In this document: positions 1 through 64,000 of the stretch, one piece after another
Layout: each line of letters opens with the position of its first letter
How positions within the stretch are numbered: position 1 is the first letter of the stretch
DNA from: a virus
Virus record (IMG/VR): IMGVR_UViG_3300021959_007960
Coordinates: 91,387-155,386 of that record
Reading direction: 5' to 3' (one strand)
Length of the DNA: 64,000 bases
Translations under genes and position numbers: made by a program
Notes under the pieces: generated by a model
What the model was told of the DNA's origin: nothing
Seen by the model: the letters and a program-made list of their open reading frames with translations, nothing else
Database searches by the model: none

Positions 1-315
1 AGAAGTTTGGTGAATAGCATCTCTTTGACTTGGAACAGCAGCACCAGCTTGCAAAATGGTGTTACTAATACCTCCAATAGTGGTATTTACTCTACGAATA
101 ACACCTCTAGGACTATCAAAAGCAAGTGTTCCAGCACTAACCGATTCATCTACTTGGCTGTTGTCTACAACAGTGGATGCAAATACTGTTTTTTCACCGG
201 AAAAGAAAGGTCTATCAGTTAATAAGTCTGAAGTCCCAACATGCTTACCTACTCCACCGTTATTCTTGGTGCTGGTAGTTGTAACGGCTGATCCGTCTAC
301 TTGTTTAGTGGCCAT
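1..315 (-). CDS. Hypothetical Gly/Thr/Ser-rich protein, possibly virion-associated; runs off the left edge
   Basis: Not in the ORF track. ATG at 315 with GGAGAA RBS at 321-326; frame MATKQVDGSAVTTTSTKNNGG... is open to base 1. Confidence 0.7.
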   Translation of the reverse strand, partial: MATKQVDGSAVTTTSTKNNGGVGKHVGTSDLLTDRPFFSGEKTVFASTVVDNSQVDESVSAGTLAFDSPRGVIRRVNTTIGGISNTILQAGAAVPSQRDAIHQTS

Positions 316-387
316 ATTAATTCTCCATATTTTAAAATTCGGGTTCTATAGCTATATGAACTAATACTACATTACCCCAAAGTAGAT

Positions 388-1044
388 TTAAATTCTATAT
401 TTTTGAGAAATATTAGCTAAAATCTGTGTATTATTGACCCTAAAATGAGTAATTTTATTTTTTTCTAATAAATTTAGATGATTATCGTTATAAATGTTAG
501 CATTAGGAATTGTCTTAATTTCAGGTATTTCCTTCTCTATCATGGCTACTGCTATTAAATGGTCGAAAATATCGTCTAATTTATCTCCAGTAGATAGGTA
601 TATATCATTGAGATCAAATTTAATCAAATTTTTTATAAGCCTATATAAACAAGCATAATTATATGATCTATATTCTAGAATATAGTGCAAATCCACAGAA
701 TTATTAGAACATAATTCATAGCATTTAGAAATATCTGTTTTAATTTTAACGGTTTGCTTATTATTGATTAAAAAAGAAGGGGTTACCACTTCTATAGACT
801 GACAGCCATCGGTAATAGCCTGATTAATGATTTCTAATTTATGAGAAGTTTGAAGAACACCTAAAGGGAAATCTACAATAGCAGATATAACATATCTATC
901 TTTAAAATGATTTTTAATACATTTAACATAAGGGGGTAAGCAAGCAATTTTTTTAACAAAATTATGCTCTTTTATTTTTTCTAAAGTATTAATCACTTCT
1001 TCGTTAGATAGTACTGAGTCTGTACACTGAAATTCTATATTCAT
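388..1044 (-). CDS. DeoC/DERA-like TIM-barrel protein, probably catalytically degenerate
   Basis: VDFPLG, AITDGCQSIEVV, YILE and STG motifs follow the DERA pattern, but the KTSTG lysine is replaced (YLSTG). Confidence 0.6.
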   Translation of the reverse strand: MNIEFQCTDSVLSNEEVINTLEKIKEHNFVKKIACLPPYVKCIKNHFKDRYVISAIVDFPLGVLQTSHKLEIINQAITDGCQSIEVVTPSFLINNKQTVKIKTDISKCYELCSNNSVDLHYILEYRSYNYACLYRLIKNLIKFDLNDIYLSTGDKLDDIFDHLIAVAMIEKEIPEIKTIPNANIYNDNHLNLLEKNKITHFRVNNTQILANISQKYRI

Positions 1045-1083
1045 TTTACTGTTCTCTTAGTATATTTTCTATTTATCAATACA

Positions 1084-1716
1084 CTATTTGAGAACCTTAT
1101 CTGCAAAACCATAATACACAGAATCTTCAGCATTTAAAAACCAATCTCCATCTTTTAATTTTCTTTTCAACCAAGCGTTTACTTTTGATATGCTGTCTTT
1201 TGTACCTCCATATTTTTCTTTAAAATATTTACCTTTGTAACAATTGCTTGAATAAATATCAAACATAATATTACAAATATTTTTTTCAAACCTAACCCAA
1301 TTTTGTACATTCAAATATTCTCCATTAGCATCAGTTGTTCCATAATGAGGCATGAAGTAACTATGACGAGACATAATTCTTTCATCAGCAGCTTGTAAAA
1401 TAATACTACTCATACTTTCTGCTTGACCATATACAATAATTTTTACATAAGATTGACACATAGCAATAGCGTCAAAGATAGCCATACCATCCGACCATTC
1501 TCCACCAACACTATTCATGTGTATAGTAATTTCATCGTTAGATTTTTTCTCTAGTATTTTTATATTCTTTAAAAAAACATTAGCCATTCTATAGTCAACG
1601 CCGGGATTTTCTTCTTCAGATGAGTAATAATTGTGTAAAAATATTTCTCTAGAGTGTAAAGATGCCCCGTAGTTGTGCATATCTTGTAAAATATCTGAAT
1701 TATTATAATAGTTCAT
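1084..1716 (-). CDS. clpP: ClpP-family protease
   Basis: MNSVGG, GMAIFD, GQAESM (Ser), FMPH (His), DWFLNAEDSVYYGFADKV (Asp). Confidence 0.9.
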   Translation of the reverse strand: MNYYNNSDILQDMHNYGASLHSREIFLHNYYSSEEENPGVDYRMANVFLKNIKILEKKSNDEITIHMNSVGGEWSDGMAIFDAIAMCQSYVKIIVYGQAESMSSIILQAADERIMSRHSYFMPHYGTTDANGEYLNVQNWVRFEKNICNIMFDIYSSNCYKGKYFKEKYGGTKDSISKVNAWLKRKLKDGDWFLNAEDSVYYGFADKVLK

Positions 1717-2144
1717 ATTATACTTTTTTGTATGACGTGATTAAGTAAAATATTAAAATCCATATCGGGGCTAAAACCACTATGCTGAGTGCTGTTTACT
1801 ACTTTTGTCCATTGAAAATCCTCTAAACATTTGTATTGCAGAAGAATCCCTCCATAACAAACGATTAAGTCTTCTTTTTCTACAAAGTCAAAATTTTTAT
1901 GAACATACTTGCAAGTTAATTCGTCTTGTATAGAAAGAAAATTATACTTACAAGCATCATTGAATTTTATAGAGCCTGCTTCAAAAAAGTTAACTATATG
2001 TTGCATAGCTTCCTTATGAAAGAACTCTGTATATTTAATTTCGACAAGAGGGACAATAAATTTTTCTCCCTTTAATGTTAATAAAAAACTTTCATTGTCT
2101 TTCGTATTTGCCGAAAAAATAATTGGTAAAATATAAACTTTCAT
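1713..2144 (-). CDS. Hypothetical protein
   Basis: 143 aa ORF, 4-bp overlaps with both neighbours. Confidence 0.7.
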   Translation of the reverse strand: MKVYILPIIFSANTKDNESFLLTLKGEKFIVPLVEIKYTEFFHKEAMQHIVNFFEAGSIKFNDACKYNFLSIQDELTCKYVHKNFDFVEKEDLIVCYGGILLQYKCLEDFQWTKVVNSTQHSGFSPDMDFNILLNHVIQKSII

Positions 2145-2725
2145 ACAAATTCACCCTGTAGTTTTTTAATGCAGCTTTTAAGTGTCTGTCTAATTGCTTC
2201 TCTTGTTACTCCGTATTTTTTGCCAACTTTAGCTAAACTATAACCTTCTAAATAATAAAGTCTAACTTTATCTTTTTGTTCTTGTGTTAATAATTTAGAA
2301 TCAAAGATATCATTAATAGTCTGAAATTTTAAGTCTTCTTTTTCTTGGTCTAAAAGCTGTGTAATAGGTTCGTTCTGTCTTTCGTCTACTAGCAAATCAG
2401 TTAAATCCATTTCTTGATCTTGCACTAAATTGTTCAGGTAGACCGTTTTTCTTTTGAGTCTTTTTTTAAGATAGGTTTGAATGCCCCAAATAGCACATTG
2501 ATTCCTATAAGAATATTGGGTTTTTGAAAGATTACTTATTTGCCCTTTTCTGTTAGGGTCATATTTCCAATCTCCCCACATAATAGCCTGAGCCACATCA
2601 GCAATTGCATCCTCACTTTGAGACATCTGATAAGAAATGCCGGGACAAATTTTATCAGCAAAAGCCTTAATTGCTTTCTGTGCAATCTCTATATATTCTA
2701 CCATATCCTTGTATTCTGTTTCCAT
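2141..2725 (-). CDS. Phage RNA polymerase sigma factor (sigma-70 family, regions 2 and 4)
   Basis: KYDPNR region 2-like segment; C-terminal HTH LYYLEGYSLAKVGKKYGVTREAIRQ resembles region 4.2. Confidence 0.8.
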   Translation of the reverse strand: METEYKDMVEYIEIAQKAIKAFADKICPGISYQMSQSEDAIADVAQAIMWGDWKYDPNRKGQISNLSKTQYSYRNQCAIWGIQTYLKKRLKRKTVYLNNLVQDQEMDLTDLLVDERQNEPITQLLDQEKEDLKFQTINDIFDSKLLTQEQKDKVRLYYLEGYSLAKVGKKYGVTREAIRQTLKSCIKKLQGEFV

Positions 2726-2770
2726 AATTAAAAGTCCTATCTAAATTGTCAAAAACAAACGTGCTCAAAG

Positions 2771-3160
2771 CTAACTGTTCTGAGCTCTTTTCCATGCTTC
2801 TTTATTAGGTCTGTCTTTATCTCCAGGTTTTGCTGGTTTATATTTCTTACCTTCACGAAGCTTTTTCTTTCTAATATTCTCCCACAAACTTGCAGGAGCC
2901 ATATCTTCTTTATCGTCATCAGAAGGAACATACTTTACAAAATCATGAATTGTTGTCATGTAGTCTTCTGTTATAGCAATTTTACCCTGTAACCAACTCT
3001 CTGTCAAGTTGTTTTTTACCATAGGATTTTCAAGATCAGCTAAGATAGACTGTGCTTTACGCATAATAGCATTTAGTGAACCGATATTCATTTCCAGAAA
3101 ATCTTTTTTGTATTCTGATAAATTATCTTGTGCTTCAGATAGAATTTTGTATTTTCTCAT
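2771..3160 (-). CDS. Phage hypothetical protein with basic C-terminus
   Basis: ESWLQGKIAITEDYM motif; SLWENIRKKK...KPGDKDRP basic tail. Confidence 0.7.
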   Translation of the reverse strand: MRKYKILSEAQDNLSEYKKDFLEMNIGSLNAIMRKAQSILADLENPMVKNNLTESWLQGKIAITEDYMTTIHDFVKYVPSDDDKEDMAPASLWENIRKKKLREGKKYKPAKPGDKDRPNKEAWKRAQNS

Positions 3161-3836
3161 AATATTTGCTCAGTATAGGGTAAATAGTTTGAATGATTTT
3201 TAGTGAGGCTTTATTATCCGAAGGATAATGTACACCTTGTAATACACGAATATGGCCACATTTTTTTGCTAAAGAACGAAAAGACTGCCTTTTTTCAGGA
3301 TATTTTTCACTTAAAATTTCCGCAGCCAAGCCTGCATACATGGTGTGACCACTAGGATATGCTGGTGTTCCATCACTACCAGTGCGTATAATATCAATAG
3401 GAATTTTATAAAATTCTGCAATTTGAAAAGGTCTAGGTCTATTATAATAATATTTTAAATGATCAATTAATTCTTGTACAACTAAATTATATAAGGTAGC
3501 AAATTTATTATCTGGAAATATTAAATTATTACTATCTATAAAATCATTAAAAACAGAATTAGCATCCTCATCAACATCATAAACTAATTTGATCTGTTCA
3601 CTAGTACGGTTTTGAGTAAGTGTACTAATATATGATATTTCTTTTTTAGTAGTAACCCCAGCATTAGACGGAGGCTTAGGCACAATATTAAATATGTCTA
3701 TATTAGATAGTTCTGGAAAAGACATATGTACATACTTAGATTGTTTATAATCAAAATTTTGATCATAACGTAAATCATCAATATTAGAAATACTATATTG
3801 TAATTCTTTTTGAACAGAGTGAATTAATCTAGGCAT
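3135..3836 (-). CDS. PAP2-family acid phosphatase
   Basis: KYYYNRPRP, PAYPSGH, RVLQGVHYPSD; start refined to ATG 3836. Confidence 0.85.
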   Translation of the reverse strand: MPRLIHSVQKELQYSISNIDDLRYDQNFDYKQSKYVHMSFPELSNIDIFNIVPKPPSNAGVTTKKEISYISTLTQNRTSEQIKLVYDVDEDANSVFNDFIDSNNLIFPDNKFATLYNLVVQELIDHLKYYYNRPRPFQIAEFYKIPIDIIRTGSDGTPAYPSGHTMYAGLAAEILSEKYPEKRQSFRSLAKKCGHIRVLQGVHYPSDNKASLKIIQTIYPILSKYYEKIQNSI

Positions 3837-3840
3837 GTTA

Positions 3841-4356
3841 TTACCAGAACTTACAAGACCAATATCTTGCTTTATGTTTTGGCCCCGGGTTATCACAATT
3901 ATGTCTAGCTCTAAAAGATTTTCGTCTAGCAGGATCGCTTTTTTTGATCTTCATGTTAGGATCGCCAAAGTTTACCTTAACGACATTACCTTTATCGTTT
4001 TTAACATAAACGCTTCTCTTCTTTGGCCCTTTAGGAGTCAGGAAAGGTTTGTTGAGAGTTACTTTTCTACCTTGGTATTCTGCTCCTAAAGCATTACCTT
4101 CTTCATCATAAACCATTTCTGCTACAACCTCCTGAACAAATTCATCACACTCATCATCCCATGTAGCATTTGCAACTAATAATTCATCGTGAACATCTGA
4201 TATTAAAGATGACTTGGTGCCTTCTTTAGCTTCTTTAACACAGTAGGCTATACGCTGCTTTGTGTCTGAAAAATCTTTTTTAGAATTCGGATCAGACATA
4301 CAACGACTTACAAATTTCTTTCGATCTTCACCGGGCTTATGTTTTGGTAGAGGCAT
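3841..4356 (-). CDS. Conserved phage protein (DUF6321-like C-terminus)
   Basis: GRKVTLNKPF...KVNFGD...RRKSFRARHNCDNPGPKHKARYWSCKFW. Confidence 0.7.
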   Translation of the reverse strand: MPLPKHKPGEDRKKFVSRCMSDPNSKKDFSDTKQRIAYCVKEAKEGTKSSLISDVHDELLVANATWDDECDEFVQEVVAEMVYDEEGNALGAEYQGRKVTLNKPFLTPKGPKKRSVYVKNDKGNVVKVNFGDPNMKIKKSDPARRKSFRARHNCDNPGPKHKARYWSCKFW

Positions 4357-5428
4357 TTAACATCTCCTTAGATAAAATAGAGGCTGTATTATTCCATGTG
4401 TATTGTTTAACTGTTTCAAGACCTGCTGTATTAGTCTTGACACTATCTTTATACACCCTTTTCAGAAACTCTACAGTTTGATCCATTTGATTTGATCCTA
4501 AATCTGCCCATTGACCCTCATTATTGAAAAATTTACCATCATCAGCACTGGTTAAATTATCAATTTCAATTAGCATACTATTATCTTTTGTACAATATTC
4601 TGTATGTGCTGAATAATTTGTGGCAATAATAGGCTTATTTAAAGCCATGACTTCTAGAATCTCGTTGTTCCAACCCTCAGCCCTTGCTGGGAAAACACCA
4701 CAATCACAATGCTGAATAACTTTAGACAGATCATTATGTGTAGCAAGTCTAGGTAGGATGGTTACTTTTTCTCCTAGCTTACTATTTTTATACATATCTG
4801 CCCAAATTTGATTTTCCTGTCCACTTAGAAAAGGATTTTGATTAATCATAACTAGTTCAACATTATCTTCTTTTTCAAAAGCCTTATTAAAAGCTTCTAG
4901 TAAAAAATCATGTCCTTTACGAATTTCCCATTTCCCAATGTTAATAAATCTATACGCTTCTTTTTCAAACGGTGACTTACCATTTCTATTTTGGAAAACT
5001 GTTGTATCAACAGCCAGTGGAGAAACTACAACAGGAATTGTGATATCATTTTTTTCCAAGACAGTCTTAGCCCATTTGCTTGCAACAAATACAACATCTA
5101 AATTATTAATCATATGTTTTTCGAGATCTTTCAATGTGTCTATCTCAAAAAATATTAATGCTCCATATTTGCCATTTCCTATTCTACTAGCTAAATCATA
5201 TTGATGCCAAATTTTTAAACATGGAGCGTTACCCGTCCAGTTTTTTAAAGTGTCTTCCAATATAGATTTGACCATCTTTTCATGTTGTGCTTCTACAGAA
5301 GTTTGTCCAATACCAAACAGCTTCACATCAACATCTTTGTCTTCATGCAAGGCTTTTAAGATGTTGGTTGACGTAATACCATATCCAGTACTATTATTAA
5401 TTGGAGCATTTAAATTAAGTGTTGACAT
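4337..5428 (-). CDS. Glycosyltransferase family 4 (GT-B)
   Basis: STGYG, IGKWEIRKG, FPARAEGWNNEILEVMA..PIIATNYSAH. Confidence 0.9.
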   Translation of the reverse strand: MSTLNLNAPINNSTGYGITSTNILKALHEDKDVDVKLFGIGQTSVEAQHEKMVKSILEDTLKNWTGNAPCLKIWHQYDLASRIGNGKYGALIFFEIDTLKDLEKHMINNLDVVFVASKWAKTVLEKNDITIPVVVSPLAVDTTVFQNRNGKSPFEKEAYRFINIGKWEIRKGHDFLLEAFNKAFEKEDNVELVMINQNPFLSGQENQIWADMYKNSKLGEKVTILPRLATHNDLSKVIQHCDCGVFPARAEGWNNEILEVMALNKPIIATNYSAHTEYCTKDNSMLIEIDNLTSADDGKFFNNEGQWADLGSNQMDQTVEFLKRVYKDSVKTNTAGLETVKQYTWNNTASILSKEMLNASTKT

Positions 5429-5458
5429 ATTTATTCCTTGTTTTTAAAAGTATTTTAT

Positions 5459-6211
5459 TTATTCTCCCAAATAGTATTTTCGTACGACTCTAGGATCATC
5501 ATTAACTTTAGATAAGTTAACTTTATTGTAGTGTAACAAAGCAATCGTGTCCATACCAACACATTTCATACCATACTTTCTATAGTCAAGCCATTGTTTC
5601 ATTTCTTCTTCCCATAAGTCCCATGACTCAATATCTTTAGGGATATGAATTGCCATTCTGTCGTTAGGAATTGCTTCTCTCATCTTTTTAATAGCGTTTT
5701 GGAATTTTTCATGCTTAAAATCACCGGGAACACCCAAACTCAAAGATAAATCATACGGACCAATAAGATGAAAATCAAAACCATAATTTCTAATTTTATC
5801 AATATTATCAATTCCTAGTTTAGATTCAATTTGAGGAACGATTATAGGGATTCTACTGACCAGACCACCTTTTTCTCCCCATGAGTTTTCTCTGACGAGA
5901 CCTAAACCTCTTTTGCCTTTAGGGGGATAGTAACAAGCATTTATTATCTCTTGGCATTGTTGTTCTGTTTCCACTGTAGAGAATATCAAGCCATCACATC
6001 CTGCATCAAGACAATACCTAACTAGTGTTAGATTAACTTCTGTAAGTCTTACAAAAGCTTTTAGTCCTTTTAGTTTAATAATTTGTATAGAACTAAAAAT
6101 ACTTTCATTATTAAAACAACCATGTTCGGTATCTAGCACAACGCCATCGAAACCTTTACACATGATTTCGGTTATTTGAGTAGATGGAATTTGCTGCCAC
6201 GATAGTTTCAT
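5459..6211 (-). CDS. HpcH/HpaI class II pyruvate aldolase
   Basis: GFDGVVLDTEHG, FVR, LDAGCDG, YPPKGKRG, QIES, IGPYDLSLSLG. Confidence 0.9.
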   Translation of the reverse strand: MKLSWQQIPSTQITEIMCKGFDGVVLDTEHGCFNNESIFSSIQIIKLKGLKAFVRLTEVNLTLVRYCLDAGCDGLIFSTVETEQQCQEIINACYYPPKGKRGLGLVRENSWGEKGGLVSRIPIIVPQIESKLGIDNIDKIRNYGFDFHLIGPYDLSLSLGVPGDFKHEKFQNAIKKMREAIPNDRMAIHIPKDIESWDLWEEEMKQWLDYRKYGMKCVGMDTIALLHYNKVNLSKVNDDPRVVRKYYLGE

Positions 6212-6663
6212 TGATAATCTCCTATATAATCAGAACAAATACCAGCACAATTTTCAAAGTAAACTTGATGATATTCTAATGAACATTTTTCTGGAAGTAC
6301 CCATATTGATTGCGAACCTATGCTATATCCTGGATATGTCCAGATATAACCGTTGCTCGTTAATGTATAATAGTCATTTTGATGCCAAAGGCAAGTAGCT
6401 TTTATATTTAATAGGTTCTCTAATGCTGATAAATTTTTAGCATGGCACCACAAATGTTGCTTATATTCGAGAAAAAATGATAAATCTATATTGACAGAAC
6501 CTTCGTCATGACCTAGCCACCATTTATTTTTTTTACAAACCCTTACATCTATTTCAACATCAAATCCTTTTTTTATTGCAGAAATTATGTAATCGGGCGT
6601 ATTCTCGTATTCAGGATTGGGGCCGTTTATATTCCCTCTATGTGATATGTATATTTTATTCAT
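6208..6663 (-). CDS. GDPD/PLC-like phosphodiesterase
   Basis: ISHRGN, ENTPDYI, GFDVEIDV, LGHD, WCHAKN, GICSDY; start refined to ATG 6663. Confidence 0.8.
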   Translation of the reverse strand: MNKIYISHRGNINGPNPEYENTPDYIISAIKKGFDVEIDVRVCKKNKWWLGHDEGSVNIDLSFFLEYKQHLWCHAKNLSALENLLNIKATCLWHQNDYYTLTSNGYIWTYPGYSIGSQSIWVLPEKCSLEYHQVYFENCAGICSDYIGDYQ

Positions 6664-7355
6664 TGTTTTATTATATATGCTGTTGGACATATATAGTTTA
6701 GTGTTTTAATTGTAATATTTTTATCTTTAAAAAATCTGTCCACACCATTTGCTTCAGACCATTTATGAAAAGCGTATTCATCAAATACTACGATACCTCC
6801 TCTTGATACTTTATCCCACAATGCGTTAAGAGTTTCGTAGCTGGGTACATCTAAGTCTAAATCAATATATAGTAAAGATATTCTAAATCCCGGTTTGTCT
6901 TTCACATATTCGTGAGATGTTTGAGTAATATCACCAGCAACTAATTCAAATTCATGTTCTGCAAAACCACAATTTAAAATATATTCAGCTAATATTTCTT
7001 CGTGCTTATTTTTGTGCTCATAATTTCTACCTTCAAACAAAGTTGCCATAGCCTCTCTGTCGATATCTTTTAAGGTTTTTAATAGGTCGGACGAATTAAA
7101 AAAGTCAAAACCAATTACTTTCTTATGTCCATTGGGACACAGAAATTTTTTGGCTTTTAGAAAGGTCATAAGACCAGTTCCTTTAAATACTCCGCATTCT
7201 ACAATGTCTCCCGGTATGTCTTTGACTTGATCTAATAGTAAACATCTAGCCAGTAGTTTGCCGAATACTTTTGTGTCCGCACTTAATATGAAATCATTAA
7301 AACTATCAAACAAATGTTGACTAGAATTTATAATTTCTAAATCTTTTATTTTCAT
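6660..7355 (-). CDS. TylF/MycF-family sugar O-methyltransferase
   Basis: IPGDIVECGVFKG, GFDFF, LLYIDLD, GGIVVFDEY. Confidence 0.85.
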   Translation of the reverse strand: MKIKDLEIINSSQHLFDSFNDFILSADTKVFGKLLARCLLLDQVKDIPGDIVECGVFKGTGLMTFLKAKKFLCPNGHKKVIGFDFFNSSDLLKTLKDIDREAMATLFEGRNYEHKNKHEEILAEYILNCGFAEHEFELVAGDITQTSHEYVKDKPGFRISLLYIDLDLDVPSYETLNALWDKVSRGGIVVFDEYAFHKWSEANGVDRFFKDKNITIKTLNYICPTAYIIKQ

Positions 7356-8728
7356 TATTGTTTACCATATTCCTTATTAAATATATCTAAATCTTCAGGA
7401 GTTCCTATTCCCCACATACCATCGAAATGAAAAGTTTTAATTTTCTTGTGGTCTTTGATGGCTTCATTAAATACCGGGCACACATAAAACTCATTATTCA
7501 CTCTAATATTTTCTCTTATCATTTGTTCAGCGTATTTTACATAATCAGATCCATGTTTCCAATAATAAACTCCTACTGTTGCAATATCACTAATTGGCTT
7601 TTTCTCTGCTACTTCAGTAACAAAACCATCATTGTCTAATTTAGCAAAGCTCCACTTAGGGTGAGTAGCCGTAAAAGTTAGCATACCTCCATCAATTTCA
7701 TCTGCTTCCATTGAATACATAAATTCGTTACTATCCCAATCTAAAAATTGATCTGAATTGGCAAACACCAAAGGTTCATTATTATCTATAAATTTTTTAG
7801 CAAGTAAAGTTGTGCAAGCAGCGCCTTCTGTCACGCCATCTACACATACAATTTCACAATTTGGAGAAACTAGATTAAGTAAATGTTTTAAATTGTATTT
7901 TTCGTAGTGAGATTTTTGTACCACAAATATATGTTTAGCATCAATATTTAAGCTATCTACAACTAATTGTATCATGGGCTTACCTTTAACCTCAATTAAG
8001 GGCTTGGGAAAAGTGTACCCTGCTTGTTCAAATCTTGATCCAGCACCCGCCATAGGGATTAGCACATTCATCTTATCTCCTTGCCATTTGGGTTTAATTG
8101 TGGCTTGTTTATCTATTTTATTTATAAAATTTTGTATTTTATTGTATGTCACATCACTACTATTTTTTACTGGGCATAAATGACCACCACTATTAATGGC
8201 AGCTTTTCTTCCATGATGTGAATCTTCTATGATAAGTGTTTCTTGTGGATCAACGTCTGCTTTCAACATGCATCTTAAATATATTTCAGAACTTGGTTTG
8301 GGCTTGTTCACATCTTGATTAGAATACATAAAATCAATATATTCAAAAAATCCCTTTTTTATCAACTGTAATTTTGCTGTATCTCTAATAGAATTGGTGG
8401 CACATGCAATAGTAATTCCTTGTTCTTTTATTTTTTGTAGTAAAGAAATAATTCTAAGATCAGGCTCAAAACGCCGAATAATATCTAGTGTTTTTTCTTG
8501 TTTTAATTTCCATATTTCATCATGTAGGTGTTGTGGTAAATTTTTTTCTTTTGTAAGCATGTTCAGCTTTTTAGTAGTAGAGAGACCATCATAGGTAGAT
8601 AAATGCTCTTGCCTGCCTATAACATATTTATTGTTTATGGTTGATAGTGCAGCATTTAGAGCTTCATAATGTAGTTCTCTTGCGTCTACTAAAACTCCAT
8701 CTAAATCAAAAATTATTAATTTAATCAT
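7355..8728 (-). CDS. HAD phosphatase fused to NTP-sugar nucleotidyltransferase
   Basis: N-terminal FDLDGVLVD...KP...IEDS; C-terminal IPMAGAGSRF..PKPLI..GIGTPEDL. Confidence 0.9.
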   Translation of the reverse strand: MIKLIIFDLDGVLVDARELHYEALNAALSTINNKYVIGRQEHLSTYDGLSTTKKLNMLTKEKNLPQHLHDEIWKLKQEKTLDIIRRFEPDLRIISLLQKIKEQGITIACATNSIRDTAKLQLIKKGFFEYIDFMYSNQDVNKPKPSSEIYLRCMLKADVDPQETLIIEDSHHGRKAAINSGGHLCPVKNSSDVTYNKIQNFINKIDKQATIKPKWQGDKMNVLIPMAGAGSRFEQAGYTFPKPLIEVKGKPMIQLVVDSLNIDAKHIFVVQKSHYEKYNLKHLLNLVSPNCEIVCVDGVTEGAACTTLLAKKFIDNNEPLVFANSDQFLDWDSNEFMYSMEADEIDGGMLTFTATHPKWSFAKLDNDGFVTEVAEKKPISDIATVGVYYWKHGSDYVKYAEQMIRENIRVNNEFYVCPVFNEAIKDHKKIKTFHFDGMWGIGTPEDLDIFNKEYGKQ

Positions 8729-9654
8729 GTCCTAAAGGGTTGTCCTTTTTTAAATGGGTGTACATCTATATCACAACACTTATCAGCGTCTAACCAGTAA
8801 TCGCCTTTACGCCATCCAACATAATTCTTATCTCTCAGTTCAATGTCTTTTTCAAAATAAGCATATTGCACAAAGTTTGGTGCTTTTGGTGGAGATGGTG
8901 GATTGTTTATAAAATCTTCTGACCATTTCGTTAGCCAGCCGTAATAACTTGGCTGAGTTTTCCAAGTATCTTTCCATTTCCAATAAAAGATTTGTGAAGT
9001 ATGATACCAGCCTTCTCTGCTGTTTTCATTATTTTTAAAAGTAGCACGCCAATCTGCATCATTACCTTGATACTCGCTAGTATCTAACTCTAAAGCATCT
9101 GCAACATTCAATAATCTTCCGTGGGCTTTGTCATTAATTAATGATTTATCTTTATTATAAATTAATGCCCTAATAAAATAGTCTGCTTCTTTATTTACTG
9201 GAGTTAGATATCTTTCGTCCCACATGCCAATTTTCTGTACTGCTTCAGGTTTATAGCTTATAATATTATCACCAAGCTGACCAGTTACAAATGTGTATTT
9301 TTTGTGCATTTTAATTAAATTAGTGGCCCAGTTTTTACCTAATACAATATCATTCTGCATGGTTGTCACAATATCTGCATCAGGATTTTTTAGGTCTTTA
9401 AACCCATGCAATAAAGACTCATTCCAATTTCTAGCTAAGTTACCAGTGTCCCAATCAGGTCTAGTATTATTATGTATTACATTTACTTTATTTTCAAACT
9501 GAGAATCTAATGAAAACTCAGAATGATTATTAATAATATTAACTTGTGTGTTTGGAATAGACATAAAATCAGTATGATTAAACAATCTGTCTAATGTATT
9601 ATTTAAAGTTTTAACTCTTCTGTAGGTAACAATAAAAACTTTAATATTTTTCAT
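8725..9654 (-). CDS. Glycosyltransferase (GT2-like)
   Basis: IVTYRR, NLARNWN, MQND, IGMWDERY. Confidence 0.7.
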   Translation of the reverse strand: MKNIKVFIVTYRRVKTLNNTLDRLFNHTDFMSIPNTQVNIINNHSEFSLDSQFENKVNVIHNNTRPDWDTGNLARNWNESLLHGFKDLKNPDADIVTTMQNDIVLGKNWATNLIKMHKKYTFVTGQLGDNIISYKPEAVQKIGMWDERYLTPVNKEADYFIRALIYNKDKSLINDKAHGRLLNVADALELDTSEYQGNDADWRATFKNNENSREGWYHTSQIFYWKWKDTWKTQPSYYGWLTKWSEDFINNPPSPPKAPNFVQYAYFEKDIELRDKNYVGWRKGDYWLDADKCCDIDVHPFKKGQPFRT

Positions 9655-10319
9655 GTTCTTCCCTTGTTTTTGTACAGCATTTCCGCTAACATAAAATCAA
9701 ACTCATTGTCCACATCTACGGCTTCTACATCGTCTATCATGTACGCATAAAAATGATCTCCTAAAATATTTTTATTTTTAATCATGACATTTCTAGGTAA
9801 AATATTAGCGGCAAAATTTAAGGCATAAATTTGAGGCAAGTCTTGTGATCTTGGATGATTTTTAGGATCATAGTTTATTGCCTTGTTATCTAACCACATG
9901 TATTCTTGTATAATATTTGTAGTGACTACACAATCGTATTCTGTTTTGTTTTTATATATATCAATACATGATTCTATGGTGTCGGTAGACACTAATGGGC
10001 TTGTTACAGGAGTCCACAAGATATCTTTGCAGTCCATGATAGAAGCTAAATGAACATACACATCACCCATAGGAACAGAATCACTAGCATAGTAAGGATC
10101 TCTTTTCATAGGATGCGCACCTAAATCACTCGCTATGTCAAGCATTTCTTCACTATCTGAACTAACTACGACCTTTCTTACGTCTTTTAAAGACAAGGTT
10201 TGTTTTACTTTTGCCGAAAGCATATTTGTATCACCAAAAGGTCTAATATTTTTATTAGGAACTCTTTTTGATCCTGCTCTCACTGCTATAAGAACGTTAA
10301 TATCAATATCTCTGATCAT
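9651..10319 (-). CDS. Acylneuraminate/ulosonate cytidylyltransferase (NeuA-like)
   Basis: VRAGSKRVPNKN, VSSDSEE, VTSPL, PRSQDLP, VDVDNEFDF; start refined to ATG 10319. Confidence 0.9.
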   Translation of the reverse strand: MIRDIDINVLIAVRAGSKRVPNKNIRPFGDTNMLSAKVKQTLSLKDVRKVVVSSDSEEMLDIASDLGAHPMKRDPYYASDSVPMGDVYVHLASIMDCKDILWTPVTSPLVSTDTIESCIDIYKNKTEYDCVVTTNIIQEYMWLDNKAINYDPKNHPRSQDLPQIYALNFAANILPRNVMIKNKNILGDHFYAYMIDDVEAVDVDNEFDFMLAEMLYKNKGRT

Positions 10320-11038
10320 TAAAACTGACCTCCGTTTACGTCTAATGTAGTGCCTGCTATATAAGAGGCAGCACTTGAACACAAAAATAATATAGGTATT
10401 GCTTGTTCTTTTGTAGAAGCTATTCTTTTAACAGGTATAGATTGTTCTAATTTGTGTCTTTGACTGTCTGACATTGACTCTTTTAACATTTGGGTCATTG
10501 TTTGGCTAGGACAAACAGAATTCACCAATATATTAAATTGAGAAACTTCATTAGCTAATTGTTTTGTTAAACCTATAACACCATACTTGCTGGCAGTGTA
10601 ATGAACGCCACTAACAATGCTTTTATTTCTCCCTGCAATAGAAGAAACATTAACAATTCTACCGTAGTTAAAACGCTTCATTAGTTTTACAGACTCTTTA
10701 CAAATAATGAAGAAAGACTTTAAGTTTACAGACATAAGCCTGTCCCATTCTTCTGTACTAATATTTTCTATTGGCTCACATAGGTTAGTACCGGCAACAT
10801 TAATTACAAAATCTAATCTATCAAACTGCTTGAATACATTGCAGATTTCAGATTCTTTAGATATGTCACATTCTATAAAGTTTAAATTTGTTATCAAAGG
10901 ATTAGTTCTAGATATACAATATACTTTTGCATTGCATTGTAAAAATTGTTCACAAACTTCCTTACCAATACCTTTACTTCCTCCAAATACTAGTACTATT
11001 TTATCTTTAAAATCAAACTTAATATCATTCATACACAT
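10319..11038 (-). CDS. Short-chain dehydrogenase/reductase
   Basis: GGSKGIG, NVAG, NVSS, YTASK, VNGG. Confidence 0.9.
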   Translation of the reverse strand: MCMNDIKFDFKDKIVLVFGGSKGIGKEVCEQFLQCNAKVYCISRTNPLITNLNFIECDISKESEICNVFKQFDRLDFVINVAGTNLCEPIENISTEEWDRLMSVNLKSFFIICKESVKLMKRFNYGRIVNVSSIAGRNKSIVSGVHYTASKYGVIGLTKQLANEVSQFNILVNSVCPSQTMTQMLKESMSDSQRHKLEQSIPVKRIASTKEQAIPILFLCSSAASYIAGTTLDVNGGQF

Positions 11039-11444
11039 GATTTACATCCGGTCTTGTTATAGCATACCTAACGCCAGGTTTATTTCCTATACATTTAATA
11101 TGATGCCATGTGTTTTTAGGCACCACAATAATGTCATTGGTTTTAACAACTTTAGTACCAATACCTTCTATCCACCACTCCCATTCTCCATCTAATATAA
11201 CCCAGTTTTCATCGGCATCTGGATGAAAATGTTTTCTGTTCCCTTCACCGGGATGCTGCTGTATAACAACACCTCCAAACAAATCATTATAAGCTATCCT
11301 CGCAGCCCACGAACCCATACCCAGATCCGAACGCAGTTGTTCTAAATTAACTGTGCTACAGTTTTCGTATTTGACAAGTTCAGATACGGGAACACCATCG
11401 TTTTTTAATACATTATTTAAATTGCTATCAGAATTTTTACTCAT
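11025..11444 (-). CDS. Cupin-domain protein
   Basis: HFHPDADENWVILDGE...VPKNTWH. Confidence 0.85.
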   Translation of the reverse strand: MSKNSDSNLNNVLKNDGVPVSELVKYENCSTVNLEQLRSDLGMGSWAARIAYNDLFGGVVIQQHPGEGNRKHFHPDADENWVILDGEWEWWIEGIGTKVVKTNDIIVVPKNTWHHIKCIGNKPGVRYAITRPDVNHVYE

Positions 11445-13300
11445 TATCTAGTCTCGTTTTGTAATTTAGGTAACTGTAAGAAATTTTTAATTCTATTTTT
11501 TACGCTTTCAGATACAATTTTATCTGCCACTTCTTTGTCTAATTGAAATCTGGGGTCTTTCACCAGTACATTGACACAGTGCATCATTTGTGACATTTGA
11601 TCATGTAAAATATGGTCTGGGCCAAAAGGAGTTCCTGACTTACCGTAAGTGTCAGTATATTCATTGTGATATTTTTCTGTGTCGTTTTGCGGTATACCTG
11701 TATTATAGAAGTCTAAACCGAAAATAGCAAGTTTTTTTATAGGATATCTCAAGATCATATTAATTGATCCGTAGCCTGAGTTAAAATTTTCCGAGTATTG
11801 TGTTTGTCTATTATTATCAAAAGTTTCTACATGTTTTTTAGGATATATTTCCCAATATAAAGCCCACCTATCCCAAGTACCGTCATTATTATGCAGATGT
11901 ACAAAAGGAATATCCAGTTCTTTAAATTGTTGTTCATAAACTTCATCAACACAAGCCCAGTCACCATTACTTTTAGGTTGACTACTAGTGTCGTTACAGA
12001 TAATAAACTTTGGTCTTTTGTCTTTATCAATAGTTTTTAAATATTGAATCAAAGGAGGGCCATAATTAAGATTTAAACAACTCTGAATAATATCAGTTCT
12101 AGAACCATAATCGTCTGTATTAGGGATACCGTGTTGAATCCTAATAACTACATCATAACTATCAATGATCGAGCCTTTATTTTGCCCTAGAAGATAGGGT
12201 GCTGGCCCAACTATAGCTACAGTTTTATCTTGTAAATATGATAATAGTTCTTGATTGATGTTTGAGGCTTTATAAAATAAAGAGTCTCCATTGTTTTTTT
12301 GATATAAATCAACACATTCAGAAGTTGTTATCAGTCCATGCTCTGTTTCTTTACTTATCTTTTTAGCAATACTAATCCAAGGATTATTTGTGGTTTTAAG
12401 ATCGCTAAATGTTATTTCATTTAGTATATCTTTTATATCTCTTTTTCCTACTGGAGAGACATGATCAAATGCATCATGATTTAAATCAAAAGTATGATTG
12501 AAAATATCTTTATTAAAATAATTCACATCTCTTGCAGATTTTACAGGGGCTATGTGATTATTTGTATATTGTGATTGATATACTGATTTAACTAGAAAAG
12601 CATTATTTTTATCTTGTTCTGTAGGCGCATGACTATATACAAGGTTAGCTGGCTTGAATGCTGGCTTTAGCCAATTCCACATTGTATGCATATGTTTATC
12701 GCCCATTTGATTGTGTGGAGTATTTACGTTAACGCTACCATTTTCATAAATCATTTTATGGCTACAAACAACATGTTGCATAAATGCTATTTCTAAAATA
12801 TTAAAAAAATGACAAGCCTCAACACCTCCTCCAAATTTTGTTAGCATAGGGAAAAACCAACCAAGTAATGACTTATGTACAATTTTTAAACCACAATGAC
12901 TAAATGGTAAAATTGAATAATCAAAACTATTGAAATACTTTTCATTCGTGGCAAATGGAGTTTCTAAGCCCACCTTACCGGGATAATAAGTGAGAACAGC
13001 AGGGTTATATAAGTCTAAATCCTCCAGCATTTGATTTAAAACATTGTTTTCTCTTTGTGGTTTTAGAACATAGTCATAATCTATAAATGCATAATAGTCA
13101 TATTCTTTAGGAACTTTTTCTGCTAAAATATTTCTAGTATCTGTCCATGTAGTATTGGGACAAAACTGTAATGCTTCTGAATTTTCAGCATCGTGTGTTA
13201 CAAAGAAGAAGTCACAGTTATCTTTATTTTGGAAATAAGACACATGATCTGTGTTAGGTTTATGTGGTGTGACTTGTAACACACATAATCTTTTGCTCAT
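11444..13300 (-). CDS. Two-domain glycosyltransferase: N-terminal GT-A-like, C-terminal sialyltransferase (GT29-like)
   Basis: YYAFIDYD DxD motif; C-terminal VAIVGPA...GSIIDSYDVVIRI...YGSRTD (sialylmotif L-like), NSG, IFGLDFY, H. Confidence 0.65.
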   Translation of the reverse strand: MSKRLCVLQVTPHKPNTDHVSYFQNKDNCDFFFVTHDAENSEALQFCPNTTWTDTRNILAEKVPKEYDYYAFIDYDYVLKPQRENNVLNQMLEDLDLYNPAVLTYYPGKVGLETPFATNEKYFNSFDYSILPFSHCGLKIVHKSLLGWFFPMLTKFGGGVEACHFFNILEIAFMQHVVCSHKMIYENGSVNVNTPHNQMGDKHMHTMWNWLKPAFKPANLVYSHAPTEQDKNNAFLVKSVYQSQYTNNHIAPVKSARDVNYFNKDIFNHTFDLNHDAFDHVSPVGKRDIKDILNEITFSDLKTTNNPWISIAKKISKETEHGLITTSECVDLYQKNNGDSLFYKASNINQELLSYLQDKTVAIVGPAPYLLGQNKGSIIDSYDVVIRIQHGIPNTDDYGSRTDIIQSCLNLNYGPPLIQYLKTIDKDKRPKFIICNDTSSQPKSNGDWACVDEVYEQQFKELDIPFVHLHNNDGTWDRWALYWEIYPKKHVETFDNNRQTQYSENFNSGYGSINMILRYPIKKLAIFGLDFYNTGIPQNDTEKYHNEYTDTYGKSGTPFGPDHILHDQMSQMMHCVNVLVKDPRFQLDKEVADKIVSESVKNRIKNFLQLPKLQNETR

Positions 13301-14268
13301 AGTTCTTGCTCCCATCTTTGTATCATCTCGTCTATCATACTGTCAAAAGTATATTCTGGTTGCCAACCTAAAACCTCTCTAGATTTTGTAGAATCTCCTT
13401 TAAGGTATCTCAATTCTTCTGGCCTCATATATTTTGGATTTTGAACCACAAACTCCTTGTAGTCCATACCAAGTTTATTAAATACTACTTCGCACAACTC
13501 TCTAACAGAATGGCTTTCTCCTGTTGATATAATAAAATCATCTGGGATTTTATGGTTGATTATCATGTGCATTGCTCTGACATAATCTTTTGAATGGCCC
13601 CAATCTCTAGAAGAATCCATATTCCCTAATTCTAGCTTGTTTTCTAATCCTTTTTTAATGGCAACTGCTGTTTTTATTACTTTATTAGTAACAAAATTAG
13701 AACCTCTTCTGGGTGATTCATGATTAAATAAAATACCATTACACGCATGTAGACCATAGGCATGTCTATAGTGTCTAATCAAATTGTATCCCAGTACTTT
13801 AGAACATCCATAAGGACTGACGGGGTTCATAGGAGTCGTGAGTCTTTGCACCCCATCATCATCTACAGAATTACCAAACATTTCAGAAGATGAGGCTTGA
13901 TAAAATTTAGCATTTGGACATAGAGCTTTGTATATTTCCAACATATTCAAAACGCCCAAAGCATTGGTCTGAATAGTATAGGAAGGCATGTCAAAACTAA
14001 TCCTAACGTGACTCATGGCTCCTAAGTTATATATCTCATCTGGTGAAACTTCAGAAACAATTCTGACCAGAGAAGGATAGTCAGTTAAATCTCCGTAGTG
14101 AGTATGACTATTAGAATTAATATTATGTTTAGCTAATCTATAATTTTGATTTTCTGCTACAGAGTGCCTTCTTACGATACCATGAACTTCATATCCTAAT
14201 GATAAAAGGTATTCTGTAAGATAGCTTCCGTCTTGTCCGTTGATACCAGTTATTAGTGCTTTTTTCAC
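13297..14268 (-). CDS. gmd: GDP-mannose 4,6-dehydratase
   Basis: ALITGINGQDGSYL, SHVRISF, QASSSEMFG, SPYGCSK, GILFNHESPRRG, RDWGH. Confidence 0.95.
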   Translation of the reverse strand: MKKALITGINGQDGSYLTEYLLSLGYEVHGIVRRHSVAENQNYRLAKHNINSNSHTHYGDLTDYPSLVRIVSEVSPDEIYNLGAMSHVRISFDMPSYTIQTNALGVLNMLEIYKALCPNAKFYQASSSEMFGNSVDDDGVQRLTTPMNPVSPYGCSKVLGYNLIRHYRHAYGLHACNGILFNHESPRRGSNFVTNKVIKTAVAIKKGLENKLELGNMDSSRDWGHSKDYVRAMHMIINHKIPDDFIISTGESHSVRELCEVVFNKLGMDYKEFVVQNPKYMRPEELRYLKGDSTKSREVLGWQPEYTFDSMIDEMIQRWEQEL

Positions 14269-14864
14269 TTAAAAATCTCCATTTGTGTTAAATCAGGCCA
14301 ATCTAAGACTTGCCATTTTCTAGGTTTTCTTTTGATGGCTTCAGGTAATTTTTGTATGCCCATGTTTGCTGTTTCTGGAGTCATATAATAATGATAACCC
14401 ATAGTATTAATATTTTGCTCTCTCCAAGGAGTATTCGGTAGTCTTCCATCGTATGACATTTTTTTGAGAGTCTCATAACTGTCCTGACTATCTGTTAATA
14501 TCATACCTCCTCTGCCTAAACTCAAATGTTTTTGAAACTGAAAACTTAAACACATAAAAGTATTCTTTATATAACTATTAGCTTTCCAGTTTACTGCTGC
14601 ATCTATAATATTTGTATTCCCTAAAAAATAATAGTATTGCCAATTTAAATCCTGCCAAGAAAAAGTTATTTGTAATTTATTAGCCAGCATAGGTATCGAA
14701 ATGTACGTCCTCTTTGGGACGGAGTAATGCAAAGTATTTGTATGTCTGAGACATAATTCTATACCATGAGTACAACAATCTACAGCAACAGCATATGGAG
14801 ACCCATAAAAATCTGCAATTTTTTCTTCAAAGATTTGTACAGAGTTAAAACTCACTTTATACAC
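14265..14864 (-). CDS. Short DegT/DnrJ-family PLP aminotransferase
   Basis: AVAVDCCT, IIDAA, CLSFQFQKHL..GRGGMILTD, GYHYYMTPE. Confidence 0.8.
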   Translation of the reverse strand: MYKVSFNSVQIFEEKIADFYGSPYAVAVDCCTHGIELCLRHTNTLHYSVPKRTYISIPMLANKLQITFSWQDLNWQYYYFLGNTNIIDAAVNWKANSYIKNTFMCLSFQFQKHLSLGRGGMILTDSQDSYETLKKMSYDGRLPNTPWREQNINTMGYHYYMTPETANMGIQKLPEAIKRKPRKWQVLDWPDLTQMEIFK

Positions 14865-15394
14865 TCCAAGTTTAGGCTAAGTAGTTTTCCATTCTCTTTA
14901 TCCATGTGGGGTAAATATGCTTGAGAATGATCATCAAAATTTGCATGGTCTGTTCTTCTCCAATCGTAAAGATGTATATTTTTAAAATTTAAATCATACA
15001 ACAAGGACGATAATGAGTGTAAGTCGTAAACTGTTTTATGGTATATTGTTTCTTTACCCATAGTCATTTTGCCATATAAAGGCCCAAGAAATTTATGTAA
15101 ATCGTATGTTTTATTTAAATATAAGTGAGCAATCTGTCTAAAATCAGGAACAGAAAGCCTTAAAACTCCACTTGTAACCAAAACTCTTTGCCACTCTAGT
15201 AAAACATTCTTTACCTCTTCTCTATCAAAATACTCAATTACATGAGAAGCATAAATTAAATCGACTGAATTATCTTTAAATTGTTCTAGGTTTGTTATAG
15301 AACTATAATCTAAATGTTCATAATCACCAGAATCAATATGAATCCAATCTGTCCCAAAATTTCTCCAGCCACATCCCATATTTATTTTAATCAT
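14852..15394 (-). CDS. Class I SAM-dependent methyltransferase
   Basis: INMGCG, VDLIYASHVIEY, RVLVTSGVLRLSVPD. Confidence 0.85.
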   Translation of the reverse strand: MIKINMGCGWRNFGTDWIHIDSGDYEHLDYSSITNLEQFKDNSVDLIYASHVIEYFDREEVKNVLLEWQRVLVTSGVLRLSVPDFRQIAHLYLNKTYDLHKFLGPLYGKMTMGKETIYHKTVYDLHSLSSLLYDLNFKNIHLYDWRRTDHANFDDHSQAYLPHMDKENGKLLSLNLECIK

Positions 15395-15803
15395 CTATAA
15401 ACCTTTTATCTAATGCTTGTCCTTCGTATGGGCCTGTCTTATATTCATATATAATAGTATCATCTTCTAGTATTTCATAATTATGTCCACCTTCTAGAGT
15501 AAAACTAGCATCACCTTTTTCTAATATGTGTTCTGCTATAATAGTATTATCAATATCATAAAAGATACCTTTAACTTTACCCTGAATGATAACCCAAGAT
15601 TCTTGTGCTATTTGTTTGTTATAATGTCTTTCTTTTTTTATATGATAATGTGGAGCAAAAGTTTTGCCTTTACTATGTTTAAAGTATGAACATTGTAAAA
15701 AATTATTTTCAGGAATTATATCGACTCTTTTTTGAGTCGCCTCAGAATTATTTATTATATGAAGCAGAAGGTTTGGATTAATCTTAGAATATATTTTTAT
15801 CAT
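15387..15803 (-). CDS. Cupin, sugar isomerase/WbuC-like
   Basis: PHYH, QESWVIIQG, GGH, EYKTGPY. Confidence 0.75.
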   Translation of the reverse strand: MIKIYSKINPNLLLHIINNSEATQKRVDIIPENNFLQCSYFKHSKGKTFAPHYHIKKERHYNKQIAQESWVIIQGKVKGIFYDIDNTIIAEHILEKGDASFTLEGGHNYEILEDDTIIYEYKTGPYEGQALDKRFIDD

Positions 15804-16486
15804 TTGACAGCCTCTTCTAGACTTTGCTTTTTAAAACATTCCAGTGTAGATATGGGGCTACAATTAATAACTTCAATATTATTTTCCTTGGCTAAATGAG
15901 AAAAATGATTCCAAGTGGGTTTATGAAATGTTTGTCCTCTAGGCACATTGTATTTATCTCCTTTTTGTTGATAATCGTCAAACCAATAATTGGGATTTTT
16001 ATCAGGAGTTCTTGTCATTTGTAGTCCTCCACCATGAGGTGCAGAACCATCTACATATTCAACATAATTACAATCTACTCCAATCAATATAATCTTTTTG
16101 TATCCTAAACACATACCTACAGAACAAGCGTTAGCACCACTATTTCCGTTATCTGTAAAACATTTGAAATCTTCTACAGACTTATTTACTTTATTAGTTG
16201 ATCCATATGTTTGTAAATTTATGTGTGTAAAATTTTCTGCATTGGCAATAGGATGTATATAAAAATGTCTCTTTACTTTACCGCTATTTATTAGATTTAC
16301 AAAATTATTTTCATGACAGTCTGTAACCAAATGATCAAAACACCCATGATATGTAGGATACCAATTTAGTTTTTCATAGGCTCTGTAAGCTGAATTTAAA
16401 CCAAACGTATCACATTCTTTCAACAAATCCCAATCTATATCTTTTAAAGATGGGCCATTACCCATAACAACTAATGTGTTGTTCAT
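15800..16486 (-). CDS. MAF_flag10/DUF115-like (sialyltransferase-fold) protein
   Basis: VMGNGPSL, FGLN, GYKKIILIGVD, NCS. Confidence 0.7.
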   Translation of the reverse strand: MNNTLVVMGNGPSLKDIDWDLLKECDTFGLNSAYRAYEKLNWYPTYHGCFDHLVTDCHENNFVNLINSGKVKRHFYIHPIANAENFTHINLQTYGSTNKVNKSVEDFKCFTDNGNSGANACSVGMCLGYKKIILIGVDCNYVEYVDGSAPHGGGLQMTRTPDKNPNYWFDDYQQKGDKYNVPRGQTFHKPTWNHFSHLAKENNIEVINCSPISTLECFKKQSLEEAVK

Positions 16487-17334
16487 ATTGTCTCCCAGAA
16501 AAATTTAGTTCTACTTTTTAAATAATTAATAATTTCATTTTTACCTTTACTAAACCATTCTTCATCCTTATGTTGTACGTTATCGTTTAAAATTAATTCA
16601 CAGCCTAACAATTTAGCCTCAATAGTTACTCTGGGGCATGTATCGAATTGTGTAGGTGTAAAAATTAATCCTTTAGATTCAGAGAATTTTTTTAGCATTT
16701 CATCGTGAGTTAGATTGGCAAACAATTCAAATTCTAAACCTTCTGTATTTGCCAATTCTATTGCCTGTGGGGTTCCTTTGAGTATGTGTGAATGATTTTG
16801 TATTAAATACTTATTATTTTTCTTAGAACAATCCAGAGTATTTATTTTATTGAATATCTCATCTCCTAGTGTGGAACTTAACACAAAACTGTTTTTAATT
16901 TGTTTTAAAACAGGAAAAGCATTTTCTATCCATTGTTTTTGTTGTTCAGACATCCACCATACACTTTTTGCTAGTGAAAAAAACAAAGATATTAGTTGTC
17001 CTCTTGTTGTCTTTTCGCAGCACTGACCGTATTGTTTTTTATGTAGCTTAGGTATTCTGACTATACAGTATTTATAATCGTACTCTATAACAGAATATTC
17101 TATTCTTTGAGCCAAAAAATATATCATAGTGTCTGGATTAAGATTGAAAAAATTACCAAATATCCACTTATGAGTTTTATGCTGATCAATAAATTCTATA
17201 GTTAATTCTGTACTTTTAATTTTTGTTACATTTGTATTATGTGGAGCCTCATTTATAATTGCTTCTGTAGTTAATTCTGCTCCCCCAAGCCAATCCTGAA
17301 CAAAAGCATCTGAAACAAAAACTATATTAGTCAT
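16483..17334 (-). CDS. Glycosyltransferase (GT-B)
   Basis: GGAELT, KG, DTCPRVTIEAKLLGC. Confidence 0.75.
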   Translation of the reverse strand: MTNIVFVSDAFVQDWLGGAELTTEAIINEAPHNTNVTKIKSTELTIEFIDQHKTHKWIFGNFFNLNPDTMIYFLAQRIEYSVIEYDYKYCIVRIPKLHKKQYGQCCEKTTRGQLISLFFSLAKSVWWMSEQQKQWIENAFPVLKQIKNSFVLSSTLGDEIFNKINTLDCSKKNNKYLIQNHSHILKGTPQAIELANTEGLEFELFANLTHDEMLKKFSESKGLIFTPTQFDTCPRVTIEAKLLGCELILNDNVQHKDEEWFSKGKNEIINYLKSRTKFFWETI

Positions 17335-17872
17335 TTAAAAAATACCATCTATTTAAGGAGTCTATGTTAGCGCTAGTGTTAATATGATATAAGTATGATA
17401 TGATACCGTCCCATGTATCAAAAAATAATTCGTGTGGAATAGTACCAAAAAGCCAATCTGGACAATTATGTTTACCTTGTTGTATATGAACTATAATAGG
17501 TTTCTTTTGTCTATTGGCAAGAAAAATTTCTTCCAAAGTTCCACAGGGATGAGTATCTGTATCTAGATGTACAATTAAGAAATCACTTATATCAACGAGC
17601 CTTAAATCAACTGCTCTAATGGTTTTCATTATTTCAGTTAGCTGGTCGTATTTTTTAGCGAGTTTTAAGGTTTGCTTGACTTTATGTGTTTCTTCATTTT
17701 CTAAACCTATAGCCCCTGGTTTTTTAATGGGATCAAACACATTAATCTCTAATGTTTTTAAAACAGGAGTAATATGTTCTCTCCATCCCATTCCTCTATC
17801 TGGGACTCTATCCATAGCGCCAGCTAAATATACACGCTGTCCTTTAAGTCTATTAGTCACGGGTATAACCAC
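17327..17872 (-). CDS. Nucleoside 2-deoxyribosyltransferase-like protein
   Basis: VYLAGAMD, VFDP, DLRLVDISD, GTLEEI, KPIIV. Confidence 0.75.
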   Translation of the reverse strand: MVIPVTNRLKGQRVYLAGAMDRVPDRGMGWREHITPVLKTLEINVFDPIKKPGAIGLENEETHKVKQTLKLAKKYDQLTEIMKTIRAVDLRLVDISDFLIVHLDTDTHPCGTLEEIFLANRQKKPIIVHIQQGKHNCPDWLFGTIPHELFFDTWDGIISYLYHINTSANIDSLNRWYFLND

Positions 17873-17919
17873 CGATAAAGCTAACTACCATAATAAATAG
17901 TAAAAAAATATAATAATCA

Positions 17920-18444
17920 CTACGCATAAATAGTCACCTCCATACCTTGCCAACAATCTTTGATCAAATCAGATATTGTAGACCACTTACCTCCAAACAG
18001 ACTATCGACACCTATATCTTGTTTACTGCAATGAATTTGAACATCTTTATCAACTTTTTTCTTTAAGTTTATAGAGATATTTCTAATATCTAACATACAT
18101 TTAACTAGATGGGCATAGTTTATATGTCTTCTATGTCTTTGGTGTTTAGCTGTAAACATTTTACAGAAATAAATATTATTATTTTTAAAACTACCAGCTT
18201 TAATCAAACTACTTTGACCTAGTTTTTTCTTACCTTCATATTCTAATGCTCTTAACGAAGGAAATATTTCACTAGCATCTCTTAACAATCCTACTGTTTT
18301 AATTTTAGAAACATTACAACATACTGGCACAATAATATCACACTCTTTAGTGATGTCAGCAGCTATATTTCTAATATTATTTAATATATATTCTTCAGAA
18401 ACAGAATACGGCAGTAAAGACTGCATTACCATTTTTTTATTGGA
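17920..18444 (-). CDS. Divergent macrodomain-like protein
   Basis: IIVPVCCN, LG, IYFCKMF, INYAHLVKCM, IHC..IG...GGKWSTISDLI. Confidence 0.5.
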   Translation of the reverse strand, partial: SNKKMVMQSLLPYSVSEEYILNNIRNIAADITKECDIIVPVCCNVSKIKTVGLLRDASEIFPSLRALEYEGKKKLGQSSLIKAGSFKNNNIYFCKMFTAKHQRHRRHINYAHLVKCMLDIRNISINLKKKVDKDVQIHCSKQDIGVDSLFGGKWSTISDLIKDCWQGMEVTIYA

Positions 18445-18698
18445 CATTTTTGATCCTTCCAAGCTAATTTATTCATAAAAATTTTCTTATCTGACAATCC
18501 ACAACCACAGCGATCACAAGTCGCTTTTATTTCGGGCCTGTCTTTAGTATCAGAGACAAAACTGAAATATTGACATCCTGTACATATACTGTATCTATGA
18601 TTAATGAGTTTTTGAGAACTCTTTTTCATTCCTGTTTTGATATGATGGTATAATGCTCTAATGAAATTTTTGATTTTTTGAGTAGTAGATATACTCAT
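18426..18698 (-). CDS. Small Cys-rich Zn-binding protein
   Basis: RYSICTGC...CDRCGC...KLAW..QKCPIKKW. Confidence 0.7.
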   Translation of the reverse strand: MSISTTQKIKNFIRALYHHIKTGMKKSSQKLINHRYSICTGCQYFSFVSDTKDRPEIKATCDRCGCGLSDKKIFMNKLAWKDQKCPIKKW

Positions 18699-18871
18699 TG
18701 TCTAATTCCTCTTCCTGAATATGTCTTTTCCTTTGTTTAAAATTTTGATTCTTTTTCTTTTCAGTATCAAAATCAATATTATATTGTTGCTTTTTTTTCT
18801 TTTTATTTTTTAAGTGATTACCCATTGAATTTTAAACCTCTACTATGATTATAACACAATTAGGAAGCGTG

Positions 18872-19768
18872 TCAAGAAAGTATGGGTGTAATAATACCTC
18901 TAGACTGATATGTTTTAAAAATATGTTCTGGTTTTAAACTATATTTGGAAAAATGCTCAATATAATCATATTTAGTTAATTTTCTTTTCTTATAAGCTAG
19001 TAACAATGCAGCACACCCTGCCGCAAATGGATTCGCCATGCTAGTTCCTGTCATATTTGCATAGCTATTATCGGGAACACAACTAATAACATCTTCTCCC
19101 GGTGCTAAAAAGTCTAGTTCACTTCCATTACTGCAACTAAATCTAGAAATTTTAAAGTTATTACTAATAGAACCAATAGAAATAGTATCTGTATATTTTG
19201 CTGGATAAGACAGTTCTTTACTTTGTCCACTATTACCGGCAGCACAAAACAAAGCACAACCTTTATCTACTGCATAATTTATACATTGTCTTAATACAAG
19301 AGAACCAACAGGGGTTCCCAGAGACATCGTTATAATATCAGCACCATTGTCAGCAGCATACAAAATTGCTTCTCCAATATCTTTTATATTTCCTGATCCA
19401 TTATCCCCCAAACTTTTTAAAGGCATAATTTTACATTTAGGAGCCACTCCTACTATTCCCTTTTTATTATTACGAGCAGCAATCGTACCCGCAACATGAG
19501 AACCATGACCATTACGATCTACAGGGGCTTTGTTTCTTTCGCAAAAATTATAACCATCTACCAAACTTTCTTGCAAATCTGGATGATCCAAATCACAACC
19601 AGTATCTATAACAGCAACTACGACTCCTTCTCCCTGTGACTTTGACCATTCTTCCTGAACATTAAATTTAGATATAGACCAAGGAATTACTTGTTGATTA
19701 TTATAATTTAAACCATAGATATTTTGACGAATAAATGGTAGTAGTTTACATTTCTGTCTTGACAACAT
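18872..19768 (-). CDS. Subtilisin-like S8 serine protease
   Basis: VAVIDTG, GHGSHVAG, AAGN, GTSMANP. Confidence 0.95.
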   Translation of the reverse strand: MLSRQKCKLLPFIRQNIYGLNYNNQQVIPWSISKFNVQEEWSKSQGEGVVVAVIDTGCDLDHPDLQESLVDGYNFCERNKAPVDRNGHGSHVAGTIAARNNKKGIVGVAPKCKIMPLKSLGDNGSGNIKDIGEAILYAADNGADIITMSLGTPVGSLVLRQCINYAVDKGCALFCAAGNSGQSKELSYPAKYTDTISIGSISNNFKISRFSCSNGSELDFLAPGEDVISCVPDNSYANMTGTSMANPFAAGCAALLLAYKKRKLTKYDYIEHFSKYSLKPEHIFKTYQSRGIITPILS

Positions 19769-20513
19769 GCTTTTGTATCCATTCTAAATAAGGGTATATT
19801 TCTGTAAAAGAACCTTTATCTCCATAACTAGAATCTGCTTTGCCATCCATGCCTATAATGCAAGAGGTTATACCAGCTAAAGCACCTTTAACAAATAAAC
19901 CACCACCACTGTCTCCAGTGTTAGGTAGCCACTCTAGGCTGGTTTTTGTGTGGTCTTTAGACCCTGTGACTAGTACACAATCGTTACGTCTATCTGAAAT
20001 AATATTAGAACCACCTCTTATTTTATCATCTAATATTTTATCTTTACTTTGAATACCAGTTAACATACTTCCAAAAAAACCAAACCCAGCCATTGAACAG
20101 GTATCTCCTATTTTTATTTTTTGTTTGTATAATTTAGGTTCTGTAATATCATCTCCAAATCCTTGCTTGCAAAAACCTAAAGCAATATCGCATTTATGTT
20201 CTTTCATATCAAAATCTTTGTGAATGATAAATTTATCAATAAAATAAGCATTACCATTATGTAGAACCTTAATGCTATCAACCTGTCTGCCTTCTGGTAT
20301 GTGTCCGGCAGTTATTATCCAATGTTTATTTAGAATAACGCAAGAAGCAAAACCATATACTGTACCATCTTTTTCTTTAGTTGTGGTAACTAATTGCTTA
20401 ACGCAATAAAATTTTTTACCAAAGTCTAAATATTTTGATTCAGAAACATCATGTCTCATACTACCTGCTAATGCAGATGAAGTTAAACATAATATTAAAA
20501 GTAAGGTTTTCAT
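19746..20513 (-). CDS. Secreted trypsin-like S1 serine protease
   Basis: Signal peptide MKTLLLILCLTSSALA; ITAGH, DIAL, GDSGGG. Confidence 0.9.
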   Translation of the reverse strand: MKTLLLILCLTSSALAGSMRHDVSESKYLDFGKKFYCVKQLVTTTKEKDGTVYGFASCVILNKHWIITAGHIPEGRQVDSIKVLHNGNAYFIDKFIIHKDFDMKEHKCDIALGFCKQGFGDDITEPKLYKQKIKIGDTCSMAGFGFFGSMLTGIQSKDKILDDKIRGGSNIISDRRNDCVLVTGSKDHTKTSLEWLPNTGDSGGGLFVKGALAGITSCIIGMDGKADSSYGDKGSFTEIYPYLEWIQKHVVKTEM

Positions 20514-20824
20514 GGTCTTGCCTTTAATTTCTTATAATAAATATCGCAATCCTGAACAACATCAACATTCCAGCTTTTCCAATATTTTAAATGTCCAAAC
20601 ATTATATGACAAGGATCAGCACATAATGTAATTAAATTGTCAGGCTGTAATTCTAGTTCTGGATATTTATGAACTGGTAGTATGTGGTGGACTTCCAATT
20701 TGTCTGTTTTCCCACATGCTACACAGCAAGGTTGTTTTTTAAGGTGTTCTTTTCTAACTTTTGACCAACTAGAAGAACGCCTAGCGCATCTAACAGGAAT
20801 AAAATTAAAAATAGAAAATGTCAT
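20510..20824 (-). CDS. HNH endonuclease
   Basis: CVACG..LEVHHI.P....NLITLC..CH. Confidence 0.85.
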   Translation of the reverse strand: MTFSIFNFIPVRCARRSSSWSKVRKEHLKKQPCCVACGKTDKLEVHHILPVHKYPELELQPDNLITLCADPCHIMFGHLKYWKSWNVDVVQDCDIYYKKLKARP

Positions 20825-20846
20825 AATAATATTAATACACCGAAAA

Positions 20847-21737
20847 TCAATACTTTCCTAATATACGGCCTTTGCTGGTTCTTCTAACATATCCCATCCT
20901 GACAAGATATGGCTCAATACTGTTTTCTATAGTATCCATAGCGATACCTGTCATGCTAGAAATGTTTTTTATTCCTAAAGCAGTACCTCTACTATCTTTA
21001 AGAACTTCCATATATTTTCTATCATTTTCATCTAATCCCGAGGAGTCTATCCCTTGTTCTGCAAAAACTTCTTCTACGCTTACAGAATCATCTTTAAAGT
21101 ACAATTTATAATTTTGATACCACTCTAGTCTAGCATTTAAAATACGAGGAGTACCTTTGCTTCTTACGGCAATTTGATATGCAGTATCATCGTTCATAGA
21201 CAATCCTGATCTTTGTGCATTCAATCTTGCTAGTTTAGCTAGTTCATCTTCAGTATAAAAAGTTAGATGTTCCTTGATTGTAAATCTATCATAGAAAGGT
21301 TGAGTTAAAGTACCACCACTAGTTGTAGCGCCAACTAAAGTAAATGGAGGTATTTCAATTTCTTCTGGCTCTGAGTCAACAGCAATATTAGCAGTAAAGT
21401 TTTCCATGACTGGATATAGAAATTCTTCTACTAACTTAGGAAGATTATGTATTTCATCAATAAACAAAACACAATCTCTTGTCACGTTATATAAATACTT
21501 CATGACATTTCCAACACTACGAATTGCTGCTGCATTGGCAGTAATTAATTCACTACCTAGTTCTTCAGCGATTGCTGCTGCTATTGTAGTTTTACCTAAA
21601 CCGGGAGGCCCGTCTAGCAACACATGGGATAATGGCTTGTTTTGTTGTTTAGAAGCAAAGGTAGATATTTTTAATCTTTTAATTACTTCTTCCTGACCAA
21701 TTACATCATCAAAAGAACTAGGTCTGAAACTTTGCAT
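20847..21737 (-). CDS. ruvB: Holliday junction branch migration helicase RuvB
   Basis: FRP..FDDVIGQ, GPPGLGKTT, LFIDEIH, FTLVGATT, GTPRI, IEPYL; start refined to ATG 21737. Confidence 0.95.
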   Translation of the reverse strand: MQSFRPSSFDDVIGQEEVIKRLKISTFASKQQNKPLSHVLLDGPPGLGKTTIAAAIAEELGSELITANAAAIRSVGNVMKYLYNVTRDCVLFIDEIHNLPKLVEEFLYPVMENFTANIAVDSEPEEIEIPPFTLVGATTSGGTLTQPFYDRFTIKEHLTFYTEDELAKLARLNAQRSGLSMNDDTAYQIAVRSKGTPRILNARLEWYQNYKLYFKDDSVSVEEVFAEQGIDSSGLDENDRKYMEVLKDSRGTALGIKNISSMTGIAMDTIENSIEPYLVRMGYVRRTSKGRILGKY

Positions 21738-21738
21738 C

Positions 21739-22182
21739 TTAATCTTCCTTAAAGTTTTTTGTCCAAAAAATAAAATCGTTTCTATCTTCATCAAAAGCAG
21801 AATCTAGATAGCCTTTTTTAACCAAAATTGAAATCATATTACTAATAAATCTTCTTTGAATATTTTCAATAATATGACCCACACCATCAATACTTATTAA
21901 ATATACTTTTTCTTTAGTCTTTTTGTGTCTTAATCTTTTAGCGGTATCTTTAACTATAGTCACACATTCCGAAAGGGCTAATAAATTGTTTAATTCTTCT
22001 TTTTCTTCATCTGTTAAATCGCTAATATCGCAATCAAGTAAAAATTCAGGTTCCTCTTCAGTATCTTCTTCGTCTATGTGTTTAAGTACTGAGCCGTTAA
22101 AGTTAATATAAACCATAGTTCTAAGATAGTTTGTAAACTTATCAAGGTCATCTATTTCTAACCATTCTGAATCTTTGCTCAT
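21739..22182 (-). CDS. Hypothetical protein
   Basis: 147 aa acidic ORF with AAGGA RBS. Confidence 0.7.
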   Translation of the reverse strand: MSKDSEWLEIDDLDKFTNYLRTMVYINFNGSVLKHIDEEDTEEEPEFLLDCDISDLTDEEKEELNNLLALSECVTIVKDTAKRLRHKKTKEKVYLISIDGVGHIIENIQRRFISNMISILVKKGYLDSAFDEDRNDFIFWTKNFKED

Positions 22183-22192
22183 TTTTATATCC

Positions 22193-22552
22193 TTAATTTA
22201 AGTTATCAAACAAACCTCTGTAGTAACGTGGTTCTTTTAATATGTATTTAGAGTGACTTTGTAAATAGTTTATATATCTCTGTGCAAGTTTATTATCAGT
22301 AAAGTACTCTTTTTTCCATAAAGGTTGACTTGCCATACCTTCTGGTAGTTCTATAGGTTCTGGGTTTGTATTTGCTCCCACTGTCCATACATTGTCTTGT
22401 TCTTGTACTATATCTTTAATAGCGTCTTCCAGCCATAATTCCCAAGTTTCCCAATCAAATTGAAACTCTATTGGTTCTTGGTTTGTTTCTGGGTAATAAT
22501 TGTAATAATCATCATCATATTCGTTATGTTCTGGTTCTTCTTTATCATACAT
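22193..22552 (-). CDS. Hypothetical acidic protein
   Basis: AGGAG RBS; sigma-70-like promoter at 22594-22621. Confidence 0.7.
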   Translation of the reverse strand: MYDKEEPEHNEYDDDYYNYYPETNQEPIEFQFDWETWELWLEDAIKDIVQEQDNVWTVGANTNPEPIELPEGMASQPLWKKEYFTDNKLAQRYINYLQSHSKYILKEPRYYRGLFDNLN

Positions 22553-22631
22553 AAGAAGGCTCCTGTCTAAGAAAGGTGTAGTACCTATTCTCTATTATAC
22601 CCCACAATTCAGAAATGTCAACACAGAAAAG

Positions 22632-22674
22632 AGGTGTGGCGGGATCGAACCGCCATAGCCCTAATTGCCCACCT
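22632..22674 (-). ncRNA. Mini tRNA-like element (T-arm plus closing stem)
   Basis: AGGTG...GGCGG-TTCGATC-CCGCC-A-CACCT. Confidence 0.45.
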
Positions 22675-22688
22675 ACTATCACAGGAAA

Positions 22689-23528
22689 CTAAAACTCATC
22701 ATCATCATCTTCTTCAAATTGATCCCAATAATCTTCATCATACTCATCGTAAACTGTAGAGTATTCTTCATTATCAACATAGGAGTCTGCTTCAAATTCA
22801 GCCTTATAAAGAGGCTTTGGCAATTCACCCTGATACAGACCGACTACTTCATATTTACAAGTACGAAGTTTCTCACAATTACAATCGCTAGGAACACTAA
22901 CAACATCTTCAGGATTGATTTTAACAATCACGATATTATCACCAGCATCAATACTACCATAAGTAGCGACATAGTTCAACGCACCTGCATGAAGACCTTG
23001 TGAACATCCAACCTTACGGTTATCGTCTACCTTTGCTCTACGCATTTCGCAGACCTTGCCAACACTATTGTCAAATGTACCTCTCCACTTATCCTTAAAA
23101 TTACTATTGACTGCTTTATATGCAAGGAAGCATCCGTCTTCAGTGATAGGTAGATTTTCATGCTCCAAGAAGTCATACAGTTCTTGCTGACTCTGCATAC
23201 TTGGATTTTGCATAAGATTTTCCAAGAACTTTACAAGAGGCTCGAAAGGCAAACCTTTGCTCATAAATTCTAGGATACGCTTACTGATGCTGCCATGAAC
23301 TTCTTCACCCTCAAACATTACCTTGCCATTTACGATTGATACCTGTCCTTGGCTAAAAGTAGCAACCGCTTTTTCAATGTCTACCAATTCTAGCAACTCA
23401 TCTTCTGTTGCTGTTGGTAGTGCCTCCAGAATCAACTTGTAATTAGTATGATCTGGAATTACTTGGTGAGACTTATTTTTTAAGATCACCGTCAAGTTAC
23501 CATCAACCCACATAAAAGGAACACTCAT
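22689..23528 (-). CDS. rIIB: rIIB-like protein
   Basis: ELYDFLEH..LPITEDGCFLAYKAV, CSQGLH, KINPEDVVSVP, KLRTCKYEVVG. Confidence 0.9.
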   Translation of the reverse strand: MSVPFMWVDGNLTVILKNKSHQVIPDHTNYKLILEALPTATEDELLELVDIEKAVATFSQGQVSIVNGKVMFEGEEVHGSISKRILEFMSKGLPFEPLVKFLENLMQNPSMQSQQELYDFLEHENLPITEDGCFLAYKAVNSNFKDKWRGTFDNSVGKVCEMRRAKVDDNRKVGCSQGLHAGALNYVATYGSIDAGDNIVIVKINPEDVVSVPSDCNCEKLRTCKYEVVGLYQGELPKPLYKAEFEADSYVDNEEYSTVYDEYDEDYWDQFEEDDDDEF

Positions 23529-23552
23529 AATTAAACTCCTGTGATAAAAACC

Positions 23553-26198
23553 TTAAACCAAATTTCCTATTGCTGTTCTCAGTTCGCTGAGTTCAACATT
23601 GTCAAACCATTTGTCTCGACCATAGTAACCATTGTTGTGAATATTTGTAGGATCACTGTCCTTGATCTTCTCAATATCCAACTCGTCGTTACTACTAACA
23701 ATATACTTTAGTATCGGTGACTTGTCAATAGTACCTTTAAGAATTTTTCTAAGAATATCCATTTTAGGCAGGGTCTTGATGATCGCCTGACTATGTGATT
23801 TCTTACCAGATGGCAATTCTTCATAACCATATAGTTTCTTAAATTCAAAAAGCATATTATCTAATTTAAGAATCTTAGTGTGAATATCCTTTGCATCTTC
23901 TACGATGTTGTATTCACTTGCTATATTATTTACATGCTGTTCAAGTCTTTGTCTACTAAATACTCTGAGATTAAAGTATTCACTATTTGCAACCTGAGCA
24001 AAGTAGTACATGAGTAGCCACTCATCAATAGCCTTAGTGACTGTCTCGTTTTTAATATAGTCTTTGTAGTCAAGACCATAGATATTTAAAAGATTAGCCA
24101 TGACAACTCTATCTGAACGCTCAGGCTGACTACTCCAACTTCTTGTCTTCTTAAAATCTGAAGTAGAATACTCTTTGTCACAATAGTTTATGACTGCATC
24201 ATACTTACCTACTTCTTCTCTTAATTTCTTAGAGATTTTTGCAGCCTTGCCCTTAAACCATTTGTTAAAGGAAACTAGATTGATGCCTTGCTTTTCTAGT
24301 TTAGATACTGAACTTTGCTTGATAGCATAGATATTATATCGCTTGAATAGTAAAGCACCTAAGACGTTATCTTTACCTGCTAGATTATAAATCTTATGTA
24401 AATCAGGATAAGGGCTAATAGACTTATATCTAGTAATAGGAACATAGATTACTTGTTCAGCATCTTCTAATCCTCCTATCAGACTATCACTTAATTCACT
24501 AAGCATGTTAGAGTCATTAAGATTATTACCACCAAGACTAGAACACTCATCTGGCTGGTAATCTTTAGAACTTTTTAGTAGAAAGATTTCGTCCTTACTG
24601 ATCATACCAGCACCAGTACCAGTTCTTCCCTTGGTACTAGATTGTAGCAGACTACGATACTCAGAGATATTCTTGACGTTTTCTTCGCCACCAATATCTT
24701 TGATAAGTTTAGCGAAACCCTCACCAGAATCTTCTGCTGGATTTTGAGTGTCTACCATAAGATATGCCATACAATCATTTTGATTACAATATCTAATCGC
24801 AATCTTCTTGGCAGTCTCAGGACTTCTAGTATCGCAGACAAAGAAGGCTAGAGGATTACTCTTACGCTTATTATCCCAATAATTAGACGATCTACCCTGT
24901 AGACTTTCGTGATGGATTTTATCTGTTAGATATAGCATTCTCTTAGAACGATGACTAGCAGTACGATAATTAATAACATACAACTGTTTGTGCTTACCTA
25001 ATTTATAATCTAAATCTTCACCAGCAGACAAATCATGCTTTTTGCCTTCTGGATCAACCCACTCTGCACCAGCAGTATATCCACCAGCAATATCAGCCAG
25101 CTTATAATATGTCTGGTAAGCATCTACAAGATTAGTACACTCTTCAACCTTGGTTGACATATTGCTCTTGAGTTGTAGATAAATATCTTGAGTCTTTTCT
25201 CTAAGAGTTTTAATAACACCCTTAGTATACTGTAGACCTTCTCTACTAACATCCATCTCTAGTTCACCAATATCGCAGGTAATTTCAAGATACATACCAG
25301 AATTTAGAATCTCTTTGACTAGATTAGTCCAGTTATCTACGTCTGCTTTCTTAAATGCTCTGTTCCATCTTTGGATAGCATCACTCTTTTGCTCTTGTTC
25401 TTCTTTGCCGATAATTTTATCGGAATCTACTGGGTACGCAATATTACCCATGATAGCCACAATACCAGCACCGGGACTATTATATGTGCTAGGATATTTG
25501 TCATCATTATCAGAGATTCTACCAACACGCCAGTTTGTTCCTTCTATAATTGTATTAGTATGAGAATAAGCATGATTATGAAGAAGTCTGCAAGTACCAC
25601 CTTCCATCATCGGTTTAGTCTTAAAGTAATGAAAGATTCTTTTAGACTTATTAGTAAACTCTTGGAAGTCGCTTTGCTTTACTGCAAAACTAATCTCAAG
25701 ACCATTAGGCTCATCGGTATGACTGATTCCGAATAGACTTAGACTAGGCACACCATTCTCGTCCATAGCCGCTATGTAGTTGTATGCTTGCCCATTGTAG
25801 TAACTAGTTGTACTAAAACTCTTAGTGTAAGCAAATGGACTCTTAGAACCAAGACCAAGACAACCAGTAAAATCGTTACTGTCATTCTTATTACTAGCCC
25901 CGTAAGTCGTATAAAGTTCTTCCATGTCTTCCTGAGAAAGTCCCGTACCATAATCTCTCACCGTAAAATTGGGATTAGCTTGCGTAGGTAGAACAACCTT
26001 AAAGGGATTCCGATTCCCTGCCGCAATATGAGCATCGTTAGCATTAGTGGACAGTTCACGAATAACTGCCATCACTTTATCAGAATACAAGGAGTCTGAT
26101 AAAATCTTAAACATTTTACTTGTTTGAGCAATACTAAACTGGTTATTGCTGTCAACACCATTAGAATGAATTTCAACTGTACGATCTGCAAGTTTCAT
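23553..26198 (-). CDS. rIIA: rIIA-like protein (GHKL ATPase N-terminus)
   Basis: KMFKILSDSLYSDK.AVIRELSTNANDAH, VRDYGTGLS, GLGSKSPFAY; adjacent to rIIB. Confidence 0.9.
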   Translation of the reverse strand: MKLADRTVEIHSNGVDSNNQFSIAQTSKMFKILSDSLYSDKVMAVIRELSTNANDAHIAAGNRNPFKVVLPTQANPNFTVRDYGTGLSQEDMEELYTTYGASNKNDSNDFTGCLGLGSKSPFAYTKSFSTTSYYNGQAYNYIAAMDENGVPSLSLFGISHTDEPNGLEISFAVKQSDFQEFTNKSKRIFHYFKTKPMMEGGTCRLLHNHAYSHTNTIIEGTNWRVGRISDNDDKYPSTYNSPGAGIVAIMGNIAYPVDSDKIIGKEEQEQKSDAIQRWNRAFKKADVDNWTNLVKEILNSGMYLEITCDIGELEMDVSREGLQYTKGVIKTLREKTQDIYLQLKSNMSTKVEECTNLVDAYQTYYKLADIAGGYTAGAEWVDPEGKKHDLSAGEDLDYKLGKHKQLYVINYRTASHRSKRMLYLTDKIHHESLQGRSSNYWDNKRKSNPLAFFVCDTRSPETAKKIAIRYCNQNDCMAYLMVDTQNPAEDSGEGFAKLIKDIGGEENVKNISEYRSLLQSSTKGRTGTGAGMISKDEIFLLKSSKDYQPDECSSLGGNNLNDSNMLSELSDSLIGGLEDAEQVIYVPITRYKSISPYPDLHKIYNLAGKDNVLGALLFKRYNIYAIKQSSVSKLEKQGINLVSFNKWFKGKAAKISKKLREEVGKYDAVINYCDKEYSTSDFKKTRSWSSQPERSDRVVMANLLNIYGLDYKDYIKNETVTKAIDEWLLMYYFAQVANSEYFNLRVFSRQRLEQHVNNIASEYNIVEDAKDIHTKILKLDNMLFEFKKLYGYEELPSGKKSHSQAIIKTLPKMDILRKILKGTIDKSPILKYIVSSNDELDIEKIKDSDPTNIHNNGYYGRDKWFDNVELSELRTAIGNLV

Positions 26199-26240
26199 TT
26201 GTAGTCTCCAAAAAAAAGTTTCCTGTCCTGTGATATTCTA

Positions 26241-26269
26241 ATTATATCATCGTCTGTTTGCTGTGTCAA
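26241..26269 (-). promoter_or_regulatory. Sigma-70 consensus promoter for rIIA/rIIB
   Basis: TTGACA-N17-TATAAT with GACGATG in the spacer. Confidence 0.85.
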
Positions 26270-26272
26270 GCA

Positions 26273-26542
26273 TTAATCTGATTCGGGATTTTCTGAATCA
26301 TCTTCGTAATCTTCTGGCTCGACATGATAAGGATCAAATTCCTCTTCATCTTCTTCACCAGCTTCTTCTATAAACTCAAACATAGACATTTTATCAAGTA
26401 AAAAATCTAGTTTGTCATCTATAATTGATAAACTTTTAATCATGCTATTTGTCCTTTTAACTAATACATTATATTTAGTTTCTAAAGACTTATGATGTTT
26501 ATCTATTTCTATTAGGACTTTTTCTAATTCGTTATCTGCCAC
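26273..26542 (-). CDS. Hypothetical coiled-coil/acidic protein
   Basis: GTG start at 26542 after GGAGG RBS. Confidence 0.65.
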   Translation of the reverse strand: MADNELEKVLIEIDKHHKSLETKYNVLVKRTNSMIKSLSIIDDKLDFLLDKMSMFEFIEEAGEEDEEEFDPYHVEPEDYEDDSENPESD

Positions 26543-26632
26543 ATTAATACCTCCAGATAAAAATATCAGTGTATTAATTTTATACACCAAATACTGCACC
26601 AATCAATATCTATCCAATAATTCATTATTTAC

Positions 26633-27325
26633 CATTTACATTCCTATATGCTTGACAAATTATCGTATCTCTCTAGTAAATCACCCATTATCCTATTTAT
26701 AAAAAATATCTCGCACTCATTAAATTTATTTAAATATTCTTTATGATCTAGGTTTCTTACATGACTGATTAAGCCGTTATTAACAATATCGTCACTTCGA
26801 TCTTTACCATGAAAAACAAATTCATTCTTAAAATTATTATACACTTTATCTAATAAATCTATCCTATCAATTTTATTAAGAATTAAAGACATATATCTTT
26901 TAGGTTTATCCATTATGTCTTCGTATTTCAGAAAACAAACATTACTTATGCTTAATATTTTTTCATACACATTTCTTTGTCTCTGTAGTAATTTGCCACT
27001 AATAACATATTCTGACAAACTTGATTCTCTAATTTCTTTTCTACGTTTCCATGATTCATCGTTAAAATTATCAGTACAGTGTGTCCATCCAACAGAATAA
27101 TATCTAGAAATTATTCTATTTATAGGATGTCTCAATACGATAATATCAGAATCTTTAGTAGACTGAAACCATTCTTGGTGGTTTGCTTCGGAAAACACTC
27201 TGTCAAAATCTATAACATTATGATTACATAAATGGTTAATATAATCGTATATTGTACTCTGTAAACTACTACCAGATTTATGTATCGCTCTAATCTTTAG
27301 TTGATGGTTGGTCATTTACATTCCT
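26633..27325. repeat. 13-bp direct repeat flanking the sulfotransferase gene
   Basis: CATTTACATTCCT at 26633-26645 and 27313-27325. Confidence 0.85.
26644..27315 (-). CDS. Sulfotransferase-family protein
   Basis: HKSGSS (5'-PSB-like), LRHPINRIISRY (3'-PB-like), KYED. Confidence 0.7.
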   Translation of the reverse strand: MTNHQLKIRAIHKSGSSLQSTIYDYINHLCNHNVIDFDRVFSEANHQEWFQSTKDSDIIVLRHPINRIISRYYSVGWTHCTDNFNDESWKRRKEIRESSLSEYVISGKLLQRQRNVYEKILSISNVCFLKYEDIMDKPKRYMSLILNKIDRIDLLDKVYNNFKNEFVFHGKDRSDDIVNNGLISHVRNLDHKEYLNKFNECEIFFINRIMGDLLERYDNLSSI

Positions 27326-27532
27326 GTATTCTTCATCAGTCCACATTTTGTATACTAAATAAAAATCTCTAGGTTTCCACTGTCTCACCTTTTCCATATC
27401 GGATACTTCTCCCCTTGGAACGGAGAGAAGCATCACTAGATATAAAAATAGCAACCCAAAAATAATCCAAAAACTTTTATCTTTAGTCAATAGTCTGTGT
27501 TTCTCTACCATTACGAGTAATTGCAGCAGCAA
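27290..27532 (-). CDS. Small membrane protein (start uncertain)
   Basis: Hydrophobic FWIIFGLLFLYLVMLLSV segment. Confidence 0.55.
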   Translation of the reverse strand: MLLQLLVMVEKHRLLTKDKSFWIIFGLLFLYLVMLLSVPRGEVSDMEKVRQWKPRDFYLVYKMWTDEEYRNVNDQPSTKD

Positions 27533-28460
27533 ATGCTCTTAAATCTACGTTATCATTAATAGTTCTAGTAGAACCGTCTGAATATACGCAGTTCATTACG
27601 CCGGGGTGCATACTATATGCTTCACCGTCATTAATAACATTAAATGGCACATTGCCAGCACAATTCTTACATTTATCACCATTAGAATCAACACCATGTA
27701 ATTTAAATGGCCCCAATGAATCTGCCCAACTAATACACTGGTTAGTATTCCCTGTAGCACTTTTACCATTACTAGCTTTATAAGTATCAGGTCTGCTTGC
27801 ACACTCTACAATCATAAGAGTGTTAGAAAAACCATCAACAATTTCTTGCTCTTTAGTTACTTTATCTTTAATTAAACAACCATCATCATTAGTTTTACTT
27901 GCATAAGGATCGCTACCAGCAGGAAAGATTTTATCTTTTACCCCAGTGAACACCTCATAGTCTGTATAACCAAGAAGATTAGGGTCTAAACTTGGTGCAG
28001 CACTGTCGCTATCTCTACTAGGCCCATCAATACTGACATACCCACCCACAGGAGGAAGGGCAGTTGGACATTTAAATACAGATGCTTCTGTAACAATAGC
28101 GGCAGTATTTTGCCACCAATGTTTATTGAAGTCATAAATGTTTGCTACGTTACCCTGTTCTAAATTTGCCAAAACAAATGCTCTCCAGCTATGTTCTGTT
28201 CGTGAAGGATTGCCGAGAGAACTAGGAGTTTCAGATAGGTCTTTAGCTTCAACAGTCCATGCGGCAGCAGGAAAATATCTTTTTTGATCTAAACTCATGT
28301 GCATAGCCAAACCTTGTTGTTTTAAATTATTAGAACAAGATGCTCGTCTTGCTGCTTCTCTAGCAGATTGTACAGCAGGTAGTAATAAACCTACTAAAAC
28401 GCCGATAATTGCAATAACTACCAGTAATTCGATGAGAGTAAAACCTTTGCGATTTTTCAT
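27483..28460 (-). CDS. DUF1559 prepilin-type N-methylation protein (planctomycete family)
   Basis: GFTLIELLVVIAIIGVLVGLLLPAVQSAREAARRASCSNNLKQ, HSW, FKCP, C-terminal H-X9-DG (HPGVMNCVYSDG). Confidence 0.95.
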   Translation of the reverse strand: MKNRKGFTLIELLVVIAIIGVLVGLLLPAVQSAREAARRASCSNNLKQQGLAMHMSLDQKRYFPAAAWTVEAKDLSETPSSLGNPSRTEHSWRAFVLANLEQGNVANIYDFNKHWWQNTAAIVTEASVFKCPTALPPVGGYVSIDGPSRDSDSAAPSLDPNLLGYTDYEVFTGVKDKIFPAGSDPYASKTNDDGCLIKDKVTKEQEIVDGFSNTLMIVECASRPDTYKASNGKSATGNTNQCISWADSLGPFKLHGVDSNGDKCKNCAGNVPFNVINDGEAYSMHPGVMNCVYSDGSTRTINDNVDLRAFAAAITRNGRETQTID

Positions 28461-28575
28461 TATAAATTCCTCTTATATGGGGAAGTTTGGCGAGAGACTA
28501 CAATTAGCCTTGATTACCTATTATACCCATACCGGCAAAAAATACAAGGTCATAGACTGTTAGTATTGTGTTAAG

Positions 28576-28896
28576 TTAATAAGAATAAATATGTACAGGA
28601 TTGCCCGTTAATTCTCTAATAAATTGTGTTGCTTCATGTATATCATAAAAATCAGCTATGGCTTTTCTGGATCTAAAATAATCTTTTTTATATACAGCAA
28701 ATACTCTGTAAAATGGATCATCTAAACCAAACTCATCAGTATCTAAAAAATCTTCTGCTGTTTTTAATTCTTGTATAATAGTACCACCATCGTAGTCATT
28801 CATTTCTCTACAAGTGATAATTTCAAAAGCATTAATAACAGATTGTTTATTAGTATTTAATGTAAAAGCATTACACAGTCTGTTTGACCGCTGCAT
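28576..28896 (-). CDS. Hypothetical protein
   Basis: 106 aa ORF with AGGAG RBS. Confidence 0.65.
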   Translation of the reverse strand: MQRSNRLCNAFTLNTNKQSVINAFEIITCREMNDYDGGTIIQELKTAEDFLDTDEFGLDDPFYRVFAVYKKDYFRSRKAIADFYDIHEATQFIRELTGNPVHIYSY

Positions 28897-29056
28897 TTTC
28901 TTGCTCCTGTAATTGTTTTTGTGCTTTGTGTAATTGTCTCAGTCTTTCTTTTTGTAGATAGTCGTAATATCCTAGAAAAACTTGAGAAGTGATTACGCCC
29001 ATCCCTGCGATGAGCGTAACCACAATACCGCACACGAATAGTGCGAAATTATCCAT
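28871..29056 (-). CDS. Small membrane protein
   Basis: N-terminal TM segment. Confidence 0.6.
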   Translation of the reverse strand: MDNFALFVCGIVVTLIAGMGVITSQVFLGYYDYLQKERLRQLHKAQKQLQEQENAAVKQTV

Positions 29057-29216
29057 TATTAAAATATCCCCCTAGCGAAAGGATGCTAGGAACCCATAGA
29101 CCAACAAAAATAGCCTGTTCCTTGGCAGTTGATTGATCTCCTAAAAACCAAAGAGAAACACTTAGTACAAAACTGGCAAACGCCGCTACAATAAAGTAAC
29201 TCTTACTATTCATCAT
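29049..29216 (-). CDS. Small two-TM membrane protein
   Basis: Not in the track; MMNSKSYFIVAAFASFVLSVSLWF...AIFVGLWVPSILSLG. Confidence 0.6.
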   Translation of the reverse strand: MMNSKSYFIVAAFASFVLSVSLWFLGDQSTAKEQAIFVGLWVPSILSLGGYFNNG

Positions 29217-29241
29217 CTATCTTTCTAGTTAAGGTAAAACA

Positions 29242-29649
29242 TTAAAACATATTATCATAAGCTGCATCCCACAACTTATCAAAAATCTCTTCCATCATTT
29301 TATCGTTATATTTTCTTGCATCTTTATCTTTTGCAAAGAAGCCTATTTGGTCTAATCTTTCTTTGTATAGTTCAAGAAAACTTTCTTTAGTTTTTCTTTT
29401 ACACTTTATATGGCCTCGGAACATAGCAACACAATGTACTATTTCCATATAGGTATCAATAACACCAGCTACAAATTTCCATTGTTCTCTAGATAATTCT
29501 ATGGTAGCGAAATTTTTTTCGTGTTCGTATTCTTCTTTATCTAGTGGAGTACCATATAGATGATTTTGTTGTATTAAAAATTCATCATCATCTTCAGCAA
29601 CCCAATCTCCTGATCTTATCATGTCTGTTATATCTTGCCAATCACTCAT
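29242..29649 (-). CDS. Hypothetical protein
   Basis: 135 aa ORF with AAGGA RBS. Confidence 0.65.
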   Translation of the reverse strand: MSDWQDITDMIRSGDWVAEDDDEFLIQQNHLYGTPLDKEEYEHEKNFATIELSREQWKFVAGVIDTYMEIVHCVAMFRGHIKCKRKTKESFLELYKERLDQIGFFAKDKDARKYNDKMMEEIFDKLWDAAYDNMF

Positions 29650-29685
29650 AATTTATTCCTTTGATTAAATTAATATTACAAATAA

Positions 29686-29758
29686 TAGGAGTGGCGGGAG
29701 TCGAACCCGCACTGGAAGGATTTTAAGTCCTTTGTCTCTGCCTTTGGACTACACTCCC
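29686..29758 (-). tRNA. tRNA-Leu(UAA), short variable arm, CCA not encoded
   Basis: GGGAGTG/CACTCCT acceptor; AAGGA-CTTAAAA-TCCTT anticodon arm; GCGGG-TTCGACT-CCCGC T-arm. Confidence 0.95.
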
Positions 29759-29765
29759 AAAACCT

Positions 29766-30014
29766 CTATGAAATCTCTTGTAATTTTTTTGAGAGTGCTA
29801 CTAATTCATCAATATTAGTAGAATCACTTTGGTTTTGAAGAGTAGGTATTTCAACACCCTTAGAGCGCAGAGTGTCCTTCATCTTTTTATAACGGGTCTT
29901 TGTAGAACTTACAGTTTGACCAACCATTCTAGCAAGTTCTGGGAATGTTTTGCAGGCATGGACTGCCATTAAAAACATCTGATCGTTACATCTGCCACAA
30001 GTTTTTTTACTCAT
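29766..30014 (-). CDS. Small HTH-like protein
   Basis: TFPELARMVGQTVSSTKTR. Confidence 0.55.
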   Translation of the reverse strand: MSKKTCGRCNDQMFLMAVHACKTFPELARMVGQTVSSTKTRYKKMKDTLRSKGVEIPTLQNQSDSTNIDELVALSKKLQEIS

Positions 30015-30053
30015 TTTATTTCCTTTCCAATTAGAGTAAGTAATACTGCTTGT

Positions 30054-30094
30054 ATTCTATCCTATAGTATCGTCTTTGTCAACCACTATCTTTA
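30054..30094 (-). promoter_or_regulatory. Interleaved sigma-70 and sigma-28-type promoter
   Basis: TAAAGATA-N12-GACGATAC overlapping TTGACA-N17-TAGAAT. Confidence 0.75.
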
Positions 30095-30110
30095 CTTTTT
30101 TTAAAAAACT

Positions 30111-30190
30111 CGTAAGTCCTTGTCAGATAAAGACTTACGTTAAATAGTACTTTCTAAATAACGTAAGTCCTTTTGTAGTAACGAGTTAGC
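30111..30190. repeat. Two tandem 11-7-11 imperfect palindromes
   Basis: CGTAAGTCCTT-N7-AAAGACTTACG (30111-30139) and CGTAAGTCCTT-N7-AACGAGTTAGC (30162-30190). Confidence 0.7.
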
Positions 30191-30194
30191 TACT

Positions 30195-30383
30195 TTAATC
30201 TTCTTTTTTTGGCAACAATATACCTAATAGTAAGTATACCCAAAAGATAATACTACCAGAGGCAATAGCACCAAAAACAGTTAGTAGTCTAATAATAGTA
30301 ACATCAATGCCTGTGTAATCAGATAGACCAGCACAAACACCAAAAATCATACCGTCTTTTTTATTTTTCAATAAGTTACTCAT
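30195..30383 (-). CDS. PspC-domain membrane protein
   Basis: KKDGMIFGVCAGLSDYTGIDVTIIRL...YLLLGILLP. Confidence 0.9.
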   Translation of the reverse strand: MSNLLKNKKDGMIFGVCAGLSDYTGIDVTIIRLLTVFGAIASGSIIFWVYLLLGILLPKKED

Positions 30384-30687
30384 ATTTTTTTAACCACTCC
30401 GTAAAGTTATAAGGGGTAAAACCACGCAATTCACCAATCTTTTTATCGTTGTCAAAGATAAATGAAGTAGGATAAACTTTTATATGTAACTTATTTACTA
30501 ATTCAGGATGCTCGTCAATATCAATGTATTCTAAATCAAAATTCTTAATAATATCTGGATTATCTTTCATATACTGTTTTTGCTTAACACAGTATGGACA
30601 CCAATCTGCGCCTATAACAAGAAGGTCTTTGGCGTATGCTGTACTACAACTTAACAGTAGTAGAATTAATAATTTGAATAATTTCAT
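30376..30687 (-). CDS. Exported thioredoxin-like protein
   Basis: Signal peptide, ADWCPYC, cis-Pro YPT. Confidence 0.85.
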   Translation of the reverse strand: MKLFKLLILLLLSCSTAYAKDLLVIGADWCPYCVKQKQYMKDNPDIIKNFDLEYIDIDEHPELVNKLHIKVYPTSFIFDNDKKIGELRGFTPYNFTEWLKKYE

Positions 30688-30866
30688 TTGGAGGTATTCC
30701 TATTAGTAAATAATATTCATATAAGCTAAACATATATACACCCCCATAGATTATTGTTTATTTTCTGTCTTTTGCTAGATTAACAAAAAAACAAACTACA
30801 CTTAAATCTACAACAACTACGATCCACCATACACTTAAAACATCTAGTAAAGTATGATCCATCTTT

Positions 30867-31571
30867 TTAACTTTCTAGTACATAAGACCAGTAACGAGAG
30901 TCTTGCTTGTCTTGCAAGTCATCCCAATATACACATCTGGCAATATATGATGGTATTTTATTCTTACCACAATTTACACTCCAATGCTGTTCCATTTTTT
31001 TGTATTTTTCTGTACCTACTTTGCTCTTATTATAGCTTAGATGTTCCATGTTGTAAAGGCGAAGCTGATGAACATCTCCACATAAAACTCTTGCTTCATT
31101 AGGATGAATCATTTCTAAAGCAAAACTAACCTTAGCCATACCCAATCCAATAATCTTATCTACAATAGCATCACGTTTTTTGACATGGTATTTTTTAGTA
31201 GTAAGATAGAAATCTTTAGGATTTTTCCAAAACTGTTCACTGAAATTCCAAATATACTTTGTCCTGTTGTTATAAAGACCAACACCAGAATGTTTCAGTT
31301 TGTCTAAGAGCGTTTCTTGGTCGTCAATCCATTCTTCGTAGTTCTTAATGGCATTGTAGCCACGGCAATTCCCCTGCCAACTTGTATGAACAGAACAATA
31401 AGCAAACAAATAACGCCTAAAAATATCGCCGTGATTCTGTGGTCGTACACTCTCCCAGTACTCCTTATATGCTTTAATCTTATCTCTAGGAAATTCTTTA
31501 AAAAATTCATCAGCCTTACTTCTGCAATATGTCGTATTCTTTTCTGTTTTAGTTTCTGTTGCAATAACCAT
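30867..31571 (-). CDS. HhH DNA-glycosylase-fold protein
   Basis: FAYCSVHTSW, GLYNNR, IGLGMAKVSFALEM, CGDVH; start refined to ATG 31571. Confidence 0.55.
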   Translation of the reverse strand: MVIATETKTEKNTTYCRSKADEFFKEFPRDKIKAYKEYWESVRPQNHGDIFRRYLFAYCSVHTSWQGNCRGYNAIKNYEEWIDDQETLLDKLKHSGVGLYNNRTKYIWNFSEQFWKNPKDFYLTTKKYHVKKRDAIVDKIIGLGMAKVSFALEMIHPNEARVLCGDVHQLRLYNMEHLSYNKSKVGTEKYKKMEQHWSVNCGKNKIPSYIARCVYWDDLQDKQDSRYWSYVLES

Positions 31572-31609
31572 GATAGTCTCCAAAAGTTTCAAGTCCTGTG
31601 ATACATTCA

Positions 31610-31651
31610 ATTCTATACTATTGGTATCGTCTTGTCAAGGTGCAATCTTTA
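31610..31651 (-). promoter_or_regulatory. Interleaved sigma-70 and sigma-28-type promoter
   Basis: TAAAGATT-N12-GACGATAC overlapping TTGACA-N17-TAGAAT. Confidence 0.75.
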
Positions 31652-31660
31652 AAATATTTT

Positions 31661-32203
31661 CTACGGTTGTTGCATCATGTAACTGCTATCTCTGTAAGTT
31701 TTGATTAGTAAATTTCTTAAATCTGCAAATTCATCCACTGCTTGCACCACTCCGGGCCAAGCATTACTGTTGTAATCATGTCCGCAAATAAATCCTCCTG
31801 ATTTAATTTTTTTAGGCCAAGTTTCCAAATCTCTTTTTACTGTATCATAATCATGGTCCGCATCTATATAAACCATATCTATGCTATTGTCTTGTATTAT
31901 CTTAGCATATTGTTCAGATGCCTCAAACCATATTTTTGCTCTACTATATCTTAATCTTTGTTGTATATCCTCGTTCTCAAAAGGGTCAACACAGTGTAAT
32001 ATATTAACAAACGGAAAAGCAGATATAATTAAAGCTGACTCACCCCTATGAGAACCAATTTCAACACATTCTATTTTATCACTATCTTTCAGCGTATTGA
32101 TATCACACATCATTTGTATCAATCCAGATATTTGATTTCCGTTATTTTTATCCCAATCTGGAAAAAATCTCATACTTTTTATAGAAGTAGGATCATCTGT
32201 CAT
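31661..32203 (-). CDS. SAM methyltransferase (Methyltransf_24-like)
   Basis: VEIGSHRGES, VDPF, YIDADHDY, GGFICGHDY. Confidence 0.85.
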   Translation of the reverse strand: MTDDPTSIKSMRFFPDWDKNNGNQISGLIQMMCDINTLKDSDKIECVEIGSHRGESALIISAFPFVNILHCVDPFENEDIQQRLRYSRAKIWFEASEQYAKIIQDNSIDMVYIDADHDYDTVKRDLETWPKKIKSGGFICGHDYNSNAWPGVVQAVDEFADLRNLLIKTYRDSSYMMQQP

Positions 32204-32886
32204 TAGTGTAACCTCACTCTATCACATTCTCTAACATCATTATTATAGGATTCAATGTACTCCCACGCCAAACTATATCTAAAATCGTCGGAAGTATTTT
32301 CATAGCACCCATGTACTAAATTTATGTCAAACAGTACTGCATAAGGTGCTTTTAGTTCTAAGTCTAATATATCATATTTTCTAAGATGAGAATTGTCAAT
32401 CCATTTTACATACTTATTTATCTTACTTGTAATTTCATGTGGGAATATACCCTGTGTATGAGAGTTCTTTACTAATCTCAAACAACCGTTCTCTTTATTG
32501 GTGTCTGTTAGATATACAGCACAACTTAATATTTTTTTATTGTCACCGTTAAAATAATAATTGTCTTGGTGCATAAATGTTGATGTACCAGTTTTAGGTT
32601 GCATTGGGAAAAATTTACTTATGTAACAATCAAGAGTATCACTTGTTTGTATTATATTCTTTGCGTGAGCAACTAGAGTAGCATTGTTAGCCAAGTTTCT
32701 AAAGGCTTCATTGTTTGTACAGGCATAATTTATTTTGTTTAATTGTCCACGCTCATCCCATTCGTAATGTTTATTATTCTTGTTCTTCTGTGCTTGATTA
32801 TATAAGCCATCACAAGTATGTAATAATTCTTGATGTTCTTCTTTAGATAAGAAGTTTTCTATAACTAGGTATCCTTCATCCATCAT
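32203..32886 (-). CDS. PhyH-family 2OG-Fe(II) dioxygenase
   Basis: GYLVIENFLS, HQDNYY, ENGCL..SH, LVHG, R. Confidence 0.9.
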   Translation of the reverse strand: MMDEGYLVIENFLSKEEHQELLHTCDGLYNQAQKNKNNKHYEWDERGQLNKINYACTNNEAFRNLANNATLVAHAKNIIQTSDTLDCYISKFFPMQPKTGTSTFMHQDNYYFNGDNKKILSCAVYLTDTNKENGCLRLVKNSHTQGIFPHEITSKINKYVKWIDNSHLRKYDILDLELKAPYAVLFDINLVHGCYENTSDDFRYSLAWEYIESYNNDVRECDRVRLH

Positions 32887-33472
32887 AAGTATATCCCATT
32901 AATTCTATGGCTTTATAATCTTTTTCGTAAACCTTATCTATCAACTCTTTAGTATAATAATCTTTGTAGTCATACTTTTTATTTTCATTTAGATGTGGGA
33001 TTTTATTTGAATCTAAATTTATATTAAACCTATCAAAAAATTTTAATAATTCTTCTTTATAATTTTCAAATTTAGCTATGTAATCTACAGTCTTCTTGTA
33101 ATCTTTCGAGTACAACCAGTAAAATTGAGGTGGTTGATTGTCAATATAAAATTCCAAGGATTGGTTTTTTTTGAAATGCCTGTTGTGATAGAGCATAAGC
33201 GAAACTAATCTAGCCCAAGGGTTTCTAACAAAAGAAAAACTAAAATATGTATCTGGATCATAACCATCAATTTTCAAGTCGTATATAGCAGCAGTCAGGT
33301 TTGAGTGTTGTTTATACTTACAGGAATTATATTTTCCTGCAAAACTTAATTCTTCACATTCACGGAAACCATCCCTGTGCTGTGCCTTTGTTGCTAGACA
33401 TGCTCTAAAAGTTCTAGTACCAGTTTTAGGTATATCTATTGTAAAAAATTTATGATTATGTGAAACTAACAT
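32876..33472 (-). CDS. Sulfotransferase family 2
   Basis: IDIPKTGT, FVRNPWARLVS, KFEN. Confidence 0.85.
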   Translation of the reverse strand: MLVSHNHKFFTIDIPKTGTRTFRACLATKAQHRDGFRECEELSFAGKYNSCKYKQHSNLTAAIYDLKIDGYDPDTYFSFSFVRNPWARLVSLMLYHNRHFKKNQSLEFYIDNQPPQFYWLYSKDYKKTVDYIAKFENYKEELLKFFDRFNINLDSNKIPHLNENKKYDYKDYYTKELIDKVYEKDYKAIELMGYTYDG

Positions 33473-34068
33473 CAGTCACCAAACGTATAATTAAAAAAGT
33501 CTATGTCTTCTCTATAATCTTCAGCTATCTTGTCACGCATTTCATCTGTGTAGTACTCTGTGTAATGTCTATGATTTGTTTTCTTTTTATGTGGTAATTG
33601 CGAAAGGTCACAAGGCAGATCAAGAATATTGCACACATTTTTTACGTCTTCATGTAGTTTCTCAAATCGTATGTAATAATCCATTTCTAAATTATAAAAA
33701 TCATGCAAAGTTCTAAAGCTAAAATGTTTTTCATTTGAATACATACAGTATTGTTCAAACGTGCTTGGTGTGTCTAATTGTTTTTGAGTTTTACAAAAAA
33801 AATAACTAGACAGTTTTCTGTCCCAAGGATTTCTTACACAACCAAATTTAAAATATTGATTCCAAACTTCATCATTATTTAGCTTTGTTTTAATTTCCAA
33901 TGGACTCATGTGGTTCCACCAATCACAATTATCCGGTATCGGGTTTGGGCCTCTGTATCCTACAATATCTGAATCTTTGCAAAATCTTTCAAAAAATATT
34001 TCTACAGATGTAGATGCTGTTTTGTACCCTTTAACATATATAAATTTATGGGAGTGACATATTATCAA
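33472..34068 (-). CDS. Sulfotransferase family 2
   Basis: KTASTS, VRNPWDRKLSSY, IRFEKL. Confidence 0.85.
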   Translation of the reverse strand: MIICHSHKFIYVKGYKTASTSVEIFFERFCKDSDIVGYRGPNPIPDNCDWWNHMSPLEIKTKLNNDEVWNQYFKFGCVRNPWDRKLSSYFFCKTQKQLDTPSTFEQYCMYSNEKHFSFRTLHDFYNLEMDYYIRFEKLHEDVKNVCNILDLPCDLSQLPHKKKTNHRHYTEYYTDEMRDKIAEDYREDIDFFNYTFGD

Positions 34069-34742
34069 AATTTATACTTTCCTACCTCTATATCTAACTT
34101 GTAGTAATCAGCTATCATATCTCTGGTTTCCTTGTTATAGTATTCTCTATAATTTTTGCTTTCTACCTTTTCTTTTTCCTTCCAACCATCAGGGTCTATA
34201 ATTTTAAATTCTGCCCTACCTACTTTAGTTTCAAGAATAGAATCATTTATATCGTCCATAATTTTATTTACATCTAGTTCTTCAGTTTTATATAATTTAA
34301 ATTTACTATAATCTTCTCCAAACATCTCTTCAATATTTCTACAAGCATATTTAAATAGGTTGTTGCGGTTGGCTTTATCAAATTTAAAAAGCCATTCTGT
34401 AAAAGTGCAAGAAGTTCCTTCTTCACGCTTTCCCCCATATTTATAATCCCAAAAAGCCATTCCGTTCTTGTCTGGTTTGGCGTAATGATACAAACTTACT
34501 ATTCTCTCCCAAGGGTTTCTAATAGTTGAAAAAAGAAAAAAAGTACTAATATCAATATTATGTTCAGTCAAAACATATTTTGACACATCCTTGTATGTTA
34601 CGTGTGGATTGTTTCTGTTTTGTTTTTGTATACTATCGATGAGTTCTTTATCTTTTATTTTATAGAAATGTTTTCTAATTGTACTACTAGCGCATTTGGC
34701 GTTAGAAATATATAGGATTTTATGTTCAGTATTAATAATCAT
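34065..34742 (-). CDS. Sulfotransferase family 2
   Basis: KCASST, IRNPWERIVSLY. Confidence 0.85.
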   Translation of the reverse strand: MIINTEHKILYISNAKCASSTIRKHFYKIKDKELIDSIQKQNRNNPHVTYKDVSKYVLTEHNIDISTFFLFSTIRNPWERIVSLYHYAKPDKNGMAFWDYKYGGKREEGTSCTFTEWLFKFDKANRNNLFKYACRNIEEMFGEDYSKFKLYKTEELDVNKIMDDINDSILETKVGRAEFKIIDPDGWKEKEKVESKNYREYYNKETRDMIADYYKLDIEVGKYKF

Positions 34743-34744
34743 TA

Positions 34745-36397
34745 TTAATAATTGTTTAAGTCGAATTGATGGTCACTAATGAATTTATTAAAGTTTACAC
34801 CATTCCAATAGTCTTCTATAGTAGTAGCTGATAAATGACGATACCAATCGTGTGAGCCAAACTTTTCAACATAGTAAGTATGAATAACAATAGCCTCTTC
34901 TTTACTTGTAATATCAGAACATCGTTCAGTAGTTTTATGGCAATGTTTTATAATTATATCATTACAAGGATTCCAAGCCTGATATTGCTTAGATTTATAA
35001 ATACAATAATCTAAAATCACATCACAATAAAAAGTACCTATGATAATATCATCTGGTAATAATTCAAAATCATCAACCATAGGTGATCTAAATATCCAAG
35101 CATCTTGAGAACAAAAAGCATCTCTATGTCTATCTTGCAGTAGCTTTCCATCATCTTCATGTCTTGTAAGAGCAATCATATCTCTAGGTCTAAGTCCTCT
35201 TATCTTTGATAAGTCATCATTAAAAAGAATATCATTGTTTGCTACAATACACTGTGTATTAACAATGTTTTTATTTGTATAAGCAAATATTTTTTTAAAG
35301 GACATTCTGCAAATGGTATTGTTTACAATTATTTTTTCTTCATAATCTTTTTTTAATTCATAAAATTCTGGAAAGTCTTCATAGTTTTCTAAAAAGATAT
35401 GAACCTTAGCTATGTATTTGTTTTGTAGGTTTAGTTTTAGGCAGTCAAGAATCTCTTTTGTTCTTTCTGGTAGTGGGTCTTTGTAAAGATTAATAACTAA
35501 TTCAAAAGTTGATTGACCATATTTTTTATTCATATAGTTCAAAGTTTTGTGTGTATGATTATCTTTTCTGTTGTACCCCCTAACACGATGACTATGGGGA
35601 TTATGATATACTGGAACACAATTAGGTTCAAAATAAATATTTTTTCTAGTAAGACCAAGGTTTTCTAGCTTTTCAAACATTTCACAATCTTCTCTACCAT
35701 AATTGTCAATGTCTTCATTATATAATCCAACATCTATAAAAAACTTTTTATGGCAACATATAATTCCATTGAGATTTTTAATAAAACCCAGTTCATTATC
35801 AAGATAACACTGATTCCAATTACCCGCAACAAACTGTCCCGGTGATATATCAATTAAACTTTGTAATGGAACATAGGGGTTAAGTATGTAATCCACATCC
35901 ATCTTTAATATTTTTTCATGTTTGGCAGCTTTTATAGCGATATTAATAGGCTTGCTGGCATTATAAAACTTTTCACCTTCTATCCTGATAACTTTAATTC
36001 TGGCATCAACATTTTCAAGATGTTTTAAACTTTTTTCGGATGACCAATCTACAATTATAATCTCTTTAATCTGTGGGTGTAAAATCCAAGACCTTAAACT
36101 TACACTCAACATATTCTCTCTGTCTTTACAAGCAACTACAAGAGATATATCCTCAAACAAAATCTTTGGATCGTATTCTTTTACATCTTCATGGTTTTCG
36201 TATGGTTTTTTGAGTTCATTCTCACCAAAAGTAATCCAATGGTGATATAGTCTTTGTCTTTCAGTAAATCCATTGTCTTTACAATATGGTTGATAATAAT
36301 CTTTTACATCATACGTGTGAGCGTAAAATTCATCATCAAACTCTTTTGGAACACTGTTGTTTTCATAAAAAGCATCTATAGATATTGGCTCATTCAT
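34745..36397 (-). CDS. Multidomain glycosyltransferase (GT2/GT7-like plus a second GT-A-like domain)
   Basis: ACKDR, IVDWSS, KMDVD, YNE...YGRED; second domain ANNDI, SQDAWIF. Confidence 0.75.
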   Translation of the reverse strand: MNEPISIDAFYENNSVPKEFDDEFYAHTYDVKDYYQPYCKDNGFTERQRLYHHWITFGENELKKPYENHEDVKEYDPKILFEDISLVVACKDRENMLSVSLRSWILHPQIKEIIIVDWSSEKSLKHLENVDARIKVIRIEGEKFYNASKPINIAIKAAKHEKILKMDVDYILNPYVPLQSLIDISPGQFVAGNWNQCYLDNELGFIKNLNGIICCHKKFFIDVGLYNEDIDNYGREDCEMFEKLENLGLTRKNIYFEPNCVPVYHNPHSHRVRGYNRKDNHTHKTLNYMNKKYGQSTFELVINLYKDPLPERTKEILDCLKLNLQNKYIAKVHIFLENYEDFPEFYELKKDYEEKIIVNNTICRMSFKKIFAYTNKNIVNTQCIVANNDILFNDDLSKIRGLRPRDMIALTRHEDDGKLLQDRHRDAFCSQDAWIFRSPMVDDFELLPDDIIIGTFYCDVILDYCIYKSKQYQAWNPCNDIIIKHCHKTTERCSDITSKEEAIVIHTYYVEKFGSHDWYRHLSATTIEDYWNGVNFNKFISDHQFDLNNY

Positions 36398-36403
36398 AAT
36401 GTT

Positions 36404-37723
36404 TTATACAGTTCTCATATCTCCATGTAGTATTTTAAATGTTGGAAACCTGAGACTAATACCACCTTCCTGATTCTTAGTCTCTTCAAAATACTGCACT
36501 GTTATAATTTTACCTAAGATAGCATCAGGGTTTTTGTAAAAGTCTTGTCTTTGTTCTATAGTAAACCCACTACCAACTTTGACAAGGTTATCTTTGTGTT
36601 TAATATAAACACAGGATAGCATTTCTTCTTCACATTCTTTACCGTCTAATGTGAGAGGAAACATACCCATTTCAGTGTCTATTACCTCATACTCGGAATC
36701 ATGGAAAGTTTTTACTTTAAGTAAATCTTTACTACGTTTACCTTTGTAGGTTACATTCTTACGCAACATAACACCTTCCCAACCATTGTTATCTGCTTTA
36801 GACACCCACTGTTGGAAATGGTCATCATCATTTACTATCTCCATTTCTAATACAGATAGGCAGGGACACCTATTATCTTCCATAGTAAACAATAGTTCTT
36901 TATATCTTTGATAAAGATTATCATTACTTTTCTTTGCCTTAAACTCATCTTGAGTCATCATATCAAAAATTTTATAAGAAGGATTCTTAATAGTATGATC
37001 TTTCTTGCGTAGTTGTTTCATAATACTCTGAAAATCTTCATTACCGTGTTCGTCAATCAAACACAGTTCTCCATCAAAAACTACATCAGTAAGCCCCAAA
37101 TCACTAATCCCATCAGCGACCACACCAAGAGTAAGGAACTCTTTTCCTGTGCGGGAATAGAAGGTAGTATTACCAAAATTATCAACAATAGCAAGACATC
37201 TAACACCATCCAGTTTCCTTGAAACAAACCACTCATCTTTCCACTCCACTAATTTAGGTTCATATTTTTCTGCAAGAGCAACACTGAACTCTGGTATAAA
37301 ATCAGGAATAACTTTATTTATAAGTTTTATACCAACCTTAGTTTTGAGGTCTTTATCTAAAATACAATAGACAAGTTCTTCTTGCTCTGGATTCTTATTG
37401 ATATAAGCATTAACTATTCTGATAGCATCATGCCCTGTATATCTACGAAGAGTTAAATCATTAAAGAGTTGACATAAACCATACCCCGGTTCACAATCTC
37501 CAAAGAATAAATCTGATCGCTTTTTAACTTGGCTACTTGTTAAGCCATACATAAGATAATCATTGTGTGCTAGATTCAATACATTTCTAGCATGAAGTTG
37601 ATCTCCATTATCTTCATCTTTACCTGCTTTGCAATACTTGGCTATAATTTCTTGTTTGGCAATCGTACCGCTGTTGTTACGCAGTTCGTCGATCATAGAC
37701 ATAACATATTCTGTGCTGTTCAT
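36404..37723 (-). CDS. ATP-dependent DNA ligase
   Basis: KLDGVR, FDGE, EGVMLR, KVK, VGSGF, SLRFPTF. Confidence 0.95.
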   Translation of the reverse strand: MNSTEYVMSMIDELRNNSGTIAKQEIIAKYCKAGKDEDNGDQLHARNVLNLAHNDYLMYGLTSSQVKKRSDLFFGDCEPGYGLCQLFNDLTLRRYTGHDAIRIVNAYINKNPEQEELVYCILDKDLKTKVGIKLINKVIPDFIPEFSVALAEKYEPKLVEWKDEWFVSRKLDGVRCLAIVDNFGNTTFYSRTGKEFLTLGVVADGISDLGLTDVVFDGELCLIDEHGNEDFQSIMKQLRKKDHTIKNPSYKIFDMMTQDEFKAKKSNDNLYQRYKELLFTMEDNRCPCLSVLEMEIVNDDDHFQQWVSKADNNGWEGVMLRKNVTYKGKRSKDLLKVKTFHDSEYEVIDTEMGMFPLTLDGKECEEEMLSCVYIKHKDNLVKVGSGFTIEQRQDFYKNPDAILGKIITVQYFEETKNQEGGISLRFPTFKILHGDMRTV

Positions 37724-37759
37724 AATAGTATCCTGTGTCCTGTGATTCCTGTTCCTTAC

Positions 37760-37798
37760 AGTATATCTTATATCGTCATGTCTGTCAAGTAAACTTTA
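37760..37798 (-). promoter_or_regulatory. Interleaved sigma-70 and sigma-28-type promoter (ligase)
   Basis: TAAAGTTT-N13-GACGATAT overlapping TTGACA-N17-TATACT. Confidence 0.7.
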
Positions 37799-38074
37799 TT
37801 TATTCCATTCTTTAGAACGGTATTGGTATACTATTTTTTTAAATGCTTCTACTCTATTTTTTAATGCAAGATATTCATTTTGATCTGTAAAAATTTTATT
37901 TAATTTATTTACCAAATCAGAACCAGCGGTAGAAAAGTAAGCAGGAATTAAAGAATGTAAGATAAGAAATATTCCGTAACACAAACACAAAACACCATAA
38001 CCCGAAGCAAATCTAAAGTGTTCCCAATATGTCATACTATTGTCTTGCAAATGTATTTTACTTTTTTTGAACAT
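37796..38074 (-). CDS. DUF6356-like small protein
   Basis: HLQDNSMTYWEHFRFA...HSLIP. Confidence 0.65.
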   Translation of the reverse strand: MFKKSKIHLQDNSMTYWEHFRFASGYGVLCLCYGIFLILHSLIPAYFSTAGSDLVNKLNKIFTDQNEYLALKNRVEAFKKIVYQYRSKEWNK

Positions 38075-38122
38075 TAGATGTATCTCCAAGTTATAGTGAT
38101 GCTCAACACTATAATATACACC

Positions 38123-38404
38123 TTATGTTTTAAGAAATTTTATATATCTCCAATGAAAAGTGTGATGTATGTCAAAGTTTTCACAAAATATATATAGATT
38201 CATACATCTAAAAGCGGCACAATCTTTTCTTATCTCCGGTTCAATAACTTCTATTTCAATATGCGTAAACATAAACGTACTATGAAAGTATGTTATCTGC
38301 TTTGGTCTACCATCTATTAAAAACCTAAGTACCTGATTATGCCGAAGTATGTGTACTCCGCTTAGAAGCAAATATAGAGACAATAGTAGTACTTTAATTT
38401 TCAT
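38123..38404 (-). CDS. Hypothetical protein with N-terminal hydrophobic segment
   Basis: 93 aa ORF. Confidence 0.5.
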   Translation of the reverse strand: MKIKVLLLSLYLLLSGVHILRHNQVLRFLIDGRPKQITYFHSTFMFTHIEIEVIEPEIRKDCAAFRCMNLYIFCENFDIHHTFHWRYIKFLKT

Positions 38405-38903
38405 AAGTGGAGGCGATGTTCTGTTCTACAACTCGCTTACATAATAACACAAATTCTTCAGTTGTTAAGTCACTTTTTGCCATATTTATTTGTCTTGTTA
38501 CTATCTGGCAATTATCTAGTGAATTTTCTCCACCCCTAGATCGTGGTATCATATGATCCAAAGAATATGTTTCTGGTTTTGACAAGTCTATAGGAACTCC
38601 GGTTATTGCACAAGTAGGGTTATTTCCTATTTTATTTAGTAGGTCTTCTTTTGTAAACTTAGGGTCTTTCATTGCGTTTCCATTAAAGTGGTATATTTTT
38701 TCATAAACCTTTCTTTCAGTGAACGCATGAACCTTTTTTCTTAATGGGTCTTTCTTTCTGTTTTTTTGGATTCTTGCTGCTACTCTCGCCTTCCCACCCT
38801 TTGAACAATGAAAAGAAATTGTAGATTTAGAACAACCAAGTCGATCCTGAATCTGGTTGTAGGTTAAACCTTCTGATCTTAGTTTTAGTATTTGTTCTTT
38901 CAT
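38394..38903 (-). CDS. HTH + HNH homing-type endonuclease
   Basis: N-terminal HTH (GLTYNQIQDRLGCSKSTISFH); CAITG, SLDHMIPRSRGG, NCQIV..INMAK. Confidence 0.85.
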   Translation of the reverse strand: MKEQILKLRSEGLTYNQIQDRLGCSKSTISFHCSKGGKARVAARIQKNRKKDPLRKKVHAFTERKVYEKIYHFNGNAMKDPKFTKEDLLNKIGNNPTCAITGVPIDLSKPETYSLDHMIPRSRGGENSLDNCQIVTRQINMAKSDLTTEEFVLLCKRVVEQNIASTYEN

Positions 38904-38926
38904 AATTCAATCCTAAGTGGAGGCGA
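38404..38926. repeat. 13-bp direct repeat (tmRNA 3' end) flanking the HNH gene
   Basis: TAAGTGGAGGCGA at 38404-38416 and 38914-38926. Confidence 0.85.
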
Positions 38927-39257
38927 GGGGAATTGAACCCCTGTCCAGCATAAATTCCATATAAACTTCTACATCGTTAGTCTGTTGTTATTAATACTAC
39001 AGACAAAACTGTTTGTCTTTCCAACGTCAAAGTGATTACACTTATCGACCTTCTTAGTTCAGGTAGGACAACCCTATCCGATTATCGGAGTCAGCATAAT
39101 TGGGTAAAAAGGTTTATGCAACCCCTCTCACCTAAGCGGCGAGTGCTAATACAGAAGTATCGGCAATTAAAATGTGATCTATTTTTAAACTGGCCTTTAG
39201 ATCAACCAGTCGATGCAACCTATACTTCTATTCACCTGTCGAAACCAGTACGCCCCC
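38918..39257 (-). ncRNA. ssrA: tmRNA
   Basis: 5' GGGGGCGTACTGGTTTCGAC; 3' GACAGGGGTTCAATTCCCCTCGCCTCCA; G3.U70 pair; tag ORF ADTSVLALAA* at 39132-39164. Confidence 0.95.
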
Positions 39258-39260
39258 AAT

Positions 39261-39313
39261 AAAAAACCCACCGCAGACTTATTATGAATAAGAGGATATT
39301 CTGCGATGAGTTT
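39261..39313 (-). terminator. Hairpin followed by T-tract between the ncRNA and tmRNA
   Basis: CGCAGA/TCTGCG stem with flanking pairing, then T6 on the minus strand. Confidence 0.45.
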
Positions 39314-39323
39314 AAAATATTTT

Positions 39324-39487
39324 GGATGGGGAGGAGTTATTTTATTACCTCCAAAGTTTCAGGGTATGATATGTCAATGTCCCTACTTTTAACCACTATC
39401 TCAAGACTGTATGGCACTTGCCCGTCCTCCTGAGCCTCGTGTGCTGTTGTGATCTCATACTGGCTACCACATTTTCAGCCACCATCC
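39324..39487 (-). ncRNA. Structured ncRNA of unknown family
   Basis: GGATGG/CCATCC closing stem enclosing several hairpins; no ORF. Confidence 0.55.
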
Positions 39488-39523
39488 TATAGCAGAGAAG
39501 CTAACTCCACTATATGTATTGTT

Positions 39524-39697
39524 TTATATTATTCTTTCTCCCAAAGGTTGTGTAAAAACTTCAATGTTCTGTCTAATTATAACAGGTGCTAGTTGTTTGT
39601 CAAGTCTTTTGATTTGAGAATGTTGAACAAAATTAGTAGCTATGCTTAACATTAATAAGCCCCATAATATCCATGTAGCAGGATGTATTTTATCCAT
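39524..39697 (-). CDS. Small membrane protein
   Basis: TM segment WILWGLLMLSIA. Confidence 0.55.
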   Translation of the reverse strand: MDKIHPATWILWGLLMLSIATNFVQHSQIKRLDKQLAPVIIRQNIEVFTQPLGERII

Positions 39698-39698
39698 T

Positions 39699-40745
39699 CT
39701 ATACACTCTGATCAAAATGTGTTCTATTTACTATATTAAATTCTGCACACTTACTCATATCTTTCAAGCAAGTAGCACCTATATATGCACAACAACTTCT
39801 AAGTCCACCTAAAATATCTTCGATAACTTTATTAACATCTCCCTTGTATGGTATGTTTTTAATTCTGCCTTCACTTGCTCTATAGTCTTTTACCCCGCCG
39901 TATTTTTGTTGTGCCTCATAAGATGACATGCCATAAAATTGTAAAGATAGTTTCTTACCGTATTTCATTTCCCAAGTACCTTCGCATTGTTCTGTTCCTG
40001 CAAGCATACCTCCAAGCATTACAAAATCAGCACCAGCAGCAAATGCTTTACATACATCGGCAGGATTTCTACAACCACCATCGGCACAAATTAGTCCTAA
40101 TTTACCTTTTCCATTTTTCAATCCATGTGCAGCATGTGAACATTCTATAATAGTAGATAATTGAGGATAACCTATACCTGTTTTAAGTCTAGTAGTACAC
40201 GCACTTCCCGGCCCAATACCTACCTTAACAATATCAACACCTCCATGCAGAATGATTTCTTGTACCATTTCTGGAGTACATACATTACCTGCCATAATAA
40301 TTGGAGAATCACCAAAGTCTTTTCTCATTCTTGAGCAGAAATTGACAAAATCATCCGTATAGCCATTAGCCACATCAATACAAATATTAGGAACTCTATT
40401 AGTTTTATCTTGGTATCGTTGTATTCTTTCATAATCTTTATCTTTTATACCTATACTTAACCATTGGTATATATCATTTGTAATAACATCTACATATTGA
40501 TGATCTTGATAGTGTTTATGTAGACAAGTAGGCATGTTATGTTTTTGCAAAGCATTAGACATACTGACTGTACCAGTAGTATCCATATTTGCTGCAAAAA
40601 CAGGTACACCTTTCCATTCTTTTGATGAATGATAAAAAATATAATTTCTTTGTAAATTAACAGACGATCTGGAGGCAGTTTTACTTCTGTGAGGAACTAA
40701 TAAAACATCATCAAAATCTAATTTAGGATCAGTATTTACTTTCAT
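39699..40745 (-). CDS. guaC: GMP reductase
   Basis: LDFDDVLL.P, AANMDTTGT, LHKHY, IDVANGY, KVGIGPGSACTTR, GYPQLS, YRASEG. Confidence 0.95.
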   Translation of the reverse strand: MKVNTDPKLDFDDVLLVPHRSKTASRSSVNLQRNYIFYHSSKEWKGVPVFAANMDTTGTVSMSNALQKHNMPTCLHKHYQDHQYVDVITNDIYQWLSIGIKDKDYERIQRYQDKTNRVPNICIDVANGYTDDFVNFCSRMRKDFGDSPIIMAGNVCTPEMVQEIILHGGVDIVKVGIGPGSACTTRLKTGIGYPQLSTIIECSHAAHGLKNGKGKLGLICADGGCRNPADVCKAFAAGADFVMLGGMLAGTEQCEGTWEMKYGKKLSLQFYGMSSYEAQQKYGGVKDYRASEGRIKNIPYKGDVNKVIEDILGGLRSCCAYIGATCLKDMSKCAEFNIVNRTHFDQSV

Positions 40746-41227
40746 AGGTATTGTATTCCTAAGTCTCTTTTACATAGTGTATTGTCGTTTCTATAACAAC
40801 ATTTATCTTTCAAAAAGACATAAACTCCCACGCAAATTGAGTTAGGCGATTCATCTCTTACTGTTTTTAATATATGCTTAACCGTACTACCACTACAAAT
40901 TAAATCATCTACGATAATGTACTTCTCTGGAATAACCCCTTCGTATAAAAATGGGGAATATTTACTTTCGTATTTTTTTCTAATAATTAATATATTTTTA
41001 ACTAGAGCCTCTGCTATTTGTGGAACAACTAATAGTCCGCTTGTTCCACAACATGCTATAGTGTCAAATGTTTCATGTGTATTTTTTAAATTAATAGTTG
41101 CCTGTTTTATAAATGAATTTCTTTTTTTGTGATTTAATAAAACAGTGGTATGTTCACAACCTTGCATCCATTTACCATCTGCTGTTCTTCGATGAAGTAA
41201 ATTATCAATATCTGAAATCATATACAA
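40742..41227 (-). CDS. Type I phosphoribosyltransferase
   Basis: GTSG, IIRK, PRPP loop YIIVDDLICSGST. Confidence 0.85.
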   Translation of the reverse strand: MYMISDIDNLLHRRTADGKWMQGCEHTTVLLNHKKRNSFIKQATINLKNTHETFDTIACCGTSGLLVVPQIAEALVKNILIIRKKYESKYSPFLYEGVIPEKYIIVDDLICSGSTVKHILKTVRDESPNSICVGVYVFLKDKCCYRNDNTLCKRDLGIQYL

Positions 41228-41237
41228 ATCTCACTAT

Positions 41238-41273
41238 AAAAAATACGGGACTAGAACGCATCCTAGTCCCGTA
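41238..41273 (-). terminator. Intrinsic terminator
   Basis: TACGGGACTAG/CTAGTCCCGTA stem followed by T6 on the minus strand. Confidence 0.8.
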
Positions 41274-41282
41274 ATTAACAAG

Positions 41283-41513
41283 TTAAGAACTAACAGTCCT
41301 ACGGCGACTCTTCTTTGATGCAACAGCACCATAGCGAGTTTCGCCATGACGACCAGTGCTACGAACAACAGTGAGTCCATGAGCCTTTAAGGTTGGCTTT
41401 ACATCACTGATTGTAGCGCGAAGGTTTCCTACCTCAAACATGCTGTATGCACTGTCTTGACTAAGAGTTCTACCCTTACGCAAATAATTAATCACACGAT
41501 CTTGCTTTGTCAT
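41283..41513 (-). CDS. Small basic HTH-like DNA-binding protein
   Basis: VINYLRKGRTLSQDSAYSMFEVGNLRATISDVK. Confidence 0.6.
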   Translation of the reverse strand: MTKQDRVINYLRKGRTLSQDSAYSMFEVGNLRATISDVKPTLKAHGLTVVRSTGRHGETRYGAVASKKSRRRTVSS

Positions 41514-41587
41514 TAAACACCTCACAAATGTGGCATACTGAAATATATAAGACTTTTATAGCCACAACATAAAAGACTTATAATGAT

Positions 41588-41992
41588 TTATCTTTTTACT
41601 GTCTTAGGTTTTATTTTGGCTAGACGATGTTTAGTCCTGTGAATCTTTGTCAATGGTTCAACATCATCTTCACCCATCCAAATATGACAGAAACCACCTT
41701 CTTTTGCTCCATAAGCTATAATACCATTCTTATCAGTATCTATAACAGTAAACTTTCCTCTACAGCCCATAGGAATATATTCTCCGTCTACTACAGAGTA
41801 CGGGCCTCCAGTAGCTTTAATTTTATCGCCTTTCTGTAATTCCCGCCAATCAAACTTTCTAACTAAACGAGTAGTTCTCTTTTCTTTGCTCTTTGGTGCA
41901 AACATAAATGGATGGTGACACTCTGGACACATATATGCTCTTGGCCCACATTGACAACCACACTTTTCGCAAGTTTTTTTACCTTTAGGCAT
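41588..41992 (-). CDS. Zn-ribbon-containing protein
   Basis: CEKCG....RAYMCPECHHPF. Confidence 0.7.
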   Translation of the reverse strand: MPKGKKTCEKCGCQCGPRAYMCPECHHPFMFAPKSKEKRTTRLVRKFDWRELQKGDKIKATGGPYSVVDGEYIPMGCRGKFTVIDTDKNGIIAYGAKEGGFCHIWMGEDDVEPLTKIHRTKHRLAKIKPKTVKR

Positions 41993-42069
41993 CGTATCTC
42001 CTGTGTAAGAACCAAATTGTTTTATCTATTATACTATAGTTATCGGCGTTTGTCAAGTAAATTCTTAAA

Positions 42070-42987
42070 TTATTTTCTGGCATTGTCATAATTTTTAACA
42101 AACCAATCCATAGTATCTCTCAAGCCAATATGTATTGGTGTGAATTTAAAGTCGTCAATATATCTTTTGAGTCTTTCATTATCTACTGTTTTTTTATATT
42201 GACCATCAGGCAAATTACTATTGAATCCAGTTCTATCAAATACATCAAAATATTCAGCAATAATTTTTGTCACATCAAATATACTATGTTCTGTTTCTTC
42301 TGCAAGAGTCATTGGAGATACCCAATCGTATTGATGATTATCTAATTTAAAAATCAAATGTGCCAAGTCCGCTGAATACATAAATTGCCTTAATGGAAAC
42401 CCACTTCCTGCAACAGTAAAATCAGTACCATCTCTTTTTGCTATATATGCTTTATGAATTAAAGCAGGGATTACATGGGCATCTTCTAAGTTAAAGTTAT
42501 CGTATGGGCCATAAACATTTGTTGGAATAATACATTTATAGTTATAATCATATTGCTTATTGATGGCTCTACAATGTACATCAAGCATTCTTTTTGCATA
42601 GGAATATCCAAAATTAGATTTATGAGGCTCCCCATCATACAACATATTTTCATGTATAGGATATTTAGTATTTGCCGGAAAAACACAAGTAGATAAACAA
42701 CCTATAAATTTTTTAACATTGTTTTTGTAGCAAGCATTAACTATATTAGTATTTATAAATATATTATCACTAAACATATCTACGTTATTATTCAAGTTTT
42801 TAAACAAACCACCAACTTTTGATGCTAAATGAATAACAGATTTTGGTTTATGTGTAGATATTAAGTCTAAAGTTTGTTCTGTATTGGTTAAATCTGCGTC
42901 TGATGAAGATACGCAAATTGCATTTGGATAGAACTTCCGTAACGCAGAGCCGATAAGTCCTGTGCTTCCTGTAATTAAAGTGTCCAT
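42070..42987 (-). CDS. fcl: GDP-L-fucose synthase
   Basis: GSTGLIG, HLASKVGGL, CLSTCVFP, GYSYAKR, PTNVYGPYDNF, HVIPALIHK. Confidence 0.92.
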   Translation of the reverse strand: MDTLITGSTGLIGSALRKFYPNAICVSSSDADLTNTEQTLDLISTHKPKSVIHLASKVGGLFKNLNNNVDMFSDNIFINTNIVNACYKNNVKKFIGCLSTCVFPANTKYPIHENMLYDGEPHKSNFGYSYAKRMLDVHCRAINKQYDYNYKCIIPTNVYGPYDNFNLEDAHVIPALIHKAYIAKRDGTDFTVAGSGFPLRQFMYSADLAHLIFKLDNHQYDWVSPMTLAEETEHSIFDVTKIIAEYFDVFDRTGFNSNLPDGQYKKTVDNERLKRYIDDFKFTPIHIGLRDTMDWFVKNYDNARK

Positions 42988-43004
42988 AACAATCTATTAA
43001 GTGA

Positions 43005-43205
43005 TTATCCTTCTTTGTCTAATGCCTTGTGTATTTTGTCTAATCTTTCTTGGTAAAGTTTTCTGCTTTCTTTTTGATCCTCAATAAATTTTAAGAAAGA
43101 TTTTTCTGCACTTTCAAGAGGATACTTTTTAACTTCCTCATCATTTTCAGTATGTGGTAATCCTGTGGACATAGAATATCTTGTTGGTTCTTTTTTATTA
43201 GTCAT
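43005..43205 (-). CDS. Hypothetical protein
   Basis: 66 aa ORF in operon context. Confidence 0.55.
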   Translation of the reverse strand: MTNKKEPTRYSMSTGLPHTENDEEVKKYPLESAEKSFLKFIEDQKESRKLYQERLDKIHKALDKEG

Positions 43206-43214
43206 AATAACACC

Positions 43215-43361
43215 CTATTTAGAAGCTAGTAAATATAAACCAATATTAGAAAAAGCATATCCAAAATAGGCAATACCCATACCGGGATTACCTTTCCATA
43301 ATTGCTCAATACTTACATACAAGTAAATTAAGCCAGTAAGTACAATTAACCATCCACTCAT
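43215..43361 (-). CDS. Small membrane protein
   Basis: Not in the track; MSGWLIVLTGLIYLYVSIEQLWKGNPGMGIAYFGYAFSNIGLYLLASK; ATGA overlap with uvsE. Confidence 0.7.
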   Translation of the reverse strand: MSGWLIVLTGLIYLYVSIEQLWKGNPGMGIAYFGYAFSNIGLYLLASK

Positions 43362-44266
43362 ATAGATACACCTTCCAGAAATTTAGCGATTGCTCTATCT
43401 TTCATTTTTAATTCCATGTCTACGTCATAGTCTAAATCGTCGTAAGTATAAAAATCACTTTCTGCATAGTCTGCATGTTTGCGAGGATTATTCCCCGGTG
43501 CAGATTCGCTGTAGTGAAATAAAGGTTTAACACGACCCCATGTTAGACAACAGAATCTAATAGCTTGATGTTCTGTCCATCCGTCAGGATGACATTTGTG
43601 ATGCAGGTAATCGAATGTAATGGGTATTTTTGTCTTAGGATAAAAGTCTGTAATAAGTTGTTTTACAGACCAACAATTAAGTTTATCATCGTTTTCAATA
43701 ACAATACGATTACGACAATTATCGTCAAGTCTATTAAAATTCTGTATAAATCTATCCACAACCTCATCGTTACTTCCCTGTCGATTATTGATGTGTAAAT
43801 TCATCGGACAATTATAATCAGCAGGACAACCTAGCATGTCAAGGAAGTCTGAGTAAAAATTTAGTTCTCTAACGGTTCTGTCAACAGCATCGGTATTAGT
43901 AGACGCAAGGACATTAAACTCGCTAGGATGACAGGAAATACGAATACCTGTATCTTGTATGGTCTGCTTGATTGACTCTATTTCTTCCAAGATGTCAGTA
44001 TATTGAGGCAGGTCAGATAGAATAACATCGGCAGCAAGATAAGTAATAAGAGGAAATAAATCACTACTGATCCTATAAGTATAATCGTTTTCTGCACAGT
44101 AGGAGATATGAGCATGAGTCACCTGCATATTGTTGAGTATACGAGAACCTAGAATTTCTAATGCTTCGTCGCGTGGAAGTGAAGAGAAACGCTTGTAGGT
44201 CATAGTTTGAAAGCTATAGCCTGCTTCTTTGAGGTCGATAGATATACAGCATAGTCCGAATCGCAT
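43358..44266 (-). CDS. uvsE: UV damage endonuclease
   Basis: RFGLCCIS, YRISSDLFP, RISCHPSEF, LH, IENDD, FDYLHH, HYSES, HADY, ELKMKD. Confidence 0.95.
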   Translation of the reverse strand: MRFGLCCISIDLKEAGYSFQTMTYKRFSSLPRDEALEILGSRILNNMQVTHAHISYCAENDYTYRISSDLFPLITYLAADVILSDLPQYTDILEEIESIKQTIQDTGIRISCHPSEFNVLASTNTDAVDRTVRELNFYSDFLDMLGCPADYNCPMNLHINNRQGSNDEVVDRFIQNFNRLDDNCRNRIVIENDDKLNCWSVKQLITDFYPKTKIPITFDYLHHKCHPDGWTEHQAIRFCCLTWGRVKPLFHYSESAPGNNPRKHADYAESDFYTYDDLDYDVDMELKMKDRAIAKFLEGVSI

Positions 44267-44290
44267 AATTTTTCTCCAATGTTTTTCTTT

Positions 44291-44318
44291 ATTATACATC
44301 GGCAATATCTATTGTCAA
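44291..44318 (-). promoter_or_regulatory. Sigma-70 promoter for uvsE
   Basis: TTGACA-N16-TATAAT with GCCGAT in the spacer. Confidence 0.7.
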
Positions 44319-44986
44319 CTCCAATCTTTTTCAAGTCCACCCAAGGAGTGTGATACTAAAGGAAATTCTTTACAAAAAATCTTTTTGCAACTTTTTGCAA
44401 TTTGCATGTGTTCTTTTTGTGTGCCATTTTTTTCTCTTAAACCAATGTAATGAATCCAATTACGAATACTTCCACTCATATAAATTCTAGTAGGAGTTGC
44501 TAGTGGTAATATAAATCTAGCACATTCTTTTGCAATACCGTCTTTTAACATAAGATCGTATAAATATTTACCTCTAGCAAAATGTTCCGCTATCAAACCT
44601 TCCCATACTTTTCTTTTATAACCATCAATATTGTCTATACTATTTTGTCTATTTTTATGATCTTGGCTTCTTAAATCTGGGATAGGAATACTATCATCCA
44701 ATAAACTAGCGTCTGCATAACGCTGGCTAAATTCTTGAAAAGTAAAACTTCTGTGCCTTAATATTTGTGCTGCTATACCTCTATTGGTATTAATCTCAAG
44801 AGTCATAAATGCCATTTCAAATATAGACCAATGTTTATGCTTAATACAATAATTAAGTAAACCAGAAATATCTGTGCTATCTTGATTGTTTGGGTTGGAC
44901 ACTCTAGCACAATAAGCTATATTTTTTTCTGCTTGTGGAGTTAAGCTGACAAGTGTGGCATAGTGAATTTTACTCTGTTGTTTCAT
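44315..44986 (-). CDS. thyX: Flavin-dependent thymidylate synthase
   Basis: ARVSNP, HWSIFE, QILRHRSFTFQEFSQRY, ECARFILP, TQKEH. Confidence 0.97.
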   Translation of the reverse strand: MKQQSKIHYATLVSLTPQAEKNIAYCARVSNPNNQDSTDISGLLNYCIKHKHWSIFEMAFMTLEINTNRGIAAQILRHRSFTFQEFSQRYADASLLDDSIPIPDLRSQDHKNRQNSIDNIDGYKRKVWEGLIAEHFARGKYLYDLMLKDGIAKECARFILPLATPTRIYMSGSIRNWIHYIGLREKNGTQKEHMQIAKSCKKIFCKEFPLVSHSLGGLEKDWS

Positions 44987-45149
44987 TATCTTTATTCCAC
45001 CATTTCATTATTCTTTTCCAGATAGGAGTAAAGAAATACAAAGCAATATAACTAACTATAGCTTCTATTACTTTAGCTATAATAGTATTTAAAGTAATGG
45101 ATTGTTTAATTACTTTGTCTTCATCTTCATCTTTTAGATCATCCATTAT

Positions 45150-45419
45150 TTATAATCCCTGATCAAAGTATACATCGTCTTGTATTTTATCGGCTAATTC
45201 TTGTTTTACTTTTTGTTGATATTCTACATGCTTGTTGTCTGTTAGATGATTAAAAATATCTGTAGCAACTTGACTTAAACTATTTGTAATACCTGATACA
45301 GAACTGTCTGACTTTAAATGCCATTCATAATGATACGGGTTATTTTCATTTCCAGATTTATCTCTGGAGACAACATAACCTTTTTCTTTAGCCCAAGATT
45401 TTATGACTGTCCATTTCAC
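45150..45419 (-). CDS. Hypothetical protein
   Basis: 89 aa ORF, overlaps neighbour. Confidence 0.6.
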   Translation of the reverse strand: MKWTVIKSWAKEKGYVVSRDKSGNENNPYHYEWHLKSDSSVSGITNSLSQVATDIFNHLTDNKHVEYQQKVKQELADKIQDDVYFDQGL

Positions 45420-45703
45420 TTTTTATAACTCCTAGTTTCAGGATCATACTCCCGCATATCCTTGTCATATCTTTTCCATGCTTCCATGTGTTTAACTGCA
45501 ATCATTTGCTTTTCTTGCCTCATTTGTTGCAGCCTTTGATGTTCTATTAATCTGTATAGATCATCTATATGTCCTCTAATTTCATGGCAATTACCCATAC
45601 CATCAAGAACTTGAGATATATGCTTTTTAATATCTGGTTGAATACAAGCATACTTTAAAGGCAGCTTGTCTGTCTTACTCATTTGCTTATACTCTTCAGA
45701 CAT
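45416..45703 (-). CDS. Hypothetical protein
   Basis: ORF in operon context. Confidence 0.6.
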   Translation of the reverse strand: MSEEYKQMSKTDKLPLKYACIQPDIKKHISQVLDGMGNCHEIRGHIDDLYRLIEHQRLQQMRQEKQMIAVKHMEAWKRYDKDMREYDPETRSYKK

Positions 45704-45926
45704 ATTGCTGTAGCCTTTGATGAGATTGTAATGCACTCTCTAGGTTAGAAATTAATTTAAATAACTCCATGCTTTGAGTGTTACTAACATCTTCAATATT
45801 GTCTAGTTGTTCTATCATATATCTAAGAATATTATTATATCCTGCTGTATCTACGCAGTCTCTTATGTGTTTTTTTACTTCAAGATATTCTAAATCTTCT
45901 TTATCTTTTTTAGATAGCCTAGACAT
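45696..45926 (-). CDS. Hypothetical protein
   Basis: ORF in operon context. Confidence 0.6.
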   Translation of the reverse strand: MSRLSKKDKEDLEYLEVKKHIRDCVDTAGYNNILRYMIEQLDNIEDVSNTQSMELFKLISNLESALQSHQRLQQYV

Positions 45927-46257
45927 AAACCTTCTTTCCCTTATAAAGATAACCCCCGTTAGGCTCACACACTTCTAATATGCGGTCAAAATCTCTGAAC
46001 AAATTATATCTAGCATCTTTTGCTGGAGCATTCCAAGTTGCTGCCTTGTAAATATCTAGGGTTTCATTTTCAAGAAATGCGTGAACACTATTGTTACCAT
46101 GAGTAGTCTGAATAATTTTAGTGTACTTCTTATTAATCTTAAACCAAAAGTATGTGGTCTTTTGATTCTTAGAGTATGCACCATTCTCTCTAGCAAATGC
46201 CTTATGCTCTAATATTTCACACCATTCTTCTACAAAATTAATATACTGATCAATCAT
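45919..46257 (-). CDS. Conserved phage protein
   Basis: KKYTKI, SVHAF, IYKAATWNAPAKDARYNL, GGYLY. Confidence 0.7.
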   Translation of the reverse strand: MIDQYINFVEEWCEILEHKAFARENGAYSKNQKTTYFWFKINKKYTKIIQTTHGNNSVHAFLENETLDIYKAATWNAPAKDARYNLFRDFDRILEVCEPNGGYLYKGKKVYV

Positions 46258-46446
46258 TCTTTTCTCCAATTTTTTATGTAAAGTTTAAATCTTTTAAGTA
46301 TCATTCCAACTCACTAATATTTTTTGCTTCTGGATGAGAATCGTTATTACCGTTCCCACACTTAGCATCTGAGTTGGTCGCGTTGAAACATACTAAAATA
46401 AATTGAACTTACACCCTATTATATCATTAAAAACCAATAAGTCAAG

Positions 46447-46665
46447 TCAAGCTAAAATTTCTAATTTGTCGCCATTTACTTTTGCAAAGTAGCTGAGTGT
46501 GATTCTCTTTTTTTCTAAGTCTCTAAATTCATCGTATATTTTTGTATAAACATTAATCCTATACTTATTATCATATACATTAATAGCTTTGCACATTTCA
46601 AAATTATCTGGTTTTTTAATTTGTTTGAAAAGCAAATCACATACATCTACTACTGTCATAATCAA
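46447..46665 (-). CDS. Hypothetical protein
   Basis: NVYDNKYRINVY motif; AGGAG RBS. Confidence 0.65.
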   Translation of the reverse strand: MIMTVVDVCDLLFKQIKKPDNFEMCKAINVYDNKYRINVYTKIYDEFRDLEKKRITLSYFAKVNGDKLEILA

Positions 46666-46683
46666 TCTCCTTATTTAAAAAGA

Positions 46684-46968
46684 CTATCTAACAATCCAAA
46701 AAGGCTGATAATACCAACGCACTTGTGGCTGGTAGGTAACATATCTTTCTCTTCTTAAAAACCAACAACGTCTTTCCGTAACCACTGGTAAATTATAATA
46801 GTATGGAACTAAACCATAGGTAAGAGTTGGTCTTGGATAAGTCGTAATAATTTCTTGCGGATAGACAACCCTCGGAACCGCTGGTATAGGGGCAGGACTT
46901 GCTACCCATTCATCAGTATATCCTATAGATGCCCACAACGCAATAGCTAAAAATAAAAATGTCCTCAT
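46684..46968 (-). CDS. Small secreted Pro/Tyr-rich protein
   Basis: Signal peptide; low-complexity P/Y/V/R sequence. Confidence 0.65.
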   Translation of the reverse strand: MRTFLFLAIALWASIGYTDEWVASPAPIPAVPRVVYPQEIITTYPRPTLTYGLVPYYYNLPVVTERRCWFLRRERYVTYQPQVRWYYQPFWIVR

Positions 46969-46985
46969 AACATTCCTCTTTCTTT

Positions 46986-47498
46986 TTAAAATTTAATATG
47001 ATTACTTTGTATGCCCTTCATCTCGTCCATGAGTCTCCAAGCCCTATCTGTTTCTCGGCTATTTAATGAACCTTCTTCAATATACTTTTTCATTTCTTCT
47101 ACATCCCAAGGATCAAAAGCCTCATCTTCATAATAGTATTCCCAAGGTTTCCATCTAACTCTAATGTTCTGTATTTCAGTTTTTCTATTACCATTTTTAT
47201 CTGCATAGGAAAACTTAACCCAATACCATTCTTCTGCTGCCATCGCCTCTTCAATGATTTCTACATCTTGGTATTTACCCATTACTCCGAATATTTTCAA
47301 TCTACCTTGACCATAAAGCCAATTTAGAACACCCTCATCTTCAAAATCAATCGGGTAAAATGTATTATAAAAAGAAGTTTGAATAATAGGATATTTCCAT
47401 CCCACCCATTCTGCATTAACAATAAATCCTATAGATATTCCTACAAACAACAATAAAAATTGATAAAATAAAGTTCTGCAAACGGTTATAAGTATCAT
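46986..47498 (-). CDS. Membrane-anchored hypothetical protein
   Basis: N-terminal TM segment. Confidence 0.65.
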   Translation of the reverse strand: MILITVCRTLFYQFLLLFVGISIGFIVNAEWVGWKYPIIQTSFYNTFYPIDFEDEGVLNWLYGQGRLKIFGVMGKYQDVEIIEEAMAAEEWYWVKFSYADKNGNRKTEIQNIRVRWKPWEYYYEDEAFDPWDVEEMKKYIEEGSLNSRETDRAWRLMDEMKGIQSNHIKF

Positions 47499-47560
47499 TA
47501 TAAGACCTGCATTTTTAAGGTAGGATAATATGGGTATGATACTTATTTTACACCTTTAAT

Positions 47561-47812
47561 TCATGTTTTCTTTTTTTTGTATTTACTCTTCAGTAGATCA
47601 GCTATTTGACCGGCAGTGAAAGGAACGGTATGACCTCCCCAATAATACCCATTGATTAAGTCTACAATCTTACCAGCCATAGGAGAATCTGTAAAAAGTT
47701 TAGCTATTCTTGGTTTATATTCAGATATAATGTAACTATAAACATCCATATAAAAACAATGTTGCATCGCCCTTATTTTAGCTTCATGTATTTCTTTCTC
47801 TCTTTTCCTCAT
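47561..47812 (-). CDS. Hypothetical protein (possible paralog of 47809-48003)
   Basis: VYSYI...IVDLI...V..TA.QI pattern. Confidence 0.6.
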   Translation of the reverse strand: MRKREKEIHEAKIRAMQHCFYMDVYSYIISEYKPRIAKLFTDSPMAGKIVDLINGYYWGGHTVPFTAGQIADLLKSKYKKKKT

Positions 47813-48003
47813 GGATTAAGCCTCAACATAGCTATAATTTTATTAGCAGTTCTATCAACAGCATAATTATTCTTTAAAGAACTAGAGATTAATCTATCCA
47901 CAATATCGCTATGCTTTTTATATTTAATTTTTCTAAGAAGTCCTTTACTGTATGTGTTTTCAATATAAGCAAAAACTTCAGAAATAAAATTAGCAGTTTC
48001 CAT
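47809..48003 (-). CDS. Hypothetical protein (possible paralog of 47561-47812)
   Basis: VFAYI...IVDRLI...V..TANKI pattern. Confidence 0.6.
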   Translation of the reverse strand: METANFISEVFAYIENTYSKGLLRKIKYKKHSDIVDRLISSSLKNNYAVDRTANKIIAMLRLNP

Positions 48004-48175
48004 TATTCATCAGCCTCCTTAGTAAATCTATAGTATAATCTTTCTACTTCTTTTAAATTATAAGAATAAGGAGCAACATTATCTCCATTCTTATTGTTCC
48101 ACCTCATGTCTTCATGCAGGGAATCTAGTGCATCAAGAACAATATCCATATCATTTTCTTCAATAAGATATTTCA

Positions 48176-48463
48176 TTAAATCTTATCCCTTAGCAAGTCT
48201 TGCAGAAATTCTTGAGCAACATGGTCTGGGTCTTCTTCTACATTTATATCACACACATCTAATTCTCCATCAAAACTATTAGTATATGCTACCCCTAAAT
48301 CTTCTAAGATATATTCTTCACGCTCATCCTCGTCTAACTGAAGATATTCTGCGCCTGTAATAATAATCATTTGAGATTCTCTTACTGGCCCAATATATTG
48401 AAATCTAATACTATCAGGGTCAGCTTCGATCCAACCATTAAACCCAATAACAATTTTGCTCAT
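48176..48463 (-). CDS. Hypothetical acidic protein
   Basis: AAGGA RBS, 95 aa. Confidence 0.6.
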   Translation of the reverse strand: MSKIVIGFNGWIEADPDSIRFQYIGPVRESQMIIITGAEYLQLDEDEREEYILEDLGVAYTNSFDGELDVCDINVEEDPDHVAQEFLQDLLRDKI

Positions 48464-48574
48464 GTCAATCCTTTTCTATCTTTTATGCCACTCTATGTAA
48501 GACGCTACAAAAAACCATACTGTTGCAAGCACGAACATGATGTGCAGTATTGTTCCTAGTGTTTCCATAATCAT

Positions 48575-48614
48575 AGTATACCATAGTTATCGGCATTGTC
48601 AAGTGCAAACTTTA
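48575..48614 (-). promoter_or_regulatory. Interleaved sigma-70 and sigma-28-type promoter
   Basis: TAAAGTTT-N12-GCCGATAA (both FliA octamers exact) overlapping TTGACA-N16-TATACT. Confidence 0.8.
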
Positions 48615-49094
48615 ATAAGAATGAACAGTCCAAGTTGTTTCGTGAATACTGTCCATACCTAATGTTTCAGCAACTTTTTTACCTTCATCAGTCATTATTG
48701 TTTCAAACAAACCATAAGGCTCAAACATAATGTATAAAACATCTATCATTATATCATAGCCTGATTCTCTGCAACTATCAAATTGTCTAAGTGTCCAGTT
48801 AGGAAGGTCTTGAAGAGAAATGCCTCCATGTTCGCAAAATGTATTTATCATAAACTGATTACGTTCTTCATCGCTTTCATAGCCTGCTACTATACTAATA
48901 GCATCAATAAAAACTTCAATAAATCCACTCTTGCTCTTTACCATTATTTTAAATGATTCATCATTAATTATTTCTTCCTGATAGAATATGTTAGCAATTA
49001 TTTCTCTTGTTGCCTTCTTTTTAATCGTAACTATATTTATAAAATCTAGCAACTGAACAGCAATAGCACTTTCTGTAAAAATATCACTTCCCAT
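48612..49094 (-). CDS. Hypothetical protein
   Basis: 160 aa ORF. Confidence 0.65.
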   Translation of the reverse strand: MGSDIFTESAIAVQLLDFINIVTIKKKATREIIANIFYQEEIINDESFKIMVKSKSGFIEVFIDAISIVAGYESDEERNQFMINTFCEHGGISLQDLPNWTLRQFDSCRESGYDIMIDVLYIMFEPYGLFETIMTDEGKKVAETLGMDSIHETTWTVHSY

Positions 49095-49110
49095 TATTCA
49101 TACCATCCTT

Positions 49111-49737
49111 TTAATATATTTGTAACATACTATAATTTATTGGATCAAAATCAGGAAACAATAATTCATTTTTATTATATTTTAAATTATTAATAACATT
49201 TTGTATATTGCTGTATTTAATATTTGAAGTATTTAATAATTTAATATTTGAAGTATTTAATACTATCGAAGGAATCTCTTTATCAACTTTTAAAAATTTT
49301 AATGTTGTTTTTTGCCAAACAGGATTTTCTATATTACACACTAATAACTGAGATGGTTTATCTTTAAAAAAATCTAATACGCTGTGATGATGTTGTCTTC
49401 TTTTATCAATCCATGATAAAGCCAATTTTTCACTCGCTGGATATGCCCAATTAACTTTCTGTCTTTTTCTTTTGCTCTCAACAATACCATGTTTAAATCT
49501 CGAAAAAATCCAATCTTGCAAAGGTCTTGTATTTAATAAAAATAAAGCATCTGGATAATGATTATAATATTCTTTAAATTTATTAACATGATTACCATCG
49601 TTAAAGGCATCAAATTTTTTAGCAAGGTCTAAAGGAGATTTTGTGCTATGTACAGAATTAATACCACATGCTTTTAATAAATTGTGAGTGCTGAATGTAG
49701 CAGTTTTATTCATACTAAGATTAAATATTTTATTCAT
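49111..49737 (-). CDS. Sulfotransferase-like protein
   Basis: LSMNKTATFS, YPDALFLLNTR...WIFSR, FFKDKPSQLL. Confidence 0.7.
   Translation of the reverse strand: MNKIFNLSMNKTATFSTHNLLKACGINSVHSTKSPLDLAKKFDAFNDGNHVNKFKEYYNHYPDALFLLNTRPLQDWIFSRFKHGIVESKRKRQKVNWAYPASEKLALSWIDKRRQHHHSVLDFFKDKPSQLLVCNIENPVWQKTTLKFLKVDKEIPSIVLNTSNIKLLNTSNIKYSNIQNVINNLKYNKNELLFPDFDPINYSMLQIY
49215..49262. repeat. 24-bp in-frame tandem duplication
   Basis: ATTTAATATTTGAAGTATTTAATA x2 (LNTSNIK twice). Confidence 0.9.
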
Positions 49738-49895
49738 CTATACCATCCTTTTAATATATTAACCACTATAAATAAATTAGTTATAATAGCTTGCATAACT
49801 AAAACAGTTCTAATAAAAGCTATGCCATCACTTTGTCTGTCTGTTGTTCCAGATTTTTCACCTAATGCTTTGCACCAAATTTTCCAGATATTCAT
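49734..49895 (-). CDS. Small phage membrane protein
   Basis: Not in the track; MNIWKIWCKALGEKSGTTDRQSDGIAFIRT...ITNLFIVVNILKGWYR. Confidence 0.7.
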   Translation of the reverse strand: MNIWKIWCKALGEKSGTTDRQSDGIAFIRTVLVMQAIITNLFIVVNILKGWYR

Positions 49896-50107
49896 TTTGT
49901 TTTATTACAATACTCGTAAATATAATCTGCTAATTCCAGAAGTCTATATTTATCTATGTAAGAATTAATATTAGCAAATCCTTTGTATGCAGTTTGTTCA
50001 TGAGTACATTTTCTATCTACAATAGTCATAAATGTTTGACCATTAACTTCACCTAATTCAAAACTCATATTACATTTATCGTCTAATTTACAATGTGTTC
50101 TTTTCAT
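49892..50107 (-). CDS. Hypothetical protein
   Basis: ATGA overlaps on both sides. Confidence 0.55.
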   Translation of the reverse strand: MKRTHCKLDDKCNMSFELGEVNGQTFMTIVDRKCTHEQTAYKGFANINSYIDKYRLLELADYIYEYCNKTK

Positions 50108-50367
50108 TTTAATAAACTCTGAACATATAAAACTAAAATAACCATTACTACTGTTAAAATAATTGGTGCAACCCAATAATGAACAAGTATGTTAGACTGT
50201 ATATGAATAGACCAATAATCACTGATCGCATTGTCAATCTCGTTCTTTGAGTATCCTTCATCTCTTAAAACCCAGTGTACTTGTTCTTCTGTTAGGGGAT
50301 CATCTTTATCCCAGTATCTTCTTGACATATTTAACAATCGTTCATCCACATCTATATTCCTGTACAT
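50104..50367 (-). CDS. Hypothetical protein with C-terminal TM segment
   Basis: 87 aa ORF. Confidence 0.6.
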   Translation of the reverse strand: MYRNIDVDERLLNMSRRYWDKDDPLTEEQVHWVLRDEGYSKNEIDNAISDYWSIHIQSNILVHYWVAPIILTVVMVILVLYVQSLLK

Positions 50368-50436
50368 TTATGTTCATAGTTTCTACCGCCTTTAATTAGG
50401 TAAAAATATGGGTTTGAAGTTATCTCCCCCATCAAA

Positions 50437-50766
50437 TTATTTACAATCACAACTATTACAAGTATTCCCATTACAAATAGTTCTACTATAAGTCCTAGAA
50501 CGAAGAACATTAGAACATCCATCTGTAACTGTTCTGGTTCTTGAATATTTGCTACCAGTTTTGTTGCAGGCACAACCTGTAGAACGAATAAAAAGCCTCC
50601 TGCCAAACAAGCCTCTACGCACCCTACAGTTGCATGTACTACAGTCGCAAGGACTGCAATCGCAATCTTCTGATACTGTTGTTTGAGGTTTAGGTGATGT
50701 TGGTGCTTCACCAGCAAAAGCAGTCACGGCAAAACTTGATAAAATTAATGCTAAAAATAGTTTCAT
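50437..50766 (-). CDS. Small secreted Cys/Arg-rich protein
   Basis: Signal peptide; CDCSPCDCSTCNC, RRGLFGRR; GGAG RBS. Confidence 0.75.
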   Translation of the reverse strand: MKLFLALILSSFAVTAFAGEAPTSPKPQTTVSEDCDCSPCDCSTCNCRVRRGLFGRRLFIRSTGCACNKTGSKYSRTRTVTDGCSNVLRSRTYSRTICNGNTCNSCDCK

Positions 50767-50830
50767 ATTTTCTCCATAAAATTAACTAAAAAACATGCTA
50801 TTGTAAAACTTATTACAATTAAAAGCAATA

Positions 50831-51409
50831 TCACTCTAATCGTCCACTCATCTCTGTCCATATCATAAGGTCTGCTTGAGCCAGTGTCAAGCCGGGATAA
50901 TGTGTTTCCATTAAGTATTTACATAATCCTGCATACTGAGCATATTTCTCTGGATTCTGTGGAGTATTTTTAGGAGCCTCTTTGACACCACACTTTTCCC
51001 TCATCCATCTCAATATGTGAGTATCTAACACAACCTCATCACAAAATTCTCTGGTATGTAATAAAAAGAATCTAGCAGTTTTTGGCCCAACACCATAAAC
51101 ATCCATCAAATCTTCTCTGGTGCAGGTTTTAAGGTCTAATTTTGAAGAGAAATATAAAGCCTTGCGTATCCTGTCGTACTGACCTGTCTTATGTGCCTTC
51201 AAATAATTGTGAAGTTCTGATAGCTTGAGGCTTTTAATGAACTCAAATGGAGTCATATCTCCCCTGTCTTTGAGTAATTTTGTAACCAACCTAGAAGTTG
51301 TATCACTATTTTTACCAGCGACAAGGATACAGAATATCCAGAATGACTGTAGTTCTACATCTGTGCGATTGTAGTTGGTAATATTTTTAGGGTCTATCAA
51401 AGTTTCCAT
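50831..51409 (-). CDS. HhH-GPD/Ogg-like DNA glycosylase-fold protein
   Basis: FCILVAG, LMDVYGVGPKTARFFL, VLDTHILRW, ADLMIW. Confidence 0.7.
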   Translation of the reverse strand: METLIDPKNITNYNRTDVELQSFWIFCILVAGKNSDTTSRLVTKLLKDRGDMTPFEFIKSLKLSELHNYLKAHKTGQYDRIRKALYFSSKLDLKTCTREDLMDVYGVGPKTARFFLLHTREFCDEVVLDTHILRWMREKCGVKEAPKNTPQNPEKYAQYAGLCKYLMETHYPGLTLAQADLMIWTEMSGRLE

Positions 51410-51434
51410 TATGTTCTCCAAAAGCGTTTCCTCC

Positions 51435-51473
51435 AGTATAACATATTATCGTCTTGTGTCAACAGAAACTTTA
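51435..51473 (-). promoter_or_regulatory. Interleaved sigma-70 and sigma-28-type promoter
   Basis: TAAAGTTT-N12-GACGATAA overlapping TTGACA-N16-TATACT. Confidence 0.8.
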
Positions 51474-51477
51474 AAAA

Positions 51478-51912
51478 TTATTTAGTGCTTCTTGGATGAC
51501 CTTTGGGTAATAAATCATTATCTTGTTTATAGCCAGAGTTTGATGGTCTGCCTGTTCTTAGCAGAGTTAAAAAAGCATTGACTCTTGCCATCGCCCAACC
51601 ATCTCTACTCATTTTAGGAGCATGAGAGGTAGAATAAGCACCAGCACCTCTTCTGTATACTGCTTTTAACATACCTAGTGTAGCTTTACTACCCTTTCCT
51701 TTTTTATTATGTTCACTAACTTTATTCTTTAATTTCTCAACAGTTTTTGCACTAAAAGTAATCTTACCCTTATCATCTTTAGCACTATCAGGCTTATTCT
51801 TTTTGCTTCCTTTTTTCTGATCCTTTTTAGGAGCAGGAGTTCTTCTTGGGTCTTTTGACCCCGGTTTATCTGCTATTGATTTTAGTGCTTCTAGAAATTT
51901 ATTAGTTCTCAT
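51478..51912 (-). CDS. Basic conserved viral protein
   Basis: LKAVYRRGAGAY..SH, WAMARVNAFL, DNDLLPKGHP. Confidence 0.7.
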   Translation of the reverse strand: MRTNKFLEALKSIADKPGSKDPRRTPAPKKDQKKGSKKNKPDSAKDDKGKITFSAKTVEKLKNKVSEHNKKGKGSKATLGMLKAVYRRGAGAYSTSHAPKMSRDGWAMARVNAFLTLLRTGRPSNSGYKQDNDLLPKGHPRSTK

Positions 51913-51942
51913 AATGTTTGCTCCTTTTATTTACTATACACT

Positions 51943-53232
51943 TTATGCTATGATATTGTGTTGAATATTACCAAATACGTCAGTCAGTCTAAAATCTCTC
52001 CCGCTATATCTATATGTTAGTTTTGTGTGGTCAAGTCCCATCAAGTGTAATATTGTAGCATGTAAATCGTGCATATCCATACTGTCTACAGCCTTATGTC
52101 CAAAATCATCTGTAGAACCATATCTCATACCTCCTTTTACTCCACCACCTGCCATCCACATACTAAACCCACCATTATTATGATCTCTGCCTGTTGCTCC
52201 TTCTTTTATACCGGGAGTTCTACCAAATTCACTTCCGAATAATATAATTGTATCTTCAAATAACCCACAATCTTTTAAATCCTGTATTAATCCAGCAATA
52301 GGTTTGTCAATAGCAGTTGTATTCTTTTTTAGATTATCATTAATATTTTGGTGCATATCCCAACCACCATGACCAATCTCTACAAATCTTACTCCTGCCT
52401 CACTAAATTTCTTAGCTAATAAACATTGTTTGCCAAATTTAGCCGTAGCTTTATCATTGATGCCATACTTCTCTAATGTTTGTATAGATTCTTTTGATAT
52501 ATCAATAGTATTAGGAACACTTGTCTGCATCCTAAAAGCCAACTCATAACTCTCAATCAGTCCTTCTAGCCTACTATTCTCACCATTACCTAATTGATAG
52601 TTATTTAAGTCTCTAAGGAAATTCAAGTTCTCTCTTTGTCTGTTTAAATCTATTGGACTTTGAAGATTAGGGATAGGGCTTTTACTACCAGCATTAATAG
52701 CAGTACCCTGATATACTGCCGGTAAGAAAGAACTACCATAATTATCTGGGCCAATATTTGCGTCTATAGTTATAAACCCCGGCAACTCTTTATTCTCTGT
52801 ACCTAATCCATACAATAACCAACTGCCCATACTAGGTCTACTGAACTGAAAATTACCTGTGTGTAATAAACTTCGTGCTTGATTATGATTACCTGTTTTA
52901 CTCTTCATGCCATTCAATAAACATAAACTATCTGCGTGTTTACGAAGGTGTGAGAAGTTCTCACTAATTTCTATACCACTATCTCCTGCTGGAGTTAAAG
53001 GCACTCCCGGCTTTACAATCTTTCTGCCTTTACTCACAGGATCATCTGTACCATCTTTCTCTACCATTAAAGGTTTATAATCAAAAGTATCCGTATGAGT
53101 CATACCCCCATTCATATACATAAATATAACTCTTTTATTACTTTGCATCATCTCTTCTGCAAGTAATCCTTTTAGTGCCAGCATTCCAAAACCTGCACTA
53201 CTAGCTTGTAATAAATTTCTTCTATTTAACAT
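51943..53232 (-). CDS. DUF1501 protein (Tat-exported, planctomycete family)
   Basis: NRRNLL Tat motif; FMYMNGGMTHTDTFDYKP, RPSMGSW, GGWDMH, SEFGRTP, GRDH, DLHATILHLMGLDH. Confidence 0.95.
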   Translation of the reverse strand: MLNRRNLLQASSAGFGMLALKGLLAEEMMQSNKRVIFMYMNGGMTHTDTFDYKPLMVEKDGTDDPVSKGRKIVKPGVPLTPAGDSGIEISENFSHLRKHADSLCLLNGMKSKTGNHNQARSLLHTGNFQFSRPSMGSWLLYGLGTENKELPGFITIDANIGPDNYGSSFLPAVYQGTAINAGSKSPIPNLQSPIDLNRQRENLNFLRDLNNYQLGNGENSRLEGLIESYELAFRMQTSVPNTIDISKESIQTLEKYGINDKATAKFGKQCLLAKKFSEAGVRFVEIGHGGWDMHQNINDNLKKNTTAIDKPIAGLIQDLKDCGLFEDTIILFGSEFGRTPGIKEGATGRDHNNGGFSMWMAGGGVKGGMRYGSTDDFGHKAVDSMDMHDLHATILHLMGLDHTKLTYRYSGRDFRLTDVFGNIQHNIIA

Positions 53233-55591
53233 TACGAAATTCTCCTGTGCAGATTAATATTTGGGTTAAGTATGCAAGATTATTATTATCTTTCTCTATA
53301 AAATCTATAGATGCTTCAGTCTCAATATTGGTAGGTAAACGGCCTAAAAACTTTAAAAATATTTCATTGACATTGTTACGGTATAATATTTTCGGCATAG
53401 TTTTACTCATCTTTTTATTTCGCTCAAGTAATATTTGTGCTTGTTCTTGTGCTAGTGATATGATCTTAGGATTATTCATTAAGAATAAAGCCTGTGTAGA
53501 TACTGTTGTGACACTTCTCTCAGCATTAAGCAAACTATTGTCTGGTCTATCAAATATGTCCAGTACCTCAATCTTATTATCTCTTAATGATGGAATATAA
53601 ATTGATCTTGCTCTTGTCTCACCAATATACTTTCTTAACTCTTTGCTAGAATTTTTTATGTCTGTCTGAAAATCACTAATGTTCTTATGCGATCCGTCTA
53701 GCTTGCCTGATACAAATAATAATGAATCTCTAATTTGCTCTGCTTCTAATCTCTTCTCGTTCATTCTCCAGAAATAAACATTGTCAGGATCAATCTCATA
53801 ATTATTTTTATCAAAATTACTACTACGTCTGTAAGCATTACTCATAACAATAGTTTTAATAAGTCTTTTATTTGATAGCCTACCAGTAACAAACTTGGTA
53901 GATAAATAGTTCATCAGTTTAAGATTAGTAGGTTCTCCACCTAGTATTCCAAAATTATCAAAACTATCTAATATACCCTTACCAAACAAATGTCTCCATA
54001 CTCTATTTACATAAACCCTATAAGTTAATGGATTAGTTTTATGTGTTATCCATTCTGCCAGTTCATATCGTCCACTTGTATTATCAAAGTTAAGATTAGG
54101 TCTATCACTAAATATCTCTGGCAATCTTCTTGGTACTTCATCACCCAGATTATTAACCTCACCCCTAATTGCCAGTTTAACTTCTGTCATCTTTTCTTTA
54201 TCTTTGACAGACATTACAGGCTGTAAATGTTCTAGGTATTTTAAATATTCATCAGATAACTCAGCTTTTGCTTCTTCTAATCTCTTTTGTCTCTTACCTA
54301 ATTCTCTGTTTAATTGATCTTCTGTTACTCTTTTATTCCATGTTTTAATAGATTCTATTTGTATCTCTAAGTTTTTAATGTCACACAGGAGGAACCATTC
54401 CTTTACCTTTTTCTTTTTGTATAAATCTTCTGTCTCTTCTGTTATCAGATATTCATAGTCTCCAAGATAACCAGTATTATTATTACCTCTATACAAACCA
54501 TCCATATTTCTTGTATTATTAAACACTCCAGCAACACCATAATAGTCTTGCTGAGAAAATGGGTCAAACTTATGATCGTGACATCTTGCACAACTTAAAG
54601 TCATACCCAGAAAACCTCTGGTGATAGCATCTATCTGGTCATCGTTACGATCTGCCTCAAACTGTCTAATCTGTGCCTGTATATTTTTTGTACCTATTGT
54701 TAAAAAGCCTGTAGCTATCCTGTTGTTGTTATATTCTTCATAACTTTTATGTGGTAATAAATCACCAGCTATTTGTTCTATAATAAATTGATCGTATGGT
54801 TTATCTTGATTAAAACTATCTATAACATAATCCCTATATCTCCAAGCATAAGGACTAATTAAATTTCTATCTTGTCCAGATGATTCTGCATATCTAGCTA
54901 CATCTAACCAATGTCTCCCCCATTTCTCTCCAAAACCTTCGTCCTCTAATAAACTATCTACTAATTTTTCATATTTATTTTCCGAAGTATCATTTATATA
55001 CCCTTTAATTTGCTCAATACTTGGTGGCAAACCAATAATATCAAAGTAAAGTCTACGAATAATGGTATAGTCATCTGCTATTTCTACGGGTTTTAATTTA
55101 TTTTTTAATATTTCTACATTAAGTATAGCATCTATTTCTGTACCATCGTCATATTTAGCTACAGGAGGTCTTGTTACCTTCTTAAATGCCCAGAAATTTC
55201 TAGCTTGTCTTAATTCTACTGCCCTGTTCTCAGGTTTGTATCTTGGGTCAGGCATACCCATTTTAATCCATTGTCTAAAATTATTTACAATTTCTTCGCT
55301 CAAAGGATTATCTGGTGGCATATCCCCAGACTCTATATAATCTAATAATAAACTCTCGTCTATTTTACCGGGAACAACTGATGGGCCAGAATCTCCACCA
55401 TTTAATATACCTTGTCTAGTATCTAAAGATAATCCACCCTTTACGTCTTTTGAGGTAGAAGAATGACAAGAATAGCATTGTGTAGTTAAGACGTTCCTGA
55501 TATTATTTTCAAAAAATTTAATACCAGCATCTTGAGATAGTGCTATATTAGAATATAGAACAAAACTAACTAGAAGTATTTTTTTTAACAT
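53222..55591 (-). CDS. PSCyt1 cytochrome c + DUF1549 (PSCyt2) + DUF1553 (PSD1) protein
   Basis: Signal peptide; CYSCH; GRHWLDVARYAES; CARCHDHKFDP; RVYVNRVWRHLFG; RLEAEQIRDS; QALFLMN. Confidence 0.95.
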   Translation of the reverse strand: MLKKILLVSFVLYSNIALSQDAGIKFFENNIRNVLTTQCYSCHSSTSKDVKGGLSLDTRQGILNGGDSGPSVVPGKIDESLLLDYIESGDMPPDNPLSEEIVNNFRQWIKMGMPDPRYKPENRAVELRQARNFWAFKKVTRPPVAKYDDGTEIDAILNVEILKNKLKPVEIADDYTIIRRLYFDIIGLPPSIEQIKGYINDTSENKYEKLVDSLLEDEGFGEKWGRHWLDVARYAESSGQDRNLISPYAWRYRDYVIDSFNQDKPYDQFIIEQIAGDLLPHKSYEEYNNNRIATGFLTIGTKNIQAQIRQFEADRNDDQIDAITRGFLGMTLSCARCHDHKFDPFSQQDYYGVAGVFNNTRNMDGLYRGNNNTGYLGDYEYLITEETEDLYKKKKVKEWFLLCDIKNLEIQIESIKTWNKRVTEDQLNRELGKRQKRLEEAKAELSDEYLKYLEHLQPVMSVKDKEKMTEVKLAIRGEVNNLGDEVPRRLPEIFSDRPNLNFDNTSGRYELAEWITHKTNPLTYRVYVNRVWRHLFGKGILDSFDNFGILGGEPTNLKLMNYLSTKFVTGRLSNKRLIKTIVMSNAYRRSSNFDKNNYEIDPDNVYFWRMNEKRLEAEQIRDSLLFVSGKLDGSHKNISDFQTDIKNSSKELRKYIGETRARSIYIPSLRDNKIEVLDIFDRPDNSLLNAERSVTTVSTQALFLMNNPKIISLAQEQAQILLERNKKMSKTMPKILYRNNVNEIFLKFLGRLPTNIETEASIDFIEKDNNNLAYLTQILICTGEFRNVK

Positions 55592-55628
55592 TTTTATTGC
55601 CCCTCACCCATTTAGGAGTGTATGGACA

Positions 55629-55640
55629 ATTAATACACCG
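55629..55640 (-). promoter_or_regulatory. GGTGTA-type candidate phage promoter
   Basis: CGGTGTATTAAT, identical to 20831-20842. Confidence 0.5.
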
Positions 55641-55677
55641 AGAACCACAGCATATTTTTCTGGATAGTAAATACTCT

Positions 55678-55866
55678 TTAGTTAATGGTTTTGTCATTGA
55701 GTTTAATTATAGTCCAGTATTTACTACCACAATGGTTATCCACCCACTCTTCTGCCATATACTTTTCTTCAAAAGGCCCGTATATCCTATCATCTCTATC
55801 TCCAACACGAAAGTTTTTTAATTCAACAGAATATTTACTCAACTCACTTATAACAACAATATACAT
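55678..55866 (-). CDS. Hypothetical protein
   Basis: YGPF motif; operon context. Confidence 0.55.
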   Translation of the reverse strand: MYIVVISELSKYSVELKNFRVGDRDDRIYGPFEEKYMAEEWVDNHCGSKYWTIIKLNDKTIN

Positions 55867-56126
55867 TAATAAATCTCCAAATATTCTTTTCCTGTATTAA
55901 TTAACGATACTACATAGGCTATATATTTTTTTGCTTCAATTTCAGTGCCAAATTGCACTATTTGTCTCTTGGTCAATTTACAGGGCAACATTAAAGGTTT
56001 ATCCCCTTTATATACAACATACTTATCAATTCCATCACCTGTATTGTCATGTTTTTTAATTGTATACATAACTAACCCCATGTGTTTTTTTGAATATAAT
56101 CGTCCAGAAAGACTTTCAACCTCCAT
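55866..56126 (-). CDS. Hypothetical protein
   Basis: Operon context, GGAG RBS. Confidence 0.5.
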   Translation of the reverse strand: MEVESLSGRLYSKKHMGLVMYTIKKHDNTGDGIDKYVVYKGDKPLMLPCKLTKRQIVQFGTEIEAKKYIAYVVSLINTGKEYLEIY

Positions 56127-57188
56127 AACTCCATTTTAGTCATAGGAGATATTGTGTCTATATATGAGCATATAGGAGTATTACTATCATTATAATTAAC
56201 CTTATATACTTCTATAGCACATAAATCTTCTGTTGTTGGAGACTCTTTAATCTGAAAATGTATTGTCTTTCTCATATTCCTACCCATAAGTAAAGGTAAG
56301 ATATGTTACACCTATTTTCTAACTTCGCACGTTTCTAGTACTTCCTTGAGTAAATCTAATGACACTTTTAAAAAATGGTCTTTATGTCCCTGATTAAACT
56401 CATGCTTATGTTGCTCGTATTCTTCAAGAGCAACCTTGATTCTAACCTCTAGGTCTTTAATGATGCCGTCGTACATTCTAATCCTCCAGAACTATAAAAC
56501 TGTCTAATACCTCATACTTGACCACAACACAATCTTTTTCGTCATATTTAAATTTGAATAGGAAATACTTAGCTATTCTTTTCAATATGATACTTATGAA
56601 AGATCGGTCTAAATTGTCTGCTTCCATATCTATAATTGCAGTAATTAATATTTTCTTTCTCATTGTTGATTTGATTTAATTGTGGGTTTAATTACCATTA
56701 ATTCAATTCAATTTACACTTTTCGTGGGAATCACGCCAAATAATGTCCTATCAATAATATGTAAATTCTTTGCTTCTTTACTGTCAATATACATTAGATT
56801 CTTATCTAAATGATCATGTAAGACTTTGCGTAATAGCTTGATTTCCCTGACTGTGAGTAATACGTTTTTATACATTTTTCACCTAAAAAATAACGATTTC
56901 TACCAATATACCTATTACCATCCATTATAGCATAAACACTAGGAGTGTCAATAGTATCGACTACCAGAATCCACTGACTTTAGACTTTTCCTTTTTTGCT
57001 AATTTATGTCGTCGCGGCAAAATAAGTGATTAAAATAAAATTTGGGGCTAATTAGCTACAAAATATGGTGCAGAAGGATATATTATGATGTATATAGAAT
57101 ATAATAACTGCTATTTGATACTATTATGGAATATAACTGCATGGTTTCTATAGGAATGTATATGGTGCAGGGGATAATAGTAATAATT

Positions 57189-57428
57189 TTATGAAAAATC
57201 TAATAATAATTGTTGATCTTTAAGATTTTCTGGGTCAATAGTTTTTGTAACTTCTTTTATTTCTATGTATAATAGTTTCCCTTCTATGGGTATATTTTCT
57301 TTCTTTAATTTTTCTAATAAATTTTTCTGAATACTATTACAGATATTTTCACATCTAGTATTTTTATCTAATTTTATCACATCAAACATATCACTGACTC
57401 CCTGATACATAGTAGTTTCTTGTGGCAA
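57189..57428 (-). CDS. Hypothetical protein (start uncertain)
   Basis: 79 aa ORF in an otherwise non-coding region. Confidence 0.45.
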   Translation of the reverse strand: MPQETTMYQGVSDMFDVIKLDKNTRCENICNSIQKNLLEKLKKENIPIEGKLLYIEIKEVTKTIDPENLKDQQLLLDFS

Positions 57429-57587
57429 AAATGCAAGTATAATTTTTTTAGAAATTTTTTACCCTTGACAAATACAGGATTTATGGTTATTAGTTATGCA
57501 GGGGGTATAAGAATTTTTATTTTGGGAGTTTCATAATCTTAATTTTTCTAAATAATTTCCTCTGCATAATTATAAAATAATACACTC

Positions 57588-57615
57588 TTGACTTATTGGA
57601 TTTCTATGCTATAAT
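57588..57615 (+). promoter_or_regulatory. Plus-strand sigma-70-like promoter, antisense to all genes
   Basis: TTGACT-N16-TATAAT with extended -10 TG. Confidence 0.55.
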
Positions 57616-57836
57616 AGATATATCACTGACCCTTCAAAATGACTGACTACCTCCAATGGCCGAAACCTATTGGATTAGGTAATACATATATAAATATACT
57701 GGCCCTACGATTTGGCTGACTATGAACATTCGGAACCAATCCCTATAGATTTGGTGGTACAGATAGAAATATATATACAAATAAAAAACCCCCGGTTTTA
57801 CCCAGGGGCTATAAAGATATAATTAATAATAATATA

Positions 57837-58244
57837 TTATAAATAAGAAGTTTCTTCACATACTAGAACCTCCGATCCATTTGTTACTAAGTGACTATAT
57901 TTACTATCATCCCAATTAAACATACCATCATCCCCTGACCTACGCCAGTGTACATCCTTAATAGGATTATACTTTAATTTATCGAAATATTTGGTATCTA
58001 TACTATCCTTTTCTAATATATCAAAATTCTCACATTCTACCCATCCACATACATCTTTCTTTCCTGCTAAATTAACTTTACGGGCAGCGTTAATTTTATT
58101 AATAAGTTTACAACCATATAGTTCTAGTTGGTACTTATTAGGATCAATATACTTCACTGTACCATCATATGCTTTGATCTGCCAGTGCATATAATGCTGA
58201 CCCCTTTGTAAATGAAACCTTACCTTATATTCAAAACCTTCCAT
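57837..58244 (-). CDS. Hypothetical protein
   Basis: GGAGGA RBS; followed by a terminator-like hairpin at 57783-57808. Confidence 0.7.
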   Translation of the reverse strand: MEGFEYKVRFHLQRGQHYMHWQIKAYDGTVKYIDPNKYQLELYGCKLINKINAARKVNLAGKKDVCGWVECENFDILEKDSIDTKYFDKLKYNPIKDVHWRRSGDDGMFNWDDSKYSHLVTNGSEVLVCEETSYL

Positions 58245-58247
58245 TAT

Positions 58248-58457
58248 TCATCCTCCCCCGAACATAGACTTCCAACAACTATCACAAGTCTGACTAATTA
58301 GCAATTCCCTTTCTGCTTTATTTAGATATGGCAGGGCATCTTGGATATATTCTCCAGCTTGCCATTTGAGAAGGTCTGATGGATTTACCATAAGCACATG
58401 GTCTGTGTTGCAGTGAGAACATACAACACGTAACGGTTTTTGATTACAAGCAATCAT
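58248..58457 (-). CDS. Small Zn-finger phage protein
   Basis: CSHC...IQDALPYL..AERELLISQTCDSCW. Confidence 0.75.
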   Translation of the reverse strand: MIACNQKPLRVVCSHCNTDHVLMVNPSDLLKWQAGEYIQDALPYLNKAERELLISQTCDSCWKSMFGGG

Positions 58458-58622
58458 ATCTTTTCTCCTTTGACTACTAAGTATACCATACACATCGTCA
58501 TTAGTCAACCCCTGACTTTAGGAAATCACTGACTACCTACTATAGCCCGAAACCGATTAGTTAAGATAGTACACATTTTATATACATACTTATATAGGGG
58601 GGTTAAACAAGTTTATTTATAC

Positions 58623-58658
58623 AAAAAGACCACCCCCGCCGAAGCGGGGATGGCCTCT
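58623..58658 (-). terminator. Intrinsic terminator after the DUF932 gene
   Basis: CCCCGC-TTCG-GCGGGG stem-loop followed by T-tract. Confidence 0.75.
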
Positions 58659-58684
58659 TGGCAACGAACCACGAAAGGAGATCG

Positions 58685-59632
58685 TTATAGAGCGTTGGCG
58701 TATTCTGAAGCCAGTGCCAATGCCCTGTTATTAGAAGTGCCGTTTTGACCAAACCACAGGCTTTCCATGCGGTTGTTGATATTACGACCCTTGCTGTAAT
58801 TGAGGTACTCGTTGAAGCCATTATAAGCAGCCCACCAAGTGCCACGAACTCCAGCAATATCTTGCTTAGGCCCATGAATCGTATGTAGAATCTCATCAAT
58901 CGTATTTTTGGTACGAGTTTTGAGGTCAAGATCATGAGTCCTATCGACATTCAGCAGGGTCTTGACGTATTTGCGAACGTCTGCCTGATTGAAGTCTCGA
59001 CTAGCAAGAAATCGGAACTGTTCAGCAGTAGCCTCAAACTGTGCATTGATATTGTCCATAATATCTCGGACGTTATCAAGGTTGGTCTGGGCACTTTTCG
59101 TATGTCGAATCCGCAGCAGATTGCTCTCTTTGTGAGAGTGGGCAAAAGCTAGGGTATTGACACAAACAACACGGATTGGGGTATAGCCTACACGAATAGC
59201 GGTTGTACCATCGTGACTATTTGATAGCAGAATAAATTTCTGTACCTCATCACCTTTGACAATTTCGCTAGGGTCACGGTTGAGTTGAGCGAGCGCCCAT
59301 ACTTTTTGACCGTTACTTAGCGAACCACCTGTATGCAGGCTACACTCACCAGCGTCGACGAATGGCTGAAACCATTCAAAGGCATCTTTATTCTGAAGTG
59401 GCACATACCTTGGGCCTACCACTCCTAGAATACTACCATCACTTTTGCGATAGGTAGCTTTTGCAGGAACATCATAACCGTCTTTGGTTACAAGATCCTT
59501 TACGCCAACTTCCCAATCCAGACCGGACTTCTCGATGGCCTCACTGATCGTTGGTGCTTCTTCCAACTTCTCACCAAGACCATGCCAAGGTTCTGCTCCG
59601 GTGTAAAACATTGATTCAACATTAGCAGCCAT
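58685..59632 (-). CDS. DUF932/DUF945 phage-plasmid protein
   Basis: PWHGLG, LGVVGPRY.PLQN, GSL..G.KVW, NSHDG, TPIRVVCVNTL, RHT, GTWWAAYNGFNEY. Confidence 0.9.
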   Translation of the reverse strand: MAANVESMFYTGAEPWHGLGEKLEEAPTISEAIEKSGLDWEVGVKDLVTKDGYDVPAKATYRKSDGSILGVVGPRYVPLQNKDAFEWFQPFVDAGECSLHTGGSLSNGQKVWALAQLNRDPSEIVKGDEVQKFILLSNSHDGTTAIRVGYTPIRVVCVNTLAFAHSHKESNLLRIRHTKSAQTNLDNVRDIMDNINAQFEATAEQFRFLASRDFNQADVRKYVKTLLNVDRTHDLDLKTRTKNTIDEILHTIHGPKQDIAGVRGTWWAAYNGFNEYLNYSKGRNINNRMESLWFGQNGTSNNRALALASEYANAL

Positions 59633-59671
59633 TTCGTTTTCCTTTCGTTAGTGGTTACTTGCTATGCTTCA

Positions 59672-59711
59672 AGTATATCATATATATCGTCATTGTCAAC
59701 CAAAATCTTTA
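59672..59711 (-). promoter_or_regulatory. Interleaved sigma-70 and sigma-28-type promoter
   Basis: TAAAGATT-N12-GACGATAT overlapping TTGACA-N16-TATACT. Confidence 0.75.
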
Positions 59712-59719
59712 GAATTTTT

Positions 59720-59778
59720 GCTGGCTTTACCATAAAGACCAAACTGGGTGGTTAGGCTAAGACAAATAAACATGTTTA
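59720..59778. repeat. Intergenic repeat, copy A
   Basis: GCTGGCTTTACCATAA...ACAAATAAACATGTTTA; copies at 62765 and 63730. Confidence 0.85.
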
Positions 59779-59854
59779 TTTTTACACAAAAAACCCGCCA
59801 CAGGTCCACAAGGAAATTATCCCGGTATGCGACCTGCGACGGGCTCTTTATAGT

Positions 59855-60370
59855 TTATGCTTCCTCCATATCGTCGTAGTATTCGTGCATACTAAACTCA
59901 TCTCGTAGAGCTTCTGGAAAATCGCTCCAGTTACCCTCATAATAATCATCCTCACCATTTTGCCAAGTTCCTGCAAAACTCATTCCTGGTTCAAAATAAG
60001 AGGCTTGTACGTCAAAACCTAACGTATGCAACCTCTCATAAAAACCCAATGGTGGAGACCGTGCACTGTCGAATCTAACAGTTAGCTCGTTATCGACTAT
60101 TGTTGGCTCCATACCATAACCGTCCTTACAACCTATATCCCATTTGGTACCCCAATTAGCTATACGCCAGTGATACCAATTATTAGTTGCGTTTTCACCC
60201 TCACTGAAAGATTTACCTTCTCCCATTAGCATCGTTGGATCACCCGGATCTCTTGGAGTAGGATAAAAAGTCTCGATAGCCCAATCTTCACGATAAGCCT
60301 TATCGAACTTTTTGATCATATCCATATCTTTATGGCTAATAGTCAAAAGATTCATGCACCAGTTAGGCAT
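59855..60370 (-). CDS. DUF1281/YubB ferredoxin-like protein
   Basis: MPNWCMN, WYHWRIANWGTKWD, FDSA.SPP, YFEPGM.FAG. Confidence 0.85.
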   Translation of the reverse strand: MPNWCMNLLTISHKDMDMIKKFDKAYREDWAIETFYPTPRDPGDPTMLMGEGKSFSEGENATNNWYHWRIANWGTKWDIGCKDGYGMEPTIVDNELTVRFDSARSPPLGFYERLHTLGFDVQASYFEPGMSFAGTWQNGEDDYYEGNWSDFPEALRDEFSMHEYYDDMEEA

Positions 60371-60489
60371 TGTCTACTCCTATCCAACCTGAGATAAATA
60401 TTGATACACATACAAACAGAATAATCCATTCCATACCTTATCAGTCCTTCCTATCTGACATTATACCACACGCTAGCATAAATGTCAAA

Positions 60490-60561
60490 TAGCCCCGGCG
60501 AGAATCGAACTCACATCGACGGTTTAGAAGACCGTTGTTCTATCCGTTGAACTACGAGGCC
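60490..60561 (-). tRNA. tRNA-Arg(UCU), CCA not encoded
   Basis: GGCCTCG/CGGGGCT acceptor; ACGGT-CTTCTAA-ACCGT anticodon arm; GTGAG-TTCGATT-CTCGC T-arm. Confidence 0.93.
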
Positions 60562-60619
60562 AAAAGTCAGAGCCGCAGTCTTGGATATCCCCATTGACGC
60601 TGCGGCCCTGACCCTGACA

Positions 60620-60922
60620 TCATACACCCGGAAGCAAACCGTCTGCCTTGCCTGCTTCTGTAATAATAGTGGCAGACTTACCATCTTCAACAATCTTCGG
60701 ATTGTGAGCATCGCCTGCCTGTTTGACTGTCACCCCAGTCATTTTTGCACGCCATACTTTGTATCCATGCTCGCTGTACTGCTTGATACCAGCAGGCTTC
60801 ACAATAGATACTGCCTCCTGATGATTGTCTTTACAAAACAAAGAAAGACCTGTCTTGACATCTTCAACATCGAGATCGTCAGCTACCATATCAACTGTAA
60901 AAGAATACTTTTTCATCATCAT
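60620..60922 (-). CDS. Hypothetical protein
   Basis: GGAG RBS; dual promoter at 60976-61016. Confidence 0.65.
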   Translation of the reverse strand: MMMKKYSFTVDMVADDLDVEDVKTGLSLFCKDNHQEAVSIVKPAGIKQYSEHGYKVWRAKMTGVTVKQAGDAHNPKIVEDGKSATIITEAGKADGLLPGV

Positions 60923-61018
60923 TCTCCAATCGGAACCAAAACAACTAAGAAGAACCGTTCTCCATTAGTAATATCATTATACCATATATTATCGACCTGT
61001 CAACTAAAAAACTTTAGA

Positions 61019-61180
61019 TTATTTTCTATGATCTCTAAAGAATTCAAGACGAACACCAACATTCATTCTACCATTAATAGGCTGTTGATTCAAGTCCAGA
61101 GTTTTATTACAAGTCAATGAACATTTGCTAGTAGTCACACAACCAGAACAAAACAGTAAAATTATTAGTAAATATCTCAT
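61019..61180 (-). CDS. Small putative lipoprotein
   Basis: Not in the track; MRYLLIILLFCSGC lipobox-like sequence; directly behind a sigma-28-type-only site at 61188-61215. Confidence 0.55.
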   Translation of the reverse strand: MRYLLIILLFCSGCVTTSKCSLTCNKTLDLNQQPINGRMNVGVRLEFFRDHRK

Positions 61181-61466
61181 ACTACTATTATCGTCCTTTT
61201 AGCTGCAAAACTTTATTTTGACTGACTGCGACCATCCAGACTTATCTTATTATATTAGATAGAACAAACTGGCGTCTATACGATGTTGGTCCAATCTTCC
61301 CCGGCCTAGCCGGAAGGTATAGAAGTCGTTTACAGACTACCTGCGAACAGGTCACCAGTTGTTTATATTATAGGACTTAGGCATTACTCGTACTAGAGCA
61401 ATTCTTTCCCGTATACCTGTCAGGCTGCCAAGGTGGTATACGCCCTATCCATCTTAATGTACGGCA

Positions 61467-61572
61467 GTGGTCGTCAGGACTTGCACCTGATAAGTCGTCC
61501 TTGCGTCACTATATTTGCAGACTCAAATAACGTGATGCCGGTCTGTAACGCCTAGGCTTCTATGCCCGCCAC
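61467..61572 (-). ncRNA. tRNA-like ncRNA of unknown family
   Basis: GTGG/CCAC closing stem, GGC-ATAGAA-GCC arm, GCGTTAC/GTGACGC arm, TCAGG-TGCAAGT-CCTGA T-like arm; starts at the predicted TSS of the promoter at 61579-61619. Confidence 0.6.
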
Positions 61573-61649
61573 ATTATCATTATACAATATATATCGGTCT
61601 CTGTCAACAATATTCTTTAATTTTATTTTTAAACATGTTTATTCTGCCC

Positions 61650-61907
61650 TCATTCCTCAAAATCTTTATCACGAGATTCGTTCAAGATGTGATAGCATTC
61701 TTCCAGTATATCCTCCGTTGCCCACACAGTTGTTTTCTTATCTGCACTAATATAGTCCTTACAACTACGCTCATCTACATATACATGTTCGTCTATCAGT
61801 TCGCTTCCTGTCATATAGTCTAAAAACATTTTTATAACTATCTCTTTTTTATTTAGATCCGTGTTAAATACTTTTCTAAAATTACCAGACGCTATATAGA
61901 CTTTCAT
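61650..61907 (-). CDS. Hypothetical protein
   Basis: ATGA overlap with the GP88-like gene. Confidence 0.65.
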   Translation of the reverse strand: MKVYIASGNFRKVFNTDLNKKEIVIKMFLDYMTGSELIDEHVYVDERSCKDYISADKKTTVWATEDILEECYHILNESRDKDFEE

Positions 61908-62677
61908 ACTGCTGTCTCCTTCTTGAGAATTTTTAGTGCTTCCGCTGCTTTGCTACCCTTTGGCTGTACGCCATGAATCAGTAGGGCAAAATCTTGGTTG
62001 GTCTTGGTTGGATCACAAGCATGAGAATCGTCGTGGTCAATTTCCAGACCTAACTCCTCTGCCTCTGCTACACTGAACACAACCTTAGCAGACCGTAGAC
62101 CATGCTCTGCAATCAAATGATCGTCACGACCACCGTATGATGCCGTCAATACTAGATTTCCGGGGACAAGGCTGCGACTACGCACCCAATACGTTAGCGA
62201 CTTAGTATAAGCATAGAATAGTACAGTAGGATTGCGTTCTGCGACTTTGATCCATGCCATGAAATACTTGTGACTGAACATATCACCAGACACATGAATA
62301 CGAACTACTCGGGCGTCCTTGGGTAATGCTGCACACAATCCGTCTGCCATAGCGTCACTTGTTTCCAGACTATGTATAGCGTCGTGATTACGCTTGCGAC
62401 TTTTGTATGTATTGGTGAACAATACTTCTTGACTAGCAGAGAAGCAACGGAATTTTGTGTGAGGCCCGTCCTTAATTCTGCGACTACCATCTGCCTGTTC
62501 TTCTGCCTGAGACTTGCAGTTGTGGGCGAAAGGACAGTCTACTCCCGATAAAATATCGAAAGAATAAACTTTGGCAGTAGACCGTCCTATCTTCTGACCC
62601 AACCACCGCTTGAGCACAGTTGTTGCGAGCTTGTAAAGTTTTTTGAGTTTAGTATTGGCGGCTGAAAACTTGAGCAT
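61904..62677 (-). CDS. GP88-family (radical-SAM-like) phage protein
   Basis: CPFAHNC...CFSAS, RIHVSGDMFS, FYAYTKS; start refined to ATG 62677. Confidence 0.8.
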   Translation of the reverse strand: MLKFSAANTKLKKLYKLATTVLKRWLGQKIGRSTAKVYSFDILSGVDCPFAHNCKSQAEEQADGSRRIKDGPHTKFRCFSASQEVLFTNTYKSRKRNHDAIHSLETSDAMADGLCAALPKDARVVRIHVSGDMFSHKYFMAWIKVAERNPTVLFYAYTKSLTYWVRSRSLVPGNLVLTASYGGRDDHLIAEHGLRSAKVVFSVAEAEELGLEIDHDDSHACDPTKTNQDFALLIHGVQPKGSKAAEALKILKKETAV

Positions 62678-62764
62678 ATCGTTGTCTCCTGTGGTTATGC
62701 TTTCATTATACCATAGTATCGTCATATGTCAACTATAAACTTCAATAAATTTTGCAGTTTGTTT

Positions 62765-62827
62765 GCTGGCTTTACCATAATTACCGATCCGGAAGGATAG
62801 GGTAAGACAAATAAATAAACATGTTTA
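62765..62827. repeat. Intergenic repeat, copy B
   Basis: GCTGGCTTTACCATAA...ACAAATAAATAAACATGTTTA. Confidence 0.85.
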
Positions 62828-62844
62828 ATTTTTATATCTACACT

Positions 62845-62878
62845 AAAAAACCCCGCCACCCATTGCTGAGTGACGGGG
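62845..62878 (-). terminator. Intrinsic terminator
   Basis: CCCCGTCAC/GTGGCGGGG stem followed by T6. Confidence 0.7.
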
Positions 62879-62904
62879 CAATCGACACACCACCACGGAG
62901 AATC

Positions 62905-63285
62905 TTATGTTGCAAGCAATCGTCCGAACAAAGGTTTGCGGCAATTCACTGCACGTTCGCAGTAAAACTGTCGATACTCGCCATCTTCGACTTGACATGT
63001 TACCAAGTGATTGGTACGTTCGAAGTCTGGATCTTTTTTGCGATAGTTTGAAGTACGATTCATTATTTCGATCTGTCTGTCAGAAAGTCTGACTACAGGC
63101 TCTACCACCTTTGCTTTGTGACGAATGCGTTCGCCAGTAAGTGGTTGTAAGTACTCGAAACTAAAAACCTCGCCTTGCTTTGCATCGCATAGACTAGCAT
63201 CTCTACCATAGAGACTTAAGACAACAGCAAAAGCAAGAAGACAACCGATCATCAACACTGTAGTGAAAAGAAAGTAATCGTTCAT
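62905..63285 (-). CDS. Membrane-anchored hypothetical protein
   Basis: N-terminal TM segment; sigma-70 promoter at 63324-63352. Confidence 0.7.
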   Translation of the reverse strand: MNDYFLFTTVLMIGCLLAFAVVLSLYGRDASLCDAKQGEVFSFEYLQPLTGERIRHKAKVVEPVVRLSDRQIEIMNRTSNYRKKDPDFERTNHLVTCQVEDGEYRQFYCERAVNCRKPLFGRLLAT

Positions 63286-63348
63286 AGTAAAACTCCGTAA
63301 GTGTAAAAACCAAACCTAAAACCATTATACCATATGCTCGACACCGTG

Positions 63349-63651
63349 TCAAGCCTTAATCGTCATTCCATCCTCAAACGCTGCAATGCCATTTACATAC
63401 CATTCCCAATTTTCTTGGCGTACATAAAAAGGACTGAAACGATTGATTCTGTCTTTTGTTGTGGGCGTTTTGTGTCCACCATGTCTTAGCGTTACGCTGT
63501 CGTCATCATGAATAGTCACAACGTCCGTACTGTACAACATGAAAGCTACACTACCATCTGGCTTGATTCTTGCAGTGGTATTGTTTGCTACCTTGCGTTG
63601 CATTCTGTTATTCTTTCCCAATACTAATTTTGTGGCTTCTGCGTGTGTCAT
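63349..63651 (-). CDS. Conserved phage hypothetical protein
   Basis: RKVANNT, TLRHGGHKTPTTKDRINRF, VRQENWEWYV. Confidence 0.75.
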   Translation of the reverse strand: MTHAEATKLVLGKNNRMQRKVANNTTARIKPDGSVAFMLYSTDVVTIHDDDSVTLRHGGHKTPTTKDRINRFSPFYVRQENWEWYVNGIAAFEDGMTIKA

Positions 63652-63729
63652 AAGTATTTTCTCCTTACTTGTTATATCGACATTCTACCAGATAATCTTT
63701 AGCTGTCAATAGAAAAAAAATATTTTTGT

Positions 63730-63794
63730 GCTGGCTTTACCATAAATACCAAATCCGGCTACTTTAGCCGGTACAAAACAAATAAACATGTTTA
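63730..63794. repeat. Intergenic repeat, copy C
   Basis: GCTGGCTTTACCATAA...ACAAATAAACATGTTTA. Confidence 0.85.
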
Positions 63795-64000
63795 CAACCC
63801 TCGAAACAGGGTTTAAAACCCTGCCTCGAAAGTTGCTGTTGCGGCTATACCTTCAGTTAGATGTACCAGTATCGTAAGGATAGTTCCAGTGATAAACGCT
63901 ATTCCGAAAATTCGCATCGCTTCCCTCTGTTCCCTCGTCATCATTCACCTCCGTGTGAAATACTGTTTGTGTAACTGACCACATCATAATTATGCCAACT

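Follow-up and report, generated by a model that had tools for sequence, protein, structure and literature searches.

A sigma-28-like two-box signal interleaved with sigma-70 early promoters in a large marine phage, possibly read by host FliA

Which form of RNA polymerase starts the early genes of a phage in which most strong early promoters carry a second promoter-like signal? The phage in question is large, marine and uncultured, and the DNA analysed here, referred to as the window, comprises 64,000 nt (positions 91,387 to 155,386 of IMGVR_UViG_3300021959_007960). A preliminary description had listed eleven minus-strand sigma-70 promoters in it, each overlapped by boxes of the type TAAAG-N17/18-CGAT, and had proposed that the phage addresses both the housekeeping and the flagellar sigma factor of its host or, alternatively, that a phage-encoded sigma factor reads the second motif. 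All eleven promoters were recovered with the pattern TTGAC(A/T)-N16-18-TAnnnT, and all of them do overlap such boxes.

Ten of these sites share one arrangement (register A), all on the minus strand. The best match to a sigma-28 promoter in the window lies at 48573-48614 (sigma-70 boxes 48573-48602), where the second signal at 48587-48614 reads TAAAGTTT-N12-GCCGATAA, exactly as had been claimed. Three dual promoters, at 30054-30094 (sigma-70 30054-30082), 31610-31651 (31610-31638) and 60976-61016 (60976-61003), need no further comment, and that at 61579-61619 (61579-61607) combines TAAAG-N18-CGATA with TTGACA-N17-TATAAT. Others could be assigned to a gene: 37760-37798 (37760-37788) lies upstream of a DNA ligase gene (36404-37723), 51435-51473 (51435-51462) upstream of a gene for an HhH glycosylase-like protein (50831-51421), 59672-59711 (59672-59699), with TATACT as its -10 box, upstream of a DUF932 gene (58685-59632), and 62705-62744 (62705-62732) upstream of a GP88-family gene (61904-62725). 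The latter has GACGATA in the sigma-70 spacer and the previously noted variant TGAAG as its upstream box (62740-62744), while 58480-58520 (58480-58508) is built from TTGACT and a TATACT -10 box, its sigma-28-like site (58494-58520) ending in CGATG rather than CGATA. Two sites had escaped the preliminary description: a register A promoter at 42028-42068, with TTAAG as upstream box and GCCGATAA in the spacer, and a dual promoter at 23700-23739 on the minus strand, within the 3' end of rIIA and upstream of rIIB (22689-23528), whose sequence is kept in the related phage genomes G001, G002 and G004, there also within conserved coding sequence.

The unusual geometries that had been described are likewise real. 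At 63675-63709 on the minus strand (register B; sigma-70 63682-63709) the upstream box lies inside the sigma-70 spacer, the second signal occupying 63675-63701, and the order is TTGACA (63704-63709), TAAAG (63697-63701), TAGAAT (63682-63687) and CGATA (63675-63679); the orthologous promoters of G001, G003 and G004 are laid out in the same way but differ in spacer sequence. A minus-strand tandem (register D) at 56924-56982 places the sigma-28-like site (56955-56982) directly ahead of a sigma-70 promoter (56924-56951, with TTGACA at 56951), and G001 has a similar arrangement at 63660-63687. Finally, a copy of TAAAG-N17-CGATA at 61189-61215, also on the minus strand, stands alone with no sigma-70 boxes.

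The two boxes form a strand-specific motif that is strongly over-represented and located upstream of genes. TAAAG-N16-19-CGATA occurs 15 times in the window, where 100 dinucleotide-preserving shuffles of the same DNA gave 0.55 +/- 0.8 copies and never more than 4, so that the suspected enrichment is borne out, and all 15 copies lie on the gene strand (minus). Three matches inside coding sequences (2911-2937, 29301-29326 and 40414-40440) are probably due to chance or coding constraints. Together with four related IMG/VR phage genomes (G001-G004) the window yields 67 sites in 60 independent sequence contexts; as these contexts are unrelated, shared descent does not explain the copies. The strand bias recurs in the relatives (20 v 3, 8 v 0, 9 v 0, 20 v 2 and 18 v 3, with 0-3 matches to reversed-pattern controls), and the motif is conserved among these diverged phages, whereas the sequence between the boxes is not. 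An open reading frame preceded by a Shine-Dalgarno sequence starts within 250 nt of 55 of the 67 sites (median distance 45 nt). The sites occur in early-gene regions, mostly on top of sigma-70 promoters, and no separate gene set follows them. Sigma-70 promoters as such are more widespread: the window contains 26 minus-strand matches to TTGACA-N16-18-TATAAT, most of them near consensus, and 6 on the plus strand (under a slightly stricter pattern), and roughly every second strong sigma-70 promoter has no such boxes at all.

The distance between the boxes is fixed, and their position relative to the sigma-70 promoter is not. Across the five genomes the gap is 17 nt at 35 sites and 18 nt at 32, all other values from 8 to 30 nt giving 0-4 sites each (the 16-nt gap 2, i.e., background level), and the same two values are found where no TTGAC is nearby (17 nt at nine sites, 18 nt at four). 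The offset from TAAAG to TTGACA ranges from 7 to 14, with a single site at 23, and that from TTGACA to CGATA from 9 to 15, with a single site at 7; yet in 45 of 46 promoters the two add up to 22 or 23 (r = -0.86), so that each box takes its position from the other box and not from the sigma-70 promoter. Registers A, B, C and D account for 41, 7, 4 and 2 sites, respectively, and 13 copies stand alone. In the commonest register TAAAG is located at about -47 to -43 of the sigma-70 promoter, and in register B each sigma-28-like box is downstream of the corresponding sigma-70 box; against TTGACA and TATAAT the boxes shift by up to 8 nt among the overlapping registers, compared to 20-40 nt in B and D. 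Stand-alone copies, one of which is kept in G001 (68722-68748) and G004 (5536-5562), are situated 20-40 nt upstream of ribosome-binding sites, without a sigma-70 promoter. The earlier suggestion of an independent element with a fixed gap and several registers thus agrees with gap counts, offsets and registers alike.

The consensus of the 67 sites, in which TAAAG itself is fixed by the search pattern and the flanks are free, is A-rich DNA followed by cTAAAG(a/t)Tt...tG(a/c/t)CGATA(a/t). The upstream box (variants TGAAG and TTAAG) continues with (A/T)-T-t, and the downstream box has G at position -2 and A or T after CGATA in 52 of 67 sites each. Judged by its letters, this is identical to the consensus of sigma-28 promoters, down to the G two positions ahead of CGATA; for E. 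coli, TAAAGTTT-n11-GCCGATAA has been given (PMC2859248), and the sites found by FliA ChIP-seq in that organism have a 16-nt gap (PMC4183435). The preliminary description had cited the N11 spacing for E. coli, in which notation the phage sites are N12 and N13; the likeness in the boxes holds, and the spacing of N17/N18 departs from the TAAAG-N16-CGATAA of E. coli but falls inside the range of planctomycete flagellar genes (N16, N17 and N18).

Judged by gene content, the host is probably a planctomycete. In agreement with the earlier guess, the window carries, on the minus strand, a prepilin-type N-methyl and DUF1559 gene (27483-28460), a hallmark of planctomycetes, and, at 51943-55591, a DUF1501 gene (51943-53232) next to a PSCyt1/PSCyt2/PSD1 gene (53222-55591), the closest genome matches of this locus being in Planctomycetota (39-48% identity). 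All 8 planctomycete genomes tested encode a full-score FliA (240-271 bits, above the family cut-off), and two Verrucomicrobiota genomes gave only weak matches. Several planctomycetes have TAAAG-N16-CGATAA upstream of flagellin genes, 16 nt being the commonest gap there. Searched genome-wide, TAAAG-Nk-CCGATAA peaks at total lengths of 27, 28 and 29 (22, 32 and 22 copies in a hand tally, against a background of about 10), and the 28-mers, which correspond to the phage's 17-nt gap, precede flgM, fliD, an OmpA/MotB-like gene and, in one genome (G045), a flagellin gene. The comparison with planctomycete fliC promoters that had been proposed thus returns the same boxes, the 17-nt gap included, as do flgM and fliD.

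A phage sigma factor might nevertheless be the reader. The motif would then be a "middle" promoter, and early genes would stay on after sigma-70 is displaced. Phages are well known to encode sigma factors that assume control of a second temporal class (SPO1 gp28, T4 gp55), and the gap of N17/18, which shuns the canonical N16, also speaks for this possibility. The candidate is a two-domain sigma factor of a virus-only family, sig1 (2141-2725, minus strand), which has regions 2 and 4 and orthologues in G002, G003 and G004; in G003 its gene lies behind an early-type TTGACA...TATAAT promoter, so that sig1 could be made early. However, its region 4.2 recognition helix (VTREAIRQ in the window, VT(R/K)EA(I/V)RQ overall) matches that of planctomycete RpoD (VTRERVRQ), in which the canonical recognition residues are present, and not that of FliA ((T/S)ESR(V/I)(S/C)Q). 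In RpoD, R584, E585 and R588 set the -35 specificity (PMC2613000), and sig1 keeps these TTGACA-reading residues. Its C-terminal half matches RpoD with E values of 1e-6 to 1e-7 compared to about 0.01 for FliA, and its nearest clusters are virus-only. Membership of the FliA/WhiG family was rejected on the helix (TREAIRQ instead of ESR(V/I)(S/C)Q) and on a score of 20.2 bits against model TIGR02479, whose cut-off is 189.6. Moreover, sig1 is only 37-40% identical among phages with an identical motif, which sits nearly always on top of sigma-70 early promoters and has no distinct middle gene set. We therefore consider a middle promoter read by sig1 unlikely; this factor is now disfavoured by its RpoD-type helix, as interpreted from other sigma factors. 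The phage also encodes, besides rIIA and rIIB, a gp55-like late factor with region 2 alone, the probable reader of the single-box late promoters GGTGTA(T/A)(A/T)A.

The boxes might instead be a bipartite operator at which a phage or host DNA-binding protein represses or activates the early promoters, the likeness to sigma-28 promoters being coincidental. Every register does overlap a core sigma-70 element (-35, spacer, -10 or start site), and 22-23 bp between the boxes correspond to about two helical turns. Dual promoters, in addition, have TATACT as their -10 box in 32 of 51 cases, compared to 5 of 55 plain promoters, often as the palindrome AGTATACT, which resembles a regulator site and hints at a further regulator that the two-sigma model does not explain. 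Yet the boxes themselves are dissimilar and do not form a palindrome or a direct repeat; both of them and the G at -2 match sigma-28 position by position (PMC2859248), and they match real planctomycete flgM, fliD and fliC promoters. Stand-alone copies near ribosome-binding sites have no sigma-70 promoter to regulate, and the orientation of the element strictly follows the genes. An operator thus appears decidedly improbable.

That the boxes are parts of a single, extended sigma-70 promoter (with TAAAG as UP element or alpha-CTD contact, CGATA as a spacer signal) or a relic of duplication is scarcely credible and already contradicted by the register analysis: the A-rich DNA upstream of TAAAG is UP-element-like and the position at about -47 to -43 would suit it, but the boxes slide against TTGACA and TATAAT at an unchanged distance from each other, lie downstream of the -35 box in register B, occur without sigma-70 boxes when standing alone, enclose unconserved sequence in 60 unrelated contexts and are missing from about half of the strong sigma-70 promoters.

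Host FliA is favoured, since planctomycete promoters are alike, neither the window nor G001-G004 yielded a FliA homologue, and the helix of sig1 is of the RpoD type. We would put it at about an even chance that TAAAG-N17/18-CGATA constitutes a full promoter of the sigma-28 class, superimposed on or adjacent to sigma-70 early promoters, with host FliA as its most likely reader. Of the two readers envisaged in the preliminary description, FliA thus stands ahead of the phage sigma factor, as a reading that we infer. As the second signal matches a sigma-28 promoter, two forms of host RNA polymerase could probably start the early genes. FliA bound to host core RNA polymerase would read the two-box promoter, and in a cell with free FliA, e.g., a flagellated swarmer, the same early transcripts could be initiated by the sigma-70 and the sigma-28 holoenzyme alike, from starts that in the common register would be separated by about 10-14 nt, the sigma-28 start falling inside the sigma-70 -10 hexamer. 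Whether in this way or not, transcription in either cell-cycle stage, as suggested in the preliminary description, is a speculative idea. This would offer the phage a larger pool of polymerase right after infection, and later transcription would be handed to the phage factors, sig1 and the gp55-like protein. Several points count against host FliA: the 16-nt gap, standard in E. coli and most frequent at planctomycete flagellin genes, is almost unused by the phage, and FliA is normally held by FlgM and free only once flagella are completed. Since the host is deduced from gene content and flagellin occurs in 33 of the 61 planctomycete genomes sampled, the true host might also lack FliA.

The broader proposition is tentative, and we rate it slightly short of an even chance: large marine phages of a widespread family, with planctomycetes as their probable hosts, would have equipped almost all of their strong early promoters with the host's promoter for the flagellar sigma factor. 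If true, early transcription draws on FliA-polymerase in addition to the housekeeping enzyme, the success of infection is linked to the swarmer stage, in which the host is motile and flagellated, and the use of host sigma-28 by a phage would be shown for the first time. To our knowledge there is no phage whose early genes are started by host sigma-28 as well, and no report of a sigma-28-like signal in phage early promoters was found in the literature searched.

Class 3 flagellar promoters (FliA in E. coli and Salmonella, SigD in Bacillus, sigma-28 in Chlamydia and planctomycetes) have the boxes TAAAG(T/A)TT and G-N-CGATA(A/T) in common with the phage, as well as a fixed internal gap and strict orientation, and those of planctomycete flgM, fliD and fliC include its 17-nt gap. 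The phage sites differ in that they precede early and not flagellar genes, have a gap of 17-18 nt, the 16 nt of E. coli being at background level only, and are nearly all interleaved with a consensus sigma-70 promoter, their FliA dependence being putative. T4 (sigma appropriation by MotA/AsiA) and SPO1 (gp28 sigma), like this phage, have two promoter specificities that span two physiological or temporal states. There, however, phage proteins create the second specificity and the second promoter does not resemble that of a host alternative sigma factor, whereas here the consensus of such a factor is copied and no matching phage protein was found in the window or in G001-G004. A parallel to the proposal that sigma-70 and sigma-28 serve one unit is offered by the E. 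coli operons fliDST, flgKL and flgMN, with FlhDC/sigma-70 and FliA promoters, and competition between the two holoenzymes at closely spaced promoters has been discussed for this organism (PMC4183435). In these few operons the two promoters are separate and activator-dependent, whereas in the phage the boxes are physically interleaved, in at least three registers and at dozens of promoters across the phage family.

All eleven sigma-70 promoters that the preliminary description had reported as overlapped by a second, sigma-28 (FliA)-like motif are present in the window, and the second motif lies on every one of them. This element, which consists of a TAAAG and a CGATA box separated by 17 or 18 nt (N17 or N18), is strongly enriched: TAAAG-N16-19-CGATA occurs 15 times, in all 15 cases on the minus strand, against 0.55 ± 0.8 occurrences (largest count 4) in 100 dinucleotide-preserving shuffles of the window. 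In four related phage genomes from IMG/VR (G001-G004) we find 8-20 sites per genome on the gene strand versus 0-3 on the opposite strand, and reversed-pattern controls in these genomes likewise yielded 0-3. Two more sites in the window, at 42028-42068 and 23700-23739, were absent from the earlier list. Matches at 2911-2937, 29301-29326 and 40414-40440 lie within coding sequence and are best disregarded; the first (TAAAG-N17-CGATA), just upstream of the gene for the two-domain sigma factor of the phage (sig1, 2141-2725, minus strand), was considered as a possible autoregulatory site and rejected, because it is located inside a conserved ORF and tracks the encoded protein (VKY...DDDK). The 67 sites of the five genomes represent 60 sequence contexts (at most 80% alike), and 55 of the 67 have an SD-led ORF start within 250 nt (median 45 nt).

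The element exists independently of the sigma-70 boxes and is conserved. On the gene strand of the five genomes, TAAAG-Nk-CGATA is found 35 times with k = 17 and 32 times with k = 18, compared to 0-4 times for any other k between 8 and 30, and after removal of all sites near any TTGAC, nine (k = 17) and four (k = 18) remain. We then took every TTGAC-N16-18-TAnnnT promoter and searched for both boxes in wide flanking windows. TAAAG starts 7-14 nt upstream of TTGACA (23 nt at one site) and CGATA starts 9-15 nt past it (7 nt at one site), and in 45 of the 46 promoters the sum of the two offsets is 22 or 23 (r = -0.86), with variances of 5.3 and 3.0 for the parts and of 1.45 for the sum. This constancy indicates that each box is placed relative to the other, independently of the sigma-70 -35 hexamer. 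Five layouts can be distinguished: TTGACA lies within the gap at 41 sites; at seven it precedes TAAAG by 7-8 nt and the sigma-70 -10 falls within the gap (e.g., 63675-63709, a site whose orthologues are found in G001, G003 and G004); at four it follows immediately 3' of TAAAG; two sites are arranged in tandem with the sigma-70 promoter (e.g., 56924-56982); and 13 stand alone, a part of these being chance matches and others being conserved before genes. The claim of the preliminary description that the motif behaves as an independent element is thus upheld by the gap count, the offset sum and the variety of layouts.

G001 (166 kb), G002 (157 kb), G003 (160 kb) and G004 (195 kb) were analyzed whole; they are mosaic and alignable with the window over only 12-19 kb and can therefore be regarded as largely independent samples. 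Several genes of G004 (IMGVR_UViG_3300050343_000285), including rIIA, align only partly; this record probably carries indel errors, and its apparent pseudogenes are not to be trusted. Relatives of the window are numerous in IMG/VR, with rIIA (23553-26198 in the window) sharing 54-97% identity, but an exact 40-mer taken from the window had no hit there. Neither 8 kb of the early region nor the 789-aa PSCyt/PSD1 protein matched any entry of a phage reference collection. The phage genome is large, with a G+C content of ~33%, and nearly all genes of the window are on the minus strand. The window encodes a clamp-loader-like protein, a DNA ligase, a GMP reductase and many glycosyltransferases, and its RNA genes comprise two tRNAs and one tmRNA. 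The latter (38915-39257, minus strand, Rfam 114.7 bits) is a full-length, one-piece tmRNA with an ARAGORN-predicted tag ADTSVLALAA, and a plain sigma-70 promoter (39576-39603) is situated ~320 nt upstream of it.

Several genes are typical of Planctomycetota, namely a prepilin N-methylation/DUF1559 gene (27483-28460), whose 5' end is 70-92% identical at the DNA level to many planctomycete genes, and a PSCyt1/PSCyt2/PSD1 and DUF1501 pair (51943-55591) with its nearest genome matches in Singulisphaera, Gemmata and Kuenenia (40-48% identity). The tRNA-Leu of the window is up to 91% identical to planctomycete tRNA. When 19 kb of the window were compared by BLAST with 401 planctomycete genomes, no spacer-like match was found, and only the tRNA-Leu and the conserved N-terminus of DUF1559 produced hits. 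Two Planctomycetota genomes encoding both FliA and flagellin have a flagellin locus (L093/L096) of low G+C content resembling that of the phage, with 37% in G045 (a 2.1-Mb genome) and 33% in G030 (6.8 Mb), and such lineages are candidate hosts.

In the explanation that the evidence favours, which we consider about as likely as not, the sites represent genuine sigma-28-class promoters, superimposed on sigma-70 early promoters and read, as we infer, by the FliA holoenzyme of the host. A sigma factor of the phage itself would be an unlikely reader. Sigma-like genes of two kinds occur in the phage genomes: one comprises region 2 alone, is located beyond the window (e.g., G001 87791-88261) and resembles T4 gp55, whereas the other, the small sig1, has regions 2 and 4 and is the sole phage candidate able to read a two-box promoter. 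Judged from its sequence, sig1 cannot be counted as a FliA: the FliA/WhiG model gives it 20 bits, the clusters closest to it have viral members only, and the sigma factors of solved structure that resemble it best are RpoS and RpoD, FliA being a weaker match. We aligned sig1 with FliA and RpoD of five planctomycete genomes, and its region 4.2 recognition helix, VT(R/K)EA(I/V)RQ (TREAIRQ in the window), is like that of RpoD (VTRERVRQ) as compared with (T/S)ESR(V/I)(S/C)Q in FliA. The conserved Arg, Glu and Arg of this helix correspond to R584, E585 and R588, which set the -35 specificity of sigma-70 (PMC2613000). In tblastn searches the C-terminal half of sig1 matched RpoD with E values of 1e-6 to 1e-7 and FliA with ~0.01. 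Helix and scores together make it likelier that sig1 reads a TTGACA-like -35 than TAAAG, and it may direct the polymerase towards promoters of the TTGACA type whose -10 is different. Also against a phage sigma, the element is confined to early-gene regions, where it lies on sigma-70 promoters and not before a separate gene set.

No FliA-like gene was found by tblastn in the window or in G001-G004. Identity of sig1 is only 37-40% between phages with the same motif; rIIA of these phages shares 57% (G003) and 94% (G002) with that of the window. Region 2 of sig1 (KTQYSYRNQCAIWAIQTY) is unique and strongly conserved. Two observations on its distribution were set aside: G001, with 20 sites, might seem to lack sig1, but its contig ends fall exactly at the sig1 block of G002, and no absence is claimed; and the apparent sig1 pseudogene of G004 (three frames, e.g., 104900-105900) accompanies partial alignment of other genes, which points to assembly errors.

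Between orthologous promoters the boxes are invariant and the bases in between vary. That they form a bipartite operator for a regulator is less likely still, and a promoter nature of the element is strongly indicated. In one stand-alone case conserved in G001 and G004, TAAAG...GACGATA lies ~20 nt before AAGGAGG-ATG. That boxes anchored to each other are just a part of one extended sigma-70 promoter is highly improbable.

On the host side, a true FliA was detected in all eight planctomycete genomes tested (240-271 bits, cut-off 190), and flagellin is present in 33 of 61 sampled genomes. The likeness to flagellar promoters drawn in the preliminary description stood for the boxes and in part for the gap when planctomycete fliC promoters were compared: the same boxes occur, five promoters have N16, and N17 and N18 are also found at fliC. 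TAAAG-N16-CCGATAA lies upstream of flagellin genes in four planctomycete genomes. When 61 genomes were searched with the pattern, matches peaked at total lengths of 27, 28 and 29 (22, 32 and 22 matches versus ~10 elsewhere), tallied by hand among the 150 matches listed of 226, with an excess also at the longest allowed gap that may be a tool artefact. For ten of the 28-mers, whose gap of 17 nt is also that of the phage, the downstream gene was annotated; among these genes were flgM and fliD of G045 and, in a different planctomycete, an OmpA/MotB-like gene. Another 28-mer and a 29-mer are located ~100-150 nt upstream of flagellin genes. N17 thus occurs at flgM, fliD and one fliC of G045 and N18 at another planctomycete fliC, and the gap of the phage falls within the planctomycete sigma-28 range, although the phage avoids N16. 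Gap length, which had counted against FliA as long as five planctomycete flagellin promoters and those of E. coli all showed N16, was therefore dropped as an objection. Together, the promoter and recognition-helix comparisons shift the balance toward host FliA.

Dual promoters also differ from plain ones in their -10 hexamer, which is TATACT in 32 of 51 (e.g., 59672-59677, 51435-51440, 48575-48580 and 37760-37765) versus 5 of 55 plain promoters, the latter favouring TATAAT. It often lies within a palindrome, AGTATACT, and this region could be where the sigma-28 transcript begins, as its expected start falls in the hexamer, or a site for a dimeric regulator; TATACT could also be the -10 preferred by sig1. 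A single box, GGTGTA(T/A)(A/T)A, is very abundant and lacks a conserved -35 (minus strand, at 3236, 4457, 20841, 26588, 30742, 38122, 47554, 55639 and 56312; also in G001-G004). GGTGTAT is the top enriched 7-mer upstream of genes (47 upstream regions versus 5.6 expected), and the box is probably a late promoter read by the gp55-like, region-2-only sigma. Directly upstream of several early promoters we observed a repeated intergenic cassette of ~80 nt (59702-59780, 62747-62829 and 63725-63794; also 58604-58617 and 61630-61643), composed of a palindrome, TAAACATGTTTA, followed by ...TTTATGGTAAAGCCAGCAAAAA, with a similar GATAAAGTCAGCCAAAAAA in G003; possible roles are those of a terminator, an insulator or a small RNA. 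The stretch between promoter and start codon is enriched in (T)ATCACAGGA(C), a leader motif (e.g., at ~31590, 26230 and 37740), and TCACAGG is found in 16 upstream regions versus 2.7 expected.

Early transcription of phages is thought to use the housekeeping sigma of the host or phage-borne polymerases or sigmas, and sigma-28 promoters, like operons that combine them with sigma-70 promoters, are described in textbooks. Planctomycete phages are, to our knowledge, almost unknown. The novel point is the interleaving, within a phage family, of sigma-70 and sigma-28-type promoters at dozens of early promoters; in the literature searched we found no report of phage use of FliA/sigma-28 or of planctomycete phages of this kind. 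If host FliA is indeed the reader, an alternative-sigma promoter within the early promoters would tie infection to the state of the host cell (the flagellated stage). It would also be a rare and compact natural case in which two complete promoters occupy a common stretch of 40-50 bp, arranged in several registers, and would be of use both in studying holoenzyme competition at a single site and in designing promoters. The element further serves as a sequence marker of the phage family and as a host clue, pointing to a flagellated lineage that encodes FliA. Its consensus over the 67 sites comprises an A-rich stretch, cTAAAG(a/t)Tt, the gap and tG(a/c/t)CGATA(a/t), with G two bases 5' of CGATA in 52 of 67. 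The sigma-28 consensus of E. coli is TAAAGTTT-n11-GCCGATAA (PMC2859248), and the 28-mers from FliA ChIP-seq in this organism are all TAAAG-N16-CGATAA (PMC4183435). Compared to these promoters, the phage element matches both boxes but has a gap that is 1-2 bases longer.

Follow-up and report, generated by a model that had tools for sequence, protein, structure and literature searches.

A planctomycete-type gene pair in a large phage

Why does a large phage encode a two-gene module typical of Planctomycetes, and what might that module do during infection? The domains of the DUF1501/PSCyt/PSD1 module were reportedly described by Studholme in 2004; to our knowledge, the module, of which genomes of Planctomycetes and Verrucomicrobia contain dozens of loci, has been without an assigned function since its description in 2004–2012. 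The question is raised by a 64,000-nt stretch of viral DNA (positions 91,387 to 155,386 of IMG/VR record IMGVR_UViG_3300021959_007960), here called the window. A first-pass annotation of the window had described an intact planctomycete-type PSCyt/PSD1 plus DUF1501 pair in a phage, consisting of a secreted 789-aa DUF1549/DUF1553 protein with two CxxCH motifs whose gene overlaps a Tat-signal DUF1501 gene. Open reading frames, Pfam domains, motifs, and phage neighbors all agree with that description. The pair comprises the following features:

51943..53232, minus strand: DUF1501 gene, 429 aa, with a twin-arginine (Tat-like) N-terminus and a predicted alkaline-phosphatase-superfamily fold (ORF, Pfam, AF2/Foldseek/VIA-align)
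53222..55591, minus strand: PSCyt1-PSCyt2(DUF1549)-PSD1(DUF1553) gene, 789 aa, putative exported product (ORF, Pfam, motifs)
53222..53232, minus strand: 11-nt overlap of the PSCyt/PSD1 stop and the DUF1501 start (ORF coordinates)

The module is known from Planctomycetes, Verrucomicrobia, and Lentisphaerae as DUF1501 with PSCyt1/PSCyt2/PSD1; in cells, carbohydrate-binding modules are frequent additions to the PSCyt/PSD partner, and an exported enzyme with a cofactor is suggested by the RR signal (Kamneva et al. 2012, PMC3542564; He et al. 2017, PMC5615132). In the phage, a full-length DUF1501 gene lies directly 3′ of PSCyt/PSD1 on the same strand, an arrangement shared by 72 of 82 cellular and freshwater-phage loci and likewise kept in viral loci, and the 11-nt overlap probably couples translation of the two genes. 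Domain architecture and gene order are identical to those of the PVC (Planctomycetes and relatives) module, and the phage pair retains every invariant residue, both CxxCH motifs, RR on DUF1501, and a signal peptide on the PSCyt/PSD1 protein. In contrast to the dozens of paralogues in cells, the pair is phage encoded and present in a single copy in the window. Phage DUF1501 is 429 aa long (median, 473 aa) and has Thr45 where the family usually has Ser, while its partner has 789 aa compared to 781 to 891 in cells (mostly >800), and neither carries the carbohydrate-binding or Big_2/WD40 additions of cellular versions.

Phage location of the pair

The neighbors of the pair are phage genes (rIIA, ATP-dependent ligase, ThyX, UvdE, tmRNA, and two tRNAs) on a single coding strand. 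The identical protein with its neighbors occurs in three independent assemblies (an NCBI MAG contig, ENA, and Logan), and 19 (about 20) IMG/VR phage contigs carry the pair with conserved synteny and phage genes flanking both sides. Pair-carrying contigs reach 145 to 205 kb, and five of the records are rated 100% complete by CheckV, two of them with a terminase-like ORF. Considering the independent assemblies and the ~20 IMG/VR contigs, five of them rated complete, a chimera is unlikely; the junctions are shared by all of these sources, and there was no sign of the chimeric assembly that would have undone the first-pass reading. The pair is host derived, has phage genes on both sides, occurs in genomes rated complete, and nests within a cellular clade, as expected of an auxiliary gene.

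A tblastn search of the GenBank phage collection returned no match to PSCyt/PSD1 and a single 26% match to DUF1501, on a 6.9-kb fecal contig; a nucleotide search of the 20-kb region against phages recovered only a ThyX fragment. Our literature search found no description of a phage carrying the DUF1501-PSCyt/PSD1 module.

Origin, composition, and selection

Phylogenetic analysis placed the viral DUF1501 copies in one clade (support 100/100), joined with five Planctomycetota loci at 95/84. The viral PSCyt/PSD1 copies also formed a single clade (support 100), which grouped with four of the same five loci at 98. The closest loci in both trees belong to Pirellulaceae/Planctomycetaceae, the viral clades of both genes take in marine and freshwater phages, and the viral stems measure 0.83 and 1.24 substitutions per site in the two gene trees. 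These results are consistent with the earlier proposal of a long-held module. Since both phage clades adjoin the same Pirellulaceae/Planctomycetaceae loci, it is suggested that the two genes were acquired jointly in one ancient transfer. Outside the phage clade, no sequence exceeded 54% identity to DUF1501 among 1.84 billion representatives, and the partner is at most ~41% identical to any cellular copy. Around the five cellular orthologues nearest to the phage genes lie unrelated genes, with no conserved neighbor and no functional hint.

The pair was also said to be as AT-rich as its flanks and ameliorated to the phage, and composition bears this out. GC content is 31.7% and 35.3% for the two genes and GC3 is 21.5% and 24.0%, compared to means of 35.3% and 25.0% in twelve other window genes; GC3 in cellular orthologues is ~73%. 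TTA makes up 58% of Leu codons and AGA 73% of Arg codons in the pair, versus 0 to 3% in planctomycete orthologues, and the tRNAs encoded by the phage are exactly tRNA-Leu(TAA) and tRNA-Arg(TCT). Both genes are under strong purifying selection, with dN/dS of 0.066 for DUF1501 and 0.090 for PSCyt/PSD1 (ThyX, 0.154). These low ratios and the phage-only clade are the opposite of what a recent host allele under relaxed selection would show. We consider it very likely that an ancestor of these AT-rich aquatic phages acquired the two genes at once from a Planctomycetota donor of Pirellulaceae/Planctomycetaceae type, after which they were fixed, recoded, shortened, and maintained by purifying selection.

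The host phylum is probably Planctomycetota. Phage GC (32%) lies at least 8 points under that of every sampled module carrier. The tmRNA tag of the phage (ADTSVLALAA), compared with PVC tags (AESNLVLAA, AEKQFVMAA, and ASNEDTFALAA), was not decisive as to the host.

The PSCyt/PSD1 protein

PSCyt1 (residues 39 to 94; E = 9e-14), PSCyt2/DUF1549 (152 to 361; E = 5e-79), and PSD1/DUF1553 (508 to 763; E = 6e-71) were all matched by Pfam above gathering scores and in the order of the PVC module; together with the DUF1501 match below, every domain named in the first-pass annotation was recovered. Of the two CxxCH motifs, CYSCH lies at residue 39 and CARCH at residue 334. Their six Cys and His residues (C39, C42, H43, C334, C337, and H338) show no variation among 43 viral and cellular homologues or among the 13 viral copies, and the second motif extends to an invariant CARCHDHKFD (residues 334 to 343). 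M91-P92 in PSCyt1 is also invariant in the 43 homologues, which would correspond to the distal Met of the class I c-type cytochrome pattern. The N-terminus, MLKKILLVSFVLYSNIALSQ, looks like a Sec-type signal, as judged by eye, and all viral partners have a hydrophobic N-terminus.

The AF2 model of PSCyt/PSD1 (pLDDT 79.5) is mainly helical. It had no match below E = 0.2 to solved structures (Foldseek), and a VIA-wide comparison gave a best Z of 7.1 to one helical hairpin (residues 392 to 451), which is at noise level. The ESM Atlas returned no named clusters other than those of PSD2/PSCyt3-type families, at 0.76, under the useful range. Polyomavirus VP1 matches in a PDB sequence search look spurious.

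The DUF1501 protein

DUF1501 (PF07394) was matched at residues 33 to 426 (E = 3e-130), covering profile positions 2 to 388 of 390. The N-terminus reads MLNRRNLLQ; R4 and R5 are conserved at ≥90% in 82 homologues, and the RR pair is present in all full-length viral copies. The Tat (RR) assignment, like the signal-peptide assignment of the partner, is a motif-level reading.

The AF2 model of DUF1501 (pLDDT 92.6) matched sulfatases in Foldseek (E = 6e-8), and VIA-align superposed it on NPP/ENPP enzymes (Z ~20; rmsd 3.2 Å over ~245 residues), PafA (Z ~19), and sulfatases (Z ~18). DUF1501 thus models as sharing the alpha/beta core fold of the alkaline-phosphatase superfamily. Unlike that shared predicted core, its sequence is only 10 to 16% identical to superfamily members. 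The C/S-x-P-x-R (CxPxR) formylglycine signature was not found in the phage protein and occurs in 2 of 82 family members, within the first 200 residues and by chance, so that DUF1501 does not qualify by signature as a type I sulfatase. The D-H(/N) metal-ligand motif of sulfatases aligns to E335-F336 of the phage protein. PDB sequence searches gave marginal sulfatase/LtaS matches only, and profile-profile comparison with planctomycete NPP-like proteins reached 14% probability over 42 columns. Since only these 42 columns aligned with the NPP-like profiles, the chemistry of DUF1501 may not be ester hydrolysis. Eight polar residues are invariant in 82 family sequences (K53, D292, H294, D318, E335, R338, R349, and H351), and 81 of the 82 have H116; residue 45 is a Ser in 76 and a Thr in 4, the phage protein being among the latter.

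Upstream elements and neighboring genes

Three features were recognized at or upstream of the PSCyt start:

55566..55697, minus strand: DUF5522 ORF, 43 aa, Cys-rich (CCGxRCxNCPY; Pfam E = 1e-7, 32.4 bits, cut-off 25)
55634..55639, minus strand: GGTGTA hexamer, candidate phage promoter element, 48 nt before the PSCyt ATG and inside a small ORF
56924..56951, minus strand: sigma-70-type promoter match, perfect TTGACA-16-TATAAT with TG (consensus match only), 1.3 kb upstream of the pair

The first-pass annotation had placed GGTGTA before both genes. The copy upstream of PSCyt/PSD1 is there, but DUF1501 has none of its own, and the count in the window is at chance level (20 observed versus 22.7 expected). 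The suggested control of the pair by a phage promoter of this type was not established: of 13 viral loci, 8 have the hexamer upstream of PSCyt/PSD1, and its minus-strand copies show intergenic enrichment (p = 3e-4), yet the copy at this locus is coding, being enclosed by the DUF5522 ORF, which shares 26 nt with the beginning of the PSCyt gene. Related phages also encode a homologue of the DUF5522 peptide upstream of their pair. The sigma-70-type match is a candidate early promoter of the unit that contains the pair, and a minus-strand terminator scan of the interval between it and the pair found none.

One further gene of the window may belong with the pair:

30376..30687, minus strand: thioredoxin-like gene, 103 aa, signal peptide, WCPYC, putatively exported (motif and domain; putative module member)

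Its product is a candidate helper in heme attachment or disulfide handling, and thioredoxin genes adjoin the pair itself in other phages of the clade (L109/L110 and L022). In most marine relatives, a 2×[4Fe-4S] ferredoxin gene lies directly 3′ of DUF1501; the ferredoxin has no export signal and is cytoplasmic. In L010/L021, a Sulfotransfer_2 gene sits between the two pair genes. Many relatives add either the ferredoxin or a sulfotransferase, which may reflect a connection with redox chemistry or sulfation. Neither of two candidate additions was retained as a module part here: the ferredoxin was not found in the window, L013, or L014, and a 182-aa ORF between the pair genes of freshwater phages appears by eye to be an HNH-type insert and has no Pfam match.

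Proposed function and alternatives

How might the pair act during infection? In the reading that we tentatively favor, it is a periplasmic heme-protein/hydrolase pair kept as an auxiliary gene. Both genes would be cotranscribed and translationally coupled. The PSCyt/PSD1 protein would be exported by host Sec and loaded with heme by the host cytochrome c maturation system, possibly assisted by phage thioredoxins, and DUF1501 would leave the cytoplasm through host Tat already folded. Once in the periplasm, both proteins would form one enzyme system, with DUF1501 as the catalytic subunit of alkaline-phosphatase-superfamily fold, acting on a phosphate-ester- or sulfate-ester-type substrate, and PSCyt/PSD1 as its heme-bearing partner. 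As an auxiliary metabolic gene, the pair would sustain or boost some step in the host's periplasmic acquisition or processing during phage replication. Weighing the evolutionary part and this mechanism together, as a compromise, we place the overall explanation just on the probable side. It is possible, although we hold it a little more doubtful than the favored mechanism, that the minimal pair is a self-sufficient periplasmic enzyme system with which Planctomycetota phages harvest phosphate or sulfate from organic esters as a limiting nutrient or rewire periplasmic redox.

The earlier suggestion that the pair remodels periplasmic redox or envelope functions is speculation, and its two halves differ in how they fare. 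A redox module, in which heme c would connect the pair with host respiration through the respiratory chain and the enzyme would be an oxidoreductase rather than an ester hydrolase, oxidizing or reducing a periplasmic substrate so as to energize or redox balance the infected cell, is the stronger of the two but still unlikely. An electron-transport role has been proposed for the module by Kamneva et al. 2012 (PMC3542564), and the invariant CxxCH and Met-Pro signature of class I cytochromes c, the invariant second motif (CxxCHDHKFD), the ferredoxin straight after DUF1501 in most marine relatives, and the thioredoxins adjoining the pair in others are all consistent with such a role. However, the fold family of DUF1501 comprises hydrolases and transferases, not redox enzymes, and the ferredoxin, besides having no export signal, is separable from the pair since it is missing from the window, L013, and L014.

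Envelope or receptor remodeling is less probable again. Here, the exported pair would edit a surface or periplasmic glycan, for example by removing phosphate or sulfate, and thereby block superinfection or ease release as part of host takeover. The window is rich in glycan genes, including several glycosyltransferases, NDP-sugar epimerases, and one sulfotransferase-like gene; other phage products include a DUF1559 pseudopilin and exported proteases, and the Sulfotransfer_2 gene between the pair genes in L010/L021 fits as well. Against this, the cellular paralogues, dozens in each genome, are presumed periplasmic, so that substrate processing fits better than surface editing. That the pair is an artefact or passenger (misassembled cellular DNA, or a recent and decaying host fragment with no phage role) is very improbable: the identical sequence is also present in a contig binned to bacterial MAG GCA_012263365.1, but the same junctions in three assemblies and ~20 IMG/VR contigs, composition equal to that of phage genes, dN/dS of 0.07 to 0.09, a closest cellular relative at most 54% identical, and the retention of every family-invariant residue already contradict it.

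Implications for phage auxiliary genes

The favored reading, a periplasmic heme-protein/hydrolase pair, has a parallel in the pstS/phoA-type phosphate-acquisition genes of cyanophages, which are exported auxiliary metabolic genes of marine phages. Both cases share a host-derived periplasmic function, a place in the early/accessory region of a large marine phage, amelioration, and purifying selection. The present pair differs as a two-protein unit that would need host Sec, Tat, and cytochrome c maturation, and in a host phylum that is probably Planctomycetota. It would add a periplasmic, Sec/Tat/heme-dependent two-protein unit to the auxiliary genes of phages.

This phage lineage keeps one streamlined copy across marine and freshwater members, under selection as strong as that on its own core genes, and the minimal pair is evidently useful by itself. 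A version of 429 plus 789 aa without accessory domains is tractable for expression, structure determination, and substrate screening, and offers a compact form in which to probe the function of the module. If the pair is indeed a self-sufficient periplasmic enzyme system, a function would for the first time be assigned to one of the largest PVC orphan gene families, and the pair would represent a new class of exported heme-dependent phage auxiliary gene. Together with the DUF1559 pseudopilin, the pair identifies large phages of a widespread group as probably infecting Planctomycetota.

An exported-type two-gene module in a phage lineage

The window carries a host-derived, exported-type two-gene unit that selection maintains in a widespread lineage of phages. 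It pairs a PSCyt1-PSCyt2(DUF1549)-PSD1(DUF1553) protein with a DUF1501 protein.

53222–55591, minus strand: PSCyt/PSD1 gene (the partner), 789-aa ORF
51943–53232, minus strand: DUF1501 gene, 429-aa ORF, overlapping the partner by 11 nt

The first-pass annotation had described the two genes correctly. The 789-aa protein matched PSCyt1 (E = 9e-14), PSCyt2/DUF1549 (E = 5e-79), and PSD1/DUF1553 (E = 6e-71), begins with a predicted Sec-type signal, and has CxxCH motifs at residues 39 (CYSCH) and 334 (CARCH). The 429-aa protein, with the N-terminus MLNRRNLLQ, matched the DUF1501 domain over its full length (E = 3e-130). All columns invariant among homologues were retained in the window proteins, both for DUF1501 (16/16 columns, 82 sequences) and for the partner (84/84 columns, 43 sequences), where they include C39-x-x-C42-H43, M91-P92, and C334-A-R-C-H-D-H-K-F-D343.

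The surrounding 64 kb is AT-rich (~32% GC), with all long ORFs on the minus strand. It encodes rIIA, ATP-dependent DNA ligase, ThyX, UvdE, RuvB, DUF932, and GP88 homologues, together with a tmRNA, two tRNAs, and many tiny ORFs. An identical DUF1501 protein with the same neighbors was found in an NCBI MAG contig, an ENA assembly, and a Logan assembly, and the cluster of this protein includes a 153,969-bp contig. A scan of IMG/VR recovered 19 loci with copies 81 to 93% identical; DUF5824, an Ogg-like HhH glycosylase, and small ORFs adjoin the pair in most loci with enough flank. Five IMG/VR records rated 100% complete (159 to 195 kb) carry the pair or a paralogue, and two of the five have a terminase-like ORF of ~678 aa. 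Chimeric assembly at the pair is very unlikely, because the same neighbors and junctions recur in independent assemblies, in IMG/VR loci, and in records rated 100% complete.

Distribution and origin

More than 110 clusters at 77 to 100% identity came up in a word-indexed search, their contigs reaching 205 kb. The next group, at 60 to 63% identity, is also of phage origin. Two of its members, the freshwater contigs L109 and L110, are packed with small ORFs and have a membrane-anchored thioredoxin and PspC after the pair; a third has an Ogg-HhH glycosylase upstream. Beyond these two phage groups, no match above 54% identity was found among 1.84 billion cluster representatives. The top matches in 185,579 species genomes, at 50 to 53% identity, came from Pirellulaceae, Rubripirellula, other Planctomycetota, and Verrucomicrobiota. 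Neither protein had a counterpart in 50,697 GenBank phage records, except for one 26% match.

In a 111-row DUF1501 tree, the marine and freshwater copies from phages formed one clade (SH-aLRT of 100). A careful 42-row analysis supported this viral clade at 100/100, with a stem of 0.83 substitutions per site, and joined it to five cellular Planctomycetota loci (L069, L029, L031, L042, and L034) at 95/84. The PSCyt/PSD1 tree likewise gave the viral clade a support of 100, with a stem of 1.24, and placed it with L069, L042, L029, and L031 at 98. The clustering of the viral rows could be inflated, as they are compositionally deviant in amino acids; nonetheless, the trees are consistent with identity levels and with synteny. 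In 72 of the 82 loci examined (80 cellular and 2 freshwater phage), the partner is the gene immediately upstream of DUF1501, in the same orientation. The simplest reading of these sequence data is that both genes moved together in a single old transfer from a Pirellulales/Planctomycetales-like bacterium, probably before the marine and freshwater branches of the phage lineage split.

Further DUF1501 genes, ~26% identical, occur in two related phage contigs: L027, part of a 180-kb record rated 100% complete (10001–11245 and 14987–16228), and L028 (6259–7488). A 627-aa ORF with nothing beyond a weak VWA match precedes one of them, and another lies beside a DUF5824 fusion. Phages of this group seem to have acquired the family independently on more than one occasion.

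Selection and codon use

Median pairwise dN/dS (Nei-Gojobori) in the marine clade; some dS values are near saturation
DUF1501: 0.066 (62 pairs)
PSCyt/PSD1: 0.090 (44 pairs)
Ogg-like glycosylase: 0.063 (36 pairs)
DUF932: 0.058 (6 pairs)
ThyX: 0.154 (43 pairs)
170-aa ORF: 0.21 (45 pairs)

GC3 of the pair (21.5% and 24.0%) resembled the mean of other window genes (25.0%), compared with 73.4% in 76 cellular orthologues. In the pair, Leu is encoded by TTA in 58% of cases and Arg by AGA in 73%, versus 0 to 3% for these codons in planctomycete orthologues.

29685–29759 and 60489–60562, minus strand: tRNA-Leu(TAA) and tRNA-Arg(TCT), the window's only two tRNAs

The match between these tRNAs and codons fits an AT-rich phage translating in a GC-rich host and looks like codon-supply compensation. 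The dN/dS values, codon use, and retained invariant columns bear out the proposal of a long-held, ameliorated module; the copies do not nest among recent host alleles under relaxed selection. An artefact or a decaying passenger is essentially excluded.

Accessory genes and upstream region

Most marine relatives have a 126-aa 2x[4Fe-4S] ferredoxin after DUF1501; it is absent from this position in the window and in related contigs L013 and L014, and no ferredoxin was found anywhere in the window. Between the pair members lies a Sulfotransfer_2 gene in the marine relatives L010 and L021 (9375–9989) and a Cys-rich ORF of 182 aa, which resembles HNH proteins by eye and has no Pfam match, in the freshwater phages (L109, 3516–4064). 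Since the accessory genes differ between phages, the unit consists of the pair. Thioredoxin-fold proteins, either membrane-anchored or with a signal peptide, directly follow the pair in L109/L110 and directly precede it in the related phage L022.

30376–30687, minus strand: exported thioredoxin/glutaredoxin-like protein, 103 aa, with signal peptide and WCPYC, 21 kb from the pair; intergenic GGTGTA at 30742 ahead of it

Exported thioredoxins keep CxxCH cysteines reduced in cytochrome c maturation, and by this analogy their presence weakly favors real heme binding at the CxxCH sites.

55634–55639, minus strand: GGTGTA hexamer upstream of the PSCyt start
55566–55697, minus strand: DUF5522 ORF, 43 aa, Cys-rich (CCGxRCxNCPY; Pfam E = 1e-7), overlapping the PSCyt start
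56924–56951: candidate sigma-70-type promoter, a perfect consensus match in the scan

The GGTGTA motif that the first-pass annotation placed ahead of the pair, with possible phage promoter control, is present, but it is not overrepresented in the window (20 copies versus 22.7 expected) and lies inside the DUF5522 ORF as codons R-C-I. Minus-strand copies were intergenic in 7 of 14 cases, where intergenic sequence makes up 10.9% (binomial P = 3e-4). In 8 of 13 viral loci, GGTGTA(T/A) precedes the PSCyt start by 30 to 50 nt; in related contigs L009, L010/L021, and L012 it sits in an intergenic stretch nonhomologous to the region upstream of the window's pair. No minus-strand terminator turned up in the scan between the candidate promoter and the pair. 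Peptides homologous to the DUF5522 ORF precede the pair in related phages.

Host

27483–28460, minus strand: DUF1559 pseudopilin, 325 aa, with prepilin-type N-methylation motif, DUF1559 (SBP_bac_10), and H-X9-DG
38915–39257, minus strand: full-length tmRNA (Rfam RF00023, 114.7 bits; ARAGORN tag ADTSVLALAA)

With DUF1559, the phage has a second family that is expanded in planctomycetes. The pseudopilin had 38 to 59 full-length matches (36 to 41% identity) in each of three Planctomycetota genomes; a verrucomicrobial genome matched at the prepilin N-terminus only. These matches, both gene trees, and the pattern of tRNAs and codons point to Planctomycetota as donor and probable host. However, phage GC (32%) is below that of every sampled module locus (40 to 70%; median, 60%). 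The tmRNA tag differs from those of three PVC genomes (AESNLVLAA, AEKQFVMAA, and ASNEDTFALAA).

Predicted folds and function

The DUF1501 model (pLDDT of 92.6) matched type I sulfatases in Foldseek (E = 6e-8) and, in VIA-align, NPP/ENPP phosphodiesterases first (Z of ~20, rmsd of 3.2 Å over ~245 residues), followed by PafA (Z of ~19) and sulfatases (Z of ~18). Because of these matches, its modeled fold assigns the protein to the alkaline-phosphatase superfamily, of which it is an atypical member. The C/S-x-P-x-R motif was absent from the protein, and E335-F336 aligns where sulfatases have the D-H/N metal motif. When its profile was compared with planctomycete NPP-like proteins, the alignment covered just 42 columns. 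Invariant polar residues among 82 sequences are K53, D292, H294, D318, E335, R338, R349, and H351; H116 is kept in 81/82, and position 45 is Ser in 76/82 and Thr in 4/82, including the window protein. The partner model (pLDDT of 79.5) is mainly helical, with low confidence at both CxxCH loops and no credible match in the PDB.

Literature on the cellular module favors a periplasmic location, ties to carbohydrate-binding domains, and an exported enzyme that bears a cofactor (PMC3542564, PMC5615132). The phage form is a variant of this known module rather than a new system; new relative to the literature searched are the phage carrier, the deep phage-only branch of both families, and the streamlined form. 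We propose that the pair would be cotranscribed and translationally coupled, with the partner exported via Sec and loaded with heme and the DUF1501 protein exported folded via Tat. The two would act jointly in the periplasm, DUF1501 being the putative catalytic subunit on an ester-type substrate, and the phage would gain an auxiliary metabolic function. Rival readings are a redox role for the pair and remodeling of the envelope or receptor.

Other features of the phage genome

Genes for a subtilase (Peptidase_S8, E = 3e-53) and a trypsin-like protease sit side by side at 18872–20513 (minus strand), adjoined by the RuvB homologue at 20847–21794. Minus-strand glycan genes (4337–5428, 11444–13315, 13297–14268, 34745–36397, 42070–42987, and 49111–49737) encode several glycosyltransferases, one with a weak GT29 sialyltransferase-like match, NDP-sugar epimerases/dehydratases, and a sulfotransferase-like protein. 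GC climbs from ~32% to 40 to 43% across the last 6 kb (58000–64000; DUF932, GP88, and tRNA-Arg region), which may mark a module boundary or more recent acquisition. In G005, the 159.7-kb record containing related contig L014, terminase-like matches at 13526–13897 and 155139–155513 are ~141.6 kb apart, which suggests that the contig wraps round a genome of ~142 kb, via terminal duplication or circular permutation.
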